Notes under the pieces: generated by a model | Seen by the model: only the letters and a program-made list of their open reading frames with translations | Told to the model about the DNA's origin: nothing | Database searches by the model: none | Assembly (NCBI GenBank): GCA_963775555.1 | Contig: CAVZJJ010000004.1 | Span: 30,814 to 94,813 of the forward strand | Origin: an uncultured Bacteroidota bacterium | Lineage (GTDB): Bacteria > Bacteroidota > Bacteroidia > AKYH767-A > 2013-40CM-41-45 | Direction of reading: 5' to 3' | DNA: 64,000 nucleotides | Program-made: the position numbers and the translations under genes | Shown: positions 1-64,000 of the stretch, in pieces | How the letters are laid out: the number at the start of each line of letters is the position of its first letter | Position numbering within the stretch: position 1 is the stretch's first letter

Positions 1-1
1 C

Positions 2-2161
2 ACAAAATTTGTCGGGCAAAAAAGATTTTCACTGGAAGGTGGCGAGACATTGATACCTGCACTTGATGCTGTTATTGAAAGTGGAGCCGGCCTAGGAATT
101 AAGGAGTTTGTTATTGGGATGGCTCACCGTGGACGGCTGAATGTGTTAGCCAACATTATGGGTAAGACTTATGAAGAGATCTTTGAGGAGTTTGAAGGAC
201 TCGAGTTTGCCGATACTGAGCAGGCAGGAGATGTGAAGTATCACCTTGGATTTTCAAGCGATATCAATACTGTGAGCGGAAAAAAGATTCACCTCAGTGT
301 TGCCCCAAATCCTTCCCACCTGGAAGCTGTTGATCCTGTAGTTCAGGGAATTGTTCGTGCAAAAATTGATAATACGAAATCGGGTACGGAGGAAATGATC
401 GCACCTATTCTAATACATGGTGATGCTGCCATCGCGGCTCAAGGGGTTGTTTACGAAGTTATTCAGATGTCACTCTTGCGTGCTTACCGCACTGGAGGAA
501 CGATTCATCTGGTCACAAATAATCAGATCGGATTTACTACCAATTATATTGATGGTCGTTCCAGTACCTATTGCACTGATGTGGCCAAAGTAACTTTGTC
601 GCCGGTTTTTCATGTGAATGCTGACGATGTGGAAGCATTGGTTTACACGATTGAACTTGCAATGGAGTTTCGTCAGAAATTTCATCGTGATGTATTTATT
701 GACATTCTTGGTTACAGAAAATACGGACACAATGAAGGAGATGAGCCCAGATTCACCCAGCCATTATTGTATAAAACAATAGCGAGTCATCCTAATCCAC
801 GAGAAATTTATAATGAAAAACTAATGGCGCAGGGCCAGGTGGAGGCAGAGCTTGCACGTGAGATGGAAACATCTTTCAAAGCCCTCTTGCAAAGAAGTCT
901 TGATACAGCAAAGTTGGCGAAAATGATCCGGACAAGTGAATATCTGGAAGGAAGCTGGAAAGGATTGCGCCGGGCGAATGAAAAAGATTTTAGTTCTTCA
1001 CCTGAAACAGGAGTGGATCTAAATACTCTGACAACTATTGGAAATAAAATCAGTACCCTGCCAGAGGATAAGAATTTTTTCAGCAAGAGTAAACGCCTTT
1101 TTGATGAGCGATTGAAGAATGTGAAAGAAGGAAGAGCAGATTGGGCCATGGCCGAATTGCTGGCCTATGGATCCCTGTTGAAAGAAGGCTATCCTGTACG
1201 ATTTAGTGGACAGGATTCTGAGCGGGGAACATTTTCTCATCGTCATGCAGTAGTCAGAGTGGAAGATTCGGAGGAACAATACACTCCACTAAATCATATT
1301 GACAAGCAACAAGCCCCGTTTCAGATTTATAATTCTCTACTCTCCGAATATGCCGTTCTCGGTTTTGAATATGGATATGCTCTCACATCTCCAAATTCTT
1401 TATCCATCTGGGAGGCACAGTTTGGTGATTTCATGAACGGGGCCCAAATCATCATCGATCAGTATCTCAGCAGTGCAGAGGACAAGTGGAACCGAATGAA
1501 CGGATTGGTCATGCTCTTGCCGCATGGTTACGAAGGACAGGGTGCTGAGCATTCCAGTGCGCGTATTGAACGGTTCCTCAATCTGTGCGGTGAACTCAAC
1601 ATGCAAGTGGTCAATTGCAGCACTCCTGCAAATTTCTTTCACGTGATTCGCAGACAAATGCATCGCCCATTCCGCAAACCTCTTGTTGTATTAACACCCA
1701 AGAGTTTGTTGAGACATCCGCGTTGTGTTTCCAATTTCAATGAACTGTCTGTTGGTGGATTCAAGGAGGTGATTGATGATATCACAGCTGTCCCCGAACG
1801 TGTGACAAGGGTTGTATTATGTAGTGGAAAGGTATATTATGAATTGCTTGAACAAAAGGAAAAAGATCAGGTCAACGACATTGCGTTGGTTCGGATAGAG
1901 CAATTATATCCTTTTCCTGCCGGACAATTGAATACTCTAAAGTTGAAATATAAAAATGCAAGTGAATGGATATGGTTGCAGGAAGAGCCGGCCAATATGG
2001 GAGCATGGTCATATCTCCTTCGGAAGTCGAAAGATATCCCATTAATATTAATATCGCGGCCGGAAAGCGCAAGCACTGCCACCGGTTCTCATAAAGCGCA
2101 TGATCGTGAACAAGCTAAGTTAATTGAAAGAGTCTTTGAACGTACTTTGGTAAGCAAATAA
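2..2161 (+). CDS. sucA: 2-oxoglutarate dehydrogenase E1 component, 5'-truncated by the window edge
   Basis: The frame is open from nt 2: TKFVGQKRFSLEGGETLIPALDAVIE precedes the ORF-track Met at 50. E1o hallmarks are present (GMAHRGRLNVLANIMGK, HGDAAIAAQGVVYE, LLPHGYEGQGAEHSSARIERFL). sucB follows directly. Confidence 0.93.
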   Translation, partial: TKFVGQKRFSLEGGETLIPALDAVIESGAGLGIKEFVIGMAHRGRLNVLANIMGKTYEEIFEEFEGLEFADTEQAGDVKYHLGFSSDINTVSGKKIHLSVAPNPSHLEAVDPVVQGIVRAKIDNTKSGTEEMIAPILIHGDAAIAAQGVVYEVIQMSLLRAYRTGGTIHLVTNNQIGFTTNYIDGRSSTYCTDVAKVTLSPVFHVNADDVEALVYTIELAMEFRQKFHRDVFIDILGYRKYGHNEGDEPRFTQPLLYKTIASHPNPREIYNEKLMAQGQVEAELAREMETSFKALLQRSLDTAKLAKMIRTSEYLEGSWKGLRRANEKDFSSSPETGVDLNTLTTIGNKISTLPEDKNFFSKSKRLFDERLKNVKEGRADWAMAELLAYGSLLKEGYPVRFSGQDSERGTFSHRHAVVRVEDSEEQYTPLNHIDKQQAPFQIYNSLLSEYAVLGFEYGYALTSPNSLSIWEAQFGDFMNGAQIIIDQYLSSAEDKWNRMNGLVMLLPHGYEGQGAEHSSARIERFLNLCGELNMQVVNCSTPANFFHVIRRQMHRPFRKPLVVLTPKSLLRHPRCVSNFNELSVGGFKEVIDDITAVPERVTRVVLCSGKVYYELLEQKEKDQVNDIALVRIEQLYPFPAGQLNTLKLKYKNASEWIWLQEEPANMGAWSYLLRKSKDIPLILISRPESASTATGSHKAHDREQAKLIERVFERTLVSK

Positions 2162-2197
2162 TTGAATTTCCAGTCACACATCATAATTATCGAGAAT

Positions 2198-3430
2198 ATG
2201 TCAATCGTCGAAATGAAAATTCCATCACCAGGGGAATCAATTACAGAAGTTCAGATTGCCAGGTGGATTAAAAAGGATGGAGACTATGTTGAAAAAGACG
2301 AGGAGATCTGTGAGATCGATTCGGACAAGGCGACACTTACGCTGAATGCTGAATCAGAAGGTATATTGAAGATTCTGGTAAAGGAAGGTGAAACCATTCC
2401 TGTAGGAACTTTAGTTTGTTCAATTGATTCGGAGGGAAAACGGGCAAGTGTTCCAGCCAAACAAACCGAAACAAAAAACGAGAAGACGCCAGAGGCTGCA
2501 GCTGTCGCTCCCGGAAAAGCGAATAGCGAAAGCTATGCTTCAGGACTTCCATCTGTTGCTGCTGCGAAAATGATGCGTGAAAAAGGAATTCCGGCAAAGC
2601 AAATCGCTGCGAGCGGGAAGGATGGACGGATCACCAAGGCCGATGTGCTTGGAACTTCAAAAAAGGATATTCCTGCTGCAGCCGGATCCTGGGCAGGAAC
2701 GCGTAACGAGCGACGCGAGAAGATGAGCATGTTGCGTAAAAAAGTAGCGGAGCGACTGGTTGCCGTGAAGCAGGAAACAGCGATGCTGACTACCTTCAAC
2801 GAGGTGGATATGACCGCGATTATGAATATCCGCAAACAATACAAGGATTCGTTCAAGGAAGTGCATGGAGTGGGACTTGGCTTCATGTCATTTTTTACGA
2901 AGGCAGTTTGTGAGGCCTTACATGCTTTTCCTTCTGTAAATGCAAGAATCGAGGGAACTGAAATCGTGTATCATGAATATTGTGATATCGGCATCGCAGT
3001 AAGTGCTCCTAAAGGACTTATGGTTCCGGTAATGCGCAATGCTGAATCGCAAAGTCTTGCGGCAATTGAAGCGAATGTAATAGAGTTGGCCTCCAAGGCA
3101 CGCGAAGGGAAGTTGAGTATTGAGGAGATGAGTGGAGGGACTTTTACTATCACCAATGGAGGAGTATTTGGTTCTATGCTATCAACTCCGATTATTAACC
3201 CGCCTCAAAGTGCTATTTTAGGGATGCACAATATTGTTGAACGACCCATGGCCGTGAATGGACAAGTCTTGATTCGTCCAATTATGTACATCGCTTTATC
3301 ATATGATCATCGCATCATTGACGGGCGAGAGTCAGTCGGCTTCCTGGTTAAAGTAAAGCAAATGCTTGAAGAGCCGGTGAAGATGATGTTTGAGGGAAAT
3401 GATCCCGTGAAAGTGCTCCTTGGTTTGTAA
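2198..3430 (+). CDS. sucB: dihydrolipoyllysine-residue succinyltransferase (E2 of 2-oxoglutarate dehydrogenase)
   Basis: Contains a lipoyl domain ([17 protein letters not shown]), an Ala/Pro-rich linker, an E3-binding region and an acyltransferase core with [11 protein letters not shown]. The ATG at 2198 ([17 protein letters not shown]) is preferred over the ORF-track TTG at 2162. It starts 37 nt after the sucA stop. Confidence 0.93.
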
Positions 3431-3532
3431 ATTTATTTTTGGGAAAGCATCTCAAATATTATTTGTGATTTAGAATATATTCAATTTAGTTTAATCATCT
3501 GAATCGGCTTTCCAATTGAAATCATCTGTTTT

Positions 3533-4072
3533 GTGAAAAAACATTTCGTTCGGATTTTTGTCGCTTTTCCACTGCCCCTGAAAATACAGGAAAGCTATCT
3601 GACATTTATCAAAGACTATATGAAAATTTCCGGTGTGCGCTGGACCCGGAAAGAAAACCTGCACATGACCTTATTCTTTATCGGGGAGATTGAAGAGGAT
3701 CAACTCACAGAAGTGAAGGAGAAGCTCCAACCAATTTTACTTGGCTGGAAAGCATTTGATATCAAATTTGAAAAAGTGAGCTTCCGGGGAAAAATACTTT
3801 CCCCTGAAATGATATGGGCGCAGTTTGAAAAGTCGGAGGAATTTAGCAGGAATGCTGAAAAAATCAGGGCTGCTGTTTCAGAATACATGACAATCGTACC
3901 CCGTCATCCCGAGCCGATACCCCATATTACCTTAGCACGACTTAAAAAAGGTGCAGACTTGTCTTCCATTAATACGGTAGAATTTAATCCCGGCGATACG
4001 TTACTCATCGACAGGGCTGAGTTGTGGAGGACGGTTCACCATGAAGAGGGTGTGTTATACGAACGTTTGTAG
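3533..4072 (+). CDS. thpR: RNA 2',3'-cyclic phosphodiesterase (2H phosphoesterase, LigT/ThpR family)
   Basis: 179 aa with the two H-x-T/S-x motifs of the 2H superfamily (HMTLFF and HITLARL) at the usual spacing. GTG start. Confidence 0.75.
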   Translation: MKKHFVRIFVAFPLPLKIQESYLTFIKDYMKISGVRWTRKENLHMTLFFIGEIEEDQLTEVKEKLQPILLGWKAFDIKFEKVSFRGKILSPEMIWAQFEKSEEFSRNAEKIRAAVSEYMTIVPRHPEPIPHITLARLKKGADLSSINTVEFNPGDTLLIDRAELWRTVHHEEGVLYERL

Positions 4073-4144
4073 AATGACACAACCCTTAGAAGGAATAGAG
4101 GTTTGATTTTAAAGGAGGAGCTATAAAAATTTGTTGTGATCAAG

Positions 4145-4729
4145 TCAATCTGCCAGGGCTACGACTTCGCTTACTTCTGGGATCAGTTGTTTTAACAGAT
4201 TTTCGATTCCTGATTTCAATGTGAGTGTTGAAGAAGGACATCCACTGCATGATCCTTTCATGACTACGGTAACCACGCCGTCTTCGAAAGATTTAAAGTG
4301 AATCGCTCCGCCATCTTGTTCTACCGCTGGTTTTACGTATTCTTCCAGAGTTTCTATGATTTTGGTTTCGAGAGCAGAAGCTGTTTTTGTTCGTTCAATG
4401 GAGGTGTCCGCGACTTGTTCAGTTGGTCCGGTGAAAACCGGTTCCTCATTTTGAAAATAGTTTTTAATGTACTCTCGCAAAATCGGAATCATTTCATACC
4501 AGTCTACATCAGAATTTTTAGACAGGGTGATAAAGTTTGCAGTGATGAATACACTGTTGATTCCGGAAAAAGTGAATAATTGCCTTGCTAGTGGTGAATT
4601 GCCGGCTTGCGAAGGATTGCTGTATTCAACACTTCCTTCCTGCAAAATATAATTATTGAGCACAAATTTCATTGAAGCCGGATTGGGCGTAGCTTCGGCA
4701 TATACAGTCACTAATTTCTTGTTTTCCAT
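4145..4729 (-). CDS. NifU/Nfu-type Fe-S cluster assembly protein
   Basis: 194 aa. It has an N-terminal Nfu_N-like region and a C-terminal NifU domain with the CSGCPSSTLTLK motif. Confidence 0.8.
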   Translation of the reverse strand: MENKKLVTVYAEATPNPASMKFVLNNYILQEGSVEYSNPSQAGNSPLARQLFTFSGINSVFITANFITLSKNSDVDWYEMIPILREYIKNYFQNEEPVFTGPTEQVADTSIERTKTASALETKIIETLEEYVKPAVEQDGGAIHFKSFEDGVVTVVMKGSCSGCPSSTLTLKSGIENLLKQLIPEVSEVVALAD

Positions 4730-4748
4730 TCTTTTAATAATAGCGGTA

Positions 4749-4756
4749 CAAAGGTA
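4749..4756 (-). promoter_or_regulatory. candidate Bacteroidota -7 promoter box (TACCTTTG on the minus strand) for the nifU-like gene
   Basis: The plus strand reads CAAAGGTA, which matches TAnnTTTG on the minus strand. It lies 19 nt upstream of the ATG at 4729. Confidence 0.4.
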
Positions 4757-4861
4757 TGGAATTTTTAGAAGGGAGTTCAGGATACAACAGGCAAATGATG
4801 CAATGAAACGGGGTATTCTTGGGGATGAATGAATTTACATGGATTTCTACCAAGTAACCAG

Positions 4862-4869
4862 TACTTTTG
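4862..4869 (+). promoter_or_regulatory. candidate -7 promoter box (TACTTTTG) for nadB
   Basis: Matches TAnnTTTG, 7 nt upstream of the ATG at 4877. It lies inside the longer ORF-track extension, which argues for the 4877 start and a near-leaderless mRNA. Confidence 0.4.
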
Positions 4870-4876
4870 GCAACAT

Positions 4877-6445
4877 ATGAGGACAGAAACAGATTTTCTA
4901 GTCATAGGCAGTGGAATTGCCGGTCTAACCTTTGCTTTGAAAGTTGCAGACAAGGGAAAAGTGATTGTGATCACCAAGGCCAATGAAGAAGAGTCGAATA
5001 CCAAGTATGCTCAGGGAGGAATTGCAGGTGTACTGCAAGGTCCGGACACTTTTGAGAAGCACATCCGGGATACCATAGAATGTGGCTCAGGCTTGTGTGA
5101 CGAAAAGGTGGTTCGCATGGTGGTTACCGAAGCAGCGGAAAGAATACAGGAAATTATTGAATGGGGAACACGCTTTGACAAGACGAAGAGTGGCGAGTAC
5201 GACCTCGCCAGGGAGGGAGGACACAGTGAGCACCGGGTTCTTCATTATAAAGATGCAACCGGAAACGAAATTGAAAGGGCCCTTCTGGAAAGAATTCATG
5301 CACATCCCAATATTACCCTGCATACTCATTTTTTCGCGGTTGACATTATCACCCAGCATCATCTCGGTGAAGAAGTTAAACGGGGAACCCCGGGGATTGA
5401 GTGTTACGGAGCATATGTCCTGAATAATAAGACTGGCGAGGTGGATACCATTCTTGCACGTATTACTCTAATTGCAAGTGGCGGTGCAGGGCATGTATAT
5501 AAATCTACAACCAACCCGGTAATTGCAACAGGAGATGGCATGGCTATGGCGTATCGAGCTAAAGCCCTGATGATGGATATGGAATTTATTCAATTTCATC
5601 CTACATCCTTATACCACCCTGGTGAACATCCTTCCTTTCTGATTTCGGAAGCTGTTAGGGGAGCGCATGGAATTCTCAAAACAATGGATGGAGAGGAGTT
5701 CATGAATAAATATGATTCACGCGCTTCACTGGCTCCTCGAGACATTGTTGCAAGAGCGATTGACCAGGAAATGAAAGTACGGGGAGATGAGTTTGTGTAT
5801 CTTGACTGCCGTCATCTTCCATTGGCGGAATTCAAAAAGCATTTTCCTACGATTTATACAAAGTGCCTTAGTATTGGCCTCGATATATCCAAGCAGATGA
5901 TACCCGTGGTTCCGGCGGCACATTATATTTGCGGCGGTGTTGCCGTGGATGAGTGGTCACGGAGCAGCATTAAAAACATGTATGCTGCCGGAGAGTGTGC
6001 CAGGACGGGGCTTCATGGAGCAAACCGTCTTGCTTCAAATTCCCTGTTGGAGGCATTGGTGTTTTCTCACCGTGCTGCGCAGGATGGCTTGAAAAATTTT
6101 AAAGCTGTACAGCTTAATAATGAAGTTCCAGATTGGAATTCAGAAGGGACTACACAACCCAACGAGATGGTGTTGATCACGCAAAATCTGAGAGAACTTC
6201 AGGATGTAATGAGTTCCTATGTAGGTATTGTGAGATCCGACCATCGGTTGAAACGAGCTATGGACCGGCTCCGCATAATTTATGGAGAAACTGAGGCCTT
6301 GTACAGCCGTACTATTCTTTCGCCAAGACTTTGTGAATTACGCAACCTGATTACGGTGGCTTACCTGATTGTTAAATTCTCGATGGCCAGGAAGGAAAGT
6401 GTGGGTTTGCATTATTCAACAGATTACCCTCCTGTTTCAAAATAA
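4877..6445 (+). CDS. nadB: L-aspartate oxidase
   Basis: Has the FAD dinucleotide fold DFLVIGSGIAGL and flavoprotein motifs of the fumarate reductase/aspartate oxidase family (QGGIAGV, HPTSLY, RLASNSLLEALVF). Size is about 520 aa. The start is moved from 4829 to the ATG at 4877 (MRTETDFLVIGSG). Confidence 0.9.
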   Translation: MRTETDFLVIGSGIAGLTFALKVADKGKVIVITKANEEESNTKYAQGGIAGVLQGPDTFEKHIRDTIECGSGLCDEKVVRMVVTEAAERIQEIIEWGTRFDKTKSGEYDLAREGGHSEHRVLHYKDATGNEIERALLERIHAHPNITLHTHFFAVDIITQHHLGEEVKRGTPGIECYGAYVLNNKTGEVDTILARITLIASGGAGHVYKSTTNPVIATGDGMAMAYRAKALMMDMEFIQFHPTSLYHPGEHPSFLISEAVRGAHGILKTMDGEEFMNKYDSRASLAPRDIVARAIDQEMKVRGDEFVYLDCRHLPLAEFKKHFPTIYTKCLSIGLDISKQMIPVVPAAHYICGGVAVDEWSRSSIKNMYAAGECARTGLHGANRLASNSLLEALVFSHRAAQDGLKNFKAVQLNNEVPDWNSEGTTQPNEMVLITQNLRELQDVMSSYVGIVRSDHRLKRAMDRLRIIYGETEALYSRTILSPRLCELRNLITVAYLIVKFSMARKESVGLHYSTDYPPVSK

Positions 6446-6530
6446 TTTTCGTTTTTCGAATTCATTCCTCCGTTGCCGTGAGTAAATTAAATGTTATTGA
6501 AAAAAATATCCTTTATCTCAAATGCTGTAA

Positions 6531-7532
6531 ATGGAGCAAGACGTGTCACGGGAACAATTGAAGGATTTAATTTTTTCGGTTCAAAGCAAGGATGAATTTG
6601 AAAAAGTTGCGCTCGCTGTTTTCCGCTATCAGGCCGAGAGGAACACTGTATATAACCGGTATCTTGAATTTCTGAAAAGGGATATCAAGGCGGTGATGAA
6701 AATTGAAGAAATCACGTTTTTGCCGGTTGAGTTTTATAAAACCGAAAAGGTGATTTCCGGATTTAGAGATGCGGATATTGTTTTTGCGAGCAGCACTACT
6801 ACCGGAGCAATACCGGGAAGGCATTATGTTCCGGATATTTCATTGTATGAAAAAAGTTTTCAAAAGTGCTTTCATCAATTTTATGGGGATCCTGAAAACT
6901 ATTGCTTGCTGGCTCTGTTGCCCTCTTATCTGGAAAGAAAGGATTCATCGCTCGTATATATGATGAATGAGTTAATTAAGTCTACGCGGCATCCGGCAAG
7001 TGGATTTTATATTAACAATCATTCTGAATTATTAGCCGCATTGCTTGAATTGAAAAAAGCAGGGCAAAAAACAATTCTTGTGGGTGTTACATTTGCACTA
7101 CTCGATTTTATTGAAAAGCATCCTGTTGATTTCCCTGAATTGATTGTGATGGAAACAGGAGGGATGAAAGGCCGACGTGAGGAAATGGTAAGGGAAGAGG
7201 TGCATGATCTACTTTCTAAAGGATTCGGGGTGATTGACATTCATTCCGAATATGGAATGACGGAATTGTTATCACAGGCCTATTCAAATGGAAAGGGGAT
7301 TTTTCATTGCCCTCCCTGGATGCATGTAATCATCCGTGATGCTTATGATCCGGCATCGCTGACTATTGCAGGGAGAAGCGGTGGCATCAACATAGTGGAT
7401 CTTGCCAATCTTGATTCCTGTTCATTCATTGAGACGCAGGATCTTGGTAAATTGTCCCCGGATGGAAGTTTCGAAGTACTGGGCCGTTTCGACAACAGCG
7501 ATTTGAGAGGGTGCAACCTCATGGTACCCTGA
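6531..7532 (+). CDS. LuxE-like acyl-protein synthetase / adenylate-forming acyltransferase family protein
   Basis: 333 aa with an AMP-forming type motif (ASSTTTGAIPGRH) and METGGMKGRREE. It resembles the LuxE/PaaK-like proteins common in Bacteroidota. The family call is from memory of these motifs only. Confidence 0.55.
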   Translation: MEQDVSREQLKDLIFSVQSKDEFEKVALAVFRYQAERNTVYNRYLEFLKRDIKAVMKIEEITFLPVEFYKTEKVISGFRDADIVFASSTTTGAIPGRHYVPDISLYEKSFQKCFHQFYGDPENYCLLALLPSYLERKDSSLVYMMNELIKSTRHPASGFYINNHSELLAALLELKKAGQKTILVGVTFALLDFIEKHPVDFPELIVMETGGMKGRREEMVREEVHDLLSKGFGVIDIHSEYGMTELLSQAYSNGKGIFHCPPWMHVIIRDAYDPASLTIAGRSGGINIVDLANLDSCSFIETQDLGKLSPDGSFEVLGRFDNSDLRGCNLMVP

Positions 7533-7558
7533 ATAAATCTTAATTGATCAACCTATTT

Positions 7559-7566
7559 TATCTTTG
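7559..7566 (+). promoter_or_regulatory. TAnnTTTG box (TATCTTTG) at the start of a 260-bp structured spacer
   Basis: Lies 27 nt after the stop of the upstream gene. Two further boxes (TAAATTTG) occur at 7720-7727 and 7753-7760. Confidence 0.3.
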
Positions 7567-7752
7567 CAAGGCGGTTTGAAAATCACACCCTCTGCATTTG
7601 GTATTTCTCAAGCTAAAAGGTGATTTTTCGCTATAGTATGAATCGATCCGAAAGAAATTTTCAGTTTCCGGTACAGAAACGAGGAATTGCTATGCTCTCC
7701 TTCTAATGCACAAGTTGAATAAATTTGTTTCGCCGGGATAGCGAAACATTGC

Positions 7753-7760
7753 TAAATTTG
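7753..7760 (+). promoter_or_regulatory. candidate -7 promoter box (TAAATTTG) for the small membrane ORF
   Basis: Matches TAnnTTTG, 32 nt upstream of the ATG at 7793. Confidence 0.35.
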
Positions 7761-7792
7761 CATCGCTTTTACTTCCCGAAAGAAACTAATTT

Positions 7793-8014
7793 ATGCAAAG
7801 TAAACGAAGAATACTGCTCATTTTCTTTAGTGTCGCCACCGGCAGTCTGATTTCTCTGTGGATCATGAAAAAGCGCATGGGAACACTTAGCACTTCAGAT
7901 TACATCCAGCTGGGCTTTAATTTTCTTTTTGCTGCCGCAATTGTTGTCGGAGTAGCAATCTTTTTACAGCATATGAATAACCAGGAAAATAAAAAGCAAG
8001 AAGGGAAAAAGTAA
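7793..8014 (+). CDS. small hypothetical membrane protein (73 aa, two hydrophobic helices)
   Basis: An ATG ORF with two clear hydrophobic segments (ILLIFFSVATGSLISLWI and FNFLFAAAIVVGVAIFL). A promoter-like box lies upstream. I recognise no family. Confidence 0.45.
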   Translation: MQSKRRILLIFFSVATGSLISLWIMKKRMGTLSTSDYIQLGFNFLFAAAIVVGVAIFLQHMNNQENKKQEGKK

Positions 8015-8041
8015 TTCCTGCCATTTTCCGGCCTTCATTGT

Positions 8042-9322
8042 CTAAGCTACAATGATAAGGTAATAGTTCTTTTTTCCTTTCTGAGCCAGGATGTATTTCT
8101 CTTTCAGCAGGTATGTTGAAGCAATCGACTGGTTCATATCGCCAACCTTTTTTTTATTGATAGACACGCCACCACCTTCGATCATTTTCCTTGCTTCACC
8201 ACGGGAAGGAAAAATACCGGTTTTGTCTGACAGAAATTCGACTACATTGATACCTTTTTCCACTTCGCTTTTTGAAACAGTGACCTGGGGAACACCTTGA
8301 AAAACGATAAGCAGATCTTGTTCTGAGAGACGAAGTAATGCTTCAGCAGTACCTTTGCCAAATAAAATATCTGAGGCATCCAGAGCAGATTTGTATTCTT
8401 CCTGTGAATGTACTCGGGTGGTGATATCTTTTGCGAGCTCCTTCTGAAGTAAACGTTGATGTGGTGCAAGGATGTGTTCAGCTTCCAGGGCTTCAATTTT
8501 CTCTTTTTCCAACAAGGTGAATATCCTGATGAAATTTTTCGCGTCTTCATCGGAGGCATTTAGCCAGAATTGATAAAATTGATAGGGAGAAGTGCGTTCG
8601 GGATCGAGCCAAACGTTACCGCTCTCTGACTTTCCGAATTTAGATCCATCCGCTTTTTTGATCAGCGGTGTGGTGAGTGCAAATGCCTCGCCGGCATCTT
8701 TGCGACGAATAAGTTCAGTACCGGTGACAATATTTCCCCATTGATCCGAGCCACCCATTTGCAATTTTATTCCCTGATGTTTCCAGAGGTAATAGAAGTC
8801 ATAGCCCTGCACGAGTTGATAGCTGAATTCAGTGAAGGACATGCCGGTATCCAGTCGTTTCTGAACAGAATCTTTAGCCAGCATATAATTAATCGAAATG
8901 TGTTTGCCGACATCGCGGATAAAATCCAGGAAAGAAAAATTCTTGAACCAATCATAATTATTTACAATTTCTGCAGAATGATCTCCGCAATTGAAGTCAA
9001 GAAATTTCTCCAATTGTTTTTTCTGACAATCCAGATTGTGCTGGAGGGTTTCTTCGTTTAAAAGATTTCTTTCCTGCGATTTTCCACTGGGGTCACCCAC
9101 CATTCCGGTAGCACCTCCAACCAGGGCAATGGGTTTATGGCCGCATTGTTGAAAATGCAGCAGTGTCATTATTTGCACCATGTTTCCAACTCCCAAAGAG
9201 TCGGCGGTAGGATCGAAACCGATGTATCCTTTTGTCATTCCGGACTTCAGCAGTTCTTCCGTTCCCGGTATCATGTCGTGTAACATTCCTCTCCAACGGA
9301 ATTCTTCCACAAAATTCTTCAT
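8042..9322 (-). CDS. tyrS: tyrosine--tRNA ligase, with a non-canonical HIGH region (GVGN)
   Basis: 426 aa with GFDPTADSL..., the KMSKS-type loop KFGKSESG and a C-terminal S4-like domain. The overall match to bacterial TyrS is clear. See the finding on the HIGH motif. Confidence 0.92.
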
Positions 9323-9339
9323 TCCATCTAATTTGGCCT

Positions 9340-9347
9340 CAAATATA
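9340..9347 (-). promoter_or_regulatory. candidate -7 promoter box (TATATTTG on the minus strand) for tyrS
   Basis: The plus strand reads CAAATATA. It lies 18 nt upstream of the ATG at 9322. Confidence 0.4.
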
Positions 9348-9518
9348 GCTAGTCAATAGAGAAGTGCAAACCGCGAAATAAGAGAATTCAACCATGTTAT
9401 ACAGGAGGAGCAGAAAAGTGCCGATGAAAAGATTGATTTTCCTGATGTGTATGCCTCAGAAAATTATCCAATTGCATTTTAGGGCTCGAAACATTTTTCC
9501 ATCTTCGCAGAATAGATT

Positions 9519-10535
9519 TTGATTATGATTCTGGTTACAGGAGGTACGGGACTTGTTGGTGCTCATCTTATTTTCGACCTGGTTCGGTCCGGACGAAAAG
9601 TGCGGGCACTCAAGCGCGAGAATAGTAAGATGGACATTATTCAACGTGTTTTCCTTAAAGAAACTTCGCTTTTGGAAACGATTGAATGGGTAGAAGGAGA
9701 TGTGACGGATTTATATTCTATTCTGGAGGCCTTGGAAGGAGTTACTGAGGTGTATCACACGGCTGCAATAATTTCTTTTTATCCCGGGGATTTTCCTGAA
9801 ATGATGCGGGTGAATGCTCAAGGCACAGCAAACATGATTAATCTCTCGCTCGAGAAGGGGATAAAGAAATTCTGTCATGTCAGTTCAGTGGCAGCCCTGG
9901 GAAGGGTGGAAGATGGGAAAATAATTTCGGAAGAGGCTGTATGGAAAACTTCAAAGAGCAACAGCAATTATGCAATCAGCAAGTATAGTGCGGAGCGTGA
10001 AGTATGGAGAGGTGTTGAGGAAGGATTGTCGGTTGTGATCGTAAATCCGAGTATCATTCTAGGACCGGGTGACTGGAATACCGGGAGTTCTAAATTATTT
10101 AAGCAGGTGTTAAACGGACTGCGTTTTTATACGGAAGGAATCACCGGCTTTGTGGATGTACGCGACGTATCAGCATGCTGTATTTCGCTTATGGAGCGTG
10201 AGGTATTTGGAAAAAGATTTATCCTGAATGCTGATAACATAGCTTATCGTGAACTTCTTGGTTTCATGGCTACCGGATTTCAGAAGAGAGCTCCAGGGTT
10301 TCTTGCCAAAGTCTGGATGGCAGAGTTGGTGTGGCGGCTGGAGGCGATACGGGGCTGGATTGGAAAAACGAAGCCTTTGATCACGCGTGAAACCATCCGA
10401 AACAGTCAGAAGAAATGGTATTATGCAAATGATCGTGTGAGAACTCAGTTAGGTCATTCTTTTATTCCGGTGAAACGTTCTGTGGAAGATACCTGTGAGA
10501 TCTATCTCAGGGAATTAAAGGAAGGCAGGCTGTAG
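9519..10535 (+). CDS. NAD-dependent epimerase/dehydratase family (extended SDR) protein
   Basis: Has the N-terminal Rossmann motif ILVTGGTGLVGAHL and the catalytic YAISK (YxxxK). 338 aa. Confidence 0.8.
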   Translation: MIMILVTGGTGLVGAHLIFDLVRSGRKVRALKRENSKMDIIQRVFLKETSLLETIEWVEGDVTDLYSILEALEGVTEVYHTAAIISFYPGDFPEMMRVNAQGTANMINLSLEKGIKKFCHVSSVAALGRVEDGKIISEEAVWKTSKSNSNYAISKYSAEREVWRGVEEGLSVVIVNPSIILGPGDWNTGSSKLFKQVLNGLRFYTEGITGFVDVRDVSACCISLMEREVFGKRFILNADNIAYRELLGFMATGFQKRAPGFLAKVWMAELVWRLEAIRGWIGKTKPLITRETIRNSQKKWYYANDRVRTQLGHSFIPVKRSVEDTCEIYLRELKEGRL

Positions 10536-10654
10536 AAAGGATTTTTTCAAGAGTAAAATTTCAATTTCTTTATCACTGATTCTTATCTTCACTCTAGACT
10601 TTGAAGCGTCTTCGAACAGGTTCAGTTCATTCGTACTAATTTGGAACAATAAAT

Positions 10655-11008
10655 TTATTTTTTTTCGAGTTCGCCCTGCTCCTTGCTTAATTCATTCACC
10701 ACTTCTTCATAGATCTCCTTCAGTAATTCAGGATGATTGGTGTAAAATTTCATACTTGCTTCAAATTTATTCAGGGGGATATTTCTCTTTTTCAATATTT
10801 CTTCCTGATAATCCCTCAGGGTGAATTTCACCGTATCGGTATATTCAAAAATGGTTAAAGAGGCCTGTGCCACATGCAGATCAGCCAGCAAAGGTGTTAT
10901 TTCTTCCTTGGTCAATATGTCGGCAGGTATCAGCACAGTGCGATCTTGGCATCCGTAAATAAAGATGACCAGGGACAGAAGAAATATTTTCAGGATGCTC
11001 ACGTTCAT
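10655..11008 (-). CDS. DUF4296-like lipoprotein
   Basis: 117 aa with a lipoprotein signal (LVIFIYGC) and a helical body. It starts 3 nt after the pyrC stop, which is the typical Bacteroidota neighbourhood for DUF4296. The family call is from memory. Confidence 0.6.
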   Translation of the reverse strand: MNVSILKIFLLSLVIFIYGCQDRTVLIPADILTKEEITPLLADLHVAQASLTIFEYTDTVKFTLRDYQEEILKKRNIPLNKFEASMKFYTNHPELLKEIYEEVVNELSKEQGELEKK

Positions 11009-11011
11009 TGA

Positions 11012-12358
11012 TTAAATTTCAAAACTCATTCTCATCGCTGCAGGCAGCTCATTGATTTTTCCGGCAGACCACACCCTATACCCGTTAACAAAGGTGTCAG
11101 TTACGGAAGAGCGGAAAGTAGTTCCTTCAAAAGGACTCCATCCGCATTTTGAAAGGATATTGTCGTGGCTTACCGTCCATGCTGAGTTCAGGTTTACGAG
11201 GGCGAGGTCGGCCCAATAACCTTCCCGGATATAGCCACGCTCCCGTATTCTGAAACAATCAGCGACAGCATGCGCCATTTTTTCAGCGATCTTTTCAAGT
11301 GTAATTTTTCCCTGATGATAAAGTTCAAGCATGGCGGGTAGTGAATGTTGGATCAAAGGGCCTCCGGAAGGAGCCTTCAGGTAGCTTTGTTTTTTCTCAT
11401 CCAGGGTATGTGGAGCATGATCAGTTGCAATTATATCCAGGCGATTATCGAGCAGGGCTTTTAATAATGCTTCCTTGTCTTCTTTCCGCTTCACGGCCGG
11501 GTTCCATTTGATCAGTGAACCGAGTTGATCATAGTCACGGTCGTCGAACCATAGATGATGAATACATACTTCCGCCGTGATTCTTTTTTGTTTTAAAGGA
11601 ATGTCATTGCGAAATAATGCAAGTTCCTTTTCAGTACTCACATGCAGGATGTGGAGGCGTGTATTGTGTTTCTCTGCCAGATTCTTTGCAAAGGAAGAAG
11701 AAATATAACATGCTTCTGCGCTTCGGATTTCAGAGTGTTCCCGGAAGGGGATGTCTTCTCCAAACCTGTTTTTCCAGATTTCCAGATTTCTTTTTATTGT
11801 ACTTTCATCCTCGCAATGTGTTGCGATGAGCAGGGGTGAAGAAGAAAAAACAGCTTCCAGGGCGCGCTCATTGTCCACAAGCATATTCCCTGTGGAAGAG
11901 CCCATAAAAATTTTTATACCGCAGACACTTTCCGGATTTGTCTTTAATAGTTCCTCCAGGTTGTCGTTGGAAGCACCCATGTAAAAAGAATAATTTGCCA
12001 GGGACCGATTCGCAGCCAGTTTGTATTTTTCTTCGAGTAAATTTTGAGTCAGGGTATTAGGAACTGTATTCGGCATCTCCATGTAAGAGGTTACACCACC
12101 TGCAACTGCAGCCCTTGATTCGCTGTGAATGTCTGCTTTGTGAGTGAGTCCGGGTTCCCGGAAATGAACCTGGTCATCTATGATACCGGGAAAGAGATGA
12201 AGTCCGGCTGAATCGATAACAAGAGCATTTTTGTCGCTGAGATCTTTACCGATCTGTTCTATGCGGCCATCACGAACAAGCACATCCAATTGTTGAACAG
12301 AACCTTCATTCACCACCAGGGCATTTTTGATCAGGCAGGAAGGAGCTTGGTTTTTCAT
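11012..12358 (-). CDS. pyrC: dihydroorotase (cyclic amidohydrolase family)
   Basis: 448 aa with metal-binding motifs (DDQVHFREPG, HAPH in TDHAPHTLDEK) and the amidohydrolase fold signature. Its ATG overlaps the stop of the upstream GT2 gene (TAATG). Confidence 0.85.
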   Translation of the reverse strand: MKNQAPSCLIKNALVVNEGSVQQLDVLVRDGRIEQIGKDLSDKNALVIDSAGLHLFPGIIDDQVHFREPGLTHKADIHSESRAAVAGGVTSYMEMPNTVPNTLTQNLLEEKYKLAANRSLANYSFYMGASNDNLEELLKTNPESVCGIKIFMGSSTGNMLVDNERALEAVFSSSPLLIATHCEDESTIKRNLEIWKNRFGEDIPFREHSEIRSAEACYISSSFAKNLAEKHNTRLHILHVSTEKELALFRNDIPLKQKRITAEVCIHHLWFDDRDYDQLGSLIKWNPAVKRKEDKEALLKALLDNRLDIIATDHAPHTLDEKKQSYLKAPSGGPLIQHSLPAMLELYHQGKITLEKIAEKMAHAVADCFRIRERGYIREGYWADLALVNLNSAWTVSHDNILSKCGWSPFEGTTFRSSVTDTFVNGYRVWSAGKINELPAAMRMSFEI

Positions 12359-13101
12359 TAGTGGTTAGGAGCATGTGGATACTTACGGAAAAAACTTTTC
12401 CATTTCATTTCCAGTACACCGAGAATAGCTTCCTTAAAGATTCCTTTACTCATTTTAGATGTTCCTTCTGTCCGGTCGGTGAAAATGATAGGAACCTCTT
12501 TTATTTTAAAACCACATTTCCATGCGGTAAATTTCATTTCAATTTGAAAGGCGTAGCCGATAAATTTTATCTGGGAGAGAGGAATGGTTTCCAGTACTTC
12601 CCGCTTATAGCACATGAAGCCCGCAGTTGTATCCTTGATTCTCATACCGGTGATAATTCGCACATAAACGGATGCATAGTAAGACATCACTACTCTGCCC
12701 AGCGGCCAGTTGACCACATTGGCTCCCCGTATGTATCTAGATCCGATTGCGACGTCAAATCCTTCCATTGAGCAGGCATTGCGCAAGCGAATGAGGTCTT
12801 CCGGATTATGTGAAAAATCACAATCCATTTCAAAAATATAATCGTACTTCTTGGCGATGGCCCATTGAAAACCGTGGATGTAGGCAGTGCCCAGGCCCAG
12901 TTTGCCCTTCCTTTCCTCGATAAAGAGCCGTTCCGAAAATTCCTGTTGAAGTTTTTTAACTATGTCAGCCGTTCCATCAGGTGAACCGTCGTCAATGATG
13001 AGAAGGTGGAAGGGGTAAGAAAGGGAAAAAACCTTTCGCACCATCTTTTCCACATTTTCTTTTTCGTTGTAGGTGGGTATGATGATTAAAGAGTCGCTCA
13101 C
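12358..13101 (-). CDS. polyprenol-phosphate mannosyltransferase (GT2, dolichyl-phosphate beta-D-mannosyltransferase-like)
   Basis: Has the GT2 N-terminus IIIPTYNEKENV, IIDDGSPDGT and FEMDCDFSHNPEDL. 247 aa. It overlaps pyrC by 1 nt, suggesting translational coupling. Confidence 0.85.
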   Translation of the reverse strand: MSDSLIIIPTYNEKENVEKMVRKVFSLSYPFHLLIIDDGSPDGTADIVKKLQQEFSERLFIEERKGKLGLGTAYIHGFQWAIAKKYDYIFEMDCDFSHNPEDLIRLRNACSMEGFDVAIGSRYIRGANVVNWPLGRVVMSYYASVYVRIITGMRIKDTTAGFMCYKREVLETIPLSQIKFIGYAFQIEMKFTAWKCGFKIKEVPIIFTDRTEGTSKMSKGIFKEAILGVLEMKWKSFFRKYPHAPNH

Positions 13102-13205
13102 AAATAGAACCGTTTAGGCACGAAGATAGTGTTTTGCCCCGAAATTCTAATAGAAGAATTGATGAGCCGGAACGCCAATAATAGCAAAGGATTTAAGAGA
13201 GATGC

Positions 13206-13655
13206 TTATGCAGACGGCATCAATCTCCGGTGATAATTGATTTGGCCGAGATGATAGTTCAGGTGGGTGAGGAGATGGGCGAGCATATGCGCTGTAGTCA
13301 TTTCTCTGCCGGATTTGAGCACAGGATAAATCTGATTCAGATCTTCCTCATGAAGGTTTTTTAAAGTAGAGGCGACGATCGCTTTGGTTTTCTCAATTTT
13401 CAGTTTTAACTCTTCCCTTGGAATATTCTTAGTCGAAAATTCAAGATCCCTCTTACGCTCGTATCCTGTTTGACCCAATATTGCTCCGATAAAATGTTGG
13501 AGGTTTCCGCAAATGTGCAATGTGAGGTTGCCGGCGGAATTGGAAACTTCACCGGAAACCTTCCAGATTTTGGTTTCATCATTGTAAAGGGATAATTCTT
13601 CTTCCAGCTTATTTAATTCGCGTAGAAAAAGTTCAAGAAGAATTGGTATGTACAT
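13206..13655 (-). CDS. DinB-family (DUF1572-like) four-helix-bundle protein
   Basis: 149 aa with a His-rich C-terminal helix (HMLAHLLTHLNYHLGQINYH) typical of DinB/YfiT-like metal-binding bundles. Confidence 0.55.
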   Translation of the reverse strand: MYIPILLELFLRELNKLEEELSLYNDETKIWKVSGEVSNSAGNLTLHICGNLQHFIGAILGQTGYERKRDLEFSTKNIPREELKLKIEKTKAIVASTLKNLHEEDLNQIYPVLKSGREMTTAHMLAHLLTHLNYHLGQINYHRRLMPSA

Positions 13656-13817
13656 GGTCGTTATTTTTTTATTTTACTTATGTAAGGGGATTGAATTTTA
13701 AGGATAAGAATTCTTAGTTTGAACTGATACTTGAAATAAGATTTATATCACTAACAAATTTATATATAAATACCTTGTATTTGATGAGGGTAATTTATAT
13801 ATGAGATTTTAGGATTA

Positions 13818-13860
13818 GTCATTTAGCTCCAGAATGTTCAACAACTGAAGCATCAATTAA
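13818..13860. repeat. 43-bp dispersed repeat, copy A (partner at 55606-55648)
   Basis: GTCATTTAGCTCCAGAATGTTCAACAACTGAAGCATCAATTAA. It matches copy B at 37 of 43 positions, including an exact 19-mer. Confidence 0.8.
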
Positions 13861-14660
13861 TAATGTTCCGTTTAATTATTTTTCCTTTATACAAAAAATA
13901 GTTTAACAATTGCAGAAATCAAATGGCTTCATGCATTCAATTTGGTAAAGCTCTTCAAGACCACATTTTATAAAAGAATTCATTCGTTTTGGAAGTAAAT
14001 GCTGACTCAATGCGGGTTCTAATGGGTCTTTGAGGAGAAGATAAAGTCTGATTTTTACAGCTGTTTATTTTCCGGAAAGAGATAGAGCCTATGTCGTTTA
14101 TTTCGAAAGCTTGATAGAATCCTTCCGTAAAACGTCTGAAAAACAAAAAAAAGGCAATAAAATCTTGTTTGCAGGGATTCGATGAATTTTAATTTCTAAT
14201 TTTTTATTTAATTATCATCATAAAAATATTTACCAATTAAATAAGTGCATTGGCCAAAAATAGTAAGAAAGCTATTCTTTGATCATGCTATAAATGAATC
14301 GTATTCAGCGCTCCTGAGTTGTTTTATTTCAATTTTGTTTTTTTAGACTCTCTTCGTCTTGATTGGTATTGGTTTAGCAGTTATTTTTATATTATTGATT
14401 GAATGCCTCTAACCCTTTTGTTGTGAGATTTCTATGAATCGGTGCTTGTAATTATTTATCACCTGTTACCTGGTTAATATTAATTTCAAGCAAGAAGATT
14501 GTGGGTTTCGAATTCATTCAGCAACAAGCTAAACTTAGCTTTATAGGTCATCCCGCTTAGAAGTTTTCTGTCATGAATTTTAATAATTTAAAACATATCC
14601 ACGACTCAAAGAAAATGATTTGAAAAAAAGATACCAGGGTATTAAAATTAATTTTCTCTG

Positions 14661-14677
14661 CAAAGGAAATTCCTTTG
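14661..14677. promoter_or_regulatory. perfect 8+1+8 palindrome CAAAGGAA-A-TTCCTTTG upstream of the giant gene
   Basis: Seen directly in the sequence. It lies 93 nt upstream of ATG 14770 and 174 nt upstream of ATG 14851. It may be an operator or a hairpin; no function is known. Confidence 0.3.
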
Positions 14678-14769
14678 TGGGGGAATTTTTATTGTAATCA
14701 TTTGATCAACTTGATCCTTCCCAAGAAGGGTATTTTTCAATTCGCTTATAAAAAATTTAAAGATTTATC

Positions 14770-17748
14770 ATGAACACAACTGACAATTACCCAATGAAAA
14801 ATAAAAACAATTTCGCTGCAAGAAATTTTAGTGCAATAAAGAAACACACCATGAAATCTTACTACTCATTTTCCCGCCGGCTGTTTAACAGCCTTGTACT
14901 TATTTGCTCTTTACTCCTGATGACCGGACCATCTGCCTATAGTCAGACTGCCTTGCAGTTTAATGGAACAAACCAGTATGTAACATTTGGTGTTGCTACG
15001 AGTACCTTGGGATCATCAACATTCACACTAGAAGCCTGGATTAAAAAAACAGCAGCCGGTCTTACTGTTACTACCGGTACAGGAGGCACAGTGGCAGTGC
15101 CTGTAATTACCAAGGGTAGAGGTGAAGGAGATACGCCTGCCAATTTGAATTGTAATTATTTCCTAGGACTTACTGCGGCAGGTATTCTGACTGCAGATTT
15201 TGAGGACAAGGCCACTGGATTAAATCATCCAATTACAGGTATAGCTGTACTTGCAACAAATACATGGTATCACATTGCTGCAACATATGACGGAACTACT
15301 TGGAGATTATACCTAAACGGAGTATTGGATAATTCGCTTGTTGTAGGTGCTTACTTACCAGAAAATACAAGTATCCAGCATGCAGGACTTGCTACAGCCA
15401 TGACTTCAGCCGGCACAAGTGGGGCTTCAGGATACTTTGCCGGTGTAATTGATGAAGCGCGTATTTGGAATGTAGCCCGCACCCAGGCACAAATCCAGGG
15501 AAGCATGAACTCCGAACTTACTTCCGGCACCGGCCTCCTGGGTCGATGGGGTTTGAATGATGGAAGTGGAACTTCTGCTGCAAACTCGATTGGAGGAAGT
15601 CCGGCAGGAACACTGACAAGTGGACCTACCTGGGTAACAGGAGCGCCGGCATTGGCCCCTCCCGCCACCATACCAACAGCTCCATCAGCTCTTTCCGCCA
15701 CTGCAGTATCTCCTTTCCAGATCAATCTTTCCTGGACAGATAATTCAGGTGATGAAACTGATTTTGAAATTGAAAGATCGACAACAGGTATAGGTGGAAC
15801 CTATTCACTTTTACAAACGGTAACTGCCAATACAACAACATATAGCAGTGTAACTCTTTCTGCAAGCAGCGAATATTGTTACAGGGTCCGTGCCATAAAT
15901 AGTGCCGGTGGATCCGGTTATGCCGGGCCGGCTTGTGCTACTACAACTGCTGAAGGTGATTACGGCCTTGATCTTGGGACATCCAGTGCTTATGTTACAT
16001 TCGGTACTGCCACAGGATTAGATGTATCCGATTTTACATTGGAAGCATGGATTAAAATTGAAGGAGCTGGAGTTACCACAACCACTAGCGGAACAGGGGG
16101 TGGTGGTTTAGAAGGTGCTACGGCTGCTGTGCCTATTGTAACTAAAGGAAGAGGGGAAGGGGAAAGTCCTGCCAATGTCAATATGAATTATTTCATGGGA
16201 TTGGTTGGTAATAAACTTGCGGCAGACTTTGAAGAGGGTACAGGGCCTAATCATTCGGTGATAGGCAATGCAACCATCCCATCCAATACATGGACACATG
16301 TGGCTGCCACTTATGATCCCCTCGATGCAGTCTGGAACCTTTACATCAACGGTGTATTGGATCAGACCCTGGATATTGGTACAAACATCGTTCCTGCCAA
16401 TACAAGTATTCAGCATGCAGGTATTGGAACTGCACTCACTTCAGCAGGTGCAGCAGCTGGTTTCTTCGATGGTAAAGTAGATGAGGTAAGAATTTGGAAC
16501 TATGCAAGAACCATATCAGAAATACAAGCGACAGTGAATTCTCAGATTCTTACTTCCCAATCAGGTCTCATTGGTCGATGGGGATTGAATGACCTTACCG
16601 GAACAGTCGTGAATGGAAGTGCAGGAACAAGTTTTACAGGAACAATTGTGGGGTCAGGTTCAAGCTGGTTTACGCCGGGTGCTCCTTTCAATCTTTCTTT
16701 TGTAGCTCCATCTGCTCCAACGTTGCTTTCCCCCACTGATGCTTCTACAGGAATTGCTATTGCTCCGACCTTGAGTTGGAATGCTGCTGCAGGTGCAATC
16801 ACCTATCAGATACAAGTATCTTCCGTAGCAAATTTTGCAACAACGGTATATGACCAAAGTGGAATAGCTATAACTTCTGCTGTAGTTTCACCTGCCCTTT
16901 TAAACAATACAATTTATTACTGGAGGGTAAATGCAACAAATACTGCAGGAACAAGTGCATGGTCGTCGGTCTGGAGTTTTACGACTTCGCCAATTGTGCC
17001 TGGAGAATATGCACTCCACTTTGGTTCGGGTGGAGCTTATGTCACCTTTGGAACAGCTTCAGGTCTGGCCTCACAAAACTTCACAGTGGAGACCTGGTTT
17101 AAAAAGACAGGAGCAGGAACACCAAATACTACCGGGGGCAGCGGCATTACAATCATTCCTTTGGTCACTAAAGGATCGCCGGAAGCAGAAGCAAGTAATG
17201 TGGATGCAAACTATATTCTTGGAATTCAATCAGGCACCAATGTCATTGCAGCAGATTTTGAAGAAGGAACCGGATCTGTTAGTGCCGGATTAAACCACCC
17301 ATTGGTGGGTAGCACCGTTATAGCAGATAATGTATGGCACCACGCGGCAGTTACATTTCATAACGGAGTGTACAGTATTTATCTGGATGGAGTTCTTGAA
17401 AACACAATAAATCTAACTGCATCGGTATATCCTCAAGGGGCAAGCATACAGCACGCAGCTCTGGGAACGATGATTAATTCAACCGGAACAGCAGTTGGAA
17501 AATTCCAGGGAGTACTTGATGAAGCACGCGTCTGGAATTATGGCAGAACATTATCAGAAATACAATCCACAATTAATTCTCAAATTACAACTTCTCAAGC
17601 AGGCTTACTTGGACGCTGGAGTCTTGATGAAGGTAGTGGCACCACTGTAAGCGGCAGTGCCGGAACAAGTTTTACAGGAACTATCACCGGCACAGGTTCA
17701 AGCTGGTTGACACCGGGTCGCTCCCTTCAATATAATATTTCCCCCTGA
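14770..17748 (+). CDS. N-terminal part of the giant surface protein: signal peptide plus 3 x (LamG-like + Fn3-like) modules; terminated by a frameshift
   Basis: The likely true start is ATG 14851 (MKSYYSFSRRLFNSLVLICSLLLMTGPSAYS|Q, a Sec signal peptide). There are three paralogous LamG/Laminin_G_3-like domains (EAWIKK..., DEARIWN..., GRWGLNDGSG). They are separated by one canonical Fn3 (INLSWTDNSGDETDFEIERS) and by Fn3-like modules (LSWNAAAG..YQIQVSS..YYWRVNA..SAWSSVWSFTT). The last 10 codons are out-of-frame junk following an extra base at about 17719. Confidence 0.85.
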   Translation: MNTTDNYPMKNKNNFAARNFSAIKKHTMKSYYSFSRRLFNSLVLICSLLLMTGPSAYSQTALQFNGTNQYVTFGVATSTLGSSTFTLEAWIKKTAAGLTVTTGTGGTVAVPVITKGRGEGDTPANLNCNYFLGLTAAGILTADFEDKATGLNHPITGIAVLATNTWYHIAATYDGTTWRLYLNGVLDNSLVVGAYLPENTSIQHAGLATAMTSAGTSGASGYFAGVIDEARIWNVARTQAQIQGSMNSELTSGTGLLGRWGLNDGSGTSAANSIGGSPAGTLTSGPTWVTGAPALAPPATIPTAPSALSATAVSPFQINLSWTDNSGDETDFEIERSTTGIGGTYSLLQTVTANTTTYSSVTLSASSEYCYRVRAINSAGGSGYAGPACATTTAEGDYGLDLGTSSAYVTFGTATGLDVSDFTLEAWIKIEGAGVTTTTSGTGGGGLEGATAAVPIVTKGRGEGESPANVNMNYFMGLVGNKLAADFEEGTGPNHSVIGNATIPSNTWTHVAATYDPLDAVWNLYINGVLDQTLDIGTNIVPANTSIQHAGIGTALTSAGAAAGFFDGKVDEVRIWNYARTISEIQATVNSQILTSQSGLIGRWGLNDLTGTVVNGSAGTSFTGTIVGSGSSWFTPGAPFNLSFVAPSAPTLLSPTDASTGIAIAPTLSWNAAAGAITYQIQVSSVANFATTVYDQSGIAITSAVVSPALLNNTIYYWRVNATNTAGTSAWSSVWSFTTSPIVPGEYALHFGSGGAYVTFGTASGLASQNFTVETWFKKTGAGTPNTTGGSGITIIPLVTKGSPEAEASNVDANYILGIQSGTNVIAADFEEGTGSVSAGLNHPLVGSTVIADNVWHHAAVTFHNGVYSIYLDGVLENTINLTASVYPQGASIQHAALGTMINSTGTAVGKFQGVLDEARVWNYGRTLSEIQSTINSQITTSQAGLLGRWSLDEGSGTTVSGSAGTSFTGTITGTGSSWLTPGRSLQYNISP

Positions 17749-18945
17749 TCCACCTATATTGATTTCGCCTGCTGATATATCTACAGGTATAAATGTTTCA
17801 CCAACTCTCAGCTGGAATGCAGCGGCAGGTGCAAGCAGCTATCAGATACAAGTATCTTCCGTAGCAAATTTTGCAACAACAGTATATGACCAAAGTGGAA
17901 TTGCTATAACTTCTGCTGTAGTTTCACCTGCCTTGTTGAACAACACTGTTTATTACTGGAGAGTAAATGCAAGCAATGCATCCGGAACAAGTGCATGGTC
18001 TTCGGTTTGGAGTTTCACTACAACAGCAGCTCCGAGTCCGCTGGTCTGCCATTTACAAATGGAAGAAGGAAGTGGATCCACATTATTTGATTCTTCGACT
18101 TATGGTAATAATGGCACAACTGTGGGAAGCCCGACATGGGCGACAGGTATATTTGGTCAGGCGCTGAGTTTGAACGGATCAACTCAATATGCTACCGTTG
18201 CCGATGCAGCCAGTCTCGATGTGAGTACTTCGATTACTCTGGCTGCCTGGATTAAACCAGCAGGGGCTTCGAATACTACACAGTATGTTATTAAAAAAGC
18301 AACCCAGGGTACGACCAATGGTTATGAACTCTCTTTGTCGAGTGCAGGAAAGGTCTTTGTTCGCTTCAACCAATTTACAAGCGCGGATACCTATAGAATC
18401 AATTCAGTATCGTCTTATCCGTTGAACAGCAGTGCCTGGATGCATATCGCGGCAACGTATGATGGGACAACAATGAAGTTGTACGTTAACGGAATTCAGG
18501 AAAGCGGTAATCTTGCAGGACCGGCTGCAATTGTGACCAATACGCTGCCTCTGGGTATCGGTGCACAAGGCGATGGCGTCTCTAAATTCAACGGACTGTT
18601 GGATGATGTAAGAGTATATAACGTTGCTCTTACTTTAGCAGAAATACAAGCTTTGGCTTCTCCGCCAAGTCCAGGCTTAATTTCTCCTGCAGATCTTGCA
18701 AGCGGAGTAGCTCTTTCTCCCGGCTTAAGCTGGAATGCATCTGCAACGGCCACTTCTTATCAGGTACAGGTTTCCACGACATCTGATTTTTCCAGTACAG
18801 TATATGACCAGAGTGGAATAGCAACAACATCCACTACTGTATCACCTGCCTTGTTGAACAACACTGTTTATTACTGGAGAGTAAATGCAAGTAACGCTTT
18901 CGGAACAAGTGCATGGTCTTCAGTTTGGAGTTTTACTACAGCGGT
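14947..18945 (+). other. LamG-like x4 / Fn3-like x4 head region
   Basis: LamG-like domains lie at about 14947-15640, 15955-16680, 17005-17718 and 18040-18660. Fn3 or Fn3-like modules lie at about 15670-15945, 16710-16995, 17760-18030 and 18665-18945. The last three Fn3-like modules are about 90% identical at DNA level over parts of their length. Confidence 0.7.
17713..17731 (+). other. single-base frameshift site joining the two giant ORFs
   Basis: Here the sequence is ccgggtCgctcccttcaat. The paralogous junction at 16676-16693 is ccgggtgctcctttcaat (PGAPFN). Removing one base restores ...SSWLTPGAPFNIIFPPDPPILISPADISTG... in the frame of the 17759 ORF, which is open from 17711. Confidence 0.8.
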
Positions 18946-21900
18946 GGCAGGACCCACAACTCTGGTCTTACAAGATGGCTTGAATGGATACAGCGGGACA
19001 AGAGATACTTATATTTGGGAAACTACGCCTGCTACTCCGCGAGGAGCGGAAACAACCTTCGTACAGGATATCAATGCCAGTGATGAACGAAGATCCTTAC
19101 TGCTTTTCGATTTGTCGTCTATACCTTCAGGTGCCAGCATTCAATCTGCAGAGCTACAATTTTATGTTGATGCAGAAGGCGAGGGCTTTAACATGCATCG
19201 GATGCTTGTTCCCTGGGATGAGGCAACAGTATGCTACACTTCAATTGGTAACAGACATTTTGCAGCCAATAGCACAGATGCAGAATCTGCTGTAGATATC
19301 AATTGGCCAGGAAATCTTGGTTACACCGGATTCATTACTATTACAGTTCCTGCATCCACTGTACAGGATTGGATCAATGGAACGATGACGAATAATGGCT
19401 GGTTGATGATCGGCACTCATGCAACGAATGGACAGCAATTAAGATCAAGAGAGTATGCAACGGCAGGAGACCGGCCTAAATTGACAGTAATATATTCTAC
19501 TGCCATTGTTCCTCTGATTACAATTTCCGGCACACCACTCAGTGCTTTCAGCAGCCAGGCAGGTTCTCCTTCCACGGAGCAGAGCTATACAGTATCCGGA
19601 AGCAATCTTACAGACAGTATTCTCATTACTGCTCCTGCTGATTTTGAAATTTCAACAATTCTGGGTGGCGACTACGGTCCATTTATCACTTTGTACCCAA
19701 GCGGAAACGCTGTTTCATCAACCACGATCTATGTGCGGCTCAATCGGTCAACAGGCGGGGCTAGCAGCGGGGACATCACTCACACAAGTAATGGCGCGAC
19801 AACGCAAAATGTATCTCTGAGCGGTACAACCACTGAAACTCTCCCAACGGTAGTATTACAAGATGGCTTGAATGGATACAGTGGCACAAGGGATACCTAT
19901 ATTTGGGATAGTGCTCCTACGACAGTTCGGGGAGCAGAAACGACAATCGTCCAGGATAAAAATGTTTCGCTGAATCCATTGGATGAAAGAATGTCATTGC
20001 TTCAATTTGACCTTACGTCTATACCTACCGGTTCTGTTATTCAATCTGCCGAGTTGCAATTTTATGTTAGTTCTGAAGGACAGGGCTTTGATATGTATCG
20101 CATGTTGGTTCCATGGGATGAAGCAACCTTGACTTATGCGTCGATTGGTAACAGATATTTTGCAGCTGATGATGTTGATGCAGAAGCCGCCGCAAACACC
20201 AGTTGGCCGGGAGTTGATACGTATACCGGCTATATCACAGTTTCGGTTCCCGCATCCACAATACAGGATTGGATAGATGGTACTCTTACAAATAATGGCT
20301 GGTTGATGATTGCCATACACAATGATGATGGTCAACAATTAGCTTCAAGAGAAAATGCCACTGCGGCAAACAGACCTAAATTAACGGTAACCTATTCAAG
20401 CGGTATCGCCAACGTTCCACCGAACCAACCGGTTGATCCTTCGCCGCTTGATCATGTCAGTTCATTATCTACGAGTCCGAATATTTGTGCAACTGTGAGC
20501 GATCCGGATGGAGACCATCTTCAGGTACAATTTTACGGCAGAGTTAAAAGTGGTTCTACTTCTAATTTCACAGTTGTTGGATTGCCCGATACGCAATTCT
20601 ATACAGAAGATCCGCAGGGAGCCAATAGTGGAGGAGGAGGTAGCAATGCAATTTTCAAAGTACAAACACAGTGGATTGCAGATCATCGATTGGACAGCAA
20701 CATTGTTTTTGTCACCCATTTAGGCGACTGTGCACAGAATGGAGACGCAAAAATTATTGAGTGGCAACGTGCCGATACTTCGATGAAAAAAATTGAATAT
20801 CCTAATGTACCAATTACAGATGGTATTCCTTTTGGAATTTGTGTTGGGAATCACGACCAGGGCACCATCGGAAATCCTGATGGAAACACGACTTATTATA
20901 ATCAATTCTTCGGACAGGTGCGGTTTACCGGCCGGGGTTATTATGGAGGGCATTATGGTTCCAACAACGATAACCATTATCAGTTGTTCAGCGCCGGTGG
21001 AATCAATTTCATACATATCAGTATTGAATATTATGTAAATGGAACAACTTCCTCTCTGCAACCGGTGCTTGATTGGGCAGATGCTTTGTTAAAGACTTAT
21101 AGTAACCGGAAAGCAATTTTATCAAGTCATAATATGTTAGGAACAGGAAATCCGGCAAATTTCCAGGGCCCCGGGCAGAAAATCTATGACGACCTGAAAG
21201 ATAATCCGAATCTCATCCTGATGCTTGCGGGGCACGTATCCGGAGAAGGCCGACGCACAGACACGTATAATGGTAACACCATTCACACTCTGATGGCTGA
21301 TTACCAAAGTGGCTATAGCAATGGAGGAAATGGTTATCTCCGAATCATGCAATTCATTCCTGAAGAAAACTTATTGAGCGTAAAAACATTCTCGCCATAT
21401 AGCAATACATCTTTCACAGGAGCAAGCAGTGAATTTACATTACCTGTTAACCTTACACAGGGATACGCCTTGCTGGGAACCAATACGAATGTTACTTCGG
21501 GTACTTCAAGCTGCATTCAATGGCCTTCATTGGTACAGGGACAAGAATATGAATGGTATGTTGTAGTATCTGATGGTGAATACTCAACCACCGGACCTGT
21601 ATGGACATTTACAGCGAACAATGTAAATCCACCGATCGTTACTACTGAACCAATATCTCAAAGCAAATGTGCAGGAGATGCAGTCTCCTTTATTTCAGCT
21701 GCGAGCGGCGACCCTGTTCTGACTGTGCAATGGCAGATCAGTACTGATAATGGAACAAGTTGGAATGATACTACCGGCGCAACAAATCCTACTTTAACAT
21801 TTACAACGACTGCTTCCGACAATGGAAAACAATACAGGGCGATCTGGAGCAATGGCTCAGGAAAAGATACAACGCTGGCCGTAGTTCTTACAATTCATCC

Positions 21901-24900
21901 TGCAATCATAGTTAGTAATGTATCACACAGCGCTATTATATGCAACGGCGGAACGGCCACGGTTACCATTACTGCCGGAGGTGGAACAGCCCCACTGGCA
22001 TATACATTCAATGGTGTTGGTCCGCAGGCAAGCAACATTTTTACAGGCATATCAGCAGGTGCAGCTTATGTGTACAGTGTTAGTGATGCAAACAATTGCG
22101 ATCCTGCGACGGGAACCTTTGATGTATTGGAACCGGCAGCAATCATCTCCTCTACAACTATAACTGCATGCGACAGTTCTGAATGGAACGGTGTTTTTTA
22201 CACTTCTTCAGGAAGTTACACGACCACAGGTCTTATCAGTTCAGCCGGATGTGATTCTTCAGCAACTGTGGTACTGACTATTAATAATAGCACAAGTTCC
22301 AGTCTTTCAGTGACTGCAACGAATACTTACACATGGTCGGCCAATAGTGTTACATATACAGCATCAGGAACCTATACTGCTGTCTCGACTAATGGAGTTG
22401 GATGTACTCAAACAGATACTTTAATCCTGATAATTAATGGCAACTTCGGCAGCAATATTAGTGATGAAAATGCGCTCACAGGTAACCCGCCTTCAGAGTG
22501 GGATAATATCAGCGGCGCCGGTGACCTGAGCATACAAGGATTTGCCACCGACATCAGTGTGAATAGAGGCAACCAGGTTCGCTTTAAAATTAATACAGAT
22601 GCAAGCGCATATACAATTAACATATATCGTCTGGGTTATTACCAGGGAAATGGTGCGAGATGGGTAGGAACCGGGGTTGTTACAGCAACTTTACCTCAGA
22701 CCCAGCCGGCAGATCTTTATGATCCTGTAACGGCACTCACCGATTGTGGTAATTGGGATGAATCAGCGCATTGGGATGTGCCTTCGAATGCTGTTTCCGG
22801 AGTATACATTGCACGGTTGGAAAGAGCAGATAACAATGGTGCCAGCCACATCATCTTTATAGTACGTGATGATTCCGGAAATGCAGACATTTTATTCAAA
22901 ACATCCGATGCAACCTGGCAAGCTTACAATGGCTATGGCGGAAATAGTTTATATCCTCCTGGAGTAGGAGCATCCGGACCGCCTGCTCTCAATCACGCTT
23001 CCAAGGTAAGTTACAACAGACCTTTTTATACACGTGCTGGCGGAGGGGGATCCAGTGCTGCAGAAGACTGGGTGTTTAATGCAGAATACCCTATGATCCG
23101 GTGGCTCGAACGCAACTGTTATAATGTAAGTTATTCTACCGATGTTGACATGGACCGTGACGCAAGTCCGATCACTCCATCGATACATAAAATACTTCTG
23201 TCTGTCGGGCATGATGAATATTGGTCCGCAGCAGAAAGAACGAAATTTGAAAATGCCCGTAACTCAGGTGTTCACCTGGCTTTTTTAAGTGGCAATGAAA
23301 TCTACTGGAAGACCAGATGGGAAAACAGTATAGATGCCAGCAACACGCCTCATCGTACATTAGTATGTTACAAAGAAGGGACACTGGGTGAAAATGTATG
23401 CGGAACCAAATGCGATCCATTGTCCACGGAGTGGACAGGTCTATGGCGTGATGGTTGTGCCTATCCGGGAGCCGATGGCTGTAATCCTGAAAATGCCTTG
23501 ACCGGTCAGATCAGCTGGGTTGGAAGTACAGGTGCTATAACAGTTCCGGATACTTATAAGGCATTCCGCTTTTGGAGAAACACCAGTATTGCATCCCTTG
23601 GAATTGGTCAAACCGCCACGCTTTCCGCCAATACACTTGGATACGAATGGGATCCTGCTTCTACAAATGGAAAATATCCTTATGGTCGCATACTGCTTTC
23701 CAATACTTCACTGAGCCAAACACATAATCTATCCTTATACAGACATTCAAGTGGTGCAGTGGTATTTGGCGCCGGTACGGTACAATGGAGTTGGGGATTA
23801 GATGGTGTGCATGACATGGGAAGTTCCACTGAGGATGTGCGCATGCAGCAGGCCACGATTAATTTATTTGCGGACATGGGTGTTACTCCTGCCTGTATTC
23901 AGGCCGGCTTAGTAGCAAATTCACCCACAGATGTGACTGCACCTTTATCTGTTATTTCGTCACCGGTTAATACAGATACGCTTACTGATGGAAATACAGT
24001 ATCCATAATTGGTACAGCTTCTGATGTAGATGGAGTTGTTGCCGGAGTAGAAGTTTCCTTCGATGGCGGAACAACATGGAACCTAGCCATAGGAACTACA
24101 AGTTGGACTTATTCGTGGACACCCACAACCCTTGGAGCTACAACTATACACAGCAGGGCCTATGATGACAATGGAAATATGGAAGCTACAGGTACTGCTC
24201 CTTCGGCTAATGCAATCAATGTTATTATTACTACAGGGCCGGCTGTTGCATGTCCTTGCAGTATTTTTCAACCTTCAGATACTCCGGTAAATCTTAATGG
24301 AAATGATGGAAATGCCATTGAAGTCGGAACCAAATTTAATTCAAGTGAGAATGGTTATGTAACAGGGGTACGTTTTTATAAAGCAGCCGGAGATAACGGG
24401 ACACATATAGGTAATCTGTGGACCGGAACCGGAACCATATTAGGATCTGTGACATTCACAGGTGAAACGGCAAGTGGGTGGCAGGAAATGAGTTTTGGGT
24501 CACCAATTGCCATCAATGCAGACACTACTTATGTAATATCTTACCACAGCAGTGCTAATTACTATACATTCACTCAAAATTATTTTGCATCCGCTGTTGT
24601 AAATGGATTCTTAAAGGCATTGGCAGATGGGGAAGATGGACCGAATGGCGTCTATACTTATTCTCCATCCACTGCATTTCCAACCAGTTCATATCTAAAA
24701 AGCAACTATTGGGTTGATGTGGTATTTGACACAAGTCTGGCACCAGATGTGACCCCACCAACTGTAATTTCGGTTGTTCCGGCTAATAATGCGAGTTCAA
24801 TCAGTATAAATGCAAGCGTGAATGGGACATTCAACGAAGCAATTGATCCTGCCACACTCAGCGCCTCTACATTTGAGCTTCGTGATCCTTTGAATGCAAT

Positions 24901-27900
24901 AGTGAATGCTTCTGTTTCATATAATGCCGCCACAAGAACTGCAACTCTTACTCCGTCTTCGGCATTGGCTTATTCAACAGTGTATACAGCAAACCTCATT
25001 GGAGGTTTAACGGATCCACGAATAAAGGATGTCGCCGGAAATGCCTTAGCTGCTAACTACTCCTGGACATTCACCACCGAATCTGCTCCGCCACCACCGC
25101 CATCAGAAGGTCCGGGTGGACCAATCCTGGTGATCAGCGATGCTTCAAATCCTTTTAGTCGTTACCCTGTTGAGATTTTGCGTGCAGAAGGATTGAATGA
25201 ATTTTATGCTATGGATATTTCTATAGTAAATGCCGGAGTATTGCTGAATTATGATGTAGTCATTCTTGGAGAAATGACATTAGGCGGTGCCCAGGTAACT
25301 ATGTTAACTGACTGGGTGAATGCAGGAGGAGTACTGATAGCTCTTCGTCCGGATGCACAACTCTCCACATTATTAGGCATTACGGTTGCCGGCGGTAGTC
25401 TTGCTGATAAGTACCTTTTGGTGAACACTGCCACCGGGCCTGGCGTAGGAATTGTGAACCAGACCATTCAGTTCCATGGCGCCGCTGATCAATATAATTT
25501 AAATGGTGCCACTTCATTGGCTACCTTATATTCTGACGCATCAACAACTACTGTATATCCTGCTGTCACAACGAATGATGTGGGAGGTAATGGAGGTAAA
25601 GCCATTTCTTTCACCTACGATCTCGCAAAATCAGTGGTCTACACAAGACAGGGTAATCCTGTCTGGGCGGATCAAAAACGTGATGGACAGACTGGCCCGA
25701 TCCGATCGGACGACCAGTTTTTCCCTGATTGGATTGACTTTAATAAGATAGCGATCCCTCAGGCCGATGAGCAACAACATTTATTAGCCAATATTATTCT
25801 GAAAGGAAATCTTCACAAAAAGCCATTGCCAAGAACCTGGTTCTTGCCTAAAGGATTGAAAGCAGCTGTGGTAATGACCGGTGATGATCATGGGGATGCA
25901 GGAATGCAGCCACGTTTTGATATAAATATTGCAGAGAGTAATGTCGGTTGTTCGGTAGAAGACTGGGAGTGTATTCGCTCGACAGGCTACTTGTATGTAG
26001 GAACGACTTTTACAAATGCACAGGCCATTGCTTATAATAACATGGGTTTTGAAGTTGCCTTGCATGTAAACACTAATTGTCTAAACTTTACGGACACTCA
26101 GTTTCAAAGCTTAATTACAAGCCAGATGGGCGCATTTCAAAGTGTGTACACTGGAATTCCGGCTCCTGCAACCAACAGAAACCATTGTATTGCATGGAGT
26201 GGATATAGTATGACCGCTGAAGTTGAGGCGGCCAACGGTATTCGATTTGATGTAAATTATTATTACTGGCCGGCATCGTGGATAAATAATCGTCCCGGAA
26301 TGTTTACAGGATCCGGAATACCTATGCGCTTTGCAAAAACTGATGGATCTATCATTGATTGTTACCAAGGTACTACTCAAATGCCGGATGAGTCAGGAGA
26401 AACCTTCCCGGCATTTATTAATGCGTTGCTTGATAAAGCCAACGGCCCTGAAGGCTATTATGGTGTATTCACGACTAATATGCATTTTGATAATACTAAT
26501 CATGCCGATGCAAATGCGATTGTTGCATCTGCAAAAGCAAGAGGAATTCCGGTGGTTTCTGCAAAACAAATGCTTGACTGGCTTGATGGGCGGAATGGCT
26601 CATCATTTAATTCCATTCAATGGAGTAATAATCAGTTAAGCTTTGAGGTCAATGCAGCAAGCGGATCGCGCAACATGAAAGGAATGGTTCCCACGGCATG
26701 CGAAAACGGCAACTTAAATTCCATTACATACAACGGAGGATCACTTTCATATACAACCGAAACTATAAAAGGAATTCAGTATGCATTTTTTGATGCCACA
26801 CTAGGAAGTGGAACCTATGTGGCCGATTATAGTCCTGATACCACTGCACCGGTTATTAGCAATATCATTGCCACTCCACATGGAAATGGAACAGCAACTA
26901 TTACCTGGGATACCGATGAACAATCGACTTCATGGGTAGACTATGCTGCATCCCCTGGTACACTCTCATTGAATTCATCTGATCCAGCTCTGGTGACCAG
27001 TCATAGTGTTACGCTCACAGGATTGATGCAGGCACAAACATATTATTTCAGGGTCACTTCAGCAGATTTTGCTACAAACAGCACTACAAGCCCTGTTCCG
27101 CCTGATTCACTCAGCTTTACTATGCCTGCAAGCCCCTGTGCAAGTGATCAAACTTCTGCTGACTTCAATGGAGGTACAACAGTTTCAAATACTTTAATTA
27201 TTCCTGATGGAGATGGAGCAGTAAGTCTTAGTCCTGCTTTAATTGAAGAATTTTCCGGTACAAGTATTCCTTCCGGATGGACAGAAGGAATATTCAATGC
27301 AGGAGGAACTACTTTTAGCGGAGGGGTGGTTACTGTCAATGGAACGCATATTTATTCCAATAGCAATTTTGGACCAGGTAGTTCAATTGAGTTCGCAGCT
27401 ACTTATAATTTAGGAGATTTTCAAAATGTCGGTTTTTCAGATGATCAGCCATTTAACAATAGTCCATGGGTGACAATAGGACAAGGGCTGACACCAGATG
27501 GAAACGTATATGCAAGGGCATCCGATGGGTCGAATATAAATATTGGATCATCTTTATTGGGAACTTCTCATGTGTATCGAATCAATTGGAATGCTACTAA
27601 TTTTGAATTTTATATTGACGGGAATACAACACCGGCTGCAACGATCAATCTAACCGTAGCATCAAATATGTATTTGCAGATCAGTGATGTTCACAGCACG
27701 GATGGGGTACTTTCTGTTGACTGGATACGCTTATTACCCTATGCAACGCCGGGAACATTTATATCACGAATTTTTGATGCGGGTTCTGTGAAGGATTGGG
27801 GCATTGTATCCTGGACTGAAGATTTACCTTCCGGTACTACCCTGCAATTATCGCAACGACAATCCAATTCGAATGTAGCAATCCTTGGTGCATCCTGGAC

Positions 27901-30900
27901 CAGCATACCATTCAATGGAGCTACTATTGGTGGCACTTCACAATACATCCAGTATAAAGCAGATTTTACAACATCAAATACTGCATTTACTCCTGTATTA
28001 ATGGATGTTTCAATTGCGTGTACTACTCCACAGGACTCTCCTCCAACAGTTACTACAGATCCTTTGTCACAAACAAAATGTGATGGAGAAACAGTTTCTC
28101 TTGTATCCGGAGCCTCTGGCAATCCGTTGCCGGATGTACAATGGCAAGTCAGTACAGATAATGGATTAACATGGCAGGATCTCATTAGTGAAACCAATGC
28201 AGTTCTGACTTTCACAGTAAGTAACTCTGAAAATGGATACCAGTATCGTGCAATATGGACAAACACCTTTGGAATTGATACATCATTATCTGCTACACTA
28301 ATAGTCAATGCTGCTCCAAGCGCAACTATTATAGCTGCGAATAATCCGATTTGTCCTGGAGGTATTGTGGAGCTGCAGTTGACCGGTGCTACCGGTGCTT
28401 CTCCTTATTCAATTGTGGTGAATGGCAATACTTATTCCCCTGTAACGGCAGGAACTACCTTTGCAAGCCTGGATCCAACCGAATTCAGTATTTGGGGCAA
28501 TACAGGAAGTCCTGTGAATACAAGTGTAAACGACGGTCAGGACATTGAGGTTGGTACGAAATTCAGATCTACACTAAGTGGATATGTTAACGGAGTTCGT
28601 TTTTACAAAGGGCTCACAAACACGGCAACACATGTTGCGCATTTATGGACATCTGGCGGAACACTTTTAGCAACTGAGACATTCACTTCAGAAACTGCAA
28701 GTGGCTGGCAGGAAGTAAGGTTTACTTCTCCGGTTCCTATTACAGCGAATACTACTTATATCGTATCTTATTTTTCACCTAACCCGGGAAACTTTGCCAT
28801 AAGTGCAGGATTTTTCGCAAGTGCAGGTGTTACAAACGGACCGCTTACAGCTTTACAAGCCGGTATTGACGGGGTAAATGGTGTATATGCATATGGAGGA
28901 GGGTTCCCGAGCGGCGGAAATAATGCAAATTACTGGGTAGATGTTTTGTTCTCACAGATAGATCTGTCTATGCCACTTAGCTTTGACCTAAGTAGCATTA
29001 CAGATAATAATGGATGTATAAACACCGGTAGTCCATTGAGCAATGTAACTGTTACGGTCAATTCATTGCCTGAAGGAACGGTTTCCGCAACACCATCTAC
29101 CGTATGTGATGGTGGCGTGGTCAATCTCACATATACTTCAACAGCAGGTAGCGGACCATTTTCACTTGTTATAAATGGAATCACATATCCTAATATCATT
29201 AGCGGAATACCATTCAGTGCAGGACTTGCCAGCTATTCTGGAACTCCAGCCAGCATCTGGACGCCATCGACAGTTGGTGGTACCAATGTAGTGGATAATA
29301 CGGCAACAGAATTGGGAATACACTTCAGGTCTTCTCTTCCCGGTACAATCTCTGGTATTCGTTTTTATAAAACGGGAACTGACATATTAACCTTCACCGG
29401 TTCGCTCTGGGATTTAGGAAACACTACAATACCTTTGGCAACAGCTTCAATTCTAACAGACGCTACTCCGGGCTGGAAGCAAATTGATTTCCCTAGTCCG
29501 ATAACGATCCCTGCCAATACTACTTACATGGCATCCTATTTTTCTCCGAGTCCAAACTATTACTCTTATACTTCAGGTGGCTTATCTACGCCTGTTGTCA
29601 ATGCTCCATTGACTGCAGAATCAAGTTTTTATAAACAGCCGGGTCCTGGATTCCCTGTCAGCAATAGCACTGCCAATTATTGGGTTGATGTTGTTTTCAA
29701 CAGTGCAACTAGTATATCAACATTTAATCTCACCAGTATTAGTGGTTCTGCAGGTTGCACATCAAGCGGCAGTCCAATTAGTAGTGCCAATGTAAATGTG
29801 TTGAATAATAGTGCTTCATCATCATCCACGCCTATCACAGCCTGTGATTTGTATACATGGAATGGTGTTGCACACAATGCATCGGGTACTTATACCACGA
29901 CAGGACTTACAAATTCTGTAGGATGTGATTCATCAGCAACAGTTGTGCTGACGATCAATTACAGCTCTACATCCAGTTCAACAGAGGATGTCTGTGACAC
30001 ATATACCTGGAACGGAAATACCTACACAGTATCAGGAGTCTATACCTTTAGTTCAACGAATGCAGCAGGTTGTGATTCTACCGCTACATTGAACCTGACG
30101 ATCAGAAACAGTTCAACATCTGCGACGACCGAAGATGTATGTGATTCATATTCGTGGAACGGAACTACCTACACGGCATCAGGAACCTATACTTATTCCA
30201 CGTTAAACGAAGTTGGATGTGATTCAACGGCTACATTGAACCTGACGATCAGAAACAGTTCAACTTCCAGTTCAACGGTGGATGTTTGCGATTCGTATAC
30301 CTGGAATGGAACTACCTACACAACATCAGGAACCTATACTTATTCAACGTTGAACGAAGTTGGTTGTGATTCTACAGCCACTCTGAACTTAACCATCCGC
30401 TATGCTAGCACATCAAGCTCAACAGTAGATGTTTGTGATTCATATACGTGGAACGGAACTACCTACACGGCATCCGGAGTTTATACCTTTAGTTCAACGA
30501 ATGCAGCAGGTTGTGATTCAACAGCGACATTGAACTTAACAATCCGTTACGCTACCACTTCCAGTTCAACGGTGGATGTGTGTGATTCGTATACCTGGAA
30601 TGGAACTACCTACACAGCATCAGGAACCTATACTTATTCCATGCTGAACGAAGCAGGTTGTGATTCTACGGCCACTCTGAACTTAACCATCCGTTATGCT
30701 AGCACATCAAGCTCAACAGTAGATGTATGTGATTCATATTCGTGGAACGGAAATACCTACACGGCATCAGGACTTTATACCTTTAGTTCAACGAATGCAG
30801 CAGGTTGTGATTCAACAGCGACATTGAACTTAACAATCCGTTACGCTACCACTTCCAGTTCAACGGTGGATGTATGTGATTTATATTCGTGGAACGGAAC

Positions 30901-33900
30901 TACCTACACAACATCAGGAACCTATACTTATTCCACGTTAAACGAAGTTGGATGTGATTCTACGGCCACTCTGAACTTAACCATCCGTTATGCAACAACT
31001 TCCAGTTCAACGGTGGATGTTTGCGATTCGTATACCTGGAATGGAACTACCTACACAACATCAGGAACCTATACTTATTCAACGTTGAACGAAGTTGGTT
31101 GTGATTCAACGGCTACATTGAACCTGACGATTCGATCTGCTACAACTTCCAGTTCAACGGTGGATGTTTGCGACAGCTATACCTGGAATGGAACGACTTA
31201 CATTGCATCGGGAGTTTATACCTATAGCACAACAAATGCAGCAGGATGTGATTCGACAGCAACACTCAACTTAACGATCCGTTATGCTACCACATCAAGC
31301 AGTACAGAGGATGTTTGTGACAGCTACACTTGGAACGGTACTACCTATACTGCATCCGGAGTTTATTCGTATAGCACTCTTAATGCTGCAGGTTGTGATT
31401 CAACGGCTACATTGAACCTGACGATCAGAAACAGTTCAACATCTGCTACGACCGAAGATGTATGTGATTCATATTCGTGGAACGGAAATATCTACACGAC
31501 ATCAGGAACCTATACTTATTCCACGTTAAACGAAGTTGGTTGTGATTCTACAGCCACACTGAATCTGACGATCCGATCTGCTACAACTTCCAGTTCAACA
31601 GTAGATGTTTGCGATTCGTATACCTGGAATGGAACTACCTACACAACATCAGGAACCTATACTTATTCTACGTTAAACGAAGTTGGTTGTGATTCAACGG
31701 TTACATTGAACTTAACAATCCGTTACGTTACCACTTCCAGTTCAACGGTGGATGTTTGTGACAGCTATACTTGGAACGGAAATAACTACACAGCATCAGG
31801 AGCCTATACTTATAGCACGCTTAATGCAGCTGGTTGTGATTCAACGGCAACGCTGAATCTGACGATCCGATCTGCTACAACTTCCAGTTCAACAGTGGAT
31901 GTTTGCGATTCGTATACCTGGAATGGAGCTACCTACACGGCATCAGGAACCTATACTTATTCCACGTTAAACGAAGTTGGATGTGATTCAACGGCTACAT
32001 TGAACCTGACGATCAGAAACAGTTCAACTTCCAGTTCAACGGTGGATGTTTGCGATTCGTATACCTGGAATGGAACTACCTACACAACATCAGGAACCTA
32101 TACTTATTCAACGTTGAACGAAGTTGGTTGTGATTCTACAGCCACTCTGGACTTAACCATCCGTTATGCAACAACTTCCAGTTCAACGGTGGATGTGTGT
32201 GATTCATATACGTGGAACGGAACTACCTACACGGCATCCGGAGTTTATACCTTTAGTTCAACGAATGCAGCAGGTTGTGATTCAACAGCGACATTGAACT
32301 TAACCATCCGTTACGCTACCACTTCCAGTTCAACGGTGGATGTGTGTGATTCGTATACCTGGAATGGAACTACCTACACAGCATCAGGAACCTATACTTA
32401 TTCCACGCTGAACGAAGCAGGTTGTGATTCTACGGCCACTCTGAACTTAACCATCCGTTATGCTAGCACATCAAGCTCAACAGTAGATGTGTGTGATTCA
32501 TATTCGTGGAACGGAACTACCTACACAGCATCAGGAACCTATACTTATTCCACGTTGAACGATGTTGGTTGTGATTCTACGGCCACTCTGAACTTAACCA
32601 TCCGTTATGCTAGCACATCAAGCTCAACAGTAGATGTGTGTGATTCGTATACATGGAATGGTAATACCTACACCGCCTCAGGAACCTATACTTATTCCAC
32701 GTTAAACGAAGTTGGATGTGATTCTACGGCCACACTGAATCTGACGATCCGATCTGCTACAACTTCCAGTTCAACAGTGGATGTATGTGATTCATATTCG
32801 TGGAACGGAACTACCTACACAGCATCAGGAGTCTATACCTTTAGTTCAACGAATGCAGCAGGTTGTGATTCTACAGCCACTCTGAACTTAACCATCCGCT
32901 ATGCTAGCACATCAAGCTCAACAGTAGATGTTTGTGATTCATATACGTGGAACGGAACTACCTACACGGCATCCGGAGTTTATACCTTTAGTTCAACGAA
33001 TGCAGCAGGTTGTGATTCAACAGCGACATTGAACTTAACCATCCGTTACGCTACCACTTCCAGTTCAACAGTGGATGTTTGCGATTCGTATACCTGGAAT
33101 GGAGCTACCTACACGGCATCAGGAACCTATACTTATTCCTCGTTAAACGAAGTTGGATGTGATTCAACGGCTACATTGAACTTAACAATCCGTTACGCTA
33201 GCACATCAAGCTCAACAGTAGATGTCTGTGATTCGTATACCTGGAATGGAACTACCTACACAGCATCAGGAACCTATACTTATTCCACATTAAACGAAGT
33301 TGGTTGTGATTCAACGGCTACATTGAACTTAACAATCCGTTACGCTACCACTTCCAGTTCAACGGTGGATGTGTGTGATTCATATACGTGGAACGGAACT
33401 ACCTACACCGCATCAGGAACCTATACTTATTCCACGTTAAACGAAGTTGGATGTGATTCAACAGCGACATTGAACCTGACAATCAGAAACAGTTCAACGT
33501 CCAGTACGACTGAGGATGTGTGTGATTCGTATACCTGGAACGGAACTACCTACACAACATCAGGAACCTATACTTATTCCACGTTAAACGAAGTTGGTTG
33601 TGATTCTACCGCTACATTGAACCTGACAATCAGAAACAGTTCAACATCTGCTACGACCGAAGATGTATGTGATTCATATTCGTGGAACGGAACTACCTAC
33701 ACGACATCAGGAACCTATACTTATTCTACGTTAAACGAAGCAGGTTGTGATTCTACAGCCACTCTGGACTTAACCATTCGTTATGCTAGCACATCAAGCT
33801 CAACAGTAGATGTGTGTGATTCATATTCGTGGAACGGAACTACCTACACAGCATCAGGAATCTATACTTATTCCACGTTAAACGAAGTTGGTTGTGATTC

Positions 33901-36900
33901 GACGGCTACATTGGATCTGACGATTCGTTATGCTAGCACTTCCAGTTCAACGGTGGATGTCTGTGACAGCTATACCTGGAACGGCACGACTTATACTACG
34001 TCTGGAGTTTATACCTATAGCACGCTCAATGAAGCAGGTTGTGATTCGACAGCAACACTCAACTTAACGATACGTTACGCTACCACATCAAGCAGTACAG
34101 AGGATGTTTGTGACAGCTATACCTGGAATAGTACGACTTATACTACGTCCGGAGTTTATACTTATAGCACGCTCAACGAAGCAGGATGTGATTCAACGGC
34201 AACACTCAACTTAACGATCCGTTACGCTACCACATCGAGTTCAACAGAAGATGTTTGCGACAGCTATACCTGGAATGGAACGACTTACATTGCATCGGGA
34301 GTTTATACCTATAGCACAACAAATGCAGCTGGATGTGATTCGACAGCAACACTCAACTTAACGATCCGTTATGCTACCACATCAAGCAGTACAGAGGATG
34401 TTTGTGACAGCTACACTTGGAACGGCACTACCTATACTGCATCCGGAGTTTATTCGTATAGCACTCTTAATGCAGCAGGTTGTGATTCTACAGCCACTTT
34501 GAACTTAACCATTCGTTATGCTAGCACATCAAGCTCAACAGTAGATGTCTGTGATTCATATTCGTGGAACGGAACTACCTACACAGCATCCGGAGTTTAT
34601 ACCTTTAGTTCAACGAACGAAGCAGGTTGTGATTCTACCGCTACATTGAACCTGACGATCAGAAACAGTTCAACATCTGCTACGACCGAAGATGTATGTG
34701 ATTCATATTCGTGGAACGGAACTACCTACACAGTATCAGGAACCTATACTTATTCCACGTTAAACGAAGTTGGTTGTGATTCTACGGCCACTCTGAACTT
34801 AACCATCCGTTATGCAACAACTTCCAGTTCAACGGTGGATGTTTGCGATTCGTATTCGTGGAACGGAATTACCTACACAGCAACAGGAACCTATACTTAT
34901 TCCACGTTAAACGAAGTTGGATGTGATTCTACGGCCACACTGAATCTGACGATCCGATCTGCTACAACTTCCAGTTCAACGGTGGATGTTTGCGATTCGT
35001 ATACCTGGAATGGAACTACCTACACAACATCAGGAACCTATAATTATTCAACTTTGAACGAAGTTGGTTGTGATTCTACAGCCACACTGAATCTGACGAT
35101 CCGATCTGCTACAACTTCCAGTTCAACAGTAGATGTTTGCGATTCGTATACCTGGAATGGAACTACCTACACAACATCAGGAGTCTATACCTTTAGTTCA
35201 ACGAATGCAGCAGGTTGTGATTCTACCGCTACATTGAACCTGACGATCAGAAACAGTTCAACATCTGCTACGACCGAAGATGTATGTGATTCATATTCTT
35301 GGAACGGCACTACCTATACTGCATCCGGAGTTTATTCGTATAGCACGTTAAACGAAGCAGGATGTGATTCAACGGCAACATTGAACCTGACGATCAGAAA
35401 CAGTTCAACGTCCAGTTCAACCGTGGATGTTTGTGACAGCTACAGCTGGAATGGCAACACATACACGGCATCCGGAGTCTATACCTTTAGTTCAACGAAT
35501 GCAGCGGGTTGTGATTCTACTGCTACATTGAACTTAACAGTCCGTTACGCTACAACTTCCAGTTCAACTGTGGATGTTTGTGACAGCTATACGTGGAACG
35601 GCACAACTTACACTGCATCGGGAGTTTATACGTACAGCACCCTCAATGAAGCAGGATGTGATTCGACAGCAACACTCAACTTAACCATCCGTTATGCTAG
35701 CACATCGAGTTCAACAGAAGATGTTTGCGACAGCTATACCTGGAATGGAACGACTTACATTGCATCTGGAGTTTATACCTATAGCACAACAAATGCAGCA
35801 GGATGTGATTCAACGGCTACATTGAACTTAACAATCCGTTACGCTAGCACATCAAGCTCAACAGTAGATGTCTGTGATTCGTATACCTGGAATGGAACTA
35901 CCTACACAACATCAGGAACCTATACTTATTCCACGTTAAACGAAGTTGGTTGTGATTCTACCGCTACATTGAACCTGACAATCAGAAACAGTTCAACATC
36001 TGCTACGACCGAAGATGTATGTGATTCATATTCGTGGAACGGAACTACCTACACGGCATCAGGAACCTATACTTATTCCACATTAAACGAAGTTGGTTGT
36101 GATTCAACGGCTACATTGAACTTAACAATCCGTTACGCTACCACTTCCAGTTCAACGGTGGATGTGTGTGATTCATATACGTGGAACGGAACTACCTACA
36201 CCGCATCAGGAACCTATACTTATTCCACGTTAAACGAAGTTGTATGTGATTCAACAGCGACATTGAACCTGACAATCAGAAACAGTTCAACATCTGCTAC
36301 GACCGAAGATCTGTGTGATTCGTATACATGGAATGGTAATACCTACACCGCCTCAGGAACCTATACTTATTCCACGTTAAACGAAGTTGGATGTGATTCT
36401 ACGGCCACACTGAATCTGACGATCCGATCTGCTACAACTTCCAGTTCAACGGTGGATGTTTGCGATTCGTATACCTGGAATGGAACTACCTACACAGCAT
36501 CAGGAACCTATACTTATTCCACGTTAAACGAAGTTGGTTGTGATTCTACAGCTACCTTGAACCTGGCGATCAGAAACAGTTCAACGTCCAGTACGACTGA
36601 GGATGTGTGTGATTCGTATACCTGGAACGGTACTACCTACACAACATCAGGAACCTATACTTATTCCACGTTAAACGAAGTTGGTTGTGATTCTACAGCT
36701 ACCTTGAACCTGGCGATCAGAAACAGTTCAACGTCCAGTTCGACTGAAGATGTTTGCGATTCGTTTACCTGGAACGGTACTACCTACACAGTATCAGGAA
36801 CCTATACTTATTCCACGTTAAACGAAGTTGGTTGTGATTCAACGGCTACATTGAACCTGACGATCAGAAACAGTTCAACGTCCAGTACGACTGAGGATGT

Positions 36901-39900
36901 GTGTGATTCGTATACCTGGAACGGAACTACCTACACGGCATCCGGAGTTTATACCTTTAGTTCAACGAATGCAGCAGGTTGTGATTCAACGGCTACATTG
37001 AACTTAACAATCCGTTACGCTAGCACATCAAGCTCAACAGTAGATGTGTGTGATTCATATTCGTGGAACGGAAATATCTACACGACATCAGGAACCTATA
37101 CTTATTCTACGTTAAACGAAGCAGGTTGTGATTCTACAGCCACTCTGGACTTAACCATTCGTTATGCTAGCACATCAAGCTCAACAGTAGATGTGTGTGA
37201 TTCATATTCGTGGAACGGAACTACCTACACAGCATCAGGAATCTATACTTATTCCACGTTAAACGAAGTTGGTTGTGATTCGACGGCTACATTGGATCTG
37301 ACGATTCGTTATGCTAGCACTTCCAGTTCAACGGTGGATGTCTGTGACAGCTATACCTGGAACGGCACGACTTATACTACGTCTGGAGTTTATACCTATA
37401 GCACGCTCAATGAAGCAGGTTGTGATTCGACAGCAACACTCAACTTAACGATACGTTACGCTACCACATCAAGCAGTACAGAGGATGTTTGTGACAGCTA
37501 TACCTGGAATAGTACGACTTATACTACGTCCGGAGTTTATACTTATAGCACGCTCAACGAAGCAGGATGTGATTCAACGGAAACACTCAACTTAACGATC
37601 CGTTACGCTACCACATCGAGTTCAACAGAAGATGTTTGCGACAGCTATACCTGGAATGGAACGACTTACATTGCATCGGGAGTTTATACCTATAGCACAA
37701 CAAATGCAGCTGGATGTGATTCGACAGCAACACTCAACTTAACGATCCGTTATGCTACCACATCAAGCAGTACAGAGGATGTTTGTGACAGCTACACTTG
37801 GAACGGCACTACCTATACTGCATCCGGAGTTTATTCGTATAGCACTCTTAATGCAGCAGGTTGTGATTCTACAGCCACTTTGAACTTAACCATTCGTTAT
37901 GCTAGCACATCAAGCTCAACAGTAGATGTCTGTGATTCATATTCGTGGAACGGAACTACCTACACAGCATCCGGAGTTTATACCTTTAGTTCAACGAACG
38001 AAGCAGGTTGTGATTCTACCGCTACATTGAACCTGACGATCAGAAACAGTTCAACATCTGCTACGACCGAAGATGTATGTGATTCATATTCGTGGAACGG
38101 AACTACCTACACAACATCAGGAACCTATACTTATTCCACGTTAAACGAAGTTGGATGTGATTCAACGGCTACATTGAACTTAGCAATCCGTTACGCTAGC
38201 ACATCAAGCTCAACAGTAGATGTCTGTGACAGCTACACCTGGAATGGAACGACATATGCTACATCGGGAGTTTATACCTATAGCACAACAAATGCAGCAG
38301 GATGTGATTCGACGGCAACACTCAACTTAACCATCCGTTATGCTACCACATCGAGTGCAATAGTGGATGTTTGTGACAGCTACACCTGGAACGGCACGAC
38401 TTATACTACGTCCGGAGTATATGCTTATAGCACCCTCAACGAAGCAGGTTGTGATTCTACAGCTACACTCAATCTGACAATTCGTTATGCATCCACTTCC
38501 AGTGCAACAGAGGATGTCTGTGACAGCTATACCTGGAACGGCACGACTTACACTGCATCGGGAGTTTATACTTATAGCACGCTCAACGAAGCAGGATGTG
38601 ATTCAACGGCAACACTCAACTTAACGATCCGTTACGCTACCACATCGAGTTCAACAGAAGATGTTTGCGACAGCTATACCTGGAATGGAACGACTTACAT
38701 TGCATCGGGAGTTTATACCTATAGCACAACAAATGCAGCTGGATGTGATTCGACAGCAACACTCAACTTAACGATCCGTTATGCTACCACATCAAGCAGT
38801 ACAGAGGATGTTTGTGACAGCTACACTTGGAACGGCACTACCTATACTGCATCCGGAGTTTATTCGTATAGCACTCTTAATGCAGCAGGTTGTGATTCTA
38901 CAGCCACTTTGAACTTAACCATTCGTTATGCTAGCACATCAAGCTCAACAGTAGATGTCTGTGATTCATATTCGTGGAACGGAACTACCTACACAGCATC
39001 CGGAGTTTATACCTTTAGTTCAACGAACGAAGCAGGTTGTGATTCTACCGCTACATTGAACCTGACGATCAGAAACAGTTCAACATCTGCTACGACCGAA
39101 GATGTATGTGATTCATATTCGTGGAACGGAACTACCTACACAGTATCAGGAACCTATACTCATTCCACGTTAAACGAAGTTGGATGTGATTCTACAGCCA
39201 CTCTGGACTTAACCATTCGTTATGCAACAACTTCCAGTTCAACAGTAGATGTGTGTGATTCATATTCGTGGAACGGAACTACCTACACGACATCAGGAAC
39301 CTATACTTATTCCACGTTAAACGAAGTTGGTTGTGATTCTACAGCCACACTGAATCTGACGATCCGATCTGCTACAACTTCCAGTTCAACAGTAGATGTT
39401 TGCGATTCGTATACCTGGAATGGAACTACCTACACAGCATCAGGAACCTATACTTATTCCACGTTAAACGAAGTTGGATGTGATTCAACGGCTACATTGA
39501 ACCTGACGATTCGATCTGCTACAACTTCCAGTTCAACGGTGGATGTTTGTGATTCATATTCGTGGAACGGAACTACCTACACAGCATCAGGAGTCTATAC
39601 CTTTAGTTCAACGAATTCAGCAGGTTGTGATTCTACAGCCACACTGAATCTGACGATCCGATCTGCTACAACTTCCAGTTCAACAGTAGATGTTTGCGAT
39701 TCGTATACCTGGAATGGAACTACCTACACAGCATCAGGAATCTATACTTATTCCACGTTAAACGAAGTTGGATGTGATTCTACGGCCACACTGAATCTGA
39801 CGATCCGATCTGCTACAACTTCCAGTTCAACAGTGGATGTATGTGATTCATATTCGTGGAATGGAACTACCTACACAGCATCAGGAACCTATACTTATTC

Positions 39901-42900
39901 CACGTTAAACGAAGTTGGTTGTGATTCTACAGCTACCTTGAACCTGGCGATCAGAAACAGTTCAACGTCCAGTTCAACAGTAGATGTGTGTGATTCATAT
40001 ACGTGGAACGGAACTACCTACACGGCATCCAGAGTTTATACCTTTAGTTCAACGAATGCAGCAGGTTGTGATTCAACAGCGACATTGAACTTAACAATCC
40101 GTTACGCTACCACTTCCAGTTCAACAGTAGATGTTTGCGATTCGTATACCTGGAATGGAGCTACCTACACGGCATCAGGAACCTATACTCATTCCACGTT
40201 AAACGAAGTTGGATGTGATTCTACAGCCACTCTGGACTTAACCATTCGTTATGCTAGCACATCAAGCTCAACAGTAGATGTGTGTGATTCATATTCGTGG
40301 AACGGAACTACCTACACGGCATCCGGAGTTTATACCTTTAGTTCAACGAATGCAGCAGGTTGTGATTCTACCGCTACATTGAACCTGGCGATCAGAAACA
40401 GTTCAACGTCCAGTTCGACTGAAGATGTTTGCGATTCGTATACCTGGAACGGTACTAACTACACAACATCAGGAACCTATACTTATTCCACGTTAAACGA
40501 AGCAGGTTGTGATTCTACAGCCACTCTGGACTTAACCATTCGTTATGCTAGCACATCAAGCTCAACAGTAGATGTGTGTGATTCATATTCGTGGAACGGA
40601 ACTACCTACACAGCATCAGGAATCTATACTTATTCCACGTTAAACGAAGTTGGTTGTGATTCGACGGCTACATTGGATCTGACGATTCGTTATGCTAGCA
40701 CTTCCAGTTCAACGGTGGATGTCTGTGACAGCTATACCTGGAACGGCACGACTTATACTACGTCTGGAGTTTATACCTATAGCACGCTCAATGAAGCAGG
40801 TTGTGATTCGACAGCAACACTCAACTTAACGATACGTTACGCTACCACATCAAGCAGTACAGAGGATGTTTGTGACAGCTATACCTGGAATAGTACGACT
40901 TATACTACGTCCGGAGTTTATACTTATAGCACGCTCAACGAAGCAGGATGTGATTCAACGGCAACACTCAACTTAACGATCCGTTACGCTACCACATCGA
41001 GTTCAACAGAAGATGTTTGCGACAGCTATACCTGGAATGGAACTACCTACACAACATCAGGAACCTATACTTATTCCACGTTAAACGAAGTTGGATGTGA
41101 TTCTACGGCCACTCTGAACTTAACAATCCGTTACGTTACCACTTCCAGTTCAACGGTGGATGTTTGTGACAGCTATACTTGGAACGGAAATAACTACACA
41201 GCATCAGGAGCCTATACTTATTCCACGTTAAACGAAGTTGGATGTGATTCTACGGCCACACTGAATCTGACGATCCGATCTGCTACAACTTCCAGTTCAA
41301 CAGTAGATGTGTGTGATTCATATACGTGGAACGGAACTACCTACACGGCATCCGGACTTTATACCTTTAGTTCAACGAATGCAGCAGGTTGTGATTCAAC
41401 AGCGACATTGAACTTAACAATCCGTTACGCTACCACTTCCAGTTCAACGGTGGATGTGTGTGATTCGTATACCTGGAATGGAACTACCTACACAGCATCA
41501 GGAACCTATACTTATTCCATGCTGAACGAAGCAGGTTGTGATTCTACGGCCACTCTGAACTTAACCATCCGTTATGCTAGCACATCAAGCTCAACAGTAG
41601 ATGTATGTGATTCATATTCGTGGAACGGAAATACCTACACGGCATCAGGACTTTATACCTTTAGTTCAACGAATGCAGCAGGTTGTGATTCAACAGCGAC
41701 ATTGAACTTAACAATCCGTTACGCTACCACTTCCAGTTCAACGGTGGATGTATGTGATTTATATTCGTGGAACGGAACTACCTACACAACATCAGGAACC
41801 TATACTTATTCCACGTTAAACGAAGTTGGATGTGATTCTACGGCCACTCTGAACTTAACCATCCGTTATGCAACAACTTCCAGTTCAACGGTGGATGTTT
41901 GCGATTCGTATACCTGGAATGGAACTACCTACACAACATCAGGAACCTATACTTATTCCACGTTAAACGAAGTTGGATGTGATTCAACGGCTACATTGAA
42001 CCTGACGATTCGATCTGCTACAACTTCCAGTTCAACGGTGGATGTTTGCGACAGCTATACCTGGAATGGAACGACTTACATTGCATCGGGAGTTTATACC
42101 TATAGCACAACAAATGCAGCAGGATGTGATTCGACAGCAACACTCAACTTAACGATCCGTTATGCTACCACATCAAGCAGTACAGAGGATGTTTGTGACA
42201 GCTACACTTGGAACGGCACTACCTATACTGCATCCGGAGTTTATTCGTATAGCACTCTTAATGCTGCAGGTTGTGATTCTACCGCTACATTGAACCTGGC
42301 GATCAGAAACAGTTCAACTTCCAGTTCAACAGTAGATGTGTGTGATTCATATACGTGGAACGGAACTACCTACACGGCATCCGGAGTTTATACCTTTAGT
42401 TCAACGAATGCAGCAGGTTGTGATTCTACCGCTACATTGAACCTGGCGATCAGAAACAGTTCAACGTCCAGTTCGACTGAAGATGTTTGCGATTCGTATA
42501 CCTGGAATGGAACTGCCTACACAGCATCAGGAGTCTATACCTTTAGTTCAACGAACGCAGCAGGTTGTGATTCAACAGCGACATTGAACTTAACAATTCG
42601 TTACGCTACCACTTCCAGTTCAACGGTGGATGTTTGTGATTCATATACGTGGAACGGAAATACCTACACGGCATCAGGAACCTATACTTATTCCACGTTA
42701 AACGAAGTTGGTTGTGATTCTACGGCCACTCTGAACTTAACCATCCGTTATGCAACAACTTCCAGTTCAACGGTGGATGTTTGCGATTCGTATACCTGGA
42801 ATGGAGCTACCTACACGGCATCAGGAACCTATACTTATTCCACGTTAAACGAAGTTGGATGTGATTCAACGGCTACTTTGAACCTGACGATTCGATCTGC

Positions 42901-44266
42901 TACAACTTCCAGTTCAACGGTGGATGTTTGCGATTCGTATACCTGGAATGGAACTACCTACACAGCATCAGGAGTCTATACCTTTAGTTCAACGAATGCA
43001 GCAGGTTGTGATTCTACAGCCACTCTGAACTTTACCATCCGTTATGCTAGCACATCAAGCTCAACAGTAGATGTTTGTGATTCATATTCGTGGAACGGAA
43101 CTACCTACACGGCATCAGGAACCTATACTTATTCCACGTTAAACGAAGTTGGTTGTGATTCAGCGGCTACATTGAACCTGACGATTCGATCTGCTACAAC
43201 TTCCATTTCAACAGTGGATGTATGTGACAGCTATACGTGGAACGGAACTACCTACACAGCATCAGGAACCTATATTTATTCAACGTTAAACGAAGTTGGA
43301 TGTGATTCAACGGCTACATTGGATCTGACAATTCGTTATGCATCCACTTCCAGTTCAACGGTGGATGTCTGTGACAGCTACACCTGGAACGGCACGACTT
43401 ACACTACATCGGGAGTTTATACATATAGCACGCTCAACGAAGCAGGTTGTGATTCAACAGCAACACTCAACCTTACAATTCGTAACAGCACATCTTCCAC
43501 AGAAACAATCACTGCCACCAACTCTTATACATGGCCTGTGAATGGAATTACTTACACAACAAGCGGCACCTATACACACACAGGTGTAAATCTTGCCGGT
43601 TGTTCGCATGTAAGCACCTTGATCCTGACCATTGATATAAACGGAGTTAATCTTGATCTGAAGTTATTCCTTGAAGGGTACATTGTCAGTTCCGGTCCAA
43701 CTATGATGTACAGCACCTTGTATGATCTTGAACAAGGAGGAATGCTGACCGGACCTTATAGCTTTGATGCTACCGATACTATTCAGGTGAATCTTTGGAC
43801 CGCTGCCAGTGTAGCACTTGGAAATCTTGATCCTGACTATTCAGAGAAGGTCATCCTTCACAACGATGGTTCGGCTTCAGTGAACTTCGCCACTGCCCCT
43901 GCCGGCGATTATTACATCGCGGTGAAACATAAGAACAGTATTGAGACCTGGAGCAGCCTTGAAGTGGCCCTGTCTTCTACAGCAATTCTATATGACTTCA
44001 GCGACCTGATCACACGTGCTTATGATGATGGCACAAACCCTCCTATGCAGAATGTGGGCGGTGTATTTGCATTCTACAGTGGAGATGTCAACCAGGATGG
44101 AACCGTGGATGCTGTGGATATGAATTATGTGTATAATGACAATAACCTTTCCCTCTACGATTACCTTATAACGGATTGTACAGGAGACGGTACGGCAGAT
44201 GCTGTGGACATGAACTATGTTTATAATAACAATAACCTGTCATTATACTATGCCCGTCCTTATTAA
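17759..44266 (+). CDS. main body of the giant multidomain surface protein (8,835 codons as given in the ORF track)
   Basis: An uninterrupted 26.5-kb frame. The ORF-track start is a TTG, and the first in-frame ATG is about 100 codons downstream. It has no signal peptide of its own, and its first residues continue the Fn3-like module expected after LamG3 of the upstream ORF. The domain order is listed in the sub-features. Confidence 0.9.
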   Translation: MISPADISTGINVSPTLSWNAAAGASSYQIQVSSVANFATTVYDQSGIAITSAVVSPALLNNTVYYWRVNASNASGTSAWSSVWSFTTTAAPSPLVCHLQMEEGSGSTLFDSSTYGNNGTTVGSPTWATGIFGQALSLNGSTQYATVADAASLDVSTSITLAAWIKPAGASNTTQYVIKKATQGTTNGYELSLSSAGKVFVRFNQFTSADTYRINSVSSYPLNSSAWMHIAATYDGTTMKLYVNGIQESGNLAGPAAIVTNTLPLGIGAQGDGVSKFNGLLDDVRVYNVALTLAEIQALASPPSPGLISPADLASGVALSPGLSWNASATATSYQVQVSTTSDFSSTVYDQSGIATTSTTVSPALLNNTVYYWRVNASNAFGTSAWSSVWSFTTAVAGPTTLVLQDGLNGYSGTRDTYIWETTPATPRGAETTFVQDINASDERRSLLLFDLSSIPSGASIQSAELQFYVDAEGEGFNMHRMLVPWDEATVCYTSIGNRHFAANSTDAESAVDINWPGNLGYTGFITITVPASTVQDWINGTMTNNGWLMIGTHATNGQQLRSREYATAGDRPKLTVIYSTAIVPLITISGTPLSAFSSQAGSPSTEQSYTVSGSNLTDSILITAPADFEISTILGGDYGPFITLYPSGNAVSSTTIYVRLNRSTGGASSGDITHTSNGATTQNVSLSGTTTETLPTVVLQDGLNGYSGTRDTYIWDSAPTTVRGAETTIVQDKNVSLNPLDERMSLLQFDLTSIPTGSVIQSAELQFYVSSEGQGFDMYRMLVPWDEATLTYASIGNRYFAADDVDAEAAANTSWPGVDTYTGYITVSVPASTIQDWIDGTLTNNGWLMIAIHNDDGQQLASRENATAANRPKLTVTYSSGIANVPPNQPVDPSPLDHVSSLSTSPNICATVSDPDGDHLQVQFYGRVKSGSTSNFTVVGLPDTQFYTEDPQGANSGGGGSNAIFKVQTQWIADHRLDSNIVFVTHLGDCAQNGDAKIIEWQRADTSMKKIEYPNVPITDGIPFGICVGNHDQGTIGNPDGNTTYYNQFFGQVRFTGRGYYGGHYGSNNDNHYQLFSAGGINFIHISIEYYVNGTTSSLQPVLDWADALLKTYSNRKAILSSHNMLGTGNPANFQGPGQKIYDDLKDNPNLILMLAGHVSGEGRRTDTYNGNTIHTLMADYQSGYSNGGNGYLRIMQFIPEENLLSVKTFSPYSNTSFTGASSEFTLPVNLTQGYALLGTNTNVTSGTSSCIQWPSLVQGQEYEWYVVVSDGEYSTTGPVWTFTANNVNPPIVTTEPISQSKCAGDAVSFISAASGDPVLTVQWQISTDNGTSWNDTTGATNPTLTFTTTASDNGKQYRAIWSNGSGKDTTLAVVLTIHPAIIVSNVSHSAIICNGGTATVTITAGGGTAPLAYTFNGVGPQASNIFTGISAGAAYVYSVSDANNCDPATGTFDVLEPAAIISSTTITACDSSEWNGVFYTSSGSYTTTGLISSAGCDSSATVVLTINNSTSSSLSVTATNTYTWSANSVTYTASGTYTAVSTNGVGCTQTDTLILIINGNFGSNISDENALTGNPPSEWDNISGAGDLSIQGFATDISVNRGNQVRFKINTDASAYTINIYRLGYYQGNGARWVGTGVVTATLPQTQPADLYDPVTALTDCGNWDESAHWDVPSNAVSGVYIARLERADNNGASHIIFIVRDDSGNADILFKTSDATWQAYNGYGGNSLYPPGVGASGPPALNHASKVSYNRPFYTRAGGGGSSAAEDWVFNAEYPMIRWLERNCYNVSYSTDVDMDRDASPITPSIHKILLSVGHDEYWSAAERTKFENARNSGVHLAFLSGNEIYWKTRWENSIDASNTPHRTLVCYKEGTLGENVCGTKCDPLSTEWTGLWRDGCAYPGADGCNPENALTGQISWVGSTGAITVPDTYKAFRFWRNTSIASLGIGQTATLSANTLGYEWDPASTNGKYPYGRILLSNTSLSQTHNLSLYRHSSGAVVFGAGTVQWSWGLDGVHDMGSSTEDVRMQQATINLFADMGVTPACIQAGLVANSPTDVTAPLSVISSPVNTDTLTDGNTVSIIGTASDVDGVVAGVEVSFDGGTTWNLAIGTTSWTYSWTPTTLGATTIHSRAYDDNGNMEATGTAPSANAINVIITTGPAVACPCSIFQPSDTPVNLNGNDGNAIEVGTKFNSSENGYVTGVRFYKAAGDNGTHIGNLWTGTGTILGSVTFTGETASGWQEMSFGSPIAINADTTYVISYHSSANYYTFTQNYFASAVVNGFLKALADGEDGPNGVYTYSPSTAFPTSSYLKSNYWVDVVFDTSLAPDVTPPTVISVVPANNASSISINASVNGTFNEAIDPATLSASTFELRDPLNAIVNASVSYNAATRTATLTPSSALAYSTVYTANLIGGLTDPRIKDVAGNALAANYSWTFTTESAPPPPPSEGPGGPILVISDASNPFSRYPVEILRAEGLNEFYAMDISIVNAGVLLNYDVVILGEMTLGGAQVTMLTDWVNAGGVLIALRPDAQLSTLLGITVAGGSLADKYLLVNTATGPGVGIVNQTIQFHGAADQYNLNGATSLATLYSDASTTTVYPAVTTNDVGGNGGKAISFTYDLAKSVVYTRQGNPVWADQKRDGQTGPIRSDDQFFPDWIDFNKIAIPQADEQQHLLANIILKGNLHKKPLPRTWFLPKGLKAAVVMTGDDHGDAGMQPRFDINIAESNVGCSVEDWECIRSTGYLYVGTTFTNAQAIAYNNMGFEVALHVNTNCLNFTDTQFQSLITSQMGAFQSVYTGIPAPATNRNHCIAWSGYSMTAEVEAANGIRFDVNYYYWPASWINNRPGMFTGSGIPMRFAKTDGSIIDCYQGTTQMPDESGETFPAFINALLDKANGPEGYYGVFTTNMHFDNTNHADANAIVASAKARGIPVVSAKQMLDWLDGRNGSSFNSIQWSNNQLSFEVNAASGSRNMKGMVPTACENGNLNSITYNGGSLSYTTETIKGIQYAFFDATLGSGTYVADYSPDTTAPVISNIIATPHGNGTATITWDTDEQSTSWVDYAASPGTLSLNSSDPALVTSHSVTLTGLMQAQTYYFRVTSADFATNSTTSPVPPDSLSFTMPASPCASDQTSADFNGGTTVSNTLIIPDGDGAVSLSPALIEEFSGTSIPSGWTEGIFNAGGTTFSGGVVTVNGTHIYSNSNFGPGSSIEFAATYNLGDFQNVGFSDDQPFNNSPWVTIGQGLTPDGNVYARASDGSNINIGSSLLGTSHVYRINWNATNFEFYIDGNTTPAATINLTVASNMYLQISDVHSTDGVLSVDWIRLLPYATPGTFISRIFDAGSVKDWGIVSWTEDLPSGTTLQLSQRQSNSNVAILGASWTSIPFNGATIGGTSQYIQYKADFTTSNTAFTPVLMDVSIACTTPQDSPPTVTTDPLSQTKCDGETVSLVSGASGNPLPDVQWQVSTDNGLTWQDLISETNAVLTFTVSNSENGYQYRAIWTNTFGIDTSLSATLIVNAAPSATIIAANNPICPGGIVELQLTGATGASPYSIVVNGNTYSPVTAGTTFASLDPTEFSIWGNTGSPVNTSVNDGQDIEVGTKFRSTLSGYVNGVRFYKGLTNTATHVAHLWTSGGTLLATETFTSETASGWQEVRFTSPVPITANTTYIVSYFSPNPGNFAISAGFFASAGVTNGPLTALQAGIDGVNGVYAYGGGFPSGGNNANYWVDVLFSQIDLSMPLSFDLSSITDNNGCINTGSPLSNVTVTVNSLPEGTVSATPSTVCDGGVVNLTYTSTAGSGPFSLVINGITYPNIISGIPFSAGLASYSGTPASIWTPSTVGGTNVVDNTATELGIHFRSSLPGTISGIRFYKTGTDILTFTGSLWDLGNTTIPLATASILTDATPGWKQIDFPSPITIPANTTYMASYFSPSPNYYSYTSGGLSTPVVNAPLTAESSFYKQPGPGFPVSNSTANYWVDVVFNSATSISTFNLTSISGSAGCTSSGSPISSANVNVLNNSASSSSTPITACDLYTWNGVAHNASGTYTTTGLTNSVGCDSSATVVLTINYSSTSSSTEDVCDTYTWNGNTYTVSGVYTFSSTNAAGCDSTATLNLTIRNSSTSATTEDVCDSYSWNGTTYTASGTYTYSTLNEVGCDSTATLNLTIRNSSTSSSTVDVCDSYTWNGTTYTTSGTYTYSTLNEVGCDSTATLNLTIRYASTSSSTVDVCDSYTWNGTTYTASGVYTFSSTNAAGCDSTATLNLTIRYATTSSSTVDVCDSYTWNGTTYTASGTYTYSMLNEAGCDSTATLNLTIRYASTSSSTVDVCDSYSWNGNTYTASGLYTFSSTNAAGCDSTATLNLTIRYATTSSSTVDVCDLYSWNGTTYTTSGTYTYSTLNEVGCDSTATLNLTIRYATTSSSTVDVCDSYTWNGTTYTTSGTYTYSTLNEVGCDSTATLNLTIRSATTSSSTVDVCDSYTWNGTTYIASGVYTYSTTNAAGCDSTATLNLTIRYATTSSSTEDVCDSYTWNGTTYTASGVYSYSTLNAAGCDSTATLNLTIRNSSTSATTEDVCDSYSWNGNIYTTSGTYTYSTLNEVGCDSTATLNLTIRSATTSSSTVDVCDSYTWNGTTYTTSGTYTYSTLNEVGCDSTVTLNLTIRYVTTSSSTVDVCDSYTWNGNNYTASGAYTYSTLNAAGCDSTATLNLTIRSATTSSSTVDVCDSYTWNGATYTASGTYTYSTLNEVGCDSTATLNLTIRNSSTSSSTVDVCDSYTWNGTTYTTSGTYTYSTLNEVGCDSTATLDLTIRYATTSSSTVDVCDSYTWNGTTYTASGVYTFSSTNAAGCDSTATLNLTIRYATTSSSTVDVCDSYTWNGTTYTASGTYTYSTLNEAGCDSTATLNLTIRYASTSSSTVDVCDSYSWNGTTYTASGTYTYSTLNDVGCDSTATLNLTIRYASTSSSTVDVCDSYTWNGNTYTASGTYTYSTLNEVGCDSTATLNLTIRSATTSSSTVDVCDSYSWNGTTYTASGVYTFSSTNAAGCDSTATLNLTIRYASTSSSTVDVCDSYTWNGTTYTASGVYTFSSTNAAGCDSTATLNLTIRYATTSSSTVDVCDSYTWNGATYTASGTYTYSSLNEVGCDSTATLNLTIRYASTSSSTVDVCDSYTWNGTTYTASGTYTYSTLNEVGCDSTATLNLTIRYATTSSSTVDVCDSYTWNGTTYTASGTYTYSTLNEVGCDSTATLNLTIRNSSTSSTTEDVCDSYTWNGTTYTTSGTYTYSTLNEVGCDSTATLNLTIRNSSTSATTEDVCDSYSWNGTTYTTSGTYTYSTLNEAGCDSTATLDLTIRYASTSSSTVDVCDSYSWNGTTYTASGIYTYSTLNEVGCDSTATLDLTIRYASTSSSTVDVCDSYTWNGTTYTTSGVYTYSTLNEAGCDSTATLNLTIRYATTSSSTEDVCDSYTWNSTTYTTSGVYTYSTLNEAGCDSTATLNLTIRYATTSSSTEDVCDSYTWNGTTYIASGVYTYSTTNAAGCDSTATLNLTIRYATTSSSTEDVCDSYTWNGTTYTASGVYSYSTLNAAGCDSTATLNLTIRYASTSSSTVDVCDSYSWNGTTYTASGVYTFSSTNEAGCDSTATLNLTIRNSSTSATTEDVCDSYSWNGTTYTVSGTYTYSTLNEVGCDSTATLNLTIRYATTSSSTVDVCDSYSWNGITYTATGTYTYSTLNEVGCDSTATLNLTIRSATTSSSTVDVCDSYTWNGTTYTTSGTYNYSTLNEVGCDSTATLNLTIRSATTSSSTVDVCDSYTWNGTTYTTSGVYTFSSTNAAGCDSTATLNLTIRNSSTSATTEDVCDSYSWNGTTYTASGVYSYSTLNEAGCDSTATLNLTIRNSSTSSSTVDVCDSYSWNGNTYTASGVYTFSSTNAAGCDSTATLNLTVRYATTSSSTVDVCDSYTWNGTTYTASGVYTYSTLNEAGCDSTATLNLTIRYASTSSSTEDVCDSYTWNGTTYIASGVYTYSTTNAAGCDSTATLNLTIRYASTSSSTVDVCDSYTWNGTTYTTSGTYTYSTLNEVGCDSTATLNLTIRNSSTSATTEDVCDSYSWNGTTYTASGTYTYSTLNEVGCDSTATLNLTIRYATTSSSTVDVCDSYTWNGTTYTASGTYTYSTLNEVVCDSTATLNLTIRNSSTSATTEDLCDSYTWNGNTYTASGTYTYSTLNEVGCDSTATLNLTIRSATTSSSTVDVCDSYTWNGTTYTASGTYTYSTLNEVGCDSTATLNLAIRNSSTSSTTEDVCDSYTWNGTTYTTSGTYTYSTLNEVGCDSTATLNLAIRNSSTSSSTEDVCDSFTWNGTTYTVSGTYTYSTLNEVGCDSTATLNLTIRNSSTSSTTEDVCDSYTWNGTTYTASGVYTFSSTNAAGCDSTATLNLTIRYASTSSSTVDVCDSYSWNGNIYTTSGTYTYSTLNEAGCDSTATLDLTIRYASTSSSTVDVCDSYSWNGTTYTASGIYTYSTLNEVGCDSTATLDLTIRYASTSSSTVDVCDSYTWNGTTYTTSGVYTYSTLNEAGCDSTATLNLTIRYATTSSSTEDVCDSYTWNSTTYTTSGVYTYSTLNEAGCDSTETLNLTIRYATTSSSTEDVCDSYTWNGTTYIASGVYTYSTTNAAGCDSTATLNLTIRYATTSSSTEDVCDSYTWNGTTYTASGVYSYSTLNAAGCDSTATLNLTIRYASTSSSTVDVCDSYSWNGTTYTASGVYTFSSTNEAGCDSTATLNLTIRNSSTSATTEDVCDSYSWNGTTYTTSGTYTYSTLNEVGCDSTATLNLAIRYASTSSSTVDVCDSYTWNGTTYATSGVYTYSTTNAAGCDSTATLNLTIRYATTSSAIVDVCDSYTWNGTTYTTSGVYAYSTLNEAGCDSTATLNLTIRYASTSSATEDVCDSYTWNGTTYTASGVYTYSTLNEAGCDSTATLNLTIRYATTSSSTEDVCDSYTWNGTTYIASGVYTYSTTNAAGCDSTATLNLTIRYATTSSSTEDVCDSYTWNGTTYTASGVYSYSTLNAAGCDSTATLNLTIRYASTSSSTVDVCDSYSWNGTTYTASGVYTFSSTNEAGCDSTATLNLTIRNSSTSATTEDVCDSYSWNGTTYTVSGTYTHSTLNEVGCDSTATLDLTIRYATTSSSTVDVCDSYSWNGTTYTTSGTYTYSTLNEVGCDSTATLNLTIRSATTSSSTVDVCDSYTWNGTTYTASGTYTYSTLNEVGCDSTATLNLTIRSATTSSSTVDVCDSYSWNGTTYTASGVYTFSSTNSAGCDSTATLNLTIRSATTSSSTVDVCDSYTWNGTTYTASGIYTYSTLNEVGCDSTATLNLTIRSATTSSSTVDVCDSYSWNGTTYTASGTYTYSTLNEVGCDSTATLNLAIRNSSTSSSTVDVCDSYTWNGTTYTASRVYTFSSTNAAGCDSTATLNLTIRYATTSSSTVDVCDSYTWNGATYTASGTYTHSTLNEVGCDSTATLDLTIRYASTSSSTVDVCDSYSWNGTTYTASGVYTFSSTNAAGCDSTATLNLAIRNSSTSSSTEDVCDSYTWNGTNYTTSGTYTYSTLNEAGCDSTATLDLTIRYASTSSSTVDVCDSYSWNGTTYTASGIYTYSTLNEVGCDSTATLDLTIRYASTSSSTVDVCDSYTWNGTTYTTSGVYTYSTLNEAGCDSTATLNLTIRYATTSSSTEDVCDSYTWNSTTYTTSGVYTYSTLNEAGCDSTATLNLTIRYATTSSSTEDVCDSYTWNGTTYTTSGTYTYSTLNEVGCDSTATLNLTIRYVTTSSSTVDVCDSYTWNGNNYTASGAYTYSTLNEVGCDSTATLNLTIRSATTSSSTVDVCDSYTWNGTTYTASGLYTFSSTNAAGCDSTATLNLTIRYATTSSSTVDVCDSYTWNGTTYTASGTYTYSMLNEAGCDSTATLNLTIRYASTSSSTVDVCDSYSWNGNTYTASGLYTFSSTNAAGCDSTATLNLTIRYATTSSSTVDVCDLYSWNGTTYTTSGTYTYSTLNEVGCDSTATLNLTIRYATTSSSTVDVCDSYTWNGTTYTTSGTYTYSTLNEVGCDSTATLNLTIRSATTSSSTVDVCDSYTWNGTTYIASGVYTYSTTNAAGCDSTATLNLTIRYATTSSSTEDVCDSYTWNGTTYTASGVYSYSTLNAAGCDSTATLNLAIRNSSTSSSTVDVCDSYTWNGTTYTASGVYTFSSTNAAGCDSTATLNLAIRNSSTSSSTEDVCDSYTWNGTAYTASGVYTFSSTNAAGCDSTATLNLTIRYATTSSSTVDVCDSYTWNGNTYTASGTYTYSTLNEVGCDSTATLNLTIRYATTSSSTVDVCDSYTWNGATYTASGTYTYSTLNEVGCDSTATLNLTIRSATTSSSTVDVCDSYTWNGTTYTASGVYTFSSTNAAGCDSTATLNFTIRYASTSSSTVDVCDSYSWNGTTYTASGTYTYSTLNEVGCDSAATLNLTIRSATTSISTVDVCDSYTWNGTTYTASGTYIYSTLNEVGCDSTATLDLTIRYASTSSSTVDVCDSYTWNGTTYTTSGVYTYSTLNEAGCDSTATLNLTIRNSTSSTETITATNSYTWPVNGITYTTSGTYTHTGVNLAGCSHVSTLILTIDINGVNLDLKLFLEGYIVSSGPTMMYSTLYDLEQGGMLTGPYSFDATDTIQVNLWTAASVALGNLDPDYSEKVILHNDGSASVNFATAPAGDYYIAVKHKNSIETWSSLEVALSSTAILYDFSDLITRAYDDGTNPPMQNVGGVFAFYSGDVNQDGTVDAVDMNYVYNDNNLSLYDYLITDCTGDGTADAVDMNYVYNNNNLSLYYARPY
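18955..19500 (+). other. DNRLRE-like (CBM96-like) domain, copy 1
   Basis: VLQDGLNGYSGTRDTYIW...ERRSLLLFDLSSIPSGASIQSAELQFYV...HRMLVPWDEATVCY...NNGWLM...RPKLTVIY. This pattern matches the DNRLRE domain as I remember it. Confidence 0.6.
19845..20400 (+). other. DNRLRE-like domain, copy 2
   Basis: A paralogue of copy 1 (VLQDGLNGYSGTRDTYIW...ERMSLLQFDLTSIP...YRMLVPWDEATLTY...RPKLTVTY). Confidence 0.6.
20565..21410 (+). other. calcineurin-like metallophosphoesterase domain
   Basis: Motifs in the canonical order: GLPDTQ, HLGDCAQNGD, GNHD (20846-20857), SSHN and AGHVSGEG. Confidence 0.7.
21630..22135 (+). other. Ig-like domain followed by a SprB-repeat-like module
   Basis: PPIVTTEPISQSKCAGDAVSFISAASGDPVLTVQWQISTDNGTSW...YRAIWSN is Ig-like. 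It is followed by CNGGTATVTITAGGGTAPLAYTFNG...YSVSDANNC, which resembles a SprB repeat. Confidence 0.5.
22140..22440 (+). repeat. isolated two-unit copy of the Cys-pair repeat (founder-like module)
   Basis: The two units are ITACDSSEWNGVFYTSSGSYTTTGLISSAGCDSSATVVLTINNS and VTATNTYTWSANSVTYTASGTYTAVSTNGVGCTQTDTLILIING. They resemble the first and last units of the 94-unit array respectively. Confidence 0.75.
22445..23905 (+). other. N,N-dimethylformamidase beta-subunit-like domain
   Basis: ENALTGNPPSEWD...IQGFATDISVNRGNQVRFKINTDASAYTINIYRLGYYQGNGAR ... VGHDEYWS ... GNEIYWKTRWE ... GYEWD ... QQATINLFADMG. The pattern is as I remember it for this family, which often co-occurs with DUF4082. Confidence 0.55.
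24253..24735 (+). other. DUF4082 domain, copy 1
   Basis: IEVGTKFNSSENGYVTGVRFYKAAGDNGTHIGNLWTGTGTILGSVTFTGETASGWQEMSF..TTYVISYHS...NYWVDVVF. Confidence 0.7.
24740..25080 (+). other. bacterial Ig-like (Big_5 / SbsA-type) domain followed by a PPPPPS linker
   Basis: DVTPPTVISVVPANNASSISINASVNGTFNEAIDPATLSASTFELRD...VAGNALAANYSWTFTT. Confidence 0.6.
25110..26830 (+). other. central region of about 570 aa of unassigned fold (possible amidotransferase-like plus deacetylase/hydrolase-like parts)
   Basis: I recognise no secure motif. The segments GPILVISDASNPFSRYPVEILRAEG...DVVILGE and AAVVMTGDDHGDAG...ALHVNTNC...NHCIAW are only suggestive. Confidence 0.25.
26835..27095 (+). other. Fn3 domain
   Basis: DTTAPVISNIIATPHGNGTATITWDTDEQSTSWVDY...YYFRVTSADFATNSTTS. 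Confidence 0.6.
27130..27745 (+). other. ConA-like lectin/glucanase-type domain (tentative)
   Basis: The beta-rich segment ...IEFAATYNLGDFQNVGFSDD...HVYRINWNATNFEFYIDGN...LSVDWIRLLPY resembles the LamG/ConA-like fold. Confidence 0.35.
28030..28310 (+). other. Ig-like domain, second copy
   Basis: PPTVTTDPLSQTKCDGETVSLVSGASGNPLPDVQWQVSTDNGLTW...YRAIWTN. It is a paralogue of the domain at 21630. Confidence 0.5.
28487..28950 (+). other. DUF4082 domain, copy 2
   Basis: IEVGTKFRSTLSGYVNGVRFYKGLTNTATHVAHLWTSGGTLLATETFTSETASGWQEVRF...TTYIVSYFS...NYWVDVLF. Confidence 0.7.
29254..29700 (+). other. DUF4082 domain, copy 3
   Basis: ELGIHFRSSLPGTISGIRFYKTGTDILTFTGSLWDLGNTTIPLATASILTDATPGWKQIDF...TTYMASYFS...NYWVDVVF. 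Confidence 0.65.
30435..31435 (+). repeat. second higher-order block, copy 1 (units 5-10)
   Basis: Matches 41313-42313 (offset 10878 = 74 units) with only a handful of mismatches over about 1 kb. Confidence 0.8.
33700..34750 (+). repeat. 7-unit higher-order block, copy A (units 27-33)
   Basis: Near-identical to 37081-38106 (offset 3381 = 23 units, one mismatch seen at 37571). It is partly identical to 38561-39160 (offset 4410) and 40470-41041 (offset 6762). Confidence 0.85.
37081..38106 (+). repeat. 7-unit higher-order block, copy B (units 50-56)
   Basis: See copy A. About 1.0 kb of identity except for a single A-to-E codon change (CDSTETLNL). Confidence 0.85.
38561..39160 (+). repeat. partial higher-order block, copy C (units 60-63)
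   Basis: Identical by eye to 34151-34750 (offset 4410 = 30 units). Confidence 0.8.
40470..41041 (+). repeat. partial higher-order block, copy D (units 73-75)
   Basis: Matches 33708-34279 (offset 6762 = 46 units) with one mismatch seen. Confidence 0.8.
41313..42313 (+). repeat. second higher-order block, copy 2 (units 79-84)
   Basis: See 30435-31435. Confidence 0.8.
43640..44263 (+). other. C-terminal module of about 205 aa with two dockerin/EF-hand-like loops; no T9SS sorting domain recognised
   Basis: LKLFLEGYI...DYYIAVKHKNSIETWS...FYSGDVNQDGTVDAVDMNYVYN (44081-44125) and DCTGDGTADAVDMNYVYN (44181-44213). The protein ends ...LSLYYARPY. Confidence 0.6.
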
Positions 44267-44272
44267 ACTTTG

Positions 44273-44318
44273 ATTCTGCATGATATCCGATTTAAGATAT
44301 CATGCAGAATTTATTCTT
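44273..44318 (+). terminator. intrinsic terminator of the giant gene
   Basis: A perfect 15-bp stem (ATTCTGCATGATATC at 44273-44287 with GATATCATGCAGAAT at 44296-44310) and an 8-nt loop, followed by TTATTCTTG. It begins 7 nt after the TAA stop. Confidence 0.8.
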
Positions 44319-44576
44319 GCGATAAAAGCCAGGCTTGAAATTGGAAAGAGCGATTGATGTCAAATATTGTAGGGTTTTCAATCGAGGACTTGGGATTTGA
44401 TAAATTCATCGAGTATTATCGAGGTTTTTTTAATCCTTGGATAATAATTTGATAATTATTAAGGTGCTAAAAAATTATTCAGCTTTGACTGGATAAAGCA
44501 CCTCACCACATTTGAAAAAATGATTTCAGCTCAGGCCGTTTAACAGCTTAGCATGATTTTGTTTTAGCACAAATTC

Positions 44577-46481
44577 TCAGGAAAGAATAGCTCCTGCTTT
44601 GATATCATCGACCACACCGGGATCGAGGAGGGTAGTGGTATCTCCCAAATTCGAAGTATCTCCTTCTGCGACTTTTCTTAAAATGCGACGCATTATTTTA
44701 CCTGAACGTGTTTTAGGCAGACCACGAACCACCTGAATTTTATCCGGCTTCGCAATAGGGCCAATTATTTTATTGACCATAGCTGCTATCTCTTCACGCA
44801 ACATGGGGATGTCTTCGTGCTCCTTGGTGCAGATCACGTAAGCATATATGCCTTGGCCTTTGATGGGATGTGGGAATGCTACCACTGCCGATTCAACAAT
44901 ATCAGGGTGTTGATTGATGGCATCCTCCACTTCAGCCGTACCGATTCGATGCCCTGAGATGTTCATCACGTCATCCACCCGGCCGGTAATCCTGTAATAT
45001 CCTTTTTCATCGCGTTTGCAGCCATCTCCTGTAAAATAAAGATCCTTATAGGTTGCAAAATAATTTTGCCGGCAGCGTTCATGATTTCCATAGGTGGTGC
45101 GTATCATACCTGGCCATGGAAAGCGAATACAAAGATTCCCTTCTACATTGTTTCCTTCAATTTCGATCCCTTCACTATTTACAAGCAAGGGTTGTATTCC
45201 GGGAAGTGGGAGGGTGGCATAACTTGGTTTCAAGGGTGTGATTCCTGCCAATGGAGAAATCAGGATGCCTCCGGTTTCAGTTTGCCACCAGGTATCAACG
45301 AGGGGACATCTTTCTTTTCCAATGTTTGTATGATACCAGTGCCATGCTTCCTCATTGATCGGTTCCCCAACGGTTCCCAGTACGCGCAGAGAATCCAGTT
45401 TGTAGGGTTTTACGAAATCCAGGCCATAAGCTTCCAAAGCACGGATGGCAGTAGGGGCAGTATAAAATATATTCACCTGGTGCTTGTCTACAATTTCCCA
45501 AAAACGTCCGGCATCGGGCCATGTTGGGATTCCTTCAAAAAGTACAGTAGTGGCTCCGGACAGTAGTGGCCCGTAGATAATATATGAATGACCTGTGATC
45601 CAGCCAATATCTGCTGTACACCAGTATATATCACCCTGTTTGTATTGGAATACATTTTCAAATGTATAGGAGGTATAGACCATATAGCCACCACATGTAT
45701 GCACGACTCCCTTCGGCTTTCCTGTGGACCCGCTTGTGTACAGAATAAAGAGCATGTCTTCAGCATCCATTTCTTCAGCCGGACAATCAGCATCGACTTT
45801 CCGTAATTCATCATCCCATAAAACATCACGGCCTTCGATGATGCGTATGTTACTATCTGTTCGTTGCAAAACAATTACCCTTTGAACGGAGGGGCAAACT
45901 TCCAGTGCAACATCTACGATATCTTTAATTTGAATTTCTTTTCCTCCTCTGTAAGCCCCGTCACTGGTGATCACGATTGAACAGTCACTGTCCTGGATAC
46001 GGTCACTTATAGAGTTCGCCGAAAAGCCGGCAAACACTACAGAATGTATTGCGCCAATGCGTGCACAGGCAAGTATGGCGACTGCTGCTTCCGGAACCAT
46101 TGGCATGTATATGCAGATACGATCCCCCTTTTGTGCCCCGTTATTTTTCAAGACGTTGGCGAAACGGCAAACTTGCTCGTGCAATTCACGATAAGTGATT
46201 GAACGGCTTTTTTCCTTTTTTGCATCATTGGGTTCCCAGATAATAGCTATCTGATCGCCTCGTTCTTTCAGATGGCGATCAAGGCAATTTTCAGTAATGT
46301 TCATCTTGCCATTCACAAACCAATTCACAGTGGGATCAGAAAAGTTCCAATCAAGCACCCGGTCCCATTTTTTTCTCCATGAAAAATGTTCTGCCTTATC
46401 TGCCCAGAATGCTTCCGGGTCCTGAATACTTTTTGAATATTCAGACTGATATTCTTCGAAGCTTTGAATTAGAAATGCCAT
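44577..46481 (-). CDS. acs: acetyl-coenzyme A synthetase
   Basis: 634 aa with AMP-binding motifs YTSGSTGKPKGV and YWCTADIGWITGHSY, and the C-terminal LPKTRSGKIMRRILRK. The match to Acs is end to end. Confidence 0.93.
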   Translation of the reverse strand: MAFLIQSFEEYQSEYSKSIQDPEAFWADKAEHFSWRKKWDRVLDWNFSDPTVNWFVNGKMNITENCLDRHLKERGDQIAIIWEPNDAKKEKSRSITYRELHEQVCRFANVLKNNGAQKGDRICIYMPMVPEAAVAILACARIGAIHSVVFAGFSANSISDRIQDSDCSIVITSDGAYRGGKEIQIKDIVDVALEVCPSVQRVIVLQRTDSNIRIIEGRDVLWDDELRKVDADCPAEEMDAEDMLFILYTSGSTGKPKGVVHTCGGYMVYTSYTFENVFQYKQGDIYWCTADIGWITGHSYIIYGPLLSGATTVLFEGIPTWPDAGRFWEIVDKHQVNIFYTAPTAIRALEAYGLDFVKPYKLDSLRVLGTVGEPINEEAWHWYHTNIGKERCPLVDTWWQTETGGILISPLAGITPLKPSYATLPLPGIQPLLVNSEGIEIEGNNVEGNLCIRFPWPGMIRTTYGNHERCRQNYFATYKDLYFTGDGCKRDEKGYYRITGRVDDVMNISGHRIGTAEVEDAINQHPDIVESAVVAFPHPIKGQGIYAYVICTKEHEDIPMLREEIAAMVNKIIGPIAKPDKIQVVRGLPKTRSGKIMRRILRKVAEGDTSNLGDTTTLLDPGVVDDIKAGAILS

Positions 46482-46660
46482 AATCTCTGTATTGAAATGC
46501 TAATGTATGAAATTGGATCTTTTTCATTGTGATATCTTGATATTGAGCGATTTCCTCTGTTTTTATGTTTTTTTATCCTATCTGCACATTGCTTCCCGGT
46601 AAATGTTTCATTTTTTCAGCTGACGAGTGCGTGACCTGAGAATGATTAAGGAAGATTTTT

Positions 46661-46668
46661 TACTTTTG
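46661..46668 (+). promoter_or_regulatory. candidate -7 promoter box (TACTTTTG) for the RRM gene
   Basis: Matches TAnnTTTG and ends 4 nt before the ATG at 46673, which implies a leaderless mRNA if functional. Confidence 0.3.
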
Positions 46669-46672
46669 GGGC

Positions 46673-46918
46673 ATGAAATTATTTGTCAAGAATATTGAAG
46701 GATCAGTGAATGAAATTTTGCTTGAATCCATCTTTAAGCAGTTTGGGGAAGTGCTTCAGACTAAAATTATCTACGATACCATCACCTGGGAATCGCGCGG
46801 ATTTGGATTTGTTGAATTTCGCAAGAAGGAAGAGGCCTTAAAAGCTATTGAAGAATTGAATGGAAAAGAACTGGTGGGTAAAAAACTCATGGTGTCTGAA
46901 GCCATAGAAAAACGTTAA
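46673..46918 (+). CDS. RNA-binding protein with a single RRM domain
   Basis: 81 aa with RNP-2 (KLFVKNI) and RNP-1 (RGFGFVEF) motifs. Confidence 0.85.
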   Translation: MKLFVKNIEGSVNEILLESIFKQFGEVLQTKIIYDTITWESRGFGFVEFRKKEEALKAIEELNGKELVGKKLMVSEAIEKR

Positions 46919-47108
46919 GACTCTTCAATTCCGGAAAGGCGAAAATATTATTCTTATTTATTCCCTAAAACCAGATTATACTTTTACCTGACACATGTCG
47001 GCTAATTCATAATTTTCCGTTTTTTTATTGCCTGCTTAGTCATTAAATATAAAACAGAATAAAGGAATTGATTTCCCGTTCAATGTTAATACGGATATGC
47101 TCTGCTGT

Positions 47109-47116
47109 TATCTTTG
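47109..47116 (+). promoter_or_regulatory. candidate -7 promoter box (TATCTTTG)
   Basis: Matches TAnnTTTG, 21 nt upstream of the ATG at 47138. Confidence 0.35.
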
Positions 47117-47137
47117 TTCTGAATGTAAATAAAACGG

Positions 47138-47830
47138 ATGCGATCAAAAGTTGGTAAATTTGTGTTACTCTTCTTTATCTGCGGAAGCATTTTCTCAGCT
47201 ACATCTTCGAATGCTCAAATACTGGACACTATTCAATACAGTCTTTCTCAAAGGCCCAAACTGTTTTTTAATTTTGTTCCCTTCAATAGTTATATCAGCC
47301 AGAACATCGCCACTTTCAGCGGCATCCGGGTTGGATTGAATTATAATAAACGGGTGAAATTCGGTCTGGCTTATTTCGGATTAACAAATAGCTCCGTGGT
47401 AAGTCCTATTACGATTGAAGATGACGGGCCTGCCTATACCACCTCCGGAGAGTTGAATTTCCACTTCTTCAGCATCACGGCAGAATATATTTTCTATCAT
47501 AAGGATCCCTGGCAACTCTCATTTATTCCCTTTCAGCTGGGATTTGGGAGGGCCAGTTATGATTATATCCGCAGGTCGGAAAGTAAACGAGTAAGCACGC
47601 ATCCGGAATCGGTGATGATTTTATTTCCTGATTTTAGTGCACAATACAGTATTCTGAACTGGCTGGGACTCGGTTCATCTTTAGGGTATCGCTTCTCGCT
47701 GAACGGTTCAAAAAATGTGAGGGAAGATTTCAATTCACCTACATTTTCCCTTACCTTGAAAGTGTTTGTGGATGAATTGTACATGATGGCTTTCCCTAAT
47801 GGATTAAAAGCAAAGACGAAAAGCCGGTAA
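47138..47830 (+). CDS. hypothetical secreted protein, possibly an outer-membrane beta-barrel
   Basis: Has a signal peptide (cleavage ...SSNA|Q), alternating hydrophobic beta-strand-like segments and an aromatic-rich C-terminal part. I recognise no family. Confidence 0.5.
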   Translation: MRSKVGKFVLLFFICGSIFSATSSNAQILDTIQYSLSQRPKLFFNFVPFNSYISQNIATFSGIRVGLNYNKRVKFGLAYFGLTNSSVVSPITIEDDGPAYTTSGELNFHFFSITAEYIFYHKDPWQLSFIPFQLGFGRASYDYIRRSESKRVSTHPESVMILFPDFSAQYSILNWLGLGSSLGYRFSLNGSKNVREDFNSPTFSLTLKVFVDELYMMAFPNGLKAKTKSR

Positions 47831-47875
47831 TAATTTTCCTGCATTTATTAAGTTAATTTGTATAGGCCTGTATGC

Positions 47876-47883
47876 TATCTTTG
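47876..47883 (+). promoter_or_regulatory. candidate -7 promoter box (TATCTTTG) for ruvB
   Basis: Matches TAnnTTTG, 14 nt upstream of the ATG at 47898. Confidence 0.4.
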
Positions 47884-47897
47884 AGAGGAAATAAAAC

Positions 47898-48926
47898 ATG
47901 AACAACCCGAATTTAGACCCGACAGGCAGCGATTTTGCAGCTGCCGACAAAGAGATTGAAAAAGTGCTGCGCCCGCAGGGATTCGAGGATTTCACCGGCC
48001 AGCCAAACATCATCAGCAATCTATTGGTTTTTGTGGAAGCTGCAAGACGACGTGAAGAAGCACTGGATCATGTCTTGTTGCATGGCCCTCCCGGCCTGGG
48101 AAAAACCACTCTGGCTTATATCCTTGCCAACGAACTGGGCGTGAATATTAAAACCACTTCGGGACCGGTCTTGGACAAACCTGGCGATTTAGCCGGATTA
48201 CTGACCAACCTGGAGCCCAATGATGTGTTGTTTATCGATGAAATCCACCGATTGAGTCCGGTTGTCGAGGAATATCTGTATTCCGCTATGGAGGATTACA
48301 AAATCGATATCATGATTGAATCCGGGCCGAATGCCCGCTCTGTTCAGATCAAGATCAATCCTTTTACACTGGTAGGAGCCACCACACGATCGGGTTTGCT
48401 CACGGCTCCATTAAGGGCTCGTTTTGGGATTAAATCCCGTCTTGAATATTATGATTCGATTCTCCTCGAAAAAATTGTAAAGCGTTCTGCAGGCATATTG
48501 CGCATTCACATCGAAGATATTGCAGCCAAAGAAATTGCAAGACGCAGTCGAGGCACCCCACGAATTTCCAATGCATTATTGCGACGCGTGCGTGACTTCG
48601 CCCAGATAAAAGGCAATGGGATCATTGACCTCCCGATTTCCCATCATGCACTGCAAGCCTTAAATGTGGACCAGCATGGATTGGATGAGATGGATAATCG
48701 CATCTTGTCGGCCATCATCGAAAAATTCAAAGGCGGGCCTGTAGGACTCACGACTATTGCTACCGCTGTAAGTGAAGAAGCCGGAACTATCGAAGAGGTA
48801 TACGAACCTTTTCTCATTCAGGAAGGTTATTTAAAACGTACGCCGCGTGGAAGAGAAGCCACTGAGCTTGCTTACAAACACCTTGGAAAGATCGCCCCAT
48901 CGCAAACCGGCGGACTGTTTTCCTGA
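47898..48926 (+). CDS. ruvB: Holliday junction branch migration DNA helicase RuvB
   Basis: Has Walker [10 protein letters not shown], Walker [10 protein letters not shown], sensor motifs and a C-terminal winged helix. 342 aa. Confidence 0.95.
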
Positions 48927-49016
48927 CATTTTCTATCTGAGAGACAAAGCCGATTGGCTAAGTGGGCATAAGCCATAACCGGCCTGTAATTATATCCTGT
49001 TATTCCCAAATTATTC

Positions 49017-49958
49017 ATGAGTAAACAATCCACTGAAGCAATTCGTTCCAAACTGGTGAAGGAGGAAGCATTGCGTCTCGGTTTCGACTTTTGTGGAATT
49101 TCACGTGCAGATTATTTAGAGGAAGAGGCACCACGTCTGGAGCAGTGGCTTTTGCAAGACAGGCAGGGGAAGATGGCCTACATGGCCAACCATTTCGACA
49201 AACGACTGGATCCGAGGAAGCTGGTTGATGGAGCCCGTTCGGTGATTTCACTTTTATACAATTACTTCCCGGCTGCGAAGCAGGAAACTACAGATGCACC
49301 TAAGATTTCAAAGTATGCTTATGGTATCGACTATCATTTTGTAGTCAGGGAGAAATTGAAGGAATTGTTGTTGGTACTACAAGAAAAGATAGGGGAGATA
49401 AACGGCCGTGCATTTGTCGACTCAGCGCCTGTATTGGAGAAAGCCTGGGCAAAGAAAAGTGGTTTAGGTTGGATAGGAAAAAATGCAAACCTCATCACAC
49501 GTCAGCAGGGATCTTTTTTTTTCATTGCCGAGTTGATTGTGGATCTGGATTTCAGTCCGGATGGACCCATTGAAGATTACTGTGGTACCTGCACCCGATG
49601 TATTGATGCCTGTCCGACGGAGGCCATCATAAAACCTTATGTGGTGGATGGGAGCAAATGCATTTCTTATTTCACCATCGAATTGAAAGGGGAGATTCCC
49701 TTATCAGAGAAAGGAAATTTCGACGACTGGGTATTTGGTTGTGATGTCTGCCAGGATGTATGTCCATGGAATCGCTTTTCCAGGGTACACAAGGAGAAAC
49801 TATTTGAACCAAAAGCAGAATTGATGCAAATGAAATGGCAGGACTGGGAAGAAATTTCCCGGGATGTGTTTAATAAAATCTTCGATTCGTCCGCGGTTCA
49901 GCGAACGGGCTATGAAGGATTGAAAAGGAATCTTGACTTTATCAGGAAAACTTCCTGA
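49017..49958 (+). CDS. queG: tRNA epoxyqueuosine(34) reductase
   Basis: 313 aa with two 4Fe-4S ferredoxin-type clusters ([12 protein letters not shown] and [11 protein letters not shown]) and typical QueG N-terminal sequence. Confidence 0.88.
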
Positions 49959-50127
49959 ATACGTCCATGATAACGTCGGAGTAGGTAGCGAATGACGCTA
50001 CACACCAGACCTTCAGTAATAATCTTTCTTCCTTTTTGAGGAGTCGCAACGCTTTTATGAGTTCTTTTCGAAACAGACTTTTGTCGAAACTAACCTTGGT
50101 CAGAATTTGCTTGGTGTATTCAAACAT
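49942..50127 (-). CDS. small hypothetical helical protein (61 aa)
   Basis: An ATG ORF convergent with queG, overlapping its last 17 nt. It is basic and helical ([21 protein letters not shown]). I vaguely remember similar small ORFs in Bacteroidota but cannot verify that. Confidence 0.35.
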
Positions 50128-50543
50128 ATTACTAAGCTTGGTTTTTAGTTAGACGAATATACACAACATCCGATGAGCTGTCAAGGATAAATAACGTACA
50201 AATCTCATTTTTATTACATCATTTTTTGTGAATAATCTAATACATAGAGAATCAAGTACATAAAATTGAATAAAAAAGGGCGATAAAATTCTTATGAACA
50301 GGAGGCGGTGGAAACGAGTATTTTCGCGGTTTATCAGGCATTTTTATTCTGTTTTTTTTGACAATTCTATGATAATCCCGGGTCAGATTAAAGGAATTCC
50401 AGGCATTTGATTTTTACGAAAGTGTTTTTTTTCTGAAAGTATCATCCCCTTTCCATAGGATTATTTTTTTCTTCAACCGAAGGCGTTTGGTAAATTAATA
50501 TTATGATTAAAACTTGTGAAAATTTATTTGGGTAATAAATTAC

Positions 50544-50632
50544 CCCGCTGCGCAGGATGTTGCCTGATGCGACGGACTTCACTCTAAACTTTGCCGTCGC
50601 AGCTACGTAAGCAGGAACATCCTGCGTAGCGG
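50544..50632. ncRNA. GC-rich nested hairpin element (about 89 nt) in AT-rich spacer; function unknown
   Basis: The outer 17-bp stem is CCGCTGCGCAGGATGTT / AACATCCTGCGTAGCGG with one G-T (G-U) pair. Inside it are CCTG/CAGG and an 8-bp stem TGCGACGG/CCGTCGCA around an 18-nt loop. Confidence 0.35.
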
Positions 50633-50837
50633 ATATTACTTTTTAGATGGGAACAATAGCTCTTTTCTTTTTGCAGCTGAAATAAAAGCTAAAGCAGCGG
50701 ATAATGCTACGGTAGATAAGCTGTCGCAGGGGCTTACACACAACATTTTGCCGAGCTGATTAATTGTTTATTGAAAATGCGAGGGCTGGCATCAACATTC
50801 TAAGATTAACTATAGGTCGAATTGTTGGAATTTGTTC

Positions 50838-50869
50838 AAAAAAAAACGGCCCTAAACAAGAGCCGTTTT
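50838..50869 (-). terminator. intrinsic terminator of the 1,332-codon T9SS cargo gene
   Basis: The minus strand reads AAAACGGC-TCTTGTTTAGG-GCCGTTTT followed by TTTTT. It lies 22 nt after the TAA stop. Confidence 0.8.
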
Positions 50870-50890
50870 ATTAATTCCGATGTTGTTTTT

Positions 50891-53800
50891 TTACTTTTCC
50901 AATACAATCTTTGAAGTATATATTTTTCCTTCTGCTGTAATGAGACGAAGTGAGTAGATTCCGGCTCCTAATGTCTCTGTTGAAACAGTTACTTCTGTTC
51001 CTGCCATTGACATCTTGAAGCTGCATTCACGACCTTGTTGATCGATCAATGAAATTTGATAAGGAGTATTAGATTCTTCAGGGACCTGGATAATAAATTG
51101 ACCGCTGGAAGGGTTGGGATAAACAAAAATTGTTCCTGTAGTTTTTTCAGGAGTGAAAATGCCTGTTGGAGATTCAGGTTCATCAATGATATATATCTGA
51201 AGGATTTGTTCGATAAATAGTCCACCTGCATCGCTGCTTCGTACCCTGATGCTGTATTGTGCCTTCGTTTCATAGTCGAAGCTTAGTGTACTTGTAAGGT
51301 TGCCTGATGAAATTGCGAAGGCAGCATTATCAACATCTCCGGTTCCGCTCACAAGAGTATAGCTATGAGTATCACCAAAGTCGGGATCGGTGGAGGAGAG
51401 GCTGCCAATTGTACTTCCTGAAGCCTGGTTTTCAGCAATGGAATCTCCGGATAGTATTAGTTGTGATGGCATTTCATTTACATCGTTGATGCTAATGTTG
51501 ATGATCTTTTCAAAACTGAGGCCGCCATTATCGGTTGAGCGCACACGAACACTGTAGGAATTATGCGACTCGTAATCAAATGCGGCGATGTTTTGCAGTT
51601 GGCCGGAATTAATCGCAAAAAGTCCATTGTCAATATCCCCAATTCCGCTTGCAAAAGAATAAGTATGTGTATCTCCTGTCTCAGGATCCGTGCTCGAAAA
51701 GGATCCAATAGTTGTTCCTGCGGCCAGGTTCTCATCCAGGGTATTTGCACTGATACTAAGATCTTCGGGTGCTTCGTTTACATTAAGGACTGCAATGGAG
51801 AAGATCTGTTCGAAATAGGCGCCTCCCTGATCTGTACAACGGGCACGAATGCTGTACCATGGTTTATTTTCAAAATCGATGGAGGAATTGCTGAGAAGCT
51901 GGTCGCCGGAAAGGAGAAACTGATTGTTATCTACTGAACCGGGACCTGTAACTAATGAATAGCTCAACACGTTGGCCGTATCAGGATCTGTTCCCGATAA
52001 GGTAGCGATGCTTGTTCCTATTGCTGAATTTTCAGCAATGGTATTATCGGAGATGCTTAATGACGAAGGGGGATTGTTACTATTAATTTGCACTCTTGCG
52101 GCCTCTGAAAACTCCGAATTGTTTCCATTCATATCAATCGCCAGCATACTGATAAAATCCTGTGTGCTTACTTCCGAGAACAGTGTCAGGTCAATGGGTG
52201 CATCACCATTTACATCAGTAACAATATAAGTGCTGCCAAGAAACCGCTCTGCCTGGGCCATTCCAGTGCCGGTGAGCGATGAACCTGCATAGAATGCAAT
52301 TGTGAACTGTTGATTGGGCGTGCTGTTGAAATTGGCTCTGATGTGAACACCTGTATCAACAGAGTCGGCGGAAATATTCTCCGGGTAGTTTTGCAAATTA
52401 TTGTTCGGATTAGTCAGACTGTCAGGGTCTAAATCCTGATAGTCATTTGGAGTGGATCCATCCCAGGCAAGGTCTATAGAAATGTCATTGATGTTGTATA
52501 TGATATTGTTGATACAGGAGTTTCCTGTCCCTGACCCAAATGTAATTACACCGAAATCGGCATTGGCAATAACATTCTGCTCCCCGTTCCCTTCACCTCC
52601 TAATAAATTATCATGACAATTGCCACCTTTGAATTCCACCCCAACACTTGAACTAAGATTAAGTGTTCCGGATGTATCTGTGCCTATATAATTTCCTGAA
52701 ACAATATTGTATGATGATTCATCAATAAAGATCATGCTGTTATTTCCCCCTCCAATAATATTTCCATAACCGGCCAGGCCTACGATGTTGTCATGAGATC
52801 CATCAAGGATGGCGATCCCATCAGATTGATTTGGAAGTGCTGCACTTGCATCTGCATTTATTCCAATATAATTATTCAGAATTGTGTTGTAAGCTGATTC
52901 TGAACCTTGGATATTGATTCCTGCCGAATGATTCCCTGATATTACATTACGCATGCTGATGTATGCACCTCCGATGTTATTGTACGATGAGCTATCCGTT
53001 ATACCAATTCCATTTCCATTCTGATCTATATCAACAAGTCCGGTTTTATCTGTTCCGATATAATTTCCCTGAATCGTGTTATTAATTGTCATACTGCCAC
53101 GCAGGTTAATACCGCCGGCGATTATGTTTTGATCTTCCGGATTTGGACCTCCAATAAGGTTATTGGCACTGCCATTTTCGACAGTTCCGCCGATATCTAT
53201 GCCGGATACACCCGGCAATGGATAGGTTCCTGCAAGGCCGGTATTGCTGACACCAATATAACATCCTTGTATTTTATTTCCATTTCCCTCGCTGATGCTG
53301 ATGCAGGTGCCATTTGCATTATAGATGGCCATGCCTTTCACGGTACTGTTGCTGCTGATCAAAGCCAGTCCCAGGTTCCCATTACAATTCAGATTGATAT
53401 TAATCGTTGCGTTATTTGTTTCTCCTGATGTGGCCGTATTCACCGTCGATCCGGCTTGCGCGGTTCCATTCAGAATGACAGGAAATTTTATTTCGGGAAG
53501 TTCTGCGTTGCCCAGAATTATTTCTTTTGCTCCCGGAGCCCCTGAAATATTAATATCGATGGTGATCGCCGAATCAGCATAATAGGGTGGCCTTGCATTG
53601 GCTTCTTCTATGGCAGAACGGAGACTAATGGTTGTTCCTCCTGCAATTTTAGAGTAGGCATAACCATCACCATTTACCTCATCGCGTGCCGTAGTTGTAT
53701 TGTCCGTTGTGGAGCTAACTGTGAATCCGGTTACAGTATGTTTGTTGAAATGAATGGGAATCCTGACCAGGTCGCGGTCCGAAGCATTGTTAGCCCGTGT

Positions 53801-54889
53801 AAAATAGAGATATGCATCTTGTCCGGAGAAAGAAAAATTACGGGATGCATCGGTATGATCAATGATTGAAGGATAGTTGTAGGAGGGATAAGTGGTGCCC
53901 CATGTTCCTGTAAAAGCGCGCAGCAATTTTCTTTGTGACCAATGGATCATATCTCCTGAGAGAGAAAAGAAGGCCCCGTTCACTAACACTCCATTGATTA
54001 TTTGCGAAGAAATTCCTACAAGCATCCACTTGTTGAAAAAGGTATTATAGGTGATGGAGGAACTCATGGTGCCTATGTTGTCATTCAAATCATTTAATGG
54101 TGCAAGGATGTGTTCATCCGGATTTACGGATCCGCCTGTATAAGGATTATGCGAGGTCACATTAAATCCTGCACCATCCCATCCCCGCCAGCTTGTTGGA
54201 TCACTCAGATCGTCAGTTCGGATAAGTCCCACTCCTGTCAGTTGATTTAGCCTTGCTTCGAGATGGATATAACAGTAATAGTATCCGTCTTCCTGGTTAT
54301 AAACGATGTTGCTGGGATTGAAATACCCACAAGGGCCTTGGGAGGCGGAATAATTATAAGGAAGACTCCATACAAGATGGTTGGGAGCAGAGGCTTGCTG
54401 ATAGGTTTTTCCTGTATCTGTAGAAACGGCTTGAGTAATGGTATTGTGCCAATTATAATAATTGTAAGATGTGCCAAAGTATTCGTGGTGATTAAGTGAA
54501 TAAATGGTCACTCCATCGAGTGTATATGGCGATGCAATCCAGGTATGGTAATCGTACTCACTCACGGCGGTGTTGTTACCGGAACTGAAAACCGGACCAT
54601 TTGCATAATCTCTGCTGAGGTTGTTGAAGTCATTTCCAATCATTCGAAAAGCGTCGTAATGAACGGAAAGGAGTTGAATTTTCCCGGAAGCATCGCGGAA
54701 TGCGCGTGCGGGAGCATCCGGATAGTCATTGGCGATACCCTGAGTCGAAAAGTCAAATACCGTTTCTGCCGCACTGAGCGTGTCAACCTGATCAGGATAT
54801 TCCAATTGGGCCTTAAGCGATTTTGTAGCTGAAGCGAAGACAAAAATCAAGGCAATAATTTTCAGTGTGAAGCAGTTGTTGGCTTTCAT
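50891..54889 (-). CDS. T9SS-secreted surface protein: unknown N-terminal domain + parallel beta-helix + 3 cadherin repeats + type-A C-terminal sorting domain
   Basis: The ATG at 54889 (MKANNCFTLKIIALIFVFASATKSLKA|Q, signal peptide) is preferred over the ORF-track TTG at 54919. See the sub-features. Confidence 0.88.
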   Translation of the reverse strand: MKANNCFTLKIIALIFVFASATKSLKAQLEYPDQVDTLSAAETVFDFSTQGIANDYPDAPARAFRDASGKIQLLSVHYDAFRMIGNDFNNLSRDYANGPVFSSGNNTAVSEYDYHTWIASPYTLDGVTIYSLNHHEYFGTSYNYYNWHNTITQAVSTDTGKTYQQASAPNHLVWSLPYNYSASQGPCGYFNPSNIVYNQEDGYYYCYIHLEARLNQLTGVGLIRTDDLSDPTSWRGWDGAGFNVTSHNPYTGGSVNPDEHILAPLNDLNDNIGTMSSSITYNTFFNKWMLVGISSQIINGVLVNGAFFSLSGDMIHWSQRKLLRAFTGTWGTTYPSYNYPSIIDHTDASRNFSFSGQDAYLYFTRANNASDRDLVRIPIHFNKHTVTGFTVSSTTDNTTTARDEVNGDGYAYSKIAGGTTISLRSAIEEANARPPYYADSAITIDINISGAPGAKEIILGNAELPEIKFPVILNGTAQAGSTVNTATSGETNNATININLNCNGNLGLALISSNSTVKGMAIYNANGTCISISEGNGNKIQGCYIGVSNTGLAGTYPLPGVSGIDIGGTVENGSANNLIGGPNPEDQNIIAGGINLRGSMTINNTIQGNYIGTDKTGLVDIDQNGNGIGITDSSSYNNIGGAYISMRNVISGNHSAGINIQGSESAYNTILNNYIGINADASAALPNQSDGIAILDGSHDNIVGLAGYGNIIGGGNNSMIFIDESSYNIVSGNYIGTDTSGTLNLSSSVGVEFKGGNCHDNLLGGEGNGEQNVIANADFGVITFGSGTGNSCINNIIYNINDISIDLAWDGSTPNDYQDLDPDSLTNPNNNLQNYPENISADSVDTGVHIRANFNSTPNQQFTIAFYAGSSLTGTGMAQAERFLGSTYIVTDVNGDAPIDLTLFSEVSTQDFISMLAIDMNGNNSEFSEAARVQINSNNPPSSLSISDNTIAENSAIGTSIATLSGTDPDTANVLSYSLVTGPGSVDNNQFLLSGDQLLSNSSIDFENKPWYSIRARCTDQGGAYFEQIFSIAVLNVNEAPEDLSISANTLDENLAAGTTIGSFSSTDPETGDTHTYSFASGIGDIDNGLFAINSGQLQNIAAFDYESHNSYSVRVRSTDNGGLSFEKIINISINDVNEMPSQLILSGDSIAENQASGSTIGSLSSTDPDFGDTHSYTLVSGTGDVDNAAFAISSGNLTSTLSFDYETKAQYSIRVRSSDAGGLFIEQILQIYIIDEPESPTGIFTPEKTTGTIFVYPNPSSGQFIIQVPEESNTPYQISLIDQQGRECSFKMSMAGTEVTVSTETLGAGIYSLRLITAEGKIYTSKIVLEK
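50894..51165 (-). other. T9SS type-A C-terminal sorting domain (Por_Secre_tail-like)
   Basis: ...IFVYPNPSSGQFIIQVPE...ISLIDQQGRE...LGAGIYSLRLITAEGKIYTSKIVLEK is the canonical pattern. Confidence 0.85.
51168..52070 (-). other. three tandem cadherin-like repeats (about 100 aa each)
   Basis: The units follow the pattern I(A/D)EN...GT.IG.LS.TDPD.GD...Y.LV.G.GD.DN..F.I....L......DYE....Y...VR..D.GG...E....I.I.DVNE.P. Confidence 0.8.
52490..53560 (-). other. right-handed parallel beta-helix repeat region
   Basis: Repeated turns of about 22-25 aa of the type N.I.GN.IG....G.....GI.I (NNLIGG, NIIAGG, NTIQGNYIGTD, NVISGN, NTILNNYIGIN, NIVSGNYIGTD). Confidence 0.7.
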
Positions 54890-55504
54890 GGACAAACAAA
54901 TTAAAAGTGGTTCCCTCAATACGTTTTTAAGCAGCTAAAAGTTGTATAAAACGCAATGACAGCGCGGTCAATTGATAAAATTCATCCGGAATTTTGTCAG
55001 AGGTACAGAAAAATGAAATCGGCTTTGTACGATGAGGATGTTTTAAAAGTTACGCAGGAAAATAAAATAAAAGGGTTCAAGCATTAATAATTTTATTCTG
55101 CCGGGCAGAATCTTCGTGTGTAAGCCAATTATACTACGGAGGATTCCGACCGCAAACGGAAGCGATCCGCGCAGCAGACCTTTTTATTTCGTAAAAATAA
55201 ATAACATTAAAATAAGGGAAAATTATTTTTATTTTCTCTGGATCAACTCTTACTTTTTTCCTTGATGAAAAAAGTAAGCAAAAAAATCAAGACCAATTGA
55301 TTCTGCCAGCCGCAAGGGCGGACGCTTCCCGCGCAATTGGTCGGGCCCGCGCGCAGCAATGAACAAGCTTGGTGTCATTGAATTATTTGAATTAATAAAT
55401 AACATGTAGAACAGAATGCACCAATTAGAGCTTGACTAGCAATGGTTTTGGAATTACGAACTAAATGGATTATCCTAAAACTAAATTTAATTATTCTTTG
55501 TGAA

Positions 55505-55570
55505 CCTTGTGCTTCCTTCGTGTCCATTGTGGTTTATTTTTACCACTAAGTTCACCAAGGAAGCACAAAG
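55505..55570. other. long imperfect hairpin (16 of 18 bp outer stem plus a 5-bp inner stem)
   Basis: CCTTGTGCTTCCTTCGTG (55505-55522) pairs with CACCAAGGAAGCACAAAG (55553-55570). Inner stem is GTGGT/ACCAC. The sequence TGTGGTTTA recurs 52 nt later. Confidence 0.4.
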
Positions 55571-55605
55571 TACACCAAGTGTGGTTTAATAAAACGATAA
55601 GATGT

Positions 55606-55648
55606 GTCATTTAGCTCCAGAATGCTCAACAATAGAGGCCTCAATTAT
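55606..55648. repeat. 43-bp dispersed repeat, copy B (partner at 13818-13860)
   Basis: GTCATTTAGCTCCAGAATGCTCAACAATAGAGGCCTCAATTAT. It matches copy A at 37 of 43 positions. Confidence 0.8.
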
Positions 55649-55808
55649 TTAACTTTAAAACCAGGATGTATGCCTTAATGCACTGATTAGAATCCGCCTC
55701 CCAACGTTTACGGATTTACGAACTAATGTGATCAAGAGCGGAATCAGAATTCAAAGGAATTATATGAAAAAAATACCACTGATAAAGCAGAATTATTATC
55801 CGTGTTGA

Positions 55809-56375
55809 TTACTTGTCATTCCATCGAAAAGAATTTTGATTGAGACCTGCCAGATCGATGACTCTGTCTACAACGGTAGAAGCCAGTTCTTCGAAATTTC
55901 CAGGTCTTGAATAGAACGAGGGAGAAGCCGGGCAAATAATTCCACCTGCCTCGGTAATCATTTTCATATTATTAATGTGAATCAAACTGTATGGAGTATC
56001 CCGTAATACTAAAATCAGCTTTCTTCTTTCTTTCAGAATCACATCAGCCGCACGGGTAATGAGATCGTTGGATATTCCATGAGCGATGCGGGCCATCGTT
56101 CCCATTGAACAAGGGCAGACAATCATAGTTTCAAATTTTGCAGAACCGCTGGCAAAAGGGGCGAAGAAGTCGTTTTTTCCATACGACTTGAATGGTATTT
56201 TGTCGTAAGCAGTGTTTTCAAGTTCGAATTTCCATACATCTTTGGCGTTATCCGACATAACGACTCCCACCGTTTCAATTTGCGACTGCAATTGAACGAG
56301 TTTATCCAGCAGCACCTTGGCATAGACAGCTCCGCTGGCTCCTGTAATGGCAAGAATGATTTTATGTTTATTCAT
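55809..56375 (-). CDS. ubiX: flavin prenyltransferase UbiX
   Basis: The ATG at 56375 (MNKHKIILAITGASGAVYA) is the typical UbiX/Pad1 N-terminus, with ...MIVCPCSMGTMARIAHG.... The ORF-track extension up to 56483 overlaps vanZ and is rejected. Confidence 0.88.
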   Translation of the reverse strand: MNKHKIILAITGASGAVYAKVLLDKLVQLQSQIETVGVVMSDNAKDVWKFELENTAYDKIPFKSYGKNDFFAPFASGSAKFETMIVCPCSMGTMARIAHGISNDLITRAADVILKERRKLILVLRDTPYSLIHINNMKMITEAGGIICPASPSFYSRPGNFEELASTVVDRVIDLAGLNQNSFRWNDK

Positions 56376-56415
56376 ACAAAAAGGATTTATTGAATCAATA
56401 CAAGGTAAGAAAAAT

Positions 56416-56811
56416 TCAGGCCTTTGGCTTGCTGATTTTTTTCTGGAATAATCGCCGGTAAATCCACCAGCCAAGAAGAGCACCTATTGAATTGGCAATC
56501 GCGTCCCGGACATCACCACTGCGGTTGATGAACACTGTATATTGAAGAATTTCCACCAATGATCCATAAGCAATGCAAAGGAATAAAGTAAAAAGGATGA
56601 TGTGATTTTTTTCCCAGGGGAGAGTTTTCGCATCTAAAAAACTACGGAGAAGTAAAATAGCCAGAATCGCAAAGATCACCAGGTGTACGATCTTATCGGG
56701 TTTGAGCCATTCCAAAAAAGTGAGCCGGGGGATGCGTTCCCCCGGAATGGCGCAAATGATCATGATAAAAAGTGCCCACAGAAAAGTGGGCAGGTGATAG
56801 CGAAGAAACAT
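56416..56811 (-). CDS. VanZ-family membrane protein
   Basis: 131 aa with four hydrophobic helices, DKIVHLVIF and a RDAIANSIGALLG-type C-terminus typical of VanZ-like proteins. Confidence 0.65.
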   Translation of the reverse strand: MFLRYHLPTFLWALFIMIICAIPGERIPRLTFLEWLKPDKIVHLVIFAILAILLLRSFLDAKTLPWEKNHIILFTLFLCIAYGSLVEILQYTVFINRSGDVRDAIANSIGALLGWWIYRRLFQKKISKPKA

Positions 56812-56823
56812 GCTCTACCTTGC

Positions 56824-57204
56824 TCAGGCCCCAATGACCTTTTGGTAGTCCGCTGCACTGAGGAGCGATCCTGCTTCTGCGGGATTACTCATCTGAATGC
56901 GAATCATCCAGCCCTTCCCATAGGGATCTTTATTAATATCTTCCGGGCCGGACTCCAGATCTTTATTGAGGGCGATGATTTTTCCGCTAAGAGGCATGAA
57001 CAAATCAGAAACTGTTTTCACCGCTTCCACGGTTCCGAAAACTGCTTCTTTATCCAGCGTATCACCTTCTGTTTCTATTTCAACATATACTATATCACCA
57101 AGCTCACCTTGAGCAAAATCAGTGATACCAACTACGGCTTCGTTACCTTCTACACGGACCCACTCGTGATCTTTTGTGTATTTAAGGTTTTCAGGAAAAT
57201 TCAT
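56824..57204 (-). CDS. gcvH: glycine cleavage system protein H
   Basis: 126 aa with [13 protein letters not shown]..., the lipoyl-lysine motif [10 protein letters not shown] and PYGKGWM. Confidence 0.95.
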
Positions 57205-57221
57205 GGCTTGTAAATTTGGGT

Positions 57222-57229
57222 CAAACCTA
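57222..57229 (-). promoter_or_regulatory. candidate -7 promoter box (TAGGTTTG on the minus strand) for gcvH
   Basis: The plus strand reads CAAACCTA. It lies 17 nt upstream of the ATG at 57204. Confidence 0.4.
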
Positions 57230-57340
57230 TTGGAATTTTAGGAATTGACAAAGGAGAAAAAACATATTCTTGATAATAATGTGATTCAGATAGGAATAGC
57301 GCTTTAAAGGTGGTTCCCCGCTTCCGCTATGTCAACTGTT

Positions 57341-60300
57341 TTACTGGGCAAGCGTAAAGCGGATGCTTATACCTGCATTGGTATTGGAAGTCGGGTAACT
57401 GGAAGAAACAAATGGATCGTTAGCATTCCAGTCATAGAATGCCCGGATATTAAAGCGATCCGTGATCGGATAGTCTGCACTCAGCTTCACGCCAACTGTC
57501 TGGCTTCCCGAACTCGGTTGGTTTGTATTTTCAACCAGCTTCCTTAAAATGGTAGTGTTTTTTCGGAGGTTAAAATCAGCTCTCAGGCTCAAATCATTGG
57601 TCGGTTTTCTGCCTCTTCCAATACTGAAAGGAAAGGTGACTCTTTTAATTTTGTATCCAAGTCCGAGAACATATTCAATTCCTCGTACTTCCGTAATCTG
57701 TATATTGGAATAGGCAAGCGTAAGTGAACGGTCACGTTTAATCTCAAAGCGTGTCTGCAAGGAGTTTTTCCAGGTGATATCTATTCCGATAAGTGGAGCT
57801 AATTGTTCAGCAATTGTAACCTGTTGAATCGCATACAAAGGAATAAAGTTGCCTGCGGTATCTCTGCGTGAAGGTGAATTATTCAACTCCTCATAGAGTA
57901 AGTTTTGCGTGAATGAATTGATGCTGTATGTGGACCTGTATCCATGTGACAGACTGAATGACTGGATGATCTTCTGGAAGGCCTTCAACCTGCCCAAACC
58001 ATCATAGGTCACTCGCCAGTTTGGTCTTGGAATTTTTGGAAAGCGTTCATTCATTTTTAGGGACGGATCTTTGCCTGAATAAGCAGCAAGGAAAGCATAG
58101 GTTAGCACTTCTTGTTGCGAACGTCCATAACCTGATTGGTAGCCGGAAGTATCTATCGTGCCCGGAGCATTTGGATTAGTCGAGGCCATCAACATCGATT
58201 CGGTAATCAGATTGTTTTTAAAAGTTTCAAAATTCTTATTGGAATAATCTTTCGCATCATTTACAAAATGAGTGTTCCATGTCAGGTAGGAAATGGAAAA
58301 ATTACCATTTTCCGTAGGACTATAGGAACGGAAAACACCATCCGATCCATATCGGTAGTATTCTGAGTGGGACAGAGTGAAATTCCTGTTACCTGTGATT
58401 TCTATTTTCAGGCTTTTAAATGGTTCGGCACTAAGACGTGCAGTAAAATTTTCCTGGTGTGTCGTCGTGAAGAATGAATTCAATGTGGTATCCGTCGTCA
58501 ACCAATTGTATTTAACGGCTTCCGGTCGAGGATCTTTTTGAGAGCCTACGAGGAATCCCCATCCGGGCGCTCCTTTTTGTCCGTTAAAGTTCAAGTCCTG
58601 GCCAAGAAATTCCGGAGTACCACGGAATCCCGGTAACATCGTTCCGTCTGTCTGACTATAAGAAACGGCAGCGTTCTTCACCATCATTAAAACTTTCAGG
58701 AATTCCTTTAGTACCGGTTCCAAGACTGGTTTCTTAGCCACTTTCATGGTATCGTTCTGAGCATTGAGACTGTCTTTCGGTAGTTTAACTTTTACAGGTC
58801 GCGCCGATTCTCTTCCTCGTGATATTGTTGGTGTGTTGATTTTTCTGAGGTAACCAATTTTATTATACAGGGTAGTAAAGGTAATACTGGCATTATACTG
58901 CATCGTGAGTGAATTCTGAATGGTATTCGCCCATGGATTCGGCTTGATCAAATCATCAATTGAATCCCGGTAAAGCGGAGAGGACTGCCAATTGTAATTA
59001 CCCCCATAGCGTATGTTTCCATTGAGCCAGTCCAAAATTGGCACCTTGTTAAATGGTACATTATAAGTAAGGTTCAGGCCATGATGATACTGCGTGAGTC
59101 GTCCCATACTGAACAGGTTAGATCTGACGGAATCTCGTTCCTCTTTGGTGTCTAGTCTCCCTGCAGGTTCATCGATAGTGGCGCGGGCATCCGAATTAAA
59201 ATCAAACTTAAGGGACTTAGTAAAATCCCATATCAGACCATAGTTTCGCTGCATCGTATAGGTCTTGATAAAGGTAGGTTCCAGTATGAAGGCAAGTCCG
59301 GAATTGTTGCGTAGTTGTGTCTCCGCATAAGTTCGGTCCAGACTGAAGCGGAAATTTAAACCGGAGGGAAGCGGGTTAAAATTAAAATCTTTGATGAGCC
59401 TCAGGCTTTTTTTACTGAGACTTTTCGATTTTTCAAAAGGCGTGATCGGCTTTGATGAAGTGTTAAAATTGTAACCTACTACGCCTTGATAGGTTTTTGC
59501 AAGACTGTATTCGATATTATAATTGCGTTGATAGATCTCTGTATAGGCATAGGCAAAGTTCAGGTTCTCCACATCGTATATATGGCTTTTTGCTCCACTG
59601 CGGGTTTTTACTTTTCGTACATTTGTAAAATTCAGATTTTTTCTTTGGGTATAGTCCTGCACTTGTTTTTTTACCGAGTCCCGGGTTTCTGTGTTAGGAG
59701 CGGCATCAAGGGCTTTGCTGAGTTTTACATCCGGATCAAGAGGATTGTATTCGGGGTTAATAAACATTTCACCGTATCCAAAGTACATTGGGACTTTTAT
59801 TCCTGATTTTTCAGGCAGGAATTTTCCCAGCTCAAGGGTTGTAGCTATGTCGTAGGAAGATCTGGTTTCTTTGTCGCGTTCACTCACCTTCTTCTCGATA
59901 CTTCCCCATCCTGCAGTACTGCGCAGTCCTGTGACGGTAAACGTACCCAGATCGGCCAATTTTGTTGTTACGCGGGCAGTGGCTGCCCAGCCGCCTTTTT
60001 CATCAAAGTCAGAAAGACGTAATTCATTCACCCACACTTCAGCACATATTTTTGGCCCGTCTCCATTTGGATCTTTTGGATTTCTTACTCCGATCATAAT
60101 GGAACGAACACTACTTAGGTTCGGCGTTCCTTTGATGATGATTGTCCGGTCTCCATCCGTTACGCGGAAGGGTGTGAGAAGAGTTACCGTAGAGTTAGCA
60201 AGAATTGCATTGTTGCGAAGCAACTTCGCGTCCACCAGTTTTTCCAGATCGATTTCCATATTATTCCCTTCCGGCCAAACTGATTCCCGTGATATGGAAC

Positions 60301-63300
60301 CCCATGGTGATATAATCAACGGAATTTCATATTCATAATAGTTGTCGTTGAAGTCGCTTCCCAGGCGCACAAATGCATGCAAATCTCCGTTCTGAAGGTT
60401 ATCACTTGCACCTGCAGATTCAGCATGGATAAACATCTTCAGTTTTTTGTACGCACGAATATCCACTTCCGTGTTTTTGTAAGCGGCACGACCATCTCCA
60501 TCCGGTAGTTCACACACCCTCAGCACGAGCGACTGTTCATTCAAGGTGGACAATTGTGTAGTGGAGATGTCACGTTCTTTTTCAATGCCCGGAGGAAGAA
60601 CATAAGGAATTGGCTGACGGCTTCCGTTCTCTTCGACACTTACGGATGCAATGTCAAACTGCGTACTTCCGGGTACTTCCGGAGTCGGGCTGTATTCTCC
60701 GGGCTGTAGCAGAGAGAAATTATAACGGCGCCATTCACCGCGAAGGAATTCGAGTTTTGCAAAACGGCAGACGATCGGCGATTCAAAACGTTTCATGAAC
60801 ATCCGCACAAAACGGATATTTTGTAAATCCACTTCACCAATTGTTTTCTCCGGCGATTTCACAGGAATTTTAAACTGATACCATTTTATGGTGCCGGTGG
60901 TGTTGTTGGCAAAACGTACAGGCGATTCAATCATATCGGTGATATAGTTTTGCCCGACAACCATTTCGGATTGCTTGACGTTCACCTTGTACTGATAGTA
61001 GTTCTCGCCGACATCCATGTTGTTGTCGCGGTTGATATCTTCTGCATCAGGAATGGAGGTGGCAGTTGATTGCACGCCATTGATTGTTCCGTTTGCAGGA
61101 GAATTTCCCTGATGGCCATTATAATACTTATATCTCTCCAGCGGAGGTGCATCGATTGTGCTGAAATTCGGATCTAAAAAATACTTATAGTCATCGTTAG
61201 ATGGATCGGCTTGTGCATTTGGAAGGGCGGCAGGGAAATTCGCACTTATAGGTCCCAGGAATTGATTTTGGAAAAACGTTCTTTCAGCATCATCATCCAG
61301 TCCATCCAACCCAACGTCTTGTGCAGTACGACTGGCAGGGTCATTATCGAAAGCGTTCACAATGGATTGCTCGATAGGGTAGCGTCCCCAGGCAGAATTG
61401 CCGACGGTATAGTTGTTTGTGGAAGCGGGTAATCCGTTCTCAAAACTTTTATGTCCGTCACGCAGGATGTCTTCCGACAAGCTACCCAGGTTAAAATATA
61501 ATTCTCCACCAGTGCCATCGTTCAGGGTTCCGTCTGCAAATGGATCCATCATCCAGAACTGGATAAATTCAATGTTACTTGCTTCAAAATCATTCGTCTC
61601 AATTTTACGCATGATTCCTCCCCATCGGCTCAAGGGATCTTTGAGTGTACCATCTGCATTCATACCGGAAGAAATACCGCTGAGTGGGAGTACATCGTAA
61701 TTATAGGGCCCTCGTTCTTCCGGATAGAAGGCCACGTTCATACAAGTAATTGTTTGCGGACCGTTCGGTTGAGATTTGTTCGGAAAAATTTCAGCCTGCG
61801 GAATTTCCCGGACAAAATTGTTACTCTGGTCGTTCTCATCGATGTCGGGAGGCGTGATACCGCCCTGGTCGCGTTGGAAAAGAGGGTCAACATAATACCA
61901 GGCAGTTCGGGCACGGTTAAAGCCATAGACCAGACTGTCGTTGTATTGGCTTTCAGGGAACATACCGGGTTCAGTTTGTCCCAAAGGCGTACTTGCTAAA
62001 AACCAGCTGCCCGGATTTTTCATGTCAAGTGGAGTGATTGCACCTTCAAAGTCATCCACATAAGAAGTACCGGCAGCACCAACGGCTTTAGAGTGACCGG
62101 GAAATAATTTAGCGACCTCTCCACTCATTGTGATAGTGGACGTCTCCTTCGTATTGTAGAAGGGGAGTTTGTCAAGCATTTTGGTTAGGAAGCGGGAATC
62201 GGTCCGGTAATTACCATCTACGCCTACCATGGTATTCGCGATAGGTTCGTCACCAATGTTCACTTTTTGCGTCAAAGGCCGCTCCTGCAGATAAAGTACT
62301 GTAGCCCCTACCTGTAGGTCTTTATTGAACACATAGTCGAAACGGCCTCCGAGCATGGTTTTCGTTTGTAGGTTGAAGAGGGAGCTGCTTTCAAGGGAGA
62401 TGCTGATGGGTGTGTTAGAGCGGAGGATCCCTTCGTCGATGATTTTCACACGTCCAAGAGTATAATCAACGGTGTACTCGACATTCTCTGTGAGCTGCCT
62501 TCCACCTGCCGTGACTTTCACTGAACCCTGAGGAACGTTGATTGCATTCAGAGGAATATCAGATCCGGCTGAACTTTGATAAGTTCCGCGGAGACTGAAT
62601 TTGTTTTTTTCCGGCTGCTGTTGAGCTGCTGTTTTCGTGGAATCATATAAGGCATAATAGCCGTACTTGTCGGCAAGTGTGGTATCCCCGCAGAACTGTT
62701 GGCGGAGGTAACTGCCAAAAGGTTCCCTTACCGGAAAAATAATCCTTCCGGACTGACTGTTGATCGTAATTCCATTTTGGAAGTCAAAGAGTCCGTCTGG
62801 CTGAGGATCACCATTTGTATTCAGATCATCCAGGTTGAGAAGGCGGATAAGCGGGACACCTTGAACGTCTGTACAACCATCCGGTATGTAATTAATATTG
62901 CCGCCAATTCTGTCATCCTGATAAAGCACATCAAGACGGAACCGGTCACGCGAGATATTATATCCGTTGAGAGAATAAATATTCTTCATCATGAGATCCC
63001 AGGTGTAATACTTCGGAGTAAAGTTTGTACTGCGGATCAATTTCACGAAGAGGGCTTCCGGTGGCACGGCGATTGCGGAAGTAGACAGTTCACCTACCTG
63101 GTGTGCCTGTCCTCCATAGGTATATTCATAGGCAACAGCCAGTACCTGGTTGGGCTCGAGTGTGGTGTTTAATGATATATAACCCAGCTGTGGGTTCAGA
63201 GTATATTCATTCGGTTGAAGCATCCGTGCATTCTCTACGGTCTCAAAGTTTCGGGTGCGCGCAAAGCCGGTGGATGCAAGGGGGTCCAGCACTGAAGAAG

Positions 63301-64000
63301 CATTGGAAATCAGTCGCAGGCTTGCAGTTGGAATGGCTCCGTAAAGAAGATTATTGGATGAGTCGGAGGGTATAATATAGCTGAAGGGAGGATTGTTCGA
63401 GATGAATGGAATATTCTGATTGGGATCCAGCGTATATTCTCCAAGGTCGGAGAAGGCGACAATGTTCCTGTTTTGATTACTCTGGGAAGAGACGAAAGAA
63501 CGTGAAGTAACCCATACTTCAAGCCGGGTGATATTTACGCCGGATGCAATATGATTCAGGTCACGGAGACTATTATCGTACTGATCCTTGAAATACTGAG
63601 CCAGGAAGAAGTGGCGGTTGGCATCGTACTGATCCGATTTAATATCGAAAGTCACAGTTTGAGCGCCACCCTGTACTTCGATGTTTTTGGTTTCACCTTT
63701 TTGCTGCGAGAACACACTCGTCACTGTCAGCTTGCCAAACTGCAACTGGGTTTTAATCCCAAACAAACTTTGCGAACCCGTGATGAGCTGTGTACTTAGG
63801 GGCAGAGTGACGTCTCCTGCTTCGATTTTTTTGATGATATCATCCTCGTAACCGGTGTATTCGAGTTTCACTTTATTCTCGAAGTCAAAAGTGGCTTCGG
63901 TATTGTAATTCATGGTGAGCTTCATCTTGTCACCGATGTTGGCGATGACATTCATCTGAATCTTCTCCTTGAAATCGAATGTGGTTACAGTCCGCTGTTT
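57341..64000 (-). CDS. sprA: T9SS translocon / cell-surface protein SprA (Sov), 5'-truncated by the window edge
   Basis: More than 2,200 codons. The frame stays open beyond the ORF-track Met at 63955 to the window end. It has a characteristic SprA N-terminal region (LEYTGYEDDIIKKIEAGDVTLPL..LITGSQSLFGIKTQLQFGKL) and a beta-barrel C-terminus ending ...NAGISIRFTLAQ. Confidence 0.9.
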   Translation of the reverse strand, partial: KQRTVTTFDFKEKIQMNVIANIGDKMKLTMNYNTEATFDFENKVKLEYTGYEDDIIKKIEAGDVTLPLSTQLITGSQSLFGIKTQLQFGKLTVTSVFSQQKGETKNIEVQGGAQTVTFDIKSDQYDANRHFFLAQYFKDQYDNSLRDLNHIASGVNITRLEVWVTSRSFVSSQSNQNRNIVAFSDLGEYTLDPNQNIPFISNNPPFSYIIPSDSSNNLLYGAIPTASLRLISNASSVLDPLASTGFARTRNFETVENARMLQPNEYTLNPQLGYISLNTTLEPNQVLAVAYEYTYGGQAHQVGELSTSAIAVPPEALFVKLIRSTNFTPKYYTWDLMMKNIYSLNGYNISRDRFRLDVLYQDDRIGGNINYIPDGCTDVQGVPLIRLLNLDDLNTNGDPQPDGLFDFQNGITINSQSGRIIFPVREPFGSYLRQQFCGDTTLADKYGYYALYDSTKTAAQQQPEKNKFSLRGTYQSSAGSDIPLNAINVPQGSVKVTAGGRQLTENVEYTVDYTLGRVKIIDEGILRSNTPISISLESSSLFNLQTKTMLGGRFDYVFNKDLQVGATVLYLQERPLTQKVNIGDEPIANTMVGVDGNYRTDSRFLTKMLDKLPFYNTKETSTITMSGEVAKLFPGHSKAVGAAGTSYVDDFEGAITPLDMKNPGSWFLASTPLGQTEPGMFPESQYNDSLVYGFNRARTAWYYVDPLFQRDQGGITPPDIDENDQSNNFVREIPQAEIFPNKSQPNGPQTITCMNVAFYPEERGPYNYDVLPLSGISSGMNADGTLKDPLSRWGGIMRKIETNDFEASNIEFIQFWMMDPFADGTLNDGTGGELYFNLGSLSEDILRDGHKSFENGLPASTNNYTVGNSAWGRYPIEQSIVNAFDNDPASRTAQDVGLDGLDDDAERTFFQNQFLGPISANFPAALPNAQADPSNDDYKYFLDPNFSTIDAPPLERYKYYNGHQGNSPANGTINGVQSTATSIPDAEDINRDNNMDVGENYYQYKVNVKQSEMVVGQNYITDMIESPVRFANNTTGTIKWYQFKIPVKSPEKTIGEVDLQNIRFVRMFMKRFESPIVCRFAKLEFLRGEWRRYNFSLLQPGEYSPTPEVPGSTQFDIASVSVEENGSRQPIPYVLPPGIEKERDISTTQLSTLNEQSLVLRVCELPDGDGRAAYKNTEVDIRAYKKLKMFIHAESAGASDNLQNGDLHAFVRLGSDFNDNYYEYEIPLIISPWGSISRESVWPEGNNMEIDLEKLVDAKLLRNNAILANSTVTLLTPFRVTDGDRTIIIKGTPNLSSVRSIMIGVRNPKDPNGDGPKICAEVWVNELRLSDFDEKGGWAATARVTTKLADLGTFTVTGLRSTAGWGSIEKKVSERDKETRSSYDIATTLELGKFLPEKSGIKVPMYFGYGEMFINPEYNPLDPDVKLSKALDAAPNTETRDSVKKQVQDYTQRKNLNFTNVRKVKTRSGAKSHIYDVENLNFAYAYTEIYQRNYNIEYSLAKTYQGVVGYNFNTSSKPITPFEKSKSLSKKSLRLIKDFNFNPLPSGLNFRFSLDRTYAETQLRNNSGLAFILEPTFIKTYTMQRNYGLIWDFTKSLKFDFNSDARATIDEPAGRLDTKEERDSVRSNLFSMGRLTQYHHGLNLTYNVPFNKVPILDWLNGNIRYGGNYNWQSSPLYRDSIDDLIKPNPWANTIQNSLTMQYNASITFTTLYNKIGYLRKINTPTISRGRESARPVKVKLPKDSLNAQNDTMKVAKKPVLEPVLKEFLKVLMMVKNAAVSYSQTDGTMLPGFRGTPEFLGQDLNFNGQKGAPGWGFLVGSQKDPRPEAVKYNWLTTDTTLNSFFTTTHQENFTARLSAEPFKSLKIEITGNRNFTLSHSEYYRYGSDGVFRSYSPTENGNFSISYLTWNTHFVNDAKDYSNKNFETFKNNLITESMLMASTNPNAPGTIDTSGYQSGYGRSQQEVLTYAFLAAYSGKDPSLKMNERFPKIPRPNWRVTYDGLGRLKAFQKIIQSFSLSHGYRSTYSINSFTQNLLYEELNNSPSRRDTAGNFIPLYAIQQVTIAEQLAPLIGIDITWKNSLQTRFEIKRDRSLTLAYSNIQITEVRGIEYVLGLGYKIKRVTFPFSIGRGRKPTNDLSLRADFNLRKNTTILRKLVENTNQPSSGSQTVGVKLSADYPITDRFNIRAFYDWNANDPFVSSSYPTSNTNAGISIRFTLAQ

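Follow-up and report, generated by a model that had tools for sequence, protein, structure and literature searches.

The two open reading frames

Two adjacent open reading frames, ORF1 and ORF2, lie on the same strand of the 64,000-nucleotide stretch of DNA analysed here (the window; Table 1). The ORF2 frame is open from position 17711, immediately 3' of a TGA at 17708-17710, and both frames can be read from there to the ORF1 stop. The sequence at 17713-17731 is ccgggtCgctcccttcaat. Deleting base 17719 in silico opened a single frame from ATG 14851, 9,804 codons long and closed only by the terminal stop, and across 17719 this intact gene would encode ...SSWLTPGAPFNIIFPPDPPILISPADISTGINVSPTLSWNAAAGASSYQ... 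Deletion of T17718 led to the identical protein (CCG GGC GCT CCC, encoding PGAP), so the identity of the extra base is ambiguous; neither deletion shortens a homopolymer. The first-pass annotation had described one gene of about 9,800 codons split near 17,719, with an ORF1 stop at 17,748, an ORF2 frame open from 17,711 and a fused product of about 9,804 aa from ATG 14,851. Both coordinates were reproduced, and the one-base deletion restored the frame as predicted.

Table 1. Position and content of the features discussed, numbered along the window.
Feature	Position	Strand	Content
ORF1	14770..17748	+	992 aa; listed from ATG 14770; out-of-frame stop at 17748
Gene 5' part	14851..17718	+	frame 1; signal peptide, then LamG-Fn3-LamG-Fn3-LamG
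Sec-type signal peptide	14851..14943	+	MKSYYSFSRRLFNSLVLICSLLLMTGPSAYS then Q; identified by inspection
Intact paralogous LamG-to-Fn3 junction	16675..16692	+	ccgggtgctcctttcaat (PGAPFN); unique in window
Sigma-70 consensus	17707..17736	+	TTGACA-18 nt-TATAAT; 12/12 match; spans extra base; E. coli-type consensus, may not be that of the host
Two-frame open overlap	17711..17748	+	38 nt; frame 1, TPGRSLQYNISP then stop; frame 2, HRVAPFNIIFPPD
Extra-base site	17718..17719	+	removal of T17718 or C17719 gives ...SSWLTPGAPFNIIF...
Gene 3' part	17720..44266	+	frame 2; Fn3, LamG, Fn3, two DNRLRE, metallophosphoesterase-like region, Ig domains
Candidate slip site	17743..17749	+	CCC_TGA_T; end of ORF1
ORF2	17759..44266	+	8835 aa as listed; TTG start
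Cys-repeat tandem array	29972..43455	+	91.7 copies of a 147-nt (49-aa) two-cysteine repeat (TRF)
C-terminal domain	43637..44263	+	about 210 aa; ends in paired dockerin-like Ca-binding motifs GDVNQDGTVDAVD / DCTGDGTADAVD
Terminator-like hairpin	44272..44311	+	16-bp stem; directly 3' of stop codon
Por_Secre_tail protein (T9SS-CTD)	50891..54919
SprA/Sov (T9SS)	57341..63955		2480 bits

The 5' part of the gene matches Laminin_G_3 in three stretches (E 2.6e-61), fn3 and Ig_Rha78A_N. No TAnnTTTG motif was found upstream of ORF1, so the choice of start codon among 14851, 14794 and 14770 relies solely on where the signal peptide lies. In the ORF2 frame, ATG first occurs at 18059, which is 100 codons past the listed TTG, with only TTG and ATA ahead of it. 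No SD sequence was seen at the ORF2 start, and the first residues contain no hydrophobic stretch and no signal peptide. ORF2 begins inside a module, and look-ups of its start variants returned no record, a result that carries no weight for the TTG and GTG variants, which were queried with L or V, not M, as first residue. The translations thus agree with the first-pass annotation, which had placed a Sec signal peptide on ORF1 only and described ORF2 as having no ATG for about 100 codons, no signal peptide and a start in the middle of a domain.

Beyond its Ig domains, the 3' part contains DMFA2_C, three DUF4082 stretches, Big_5, the Cys-repeat array and the C-terminal domain. The array has no match to a Pfam family above the curated cut-off. 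Its 92 units show a dN/dS of about 0.11 at a median dS of 0.97, indicating that the ORF2 frame encoded a working protein until very recently. A PDB sequence search with the repeat and the C-terminal region gave no significant match. Dockerin_1 (PF00404) matches the C-terminal domain with an E-value of 0.0048 and 17.5 bits, below the 22.9 cut-off, and NCBIfam gave no match to this domain. Three other proteins (P0139, P0138 and P0145) share it, and the homologues P0217 and P0248 carry PF00404. The last 321 aa contain neither a type A (TIGR04183/PF18962) nor a type B (TIGR04131/PF13585) T9SS sorting domain; PF18962 or PF13585 is present in many proteins that share the Cys repeat. A terminator had been predicted at 44.3 kb, where we located the hairpin of Table 1.

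Homology across the break and known relatives

The third LamG module ends in a conserved TPGAPFN, and the extra base shifts the frame between its G and its A. The break lies within the LamG-end motif ...SAGT..GTITG.G.SW.TPG/APFN (the slash marks the break), and W-x-TPG/APFN is present in 90 of 120 homologous proteins. In an alignment of 21 sequences, W, P and N of the motif do not vary at all, and G, A and F hardly do. The gene holds an intact paralogous copy of this junction, PGAPFN, whose sequence had been given correctly in the first-pass annotation; its position had been placed at 16,676-16,693, one base to the right of the true one. Alignment of the DNA of both LamG-to-Fn3 junctions requires exactly one 1-nt gap, located at the break.

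The junction is crossed by 105 BLASTP homologue alignments, with at least 60 aa on either side, each in a single polypeptide. Four homologues of about 1,450-1,490 aa (P0009, P0011, P0017 and P0037) span fused residues 721/722 to about 1550; P0017 and P0037 come from Chitinophagaceae and bear the name DNRLRE domain-containing protein. Giant homologues surfaced only with a 3,000-aa query, as the search apparently lists no matches longer than about 1.75 times the query. Among the relatives found, P0258 is the nearest; it is 67% identical over 1,226 aa and carries a signal peptide followed by the DNRLRE / metallophosphoesterase-like / Ig / Cys-repeat core seen in ORF2, all in one protein. Searches of the protein database, GTDB genomes and JGI metagenomes yielded no true orthologue. 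Exact-protein queries for the contigs that encode ORF1 (from ATG 14770 or ATG 14851), P0139 and P0258 returned no contig. The GTDB and JGI metagenome scans, run with a 556-aa junction query, returned distant LamG proteins only, with best-segment identities of at most 74% and none orthologous. The housekeeping proteins TyrRS, RuvB and PyrC are singletons at 90% identity in a cluster look-up, which points to a source lineage without a close sequenced relative.

The frames of ORF1 and ORF2 were once continuous, and the downstream frame was formerly under purifying selection. We therefore consider it very likely, with a probability of about 90%, that a single gene of 9,804 codons occupies 14851-44266, encodes a giant multidomain cell-surface protein exported through Sec in a Bacteroidota-type bacterium, and is interrupted by one extra base at 17718/17719. 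The reading of the two ORFs as one gene is thus supported, all its testable parts having held. The break is an ordinary frameshift lesion or a sequencing error and not a new kind of genetic element. Like other frameshift-split coding sequences, which bacterial annotations show as pseudogenes or adjacent ORFs, the locus combines a same-strand overlap, homologues that align across the break, a one-base repair, and a downstream part without start codon or export signal. It differs from the usual case in the unusual length of the gene (29.4 kb), in which one lesion strands 8,848 codons. Annotation should join ORF1 and ORF2 into a single gene with a frameshift flag, or correct the sequence if reads show an error; keeping them separate would lead to the false prediction of an 8,835-aa cytoplasmic protein.

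The neighbouring T9SS genes, for SprA and for a T9SS-CTD protein, are consistent with a secreted surface protein. Among the features expected of T9SS cargo, a signal peptide (by inspection) and the machinery are present, while the sorting domain is absent. No RNA family of Rfam matches anywhere in the window. Secreted LamG/Fn3/DNRLRE proteins of Chitinophagaceae, Saprospiraceae and related Bacteroidota (among them P0017, P0037, P0264 and, nearest, P0258) share the LamG-Fn3-LamG-Fn3-DNRLRE grammar at 37-67% identity, the TPGAPFN at the LamG end and the N-terminal signal peptide. They are 1.4-3 thousand aa long, many with a T9SS type A C-terminal domain (PF18962), whereas the protein described here reaches 9.8 thousand aa and has in addition DMFA2_C, DUF4082, Big_5, the 92-unit Cys array and the dockerin-like end. 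Giant bacterial genes have been surveyed (bioRxiv 10.1101/2023.11.21.568195), and the extracellular Giant1-5 of Apilactobacillus kunkeei measure 3,000-8,000 aa (PMC12863079). The present gene resembles these giant surface-protein genes in its very long ORF, extracellular-type modules and long tandem arrays; it differs in its other domain content and in the interruption of its ORF, and at 9.8 thousand aa its product is large but far below the record. If intact, this product would rank among the larger bacterial surface proteins. It combines the 92-unit Cys array, for which Pfam has no match above cut-off, with an unusual dockerin-like C-terminus, and the organism bears a T9SS.

Age and origin of the extra base

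Under a neutral model, a stop codon in ORF2 is expected with 95% probability by 0.23% divergence. From this we infer that the lesion is either very recent or not real. The three options of the first-pass annotation, namely a very recent lesion, a sequencing error or a bypass, are still the right three.

There is nearly an even chance that the insertion is real and has only recently inactivated the gene or cut it down to a secreted LamG/Fn3 protein of 965 aa; the locus would then be a pseudogene at an early stage, or a giant, costly adhesin would have been lost at strain level. The extra base is present in the sequence as given, ORF1 is recorded as a separate protein in both NCBI and ENA, and a 29-kb gene is a large mutational target. 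A related giant gene, on a 383-kb contig, also appears fragmented (P0258 and P0139). In such a case, ribosomes starting at 14851 would stop at the TGA 17746-17748 and release a 965-aa LamG/Fn3 precursor, and the remaining 8,848 codons, without a start codon or export signal of their own, would stay untranslated except for rare slippage. However, the 26.5 kb of downstream frame contain no second lesion, so such an event must be younger than about 0.1-0.2% neutral divergence.

The same undamaged 26.5 kb speak for a consensus or assembly error, the organism's gene being intact and making the 9,804-aa protein; this is a plausible origin of the extra base, to which we give rather less than even odds. 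The inserted base does not duplicate a neighbour, which is unusual for spontaneous slippage, and the site lies in paralogous repeat DNA, where read mapping and polishing are weaker; the paralogues share a 94-nt stretch at 98% identity, beginning about 120 nt downstream of the site. The assembly of the 13.5-kb tandem array into a 3.07-Mb contig suggests long reads, which is also compatible with such an error. On the other hand, the 20 nt surrounding the site are sufficiently distinct from the paralogue for unique mapping, and an inserted base outside a homopolymer is atypical for most platform errors, as it is for slippage mutations. No frameshift was seen in the roughly 34 kb of remaining coding sequence of the window; all genes there with a family match have their full length unless truncated by an end of the window, which speaks against an error-rich assembly yet is compatible with one isolated error.

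Promoter-like and slippery sequences at the lesion

The perfect sigma-70 match that spans the extra base would have a 17-nt spacer without that base. Such matches are expected 0.08 times per window, and none was found in 106 fetched loci. The presence of this rare 12/12 consensus exactly at the lesion raises the idea that ORF2 might be a gene in its own right, with its promoter at 17707-17736 and its start codon at TTG 17759; the predicted transcription start, at about 17744, is some 15 nt before this TTG. However, the Bacteroidota -7 motif TAnnTTTG is located 22-29 nt before the start codons of four window genes, so the host sigma factor appears to be of the Bacteroidota type and not one for the E. 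coli consensus. A Bacteroidota-type sigma factor is not known to use the E. coli consensus. Both hexamers are moreover codon by-products of the conserved peptide (TTGACA from L-T, TATAAT from N-I-I), with a spacing set at 17 nt by the length of the motif. The product would also begin mid-module and lack a signal peptide, yet contain extracellular-type Cys-rich domains. An independent ORF2 is thus highly improbable and, as the host appears to use Bacteroidota-type promoters, we judge the sigma-70 match over the lesion to be a coincidence. A cloning artefact in E. coli, through selection against the perfect promoter, was also considered and is unsupported; independent clones would not share an identical insertion.

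The 3' end of ORF1 reads TCC CCC TGA T, where tRNA-Pro can still pair after a +1 shift, with the codon CCU. A real insertion might therefore be partly bypassed, some ribosomes slipping +1 on CCC_UGA (17743-17748) and continuing in the ORF2 frame, which we regard as improbable. The slippery CCC does precede a stop inside the two-frame overlap, and there are precedents: in E. coli, CCC_TGA gives more than 1% of +1 frameshifting (PMC10861913), and a single-base insertion in rpoB is suppressed at 5% by a CCC slip site that the mutation itself exposes (summarised in PMC10861913). As in rpoB, the insertion exposes CCC and a slowly decoded codon, and a +1 slip would restore the frame after a few altered residues; in contrast to these precedents, there is no stimulator, the host is not E. 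coli, and the slippage is a predicted one. In a model of the paralogous module, the residues that would be replaced fall beyond the last LamG strand, in a segment that forms no strand.

Several observations speak against a bypass. The sequence upstream of CCC_TGA, cttcaatataatatttcc, holds no GGAGG-like element, hence no SD-like stimulator, and the organism shows no use of SD sequences. UGA-U is not known as a weak context for termination. In the +1 frame, the codons for the conserved APFN lie 24 nt upstream of CCC_TGA, and a shift at the latter does not restore this motif; the historical frame change took place at 17718/19, where GGU cannot re-pair at +1. The frame change therefore originated in a mutation and does not reflect a site designed for recoding. 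Compared with programmed +1 sites of the prfB type, a slippery codon and a stop in the overlap are present, while a stimulator and restoration of the conserved sequence are absent. Transcriptional slippage at the C5 run 17741-17745 was discarded, this run being too short for it.

The kind of lesion is ordinary, and of interest only if it is real and bypassed by ribosomal slippage. A leaky CCC_UGA by which one mRNA would give mostly the 965-aa secreted LamG/Fn3 protein and a little of a giant surface protein of 9.8 thousand aa is more doubtful still than a bypass as such. If true, it would be a natural case in which suppression of a frameshift mutation controls how much of a giant adhesin a Bacteroidota-type bacterium makes. 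The +1 slip would join ...LQYNISP to DPPILISP..., giving a giant protein with RSLQYNISP in place of APFNIIFPP, next to the 965-aa termination form as the major product. The latter would end in ...SLQYNISP, while the slip product would carry the peptide ...LQYNISPDPPILISPADISTGINVSPTLSWNAAAGASSYQ... / ...TPGRSLQYNISPDPPILISPADISTGINVSPTLSWNAAAGASSYQ...

Evidence for a single gene

ORF1 and ORF2 are one gene, as four lines of evidence show. The ORF1 frame ends in ...GTGSSWLTPGRSLQYNISP*, while the frame of ORF2 begins HRVAPFNIIFPPDPPILISPADISTG...; the DNA at 17713-17731 reads ccgggtCgctcccttcaat. Frame translation confirmed that ORF1 stops at 17748 and that the ORF2 frame is already open from 17711, as the first-pass annotation had it. 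Its central claim, that one extra base near 17,719 splits a single gene, was also borne out: deletion of C17719 yields one ORF of 9,804 codons from ATG 14851. Deletion of T17718 instead gives an identical protein, so that which base is extra is ambiguous; neither sits in a homopolymer. An intact paralogous LamG-to-Fn3 junction, ccgggtgctcctttcaat, had been correctly recognised in the same gene, though its true site, 16675-16692, lies one base to the left of that first proposed. It occurs once in the window, and aligning the two junction regions requires exactly one 1-nt gap, at the break point.

The break falls inside the closing element of this LamG module type, ...SAGT..(N/T)GTITG.G.SW.TPGAPFN(I/L).F..., a pattern found in 90 of the 120 best homologues. 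Across a 21-sequence alignment the W, P and N never change and the G, A and F hardly do. The window has TPG in the ORF1 frame and APFN in the ORF2 frame. BLASTP of the repaired protein (the translation after the one-base deletion) gave 105 alignments with homologues that cross the junction and extend 60 residues or more to both sides of it. Among these homologues, P0009, P0011, P0017 and P0037 (each ~1,450-1,490 aa) hold LamG-Fn3-LamG-Fn3-DNRLRE in one chain; the last two come from Chitinophagaceae and carry the name DNRLRE domain-containing protein.

Given its start, N-terminus and modules, ORF2 cannot exist independently. Its earliest ATG, at 18059, lies 100 codons past the listed TTG, in line with the gap of about 100 codons first described. 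It begins in mid-module, and no hydrophobic N-terminus was found in it, although its modules are of extracellular type (Fn3, LamG, two DNRLRE, Ig, DMFA2_C, three DUF4082 stretches, Big_5 and 92 Cys-containing repeats). Both features had been anticipated, as had the confinement of the signal peptide to ORF1: by inspection, a Sec-type signal peptide occurs only after the 14851 start. For ORF2 as a gene of its own one could cite the perfect sigma-70 consensus that encloses the extra base, since the expected number of such sites is just 0.08 per window. This reading is highly improbable. Both hexamers are explained by codons of the conserved peptide WLTPGAPFNII, L-T giving TTGACA and N-I-I giving TATAAT, and four window genes carry the Bacteroidota -7 motif TAnnTTTG 22-29 nt 5' of the start codon; the site is thus treated as a coincidence. 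Without the insertion the spacing is the optimal 17 nt, set by peptide length, and no perfect TTGACA-18-TATAAT site was found in 106 fetched loci.

Features of the giant gene and its surroundings
Feature	Position	Strand	Description
Terminator-like hairpin	14653-14685	+	strong; 15-bp stem and T run; within 13656-14769
ORF1	14770-17748	+	992 aa; mechanical ORF list
Near-identical stretches	16803-16896 and 17839-17932	+	94 nt; two paralogous Fn3 modules; flanks only ~75-85% identical
Sigma-70 consensus	17707-17736	+	TTGACA-18 nt-TATAAT; 12/12 match
ORF2	17759-44266	+	TTG start; 8835 aa; mechanical ORF list
Tandem Cys-repeat array	29972-43455	+	92 units of 147 nt (49 aa); two Cys per unit
C-terminal domain	43637-44263	+	LKLFLEGY...ARPY; ~210 aa; two dockerin-like Ca-binding motifs at end
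T9SS protein	50891-54919	-	1,342 aa; type A sorting domain
SprA/Sov	57341-63955	-	T9SS translocon; cut by window end

Origin of the extra base and its possible bypass

The 92 repeat units have a median dS of 0.97 and a dN/dS of 0.11, and their mean identity is 78% in DNA versus 85% in protein, so the ORF2 frame has long evolved as protein. Of the point substitutions that could occur in ORF2, 4.9% would create a stop; a frame drifting neutrally should, at 95% probability, have gained one or more stops by the time divergence reaches 0.23%, or ~0.09% with indels counted. The lesion is thus very recent, not real, or tolerated. A real recent mutation is, by a narrow margin, the likeliest origin, with a probability of roughly 0.45.

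That the base is an error is almost as probable. The assembly here is a 3,065,335-bp contig, and all family-matched window genes (sucA, sucB, nadB, tyrS, pyrC, acs, ruvB, queG, ubiX, the 1,342-aa T9SS protein and SprA) are full length or cut by the window edge alone. Indels are therefore not common in the assembly, though a single residual error could still have occurred. No orthologue was found in a 5.8-billion-protein collection, GTDB genomes or JGI metagenomes; in this genome, TyrRS, RuvB and PyrC each cluster alone at 90% identity. The lesion sits within paralogous DNA, and ~120 nt 3' of it starts a 94-nt stretch of 98% identity between paralogues; since its flanks are only ~75-85% identical, the pattern points to recent gene conversion among the gene's own modules.

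A real extra base with meaningful bypass is improbable. ORF1 ends in TCC CCC TGA T (17740-17749). CCC_TGA gives >1% +1 frameshifting in E. coli, and a single-base insertion in rpoB showed 5% suppression by a CCC slip site exposed by the mutation (PMC10861913). A slip at the ORF1 end would yield ...TPGRSLQYNISP-DPPILISP..., with nine residues replaced. AlphaFold, applied to the intact paralogous module (mean pLDDT 77), places the TPGAPFN segment past the last LamG-associated strand and gives it no strand of its own, so the slipped product might fold. Against programmed frameshifting, no SD-like stimulator was found, nor was SD use seen in the organism; the conserved APFN is encoded 5' of the slip site, in the other frame; and GGU at the true break is unable to re-pair at +1. 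The CCC_TGA site is most simply read as an accident of the insertion. A frameshift-interrupted giant gene is supported, observation and interpretation of the first-pass annotation both being upheld; it is a familiar kind of event, of modest intrinsic interest.

Relatives and features of the giant protein

The nearest relative found lies on a 383,040-bp contig from a different assembly and supplies the fourth line of evidence for a single gene. It encodes P0258 (2,945 aa), where one chain runs from a signal peptide through N-terminal modules into an ORF2-type core (Fn3, two DNRLRE, a metallophosphoesterase-like region, Ig and Cys repeats); this core is 67% identical to repaired residues 1277-2495 over 1,226 aa. 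The tail of P0258, within the Cys repeats, looks out-of-frame (...TTNRTYRNWWM). P0139, on a contig of the same length, matches the last 266 residues of the repaired protein at 93% identity, and its initial M falls within the last repeat. The N-terminal module order in this relative is unlike that of the window gene, so it offers no orthologous junction for comparison. Judged from these sequences, its giant gene appears likewise fragmented.

The 1.1 kb upstream of the window gene (13656-14769) is without an ORF of at least 100 aa, and Rfam gave no family match there. The repaired product is predicted to be a giant surface protein of many domains, exported by Sec. The genome has T9SS machinery, and the 1,342-aa T9SS protein and SprA/Sov lie 7-13 kb downstream. 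No T9SS C-terminal domain was recognisable in the giant protein, which has dockerin-like motifs where a type A or B sorting domain would be expected (the Dockerin_1 match is sub-threshold). Its ~210-aa C-terminal domain, common to P0139 and two further homologues, P0138 and P0145, may serve in sorting or anchoring and be of a type not yet described. For the 49-aa repeat (consensus roughly CDSYTWNGTTYTASGTYTYSTLNEVGCDSTATLNLTIRYATTSSSTVDV), no Pfam family scored above the curated cut-off and a PDB sequence search found no relative; the repeat is common among Bacteroidota proteins that do have a T9SS domain at the C-terminus.

Follow-up and report, generated by a model that had tools for sequence, protein, structure and literature searches.

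Among the described systems closest to the array analysed here is GhpA of Aureispira sp. CCB-QB1 (PDB 9flp, 9fls, 9flw), also a giant Bacteroidota surface protein with a stem of small Ig-like repeats. The GhpA stem consists of 52 Ig-like repeats, with disulfides linking domains that lie near one another and O-glycans on each domain (bioRxiv 10.1101/2024.01.29.577165). In gliding Bacteroidota, the T9SS type A/B cargo adhesins, SprB among them, are likewise huge, repetitive, Ig-like surface filaments. In the RTX adhesin MpAFP/MpIBP of Marinomonas primoryensis, the region II extender contains about 120 tandem Ig-like beta-sandwich repeats that hold ligand-binding domains out from the cell (PMC4083281, PMC5550230, PMC7493085). 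The repeats of this proteobacterial, type I-exported protein are 104 aa long, nearly identical in DNA, and stiffened by Ca2+. At the C-terminus of the protein considered here, the nearest comparison is with the X-module/type II dockerin (XDoc) dyads of cellulosomal scaffoldins (PDB 2b59, 4fl4, 4wi0), which are also C-terminal on a giant scaffold and which anchor cellulosomes at the cell surface (PMC5141474).

In this work, we analyse a gene containing an array of 49-aa repeats in a stretch of 64,000 nucleotides (the window) from an uncultured Bacteroidota bacterium, probably one of the Chitinophagales. We consider it probable that the array is a stalk of mini-Ig units joined end to end, braced by inter-unit disulfides and coated with glycans, in a surface protein of about 9,830 aa and about 1 MDa whose C-terminus is proximal to the cell. 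The features considered, with the evidence for each in parentheses, are as follows.

14770-17718, + strand: N-terminal part, on the upstream ORF 14770-17748; signal peptide, three Laminin_G_3 and fn3-like domains (ORF list, Pfam)
17719, + strand: single-base insertion of C (GGT-C-GCT) that the paralogous junction at 16651 lacks; frameshift (junction comparison)
17720-29812, + strand: head with Laminin_G_3, a DMFA2_C-like enzyme-like module, three DUF4082, Big_5, Ig/fn3-like and SprB-like segments (Pfam)
22139-22441, + strand: isolated unit pair within the head, the second copy without Cys11 (unit HMM, E 3e-14 and 1e-11)
29813-29962, + strand: array unit 1, divergent, 50 aa, both Cys kept (unit HMM, 55 bits)
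29963-43486, + strand: 92 regular units of 49 aa (147 bp) (Tandem Repeats Finder, unit HMM, conservation, AlphaFold)
30413-31440, + strand: recent segmental duplication, 1028 bp, 98.9% identical to 41291-42318, a lag of 74 units (diagonal scan)
33659-34788, + strand: recent segmental duplication, 1130 bp, 99.2% identical to 37040-38169, a lag of 23 units (diagonal scan)
43487-43639, + strand: terminal unit 94, 51 aa, Cys11 replaced by Thr, Cys37 retained (unit HMM and sequence)
43640-44263, + strand: C-terminal X-module and dockerin-like dyad, ending in ARPY (motifs, Pfam score, structure model and its structural matches)

One open frame (17759-44266, + strand, 8835 aa) contains the whole array. 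The unit HMM locates 94 contiguous in-frame units at 29813-43639 (ORF aa 4019-8627), the same number as in the initial annotation, and Tandem Repeats Finder reports a single array at 29972-43455 (period 147, 91.7 copies, 79% matches, 1% indels, score 11544). The strict 147-bp periodicity claimed in that annotation holds for the 92 regular units, which are spaced at exactly 49 aa, but not for the first and last ones. With the pair inside the head (aa 1461-1561), the protein has 96 units in total; beyond these the HMM finds none on either strand of the window. The array has the same GC content as the remaining window. Thr makes up 24% of its residues, Ser 17% and Tyr 9%; each unit has one arginine and no lysine.

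The residues C11, D12, W16, N17, Y21, Y27, C37, D38, S39, T42, L43 and R48 are present in 92/92 regular units, and G25 and G36 in 91/92, in agreement with the near-invariance of Cys, Trp, Tyr, Thr and two Gly noticed at the outset. Of the few substitutions noted at that stage, three had been singled out as non-conservative. With the first regular unit as number 1, all three are present (unit 43, G36V; unit 52, A41E; unit 69, G25R); further non-conservative changes are G18S (three times), Y29H (twice), S13L (twice) and several T-to-I.

The unit had been reported as belonging to no nameable family, and the searches lead to the same result. One unit hits zero families at E<=1 in Pfam-A (2025 copy) and NCBIfam 20.0. 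With four units only summed sub-threshold matches appear, containing no significant stretch, and 68 three-unit segments give sub-threshold noise only (DUF2695, LRR_adjacent, ATE_N). Single-sequence and profile searches of PDB sequences return only chance matches, to MtrC and an scFv. In seven relatives that were scanned, the repeat is covered by no curated family, and a description of the 49-aa repeat was not found in the literature. To rate the unit a candidate for something undescribed was nevertheless an overstatement: its predicted fold class appears to match that of the solved Ig-like stem repeats of GhpA, and a search with a unit profile detects it in 29,751 protein clusters (50% identity). 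The carriers are typically giant Bacteroidota T9SS cargo proteins that are annotated as 'Ig-like domain-containing' or 'gliding motility-associated-like', and relatives carrying the unit end in Por_Secre_tail or CHU_C; one homologue bears a phage label. Each of the relatives retrieved has at most 68 units, so that the window protein, with 96 units in about 9,830 aa, is the largest among them. Annotation thus falls short here: neither Pfam nor NCBIfam models a domain that about 30,000 clusters contain, often tens of times in one protein, and for this reason large stretches of many giant surface proteins in Bacteroidota are in effect unannotated. This gap would be closed by a curated model for the unit.

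Some known families share individual traits with the unit. For example, its second half (G-x-Y-T...N-x-x-G-C-D-S-x-x-T-L-x-L-T-I) resembles the F-G hairpin of PKD (PF00801/PF18911), and relatives give weak summed PKD matches at profile positions 48-80, none of them individually significant; the window units give no PKD match. LRR_adjacent (PF08191) is the most frequent sub-threshold match (21 of the 68 three-unit segments), and InlK (Internalin K) is Foldseek match number 3. Neither PKD nor LRR_adjacent matches at the gathering score; the LRR_adjacent profile has 57 positions and the PKD profiles have 80-85, more than the 49 aa of the unit, in which about half of the PKD strands are missing. 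The SprB repeat (PF13573, 37 aa) gives no HMM match to the units and, in the relative L001, is a separate domain beside them. As for RTX extenders, Pfam scans detect no RTX or type I secretion domain, and the unit has 49 aa where the repeats of MpAFP have 104; in contrast to the latter, the array belongs to Bacteroidota, is diverged in DNA and probably has inter-unit disulfides in place of Ca2+. The likeness is functional only: the proposed rod, like MpAFP region II, would be stiffened at every inter-domain junction.

The unit is predicted to be a five-strand, mini Ig-like, all-beta domain. The AlphaFold2 model of three units has a pLDDT of 90.4 and is all beta, with five strands per unit, in line with the earlier description of the unit as beta-rich; its pTM is 0.59, and therefore the inter-unit geometry is uncertain. 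Strand 1 is predicted at positions 2-11, with Cys11 as its last residue, a small hairpin of strands 2 and 3 with W16 follows, strand 4 (positions 25-32) leads into the loop N33-G36-C37, and strand 5 occupies positions 38-48. The 10-residue Ser/Thr segment that had been taken for a linker is, in the model, the confidently predicted strand 1, leaving only about three residues to connect adjacent units. The top Foldseek PDB matches of the model are GhpA fragments (E 9e-6 to 3e-3, probability 0.99-1.0), after which come tandem Ig-like adhesins such as internalin and the extender of MpAFP (5irb). Note that the best GhpA match (E 9e-6, probability 1.0) is a multi-domain alignment with a TM of only 0.36-0.38 and an RMSD of 8-9 Å, and that no PDB chain of GhpA appears at E<=10 in phmmer and profile searches of all PDB chains.

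Covariation among relatives agrees with the modelled strands. Mean-field DCA on 3434 adjacent-unit pairs (Meff 2451) places strands 4 and 5 antiparallel (pairs 26-44, 30-40 and 31-39) and strands 1 and 5 parallel (pairs 4-41, 7-44 and 10-47). Each unit would then be a pared-down Ig/PKD-like beta domain in which strands 1 and 5 run up and strand 4 runs down, with Trp16 on the short hairpin of strands 2 and 3. With this strand order the chain would enter and leave the unit at opposite ends, and the units could stack end to end through their short connections.

In addition to the fold, each regular unit carries a candidate glycosylation site. In secreted proteins of Bacteroidota the general O-glycosylation sequon is D-(S/T)-(A/I/L/V/M/T) (PMC8550257). 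All 92 regular units contain D38-S39-[TA]40, which agrees with this sequon, at a density 9-fold above that of the head. In the relatives, D-[ST]-[AILVMT] directly follows Cys37 in 73% of 5311 units. From these motifs, the rod is probably glycan-coated.

The best reading of the array, as the initial annotation had suggested, is a long stalk that would hold the N-terminal enzyme- and lectin-like head off the cell. The head domains are shared with L001, which is 72% identical over the queried DMFA2_C-like segment and combines them with a short, variant array and a T9SS domain; moreover, units are found within the 10 kb fetched downstream of only 2 of 79 head homologues. For both reasons the array appears to be a modular spacer. 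We regard it as unlikely that the array is itself an adhesive surface, that is, a polyvalent, Tyr/Thr-rich, glycan-coated face that would bind cells, polysaccharides, minerals or ice-like surfaces. The richness in Thr, Ser and Tyr, with T-x-T-like ladders along the strands, would suit such a face, as would the conservation of surface-facing residues among units (outside the core, too, omega is about 0.12) and the existence of relatives in which repeats make up more than 80% of the protein and little else is present (P0123, P0175, P0162). However, the most conserved residues (W16, L43, L45, Y21, Cys and Gly) covary as core or turn positions, Pfam gives zero matches to carbohydrate-binding families, and the unit is joined to many unrelated heads and tails, as a generic spacer would be. 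As a stalk, the protein would have its X-module/dockerin-like C-terminus as the likely cell-proximal attachment end, and the LamG, DUF4082 and DMFA2_C-like domains of its N-terminal head would be held out distally.

A Sec-type signal peptide is predicted at about 14851-14943 (MKSYYSFSRRLFNSLVLICSLLLMTGPSAYS followed by Q) on the upstream ORF, which ends at the stop 17746-17748, after the frameshift at 17719; the array-bearing ORF as sequenced has no signal peptide. When base 17719 is deleted, a single ORF of 9831 aa results, and the corrected junction is covered 99-100% by uninterrupted proteins elsewhere (P0412, P0452). The homologue search with the corrected junction yielded only proteins of 577 aa or less and no giant orthologue.

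Within the array, any two units are on average 78% identical at the DNA level and 85% at the protein level, with pS 0.55, pN 0.11 and omega about 0.12, values of units under purifying selection. Ser30 and Arg48 are invariant, yet each is written with both of its codon families. These identities and substitution rates indicate that the units are old, selected copies rather than an assembly artefact. The 77 distinct DNA units form 68 clusters at >=97% identity, so that at least 68 units are left even after such copies are collapsed. The copy number inside the near-identical duplicated blocks, of which the one at 33659-34788 has a third, partial copy at 40445-41053, is less certain than in the rest of the array. 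A metagenome scan with the C-terminal module found only short or distant contigs and gave no second check of the copy number.

It is, in our judgement, quite improbable that the array is unexpressed here, either as a recent pseudogene created by the frameshift or with a copy number inflated by misassembly of near-identical blocks. The extra C does part the signal-peptide ORF from the array ORF, the array does contain 1.0-1.1 kb repeats at 99% identity, and the C-terminal fragment of the closest relative (P0282, 92% identical) comes from a gene call that is truncated and has its start within the last units. On the other hand, the frame stays open over 26.5 kb with no other stop or shift, a consensus error accounts equally well for a single-base insertion, and the diversity of the units (77 distinct sequences, high pS) speaks against inflation.

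The strongest DCA coupling overall is 11-37', between Cys11 of one unit and Cys37 of the next (6.93, about 17 SD above the mean); the next inter-unit couplings between different positions are 38-39' (1.38), then 48-35' and 48-33'. Loss of the two residues follows the same pattern. For C11 of unit n against C37 of unit n+1 the counts are [[3813,2],[42,44]], an odds ratio of about 2000, although the p-value is inflated because the counts are drawn from related sequences. The 44 double losses come from 32 different proteins and show varied replacements. Moreover, C11 is absent from 16.2% of run-final units against 1.9% of internal units, and C37 from 8.3% of run-first units against 0.9%. In the window, Thr replaces C11 in the last unit of both runs, which for unit 94 is expected if C11 normally pairs with the next unit. 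We therefore infer that Cys11, at the top of unit n, is joined by a disulfide to the Cys37 that lies in the bottom loop of its successor, unit n+1. The reverse hairpin staple, C37(n)-C11(n+1), was considered and rejected: co-loss there has an odds ratio of just 2.6, and the strand register does not accommodate such a bond. The same cysteine pattern could result if separate chains in a staggered bundle were cross-linked by disulfides.

A disulfide within each unit (C-x25-C), as proposed originally, is contradicted by this coupling, and least probable of all is the flexible string that would follow from it, with internally stapled beads on 10-residue Ser/Thr linkers: the two nearly invariant Cys in every unit, the resemblance of the Ser/Thr-rich segment to known linkers and the pTM of just 0.59 would be compatible with it, but the supposed linker is modelled as a confident strand, the parallel pairing of strands 1 and 5 sets C11 at one end of a unit and C37 at the other, their loss is uncorrelated within a unit (odds ratio 0.3) while strongly correlated between neighbours, and C11 is selectively lost from terminal units. 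In the stalk with inter-unit disulfides, by comparison, the 94 units would be covalently braced into one semi-rigid rod of about 0.3 µm, a length estimated from about 3-3.5 nm per unit. Such a chain of disulfides would offer a testable design rule for stiff, protease-resistant protein rods. The GhpA disulfide Cys2988-Cys3140 spans 152 residues, whereas the pair in the window array would be 75 apart.

The C-terminus also distinguishes the protein from its neighbours among surface filaments. GhpA is heptameric, with a hollow stem, and carries a T9SS sorting domain; in the window protein, the last 288 aa give no match to a T9SS sorting domain (PF18962/TIGR04183, PF13585/TIGR04131) at E<=1 in Pfam and NCBIfam. 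Unlike SprB-type cargo, it ends instead in the X-module/dockerin-like domain. The dockerin-like part contains two calcium-loop motifs of the form D-x-[NT]-x-D-G-x-x-D-x-x-D (DVNQDGTVDAVD and DCTGDGTADAVD). The model of the C-terminal 210 aa (pLDDT 95.9, pTM 0.91) is a compact beta-sandwich with a two-loop dockerin, and it matches the structures of scaffoldin XDoc dyads (E 2e-5, TM 0.61-0.66), although sequence identity to these is 9-12% and the host is a diderm Bacteroidota. Against Pfam Dockerin type I (PF00404) the window dockerin scores 17.5 bits (E 0.005), below the cutoff of 22.9 bits, whereas five relatives of the module (P0371, P0362, P0305, P0334 and P0350; 34-49% identical) score 25-30 bits, above it. 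Two relatives of the C-terminal module carry a Cohesin domain; no cohesin gene is among the ORFs of the window.

An ending of this type in place of a T9SS domain raises a question of export and anchoring in a phylum where such cargo is assumed to be handled by T9SS. More tentatively than the stalk itself, we suggest that the unit may define a large, uncurated family of 'disulfide-concatenated' mini-Ig domains and that, in the window protein and about a dozen relatives, the rod may be fixed to the cell through the X-module/dockerin-like end. If so, stapling every domain to the next would be a principle of rod building apart from the Ca2+-clamped RTX extenders, and surface anchoring of the cohesin-dockerin type would replace the T9SS sorting domain in Bacteroidota and allied phyla. 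As to the remaining content of the window, tRNA and Rfam scans give no matches, and its other genes include those for SprA and for another protein with a Por_Secre_tail domain.

The 49-aa two-cysteine unit is concentrated in one place. Tandem Repeats Finder detected a single array in the window (29972-43455; period 147, 91.7 copies, 79% matches, 1% indels, score 11544), which lies inside one open frame. A unit HMM, built on the window units and homologous fragments, delimited 94 contiguous units (aa 4019-8627 of the frame), in agreement with the coordinates and copy count of the initial annotation, and found two further units (aa 1461-1561) and none in any other frame or strand of the window.

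17759-44266, + strand: open frame of 8835 aa containing the array
22139-22441: the two further units, an isolated pair in the head (the N-terminal enzyme-/lectin-like region before the array), following a SprB-like segment; as in the terminal unit of the main array, Cys11 is missing from the second copy
29813-43639: the 94 contiguous units
29963-43486, + strand: 92 regular units, spaced by exactly 49 aa
33659-34788 and 37040-38169: recent block duplication, 99.2% identical, lag 23 units, with a third partial copy at 40445-41053
30413-31440 and 41291-42318: recent block duplication, 98.9% identical, lag 74 units

The first unit of the array is divergent and 50 aa long, and the last has 51 aa and Thr at the position of the first Cys. 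In the 92 regular units, C11, D12, W16, N17, Y21, Y27, C37, D38, S39, T42, L43 and R48 are invariant, and G25 and G36 are each kept in 91. The three substitutions singled out earlier are present (G36V in unit 43, A41E in unit 52 and G25R in unit 69, numbered from the first regular unit), together with a few more that had not been listed. The array comprises 4609 aa (488 kDa, pI 4.05), with no lysine and exactly one arginine per unit, at position 48, a composition that may confer protease resistance.

The array is old and under purifying selection, and is not one unit multiplied during assembly. Mean identity between units is 78% for DNA and 85% for protein; synonymous changes approach saturation (pS 0.55) and pN is low (0.11; omega ~0.12). 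The invariant Ser30 is coded by both TCN and AGY and the invariant Arg48 by both CGN and AGA, and the GC content of the array is uniform with its flanks. An assembly artefact, considered in the initial annotation, is not borne out by this pS value, nor by the 77 distinct DNA units, which leave 68 clusters after collapsing copies at 97% identity or more. Since the duplicated blocks are 98.9-99.2% identical, the array grows by multi-unit duplication, and has done so recently; inside these near-identical blocks the exact copy number is less secure and deserves long-read confirmation.

An AlphaFold2 model of three units, calculated with a 68-sequence alignment, is all beta (pLDDT 90.4, pTM 0.59), with five predicted strands per unit at positions 2-11, 14-16, 19-21, 25-32 and 38-48. 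The connection between modelled units is only ~3 residues, and the segment earlier taken for a Ser/Thr linker is predicted to be strand 1. The top Foldseek matches in the PDB are cryo-EM fragments of GhpA, the grappling-hook protein of Aureispira (E 9e-6, probability 1.0), with internalin K next and further adhesins of tandem Ig-like domains, the MpAFP extender among them, ranking below. According to the GhpA paper, the GhpA stem has 52 Ig-like repeats, nearby domains are linked by disulfides, each domain bears glycans, and the protein has a sorting domain for type IX secretion (T9SS).

Strand topology was analyzed by mean-field DCA of 3434 unique adjacent-unit pairs from the 150 best relatives (Meff 2451). 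The intra-unit couplings, which are replicated in both unit copies, place strands 4 and 5 in an antiparallel hairpin (26-44, 27-43, 30-40, 31-39), strands 1 and 5 in parallel (4-41, 7-44, 10-47), and strands 2 and 3 in a small hairpin (15-20), with W16 packed on L43. Because strand 1 is in parallel register with strand 5, and Cys11 ends the former while Cys37 lies just before the latter, the two Cys of one unit are located at opposite ends of the domain. The C-x25-C staple within each unit that had been proposed at first conflicts with this arrangement and with the joint occurrence of the two Cys (odds ratio 0.3); instead, the strongest coupling overall joins Cys11 of unit n to Cys37 of unit n+1 (6.93, ~17 SD above the mean). 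The next inter-unit couplings of different positions are 38-39' (1.38; the prime denotes the next unit), then 48-35' and 48-33', and together with 11-37' they indicate contact between the top of each unit and the strand 4/strand 5 loop of its successor.

Presence and absence of Cys at two positions (2 x 2 counts, both present first, both absent last)
C11(n) and C37(n+1): [[3813,2],[42,44]], odds ratio ~2000
C11 and C37 of the same unit: [[4424,151],[194,2]], odds ratio 0.3
C37(n) and C11(n+1): [[3685,137],[72,7]], odds ratio 2.6

C11(n) and C37(n+1) are lost together in 44 cases, spread over 32 different proteins, with varied replacements. C11 is absent from 16.2% of run-last units versus 1.9% of internal units, and C37 from 8.3% of run-first units versus 0.9%; in the window, Thr replaces C11 in the last unit of both runs. 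Since the top coupling and the presence/absence tables agree, the domains are most likely chained to one another through disulfides between conserved Cys of adjacent units (C-x74-C).

Every regular unit carries D38-S39-T/A40 directly after Cys37, a match to the O-glycosylation sequon of Bacteroidota, D(S/T)(A/I/L/V/M/T) (PMC8550257). The array has 2.0 sequons per 100 aa and the head 0.22, and the sequon occurs at the corresponding place in 73% of 5311 units of relatives.

Against Pfam-A and NCBIfam, one unit gave nothing at E<=1 and multi-unit segments gave sub-threshold noise only, and no PDB chain sequence matched the unit meaningfully in single-sequence or profile searches. The initial view of the unit as unnamed thus holds for these curated libraries, but the unit is not rare and its fold class already seems to have solved examples. 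Among 1.84 billion, 29,751 cluster representatives match a three-unit profile at E<=1e-3 (10,095 at E<=1e-30), many of them 2,000-7,000 aa long with tens of matches. Their source annotations include 'gliding motility-associated-like', 'Ig-like domain-containing' (Tenacibaculum, WP_198553793.1) and 'fibronectin type III domain-containing' (Bacteroidales). Five of seven scanned relatives have CHU_C or Por_Secre_tail at the C-terminal end, and the repeats of all seven are covered by no Pfam family. The maximum among the best 150 representatives is 68 units, versus 96 in the giant protein. In the family consensus (1812 unique units), the conserved positions include C11 (98%), W16 (90%), G36 (90%), C37 (98%), D38 (80%), S39 (85%), L43 (94%) and L45 (98%). 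Members of the family can do without the 'invariant' Trp, as seen in the Trp-less units (C-N-G-D-S-V-Q-V-G...G-C-D-S-T-V-T-T-V-L) of locus L001, where a 3370-aa relative (9863-19975) has the head domains of the giant protein, a SprB repeat, ~15 variant units and Por_Secre_tail. In addition, BFVD entry A0A8D9FS04 (uncultured marine phage, 1423 aa) matches the three-unit model (Foldseek E 7e-12, 28% identity), and contigs labelled as phage may carry the family as well.

The end of the giant protein is of a different kind.

43640-44263: X-module plus dockerin-like dyad, the last 210 aa, ending in ARPY
50891-54919, - strand: 1342-aa cadherin-repeat protein with Por_Secre_tail, further downstream
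57341-63955, - strand: SprA (T9SS translocon), further downstream

The C-terminal module belongs to a conserved family (98 matches) that forms the C-terminus of ~100 mostly unannotated proteins, one of which, a fragment with 92% identity encoded in a related genome, also ends the same kind of array; a two-Cys unit lies directly upstream of the module in 14 relatives, and also in loci L082 and L084. The module is modelled as one compact fold (pLDDT 95.9, pTM 0.91) and resembles, at E 2e-5 and TM 0.61-0.66, the X-module/type II dockerin dyads by which cellulosomal scaffoldins are attached to the cell surface (PMC5141474). Both calcium-loop motifs are present; the module scores 17.5 bits against Pfam Dockerin_1 (cutoff 22.9), and relatives exceed the cutoff, two of them also having a Cohesin domain. 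SprA and the Por_Secre_tail protein identify the host as a T9SS-bearing Bacteroidota. No T9SS sorting domain was detected in the giant protein with Pfam and NCBIfam; judged from its genes, the T9SS of this genome is working-looking, yet the giant protein appears to lack a T9SS signal. The C-terminal module, in place of the sorting domain of relatives, may be an alternative surface anchor.

In our best reading, the array would be a disulfide-braced, probably glycosylated rod, roughly 0.3 µm long by our own estimate, anchored at its C-terminal end and presenting the head. The unit probably builds a fibre, as first suggested. The proposed rod is analogous to the GhpA and SprB stems and to RTX-adhesin extenders, although the latter are stiffened by Ca2+ (PMC4083281, PMC7493085). 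Its distinctive features are a separate repeat family, a copy number above that of every relative retrieved, the putative disulfide chain and the X-module/dockerin-like end instead of a T9SS domain. The array behaves as a modular spacer, since the L001 head (72% identical over the DMFA2_C-like segment queried) is combined with ~15 variant units and Por_Secre_tail, and of 79 head homologues only two have units in the 10 kb of downstream sequence fetched.

In the sequence, the giant gene is split by one extra base.

13656-14769: 1.1 kb upstream of the giant gene with no ORF >63 aa, tRNA or Rfam match; presumably regulatory
14770-17748: upstream ORF of 992 aa, starting with a typical signal peptide and containing Laminin_G_3 and fn3 domains
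17719: one extra C (GGT-C-GCT)

An internal junction at 16651 is paralogous to the end of the upstream ORF plus the start of the large ORF, and compared with it the extra C separates the two frames. Without it, a single ORF of 9831 aa results, and the corrected junction is covered end to end by uninterrupted LamG-fn3-LamG proteins elsewhere. The extra C would be either a one-base consensus or sequencing error or a very recent frameshift. A Pfam scan of the head identified LamG, a DMFA2_C-like module, three DUF4082, Big_5 and Ig-like domains. Its closest homologues (best 72% identity) come for the most part from MAGs with the label Chitinophagaceae, Saprospiraceae or Sphingobacteriales, and the single best match is labelled Chryseobacterium. 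The neighbours of the giant gene are housekeeping genes. A 230-aa ORF (47138-47830, + strand) has no Pfam match, and a 176-aa ORF (56683-57213, + strand), which overlaps the glycine-cleavage H protein gene on the opposite strand (56824-57204), is probably spurious.

Follow-up and report, generated by a model that had tools for sequence, protein, structure and literature searches.

Mostly silent divergence among 92 tandem units in a giant protein of a Bacteroidota bacterium

Repeat units within one protein generally diverge from each other with dN/dS below 1, and their horizontal evolution is accelerated compared to vertical evolution, with physical and evolutionary distance positively correlated (Persi, Wolf and Koonin 2016, PMC5120217). 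A second related system is the Periscope proteins, bacterial surface stalks of variable length built from highly identical tandem domains, the defining feature of their arrays being high DNA identity, which drives changes in repeat number (Whelan et al. 2021, PMC8201768). The same source gives the rule that adjacent domains share <50% identity. Finally, conserved serine positions are known to use both disjoint serine codon sets, which requires two nucleotide changes (PMC6872785).

We analyzed a window of 64,000 nt from an uncultured Bacteroidota bacterium, in which a giant open reading frame (ORF) carries a long repeat array. As in the study of Persi et al. (PMC5120217), pairwise Nei-Gojobori dN/dS between its units is below 1; here, constraint is strong (0.06 to 0.15), and their positive distance correlation is absent. 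Like the Periscope proteins, it is a long tandem run of small structured domains, carried by a giant surface-type protein, with a mean protein identity of 85% against a Periscope criterion of ≥80%. Given this mean identity between neighbors, the array breaks the <50% rule for adjacent domains. In contrast to Periscope arrays, DNA identity averages 78%, only distant multi-unit blocks are identical, and the 49-aa unit falls just below the detection cutoff of >50 residues (PMC8201768). Conserved serine positions carry both codon sets, as in PMC6872785, whereas the switch here is among paralogous units of one gene and a threonine intermediate is visible at the same columns of sister arrays.

Layout of the array and its gene

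14770..17748, + strand: upstream ORF of 992 codons with a signal-peptide-like start, three LamG modules and Fn3
17759..44266, + strand: giant array-bearing ORF of 8,835 codons (approximately 26.5 kb)
22166..22436, + strand: two diverged unit copies in the N-terminal part of the giant protein
29842..29983, + strand: degenerate unit preceding the array
29984..43507, + strand: array of 92 canonical units of 147 nt (49 aa) each, in register
43508..43633, + strand: degenerate unit following the array

Unit k of the array starts at 29984+147(k-1), and there is not a single indel across 13.5 kb. An earlier sequence-only reading counted 94 units, which corresponds to the canonical 92 together with the two degenerate units that flank them. 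Counting each sequence once, the canonical units comprise 77 at the DNA level and 74 at the protein level. Over all unit pairs, mean nucleotide identity is 0.778 and mean protein identity is 0.846, while DNA identity between adjacent units ranges from 0.65 to 0.95 and never exceeds 95%. A per-column tally marks C4, W9, N10, Y14, Y20, N26, C30, D31, S32, T35, L36 and R41, among others, as immovable.

The N-terminal 4,000 residues of the giant ORF contain LamG, DUF4082 (three copies), DMFA2_C, Big_5 and Ig-like modules, and the C-terminus is weakly dockerin-like. The upstream ORF ends 10 nt before the giant ORF starts, in a different frame; a frameshift has probably split a single gene, whose true N-terminus would be this upstream ORF. 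Dating the array through an orthologous one failed: the 747 residues preceding it had no match at E 1e-20 among five congeners, so that no orthologue was found there, and in the nearest congener the syntenic contig stops approximately 6 kb beyond the shared genes. Arrays of relatives are truncated by the ends of their contigs.

Silent divergence and the signature of purifying selection

30278..30424, + strand: unit 3, DNA clade B
33953..34099, + strand: unit 28, DNA clade C

The sequence-only reading had drawn attention to units 3 and 28 as a pair that encodes one peptide in two very different ways, and we located both strings (30278-30331 and 33953-34006). The first 18 codons of each unit encode VDVCDSYTWNGTTYTTSG, with 14 nucleotide differences spread over 12 of the 18 codons, no amino acid change, and a serine codon family switch at codon 6 (tcg in one string, agc in the other). 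Compared over their whole length, the two units differ by 38 nt and 3 aa. Out of 1,000,000 sets of 14 random substitutions in the 54-nt stretch, not one was entirely silent, and for the whole units (38 nt differences) none of 200,000 random sets caused three or fewer amino acid changes, which excludes chance as the source of the pattern. The pair is real, yet it belongs to the upper tail of nucleotide divergence: pairs of units with identical first-18 peptides (n=331) have a median of 3 nt differences, with ≥10 in 19% and ≥14 in 10%, and the two units come from the two most divergent DNA clades, B and C. The peptide GCDSTATLNLTIR is found in 69 units under 29 different encodings.

Considering all 4,186 unit pairs, pS was 0.55 and pN was 0.11. 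Pairwise Nei-Gojobori dN/dS was 0.12, or 0.06 when serine family switches were scored as silent; on 49 codons this estimator is noisy, and silent sites were saturated in 554 of the 4,186 pairs. A tree-based count gave 371 silent and 171 replacement events (omega 0.15 overall, 0.13 on internal branches), numbers that are approximate because recombination between units breaks the tree model. The dN/dS comparison that had been proposed as a way to refute constraint instead upholds it, with omega nowhere near 1 (0.06 to 0.15 overall; 0.07 to 0.16 between deep DNA clades). Together with a predicted fold at pLDDT 81, these low ratios bear out the proposal that the unit is a constrained folded domain rather than drifting low-complexity sequence. 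The description of the differences as almost only synonymous was too strong; they are mostly silent, but clade consensuses differ at 4 to 8 of 49 residues, and these replacement differences cluster in approximately 10 tolerant columns. A small folded domain under purifying selection ordinarily shows such silent drift with low dN/dS. Constraint at the nucleotide level on the invariant codons was ruled out, since those columns are free to vary in paralogous arrays and in foreign ones.

The serine switch between units 3 and 28 is not a one-off. At column 6, serine is encoded by TCA (33 units), TCG (29) and AGC (27), at column 23 by TCC (40), AGC (24) and AGT (20), and both codon families are likewise in use at columns 44 and 48. 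The switch had been called multi-step, and two steps are indeed needed, but threonine offers a tolerated one-step bridge. Threonine is common at columns 6 and 23 among relatives and sister arrays, and serine codons may have crossed between TCN and AGY through this tolerated intermediate.

Origin of the array and alternative explanations

30480..31080, + strand: 601-nt exact repeat, first copy; second copy 74 units away
41358..41958, + strand: 601-nt exact repeat, second copy
34151..34750, + strand: 600-nt exact repeat; copy at 38561-39160, 30 units away
33728..34281, + strand: 554-nt exact repeat; copy at 40490-41043, 46 units away

Distinct DNA groups coexist in the array, as the sequence-only reading had recognized, although its "at least two dialects" are in fact three to five deep clades with 28 subfamilies (defined at 90% identity). 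The clusterings differ between the three thirds of the unit, indicating that the units are recombinant mosaics. The 601-nt repeat is part of a block (units 4-10) that was duplicated onto units 78-84, and a 532-nt exact copy at 37582-38113, 23 units away, overlaps the 34151-34750 stretch. Overall, the exact repeats of 532 to 601 nt lie at offsets of 7, 23, 30, 46 and 74 units, and such multi-unit blocks could support changes in array length. We detected no relationship between similarity and unit distance (Spearman rho -0.03, Mantel P 0.13; adjacent units against shuffled order, P 0.58). The unit-order permutation rules out selection for extra divergence between neighbors. This flat similarity-by-distance is unusual for locally duplicating arrays (Persi et al. 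2016, PMC5120217), and simple ageing does not fully explain it.

The clades had also been called old. They are diverged, but they originated within the array and apparently postdate the split from the nearest congener sampled. Codons for the same residue differ in 39% of cases in the array, compared to 62 to 65% expected at saturation and 50 to 62% in orthologous housekeeping genes of the nearest congeners. Four codons are fixed in 92 of 92 units (GAT at column 2, TAT at 20, TGT at 30, GAT at 31) and GGA at column 18 in 91 of 92; all five of these founder codons vary in paralogous and foreign arrays. Given the unsaturated silent sites and the shared founder codons, the clades arose inside the array from one founder unit. 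Units of the array share a mean identity of 0.78, compared to approximately 0.70 between arrays, and arrays group by gene with a best inter-array identity of 0.86, which rules out clades that are shared across genes and older than the arrays.

Other arrays of the domain place this one in context. Across 62 arrays from approximately 100 Bacteroidota loci, nucleotide identity ranges from 0.996 down to 0.54 with a median omega of 0.16; the family survey includes one stretch of 22 units at 99.6% DNA identity, and the 92-unit array, the longest seen, is DNA-diverged. Four other arrays in the same genome have the same low-dN/dS pattern. Within this ordinary series of birth and divergence, the array is an ageing member.

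We consider it very likely that the array is a string of 92 disulfide-containing beta domains derived from one founder by duplication, mutation, purifying selection and in-register recombination. They would sit in a giant protein, either secreted or at the surface, of a Flavobacteriales-like member of the Bacteroidota. One founder unit would have been duplicated to grow the array, after which each unit would have collected point mutations. Purifying selection on the fold would purge approximately 85 to 95% of amino-acid-changing mutations, so that divergence falls mainly at silent positions. In-register recombination between units would shuffle segments and produce mosaic units, and would also have copied blocks of 4 to 7 units to distant sites in the array, quite recently. 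We infer the disulfide, between C4 and C30, and a role of the array as a surface stalk or fiber.

An improbable alternative is that the silent divergence was itself selected or filtered by survivorship: long exact matches would collapse arrays by homologous recombination or slippage, and long arrays would persist only when codon-scrambled. The longest exact in-register match between two units has a median of only 20 nt, close to the minimum that RecA needs for efficient recombination. The usual excess similarity of neighbors is missing, the longest array seen is a diverged one, and highly identical repeats vary in number (Whelan et al. 2021, PMC8201768). However, neighbors are no more diverged than random pairs (P 0.58), the exact repeats of 532 to 601 nt have not been removed, and the family forms a smooth continuum that includes the 22 nearly identical units. 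The unsaturated silent sites and retained founder codons match plain ageing, and most amino acids do not use their codons more evenly in the array than outside it. We are similarly doubtful that silent scrambling is a precondition for very long arrays, with recombination pruning units that have long exact matches, a size of about 90 units attainable for codon-diverged arrays alone, and the flat similarity-by-distance as the footprint of this filter. Codon scrambling is applied to synthetic repeat genes, and codon-scrambled long arrays would be its natural counterpart.

It is very unlikely that translational selection spread the approximately 750 serine and 1,070 threonine codons over isoacceptor tRNAs and so avoided their depletion. 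All six serine codons are used in the array, and threonine codons are more even there (0.30/0.24/0.24/0.21) than in the N-terminal part of the gene (0.38/0.17/0.14/0.32), but codons of other amino acids are used more unequally in the array than elsewhere (AAC 0.70, ATC 0.69, CGT 0.59, GGA 0.71), a pattern that founder effects fit better than load balancing, and codon choices are linked into clades rather than independently balanced. Least credible of all is an artifact of error-prone or strain-mixed metagenome assembly, given that, although the genome consists of 4 contigs at 82% completeness and small indels abound in a sister array on contig C3, errors would not spare replacement sites (dN/dS 0.1; 0 of 1,000,000 random sets silent), the 26.5-kb ORF is open with 92 of 92 units in frame and no indel, and the same pattern recurs in dozens of independent assemblies.

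Predicted fold and meaning for the family

A single unit is predicted to fold on its own into a beta domain. AlphaFold2 modeled it, with its flanks, from a 146-sequence alignment at a mean pLDDT of 81.4 and with five strands, the Ser/Thr segment being predicted to form strand 1; a three-unit model from a shallow alignment was uninformative (pLDDT 46). The cysteine pair and the tryptophan are invariant among the 146 diverse homologues. The unit reached no family cutoff in Pfam or NCBIfam and had no PDB sequence match at threshold, and its atlas neighbors are unnamed Bacteroidota clusters. Searches of solved structures with Foldseek and VIA returned no clear match: Foldseek found nothing at E 0.001 or better (best entries GhpA grappling-hook fragments, E 0.6), and the best structural neighbors in VIA were Ig, Rib and PKD-like sandwiches with Z at most 3.8. 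Among PDB sequences, the family profile weakly matches the titin Ig I-set domain in the F-G strand region only (E 0.0035); compared to an Ig domain, the unit is approximately half the length and the match scores are at noise level.

Of the 121 genomes searched in the order, 81 carry the domain, and the species collection contains at least 574 confirmed stretches of it. The evolutionary pattern described here is expected rather than surprising. With 92 paralogous copies under the same constraint, the array is a clean and large natural example that can be used as a deep mutational scan, internal to one gene, of a small beta domain that lacks annotation and is widespread across Bacteroidota; the per-column tally separates immovable residues from those that tolerate change. 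Very high protein identity between adjacent domains can last long without DNA identity, and the misfolding risk of similar neighbors is thereby separable from the Periscope-type recombination argument.

Anatomy of the array

The repeat array lies within a giant ORF that also carries two diverged copies of the unit:

17759-44266, + strand: giant ORF of 8,835 codons, which holds the array
29984-43507, + strand: canonical array of 92 units, delimited by anchoring on the Cys motif
22166-22436, + strand: two diverged unit copies, in the same ORF but outside the array

Tandem Repeats Finder output contained a single array (period 147, ~92 copies, 79% matches). When anchored on the Cys motif, all 92 units are exactly 49 codons long, with zero indels across the array, and one degenerate unit is present at either end; these two flanking units account for the difference from the 94 units counted in the sequence-only reading. 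Among the 92 units there are 77 different DNA sequences, encoding 74 different proteins, and the unit had no match above threshold among Pfam, NCBIfam, or PDB sequences.

The giant ORF lacks a signal peptide, and its start falls within an Fn3-like module (window 17690-17775). Upstream, a 992-codon ORF (14770-17748) with a signal-peptide-like start and LamG/Fn3 modules like those of the giant ORF stops 10 nt short of it, in a different reading frame. Probably these ORFs form a single gene of ~9,840 codons, interrupted by a frameshift that is either genuine or an indel introduced in assembly.

Silent and replacement divergence among units

The sequence-only reading compared the first 54 nt of units 3 (30278-30331) and 28 (33953-34006). 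Both stretches occur in the window letter for letter, and they differ as described at 14 nucleotides in 12 of 18 codons, including tcg versus agc at codon 6, with all 18 residues the same. When 14 substitutions were placed at random in this stretch 1,000,000 times, no set was fully silent. The whole units differ at 38 nucleotides and 3 amino acids, and three or fewer amino acid changes occurred in none of 200,000 random substitution sets. The peptide GCDSTATLNLTIR has 29 encodings across 69 units. We rejected assembly error as the source of the pattern because, given the random-substitution test, it cannot bias differences toward silent sites.

Considering all 4,186 unit pairs, mean identity is 0.778 for nucleotides and 0.846 for protein, and the proportions of silent (pS) and replacement (pN) differences are 0.55 and 0.11, giving a dN/dS (omega) of ~0.12 by the pairwise Nei-Gojobori method. 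This method scores a Ser TCN/AGY switch as two replacement steps, which adds to pN; with these switches treated as silent, dN/dS is 0.063. Parsimony event counts on a tree of the 77 distinct units, which avoid pseudo-replication, yielded 371 silent changes over 36.6 sites and 171 replacement changes over 110.4 sites (omega 0.15 overall, 0.13 on internal branches, 0.19 on terminal branches). Replacements cluster in about ten of the 49 codon columns of the unit (1, 8, 12, 16, 27, 43, 44, 47, 48), and in about twenty columns the residue never changes. Omega is 0.07 to 0.16 between the deep DNA clades of units and 0.12 to 0.13 within them; therefore, the value near 1 that would contradict constraint is absent, between clades included. 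The low dN/dS, together with the fold prediction below, supports the claim of a constrained domain under purifying selection. Persi et al. (2016; PMC5120217), using the same pairwise measure across life, likewise reported dN/dS <1 between repeats, along with repeat divergence that is accelerated relative to vertical evolution. By comparison with those repeats, constraint in this array is strong.

Origin of the DNA clades

Average-linkage clustering of unit DNA separated four deep clades at 22% distance (B, 49 units; A, 20; C, 17; D, 6) and 28 clusters at 10% distance, so the DNA dialects proposed earlier exist, and there are more than two of them. Units 3 and 28 belong to clades B and C, which are further apart than any other two clades (pS 0.71). 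Clade consensuses differ at 4 to 8 of 49 residues, with 14 to 25 further codons silently different. The clades are thus not purely silent dialects: the silent excess stands, but "almost only" synonymous overstates it. Clusterings based on the first, middle, and last third of the unit disagree, which indicates that in-register exchange has made the units mosaic. Clade C and D units occur in short recurring runs (units 9-10, 28-31, 51-54, 57-61, 74-75, and 83-84), which are multi-unit block copies. Exact runs of the block copies span 532 to 601 nt and start mid-unit. The block matches are as follows:

Units 4-10 = 78-84
Units 26-33 = 49-56 and 72-75
Units 29-34 = 59-64

Several observations bear on the age of the clades. 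At silent saturation, 62 to 65% of codons for the same protein are expected to differ, given the codon usage of this genome (G000); in the array, same-residue codons differ in 39% of cases across all pairs and in 48% across those with <80% identity. Two housekeeping genes in the window differ from their orthologues in three congeners (67 to 81% protein identity) at 50 to 62% of codons (pS 0.74 to 0.85). All 92 units share GAT at column 2, TAT at 20, TGT at 30, and GAT at 31, and 91 of them have GGA at column 18; these five codons vary freely in the other arrays of G000 and in 765 foreign units. Arrays group by gene, with identity of 0.78 within the window's array and ~0.70 between arrays (best cross-array value 0.86). 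Together, the fixed codons, gene-wise clustering, and sub-saturation argue that the dialects were born inside the array, all from a single founder unit. In mutational terms they are old, as had been proposed, yet they seem to postdate the divergence from the nearest sampled congener. Codons enriched in the array relative to the rest of the gene and neighboring genes (AAC, 0.70 versus 0.27 to 0.37; ATC, 0.69 versus 0.23 to 0.36; CGT, 0.59 versus 0.22 to 0.25; GGA, 0.71 versus 0.44 to 0.46) are read as founder effects.

Alternatively, silent divergence could have been selected for, or kept by survivorship, as codon scrambling. We consider this unlikely, given that adjacent units show no excess divergence, the array tolerates long exact blocks, founder codons persist, and the family includes DNA-identical arrays. 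Adjacent units showed no extra likeness either (mean 0.79 versus 0.78 for random pairs, permutation P 0.58), and unit similarity was not associated with physical distance in the array (Spearman rho -0.03, Mantel P 0.13). The positive link between physical and evolutionary distance reported by Persi et al. (2016; PMC5120217) is therefore absent here.

Predicted fold and the domain family

A three-unit structure prediction from a shallow 56-row alignment had a pLDDT of 46. One unit with flanks, predicted from 146 diverse homologues (~100 loci, mean column identity 62%), gave a five-stranded model with a pLDDT of 81.4; in that alignment, the Cys pair, Trp, Gly, and Leu are invariant. In the model, the Ser/Thr-rich tail of one unit supplies strand 1 of the next and is therefore unlikely to be a floppy linker. 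Foldseek with the single-unit model found no match at E 0.001, VIA scores to Ig, Rib, and PKD-like domains did not exceed Z 3.8, and the family profile weakly matched titin I-set domains over their F-G strands (E 0.0035). The top, weak Foldseek rows for the model of positions 30260-30439 were fragments of the Aureispira grappling-hook protein GhpA (E 0.6, TM 0.44), another giant Bacteroidota surface protein and a lead only.

Both Ser codon sets, TCN and AGY, are in use at columns 6, 23, 44, and 48. Among relatives, Thr often occupies column 6 (ACT in 73 units) and predominates at column 23 (141 units with ACA, 86 with ACT); at column 44 of the array, TCC, ACC, and AGC coexist. A route of two single steps through tolerated Thr, TCY to ACY to AGY, would explain the switch. 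The Bacteroidota O-glycosylation motif is D-(S/T)-(A/I/L/V/M/T). Columns 31 to 33 read D-S-T (D31 and S32 invariant, T33 in 91 of 92 units), which we take to fit this motif, and putative glycosylation could constrain these columns further.

G000 (4.2 Mb, 4 contigs, 41% GC) holds 211 units across five or six genes, and every in-frame array has the same signature (pS 0.41 to 0.58, omega 0.06 to 0.17). A 44-unit sister array, L022 (C3:161069-167509), has units of 138 to 151 nt in three reading frames, with domain cores well conserved despite the frame breaks. In the 2,945-codon gene L019 (C4:2010124-2018958), the second half of the array is a young sub-array in which units of 49 and 50 residues alternate, the latter with 99% DNA identity; it adjoins an older diverged sub-array (pS 0.46).

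Of 121 genomes searched in the order, 81 contain the domain, and the species collection yielded at least 574 confirmed stretches, from Flavobacteriales (Crocinitomicaceae, Cryomorphaceae, Fluviicola, Lishizhenia), Chitinophagaceae, Cytophagales, and Bacteroidales, with uncultured Flavobacteriales-type MAGs as the nearest relatives. Records labelled Methanobacteriota archaeon (L063), Asaia bogorensis MAG (L091), and Glaciecola amylolytica (L112) also carry units, which may reflect mislabelled or mis-binned records or gene transfer.

Across the 62 arrays of five or more units, divergence follows a continuum (median omega 0.16). At its young end, an uncultured Flavobacteriales MAG carries 22 consecutive units with 100% protein and 99.6% DNA identity (L086, CALSUJ010000001.1:21569-28141); arrays like that of the window lie in the middle (protein 0.85 to 0.96, DNA 0.80 to 0.90), and protein identity falls to ~0.5 at the old end. 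In Periscope proteins, near-identical DNA repeats drive length variation (PMC8201768). L086 is a Periscope-like recent expansion within the family, whereas in the window's array protein identity is high and DNA identity is not, recent blocks excepted. Such a continuum is expected if arrays expand repeatedly and then age under purifying selection. Apart from its unusually large size, the pattern described here is an ordinary instance of a tandem domain under purifying selection.
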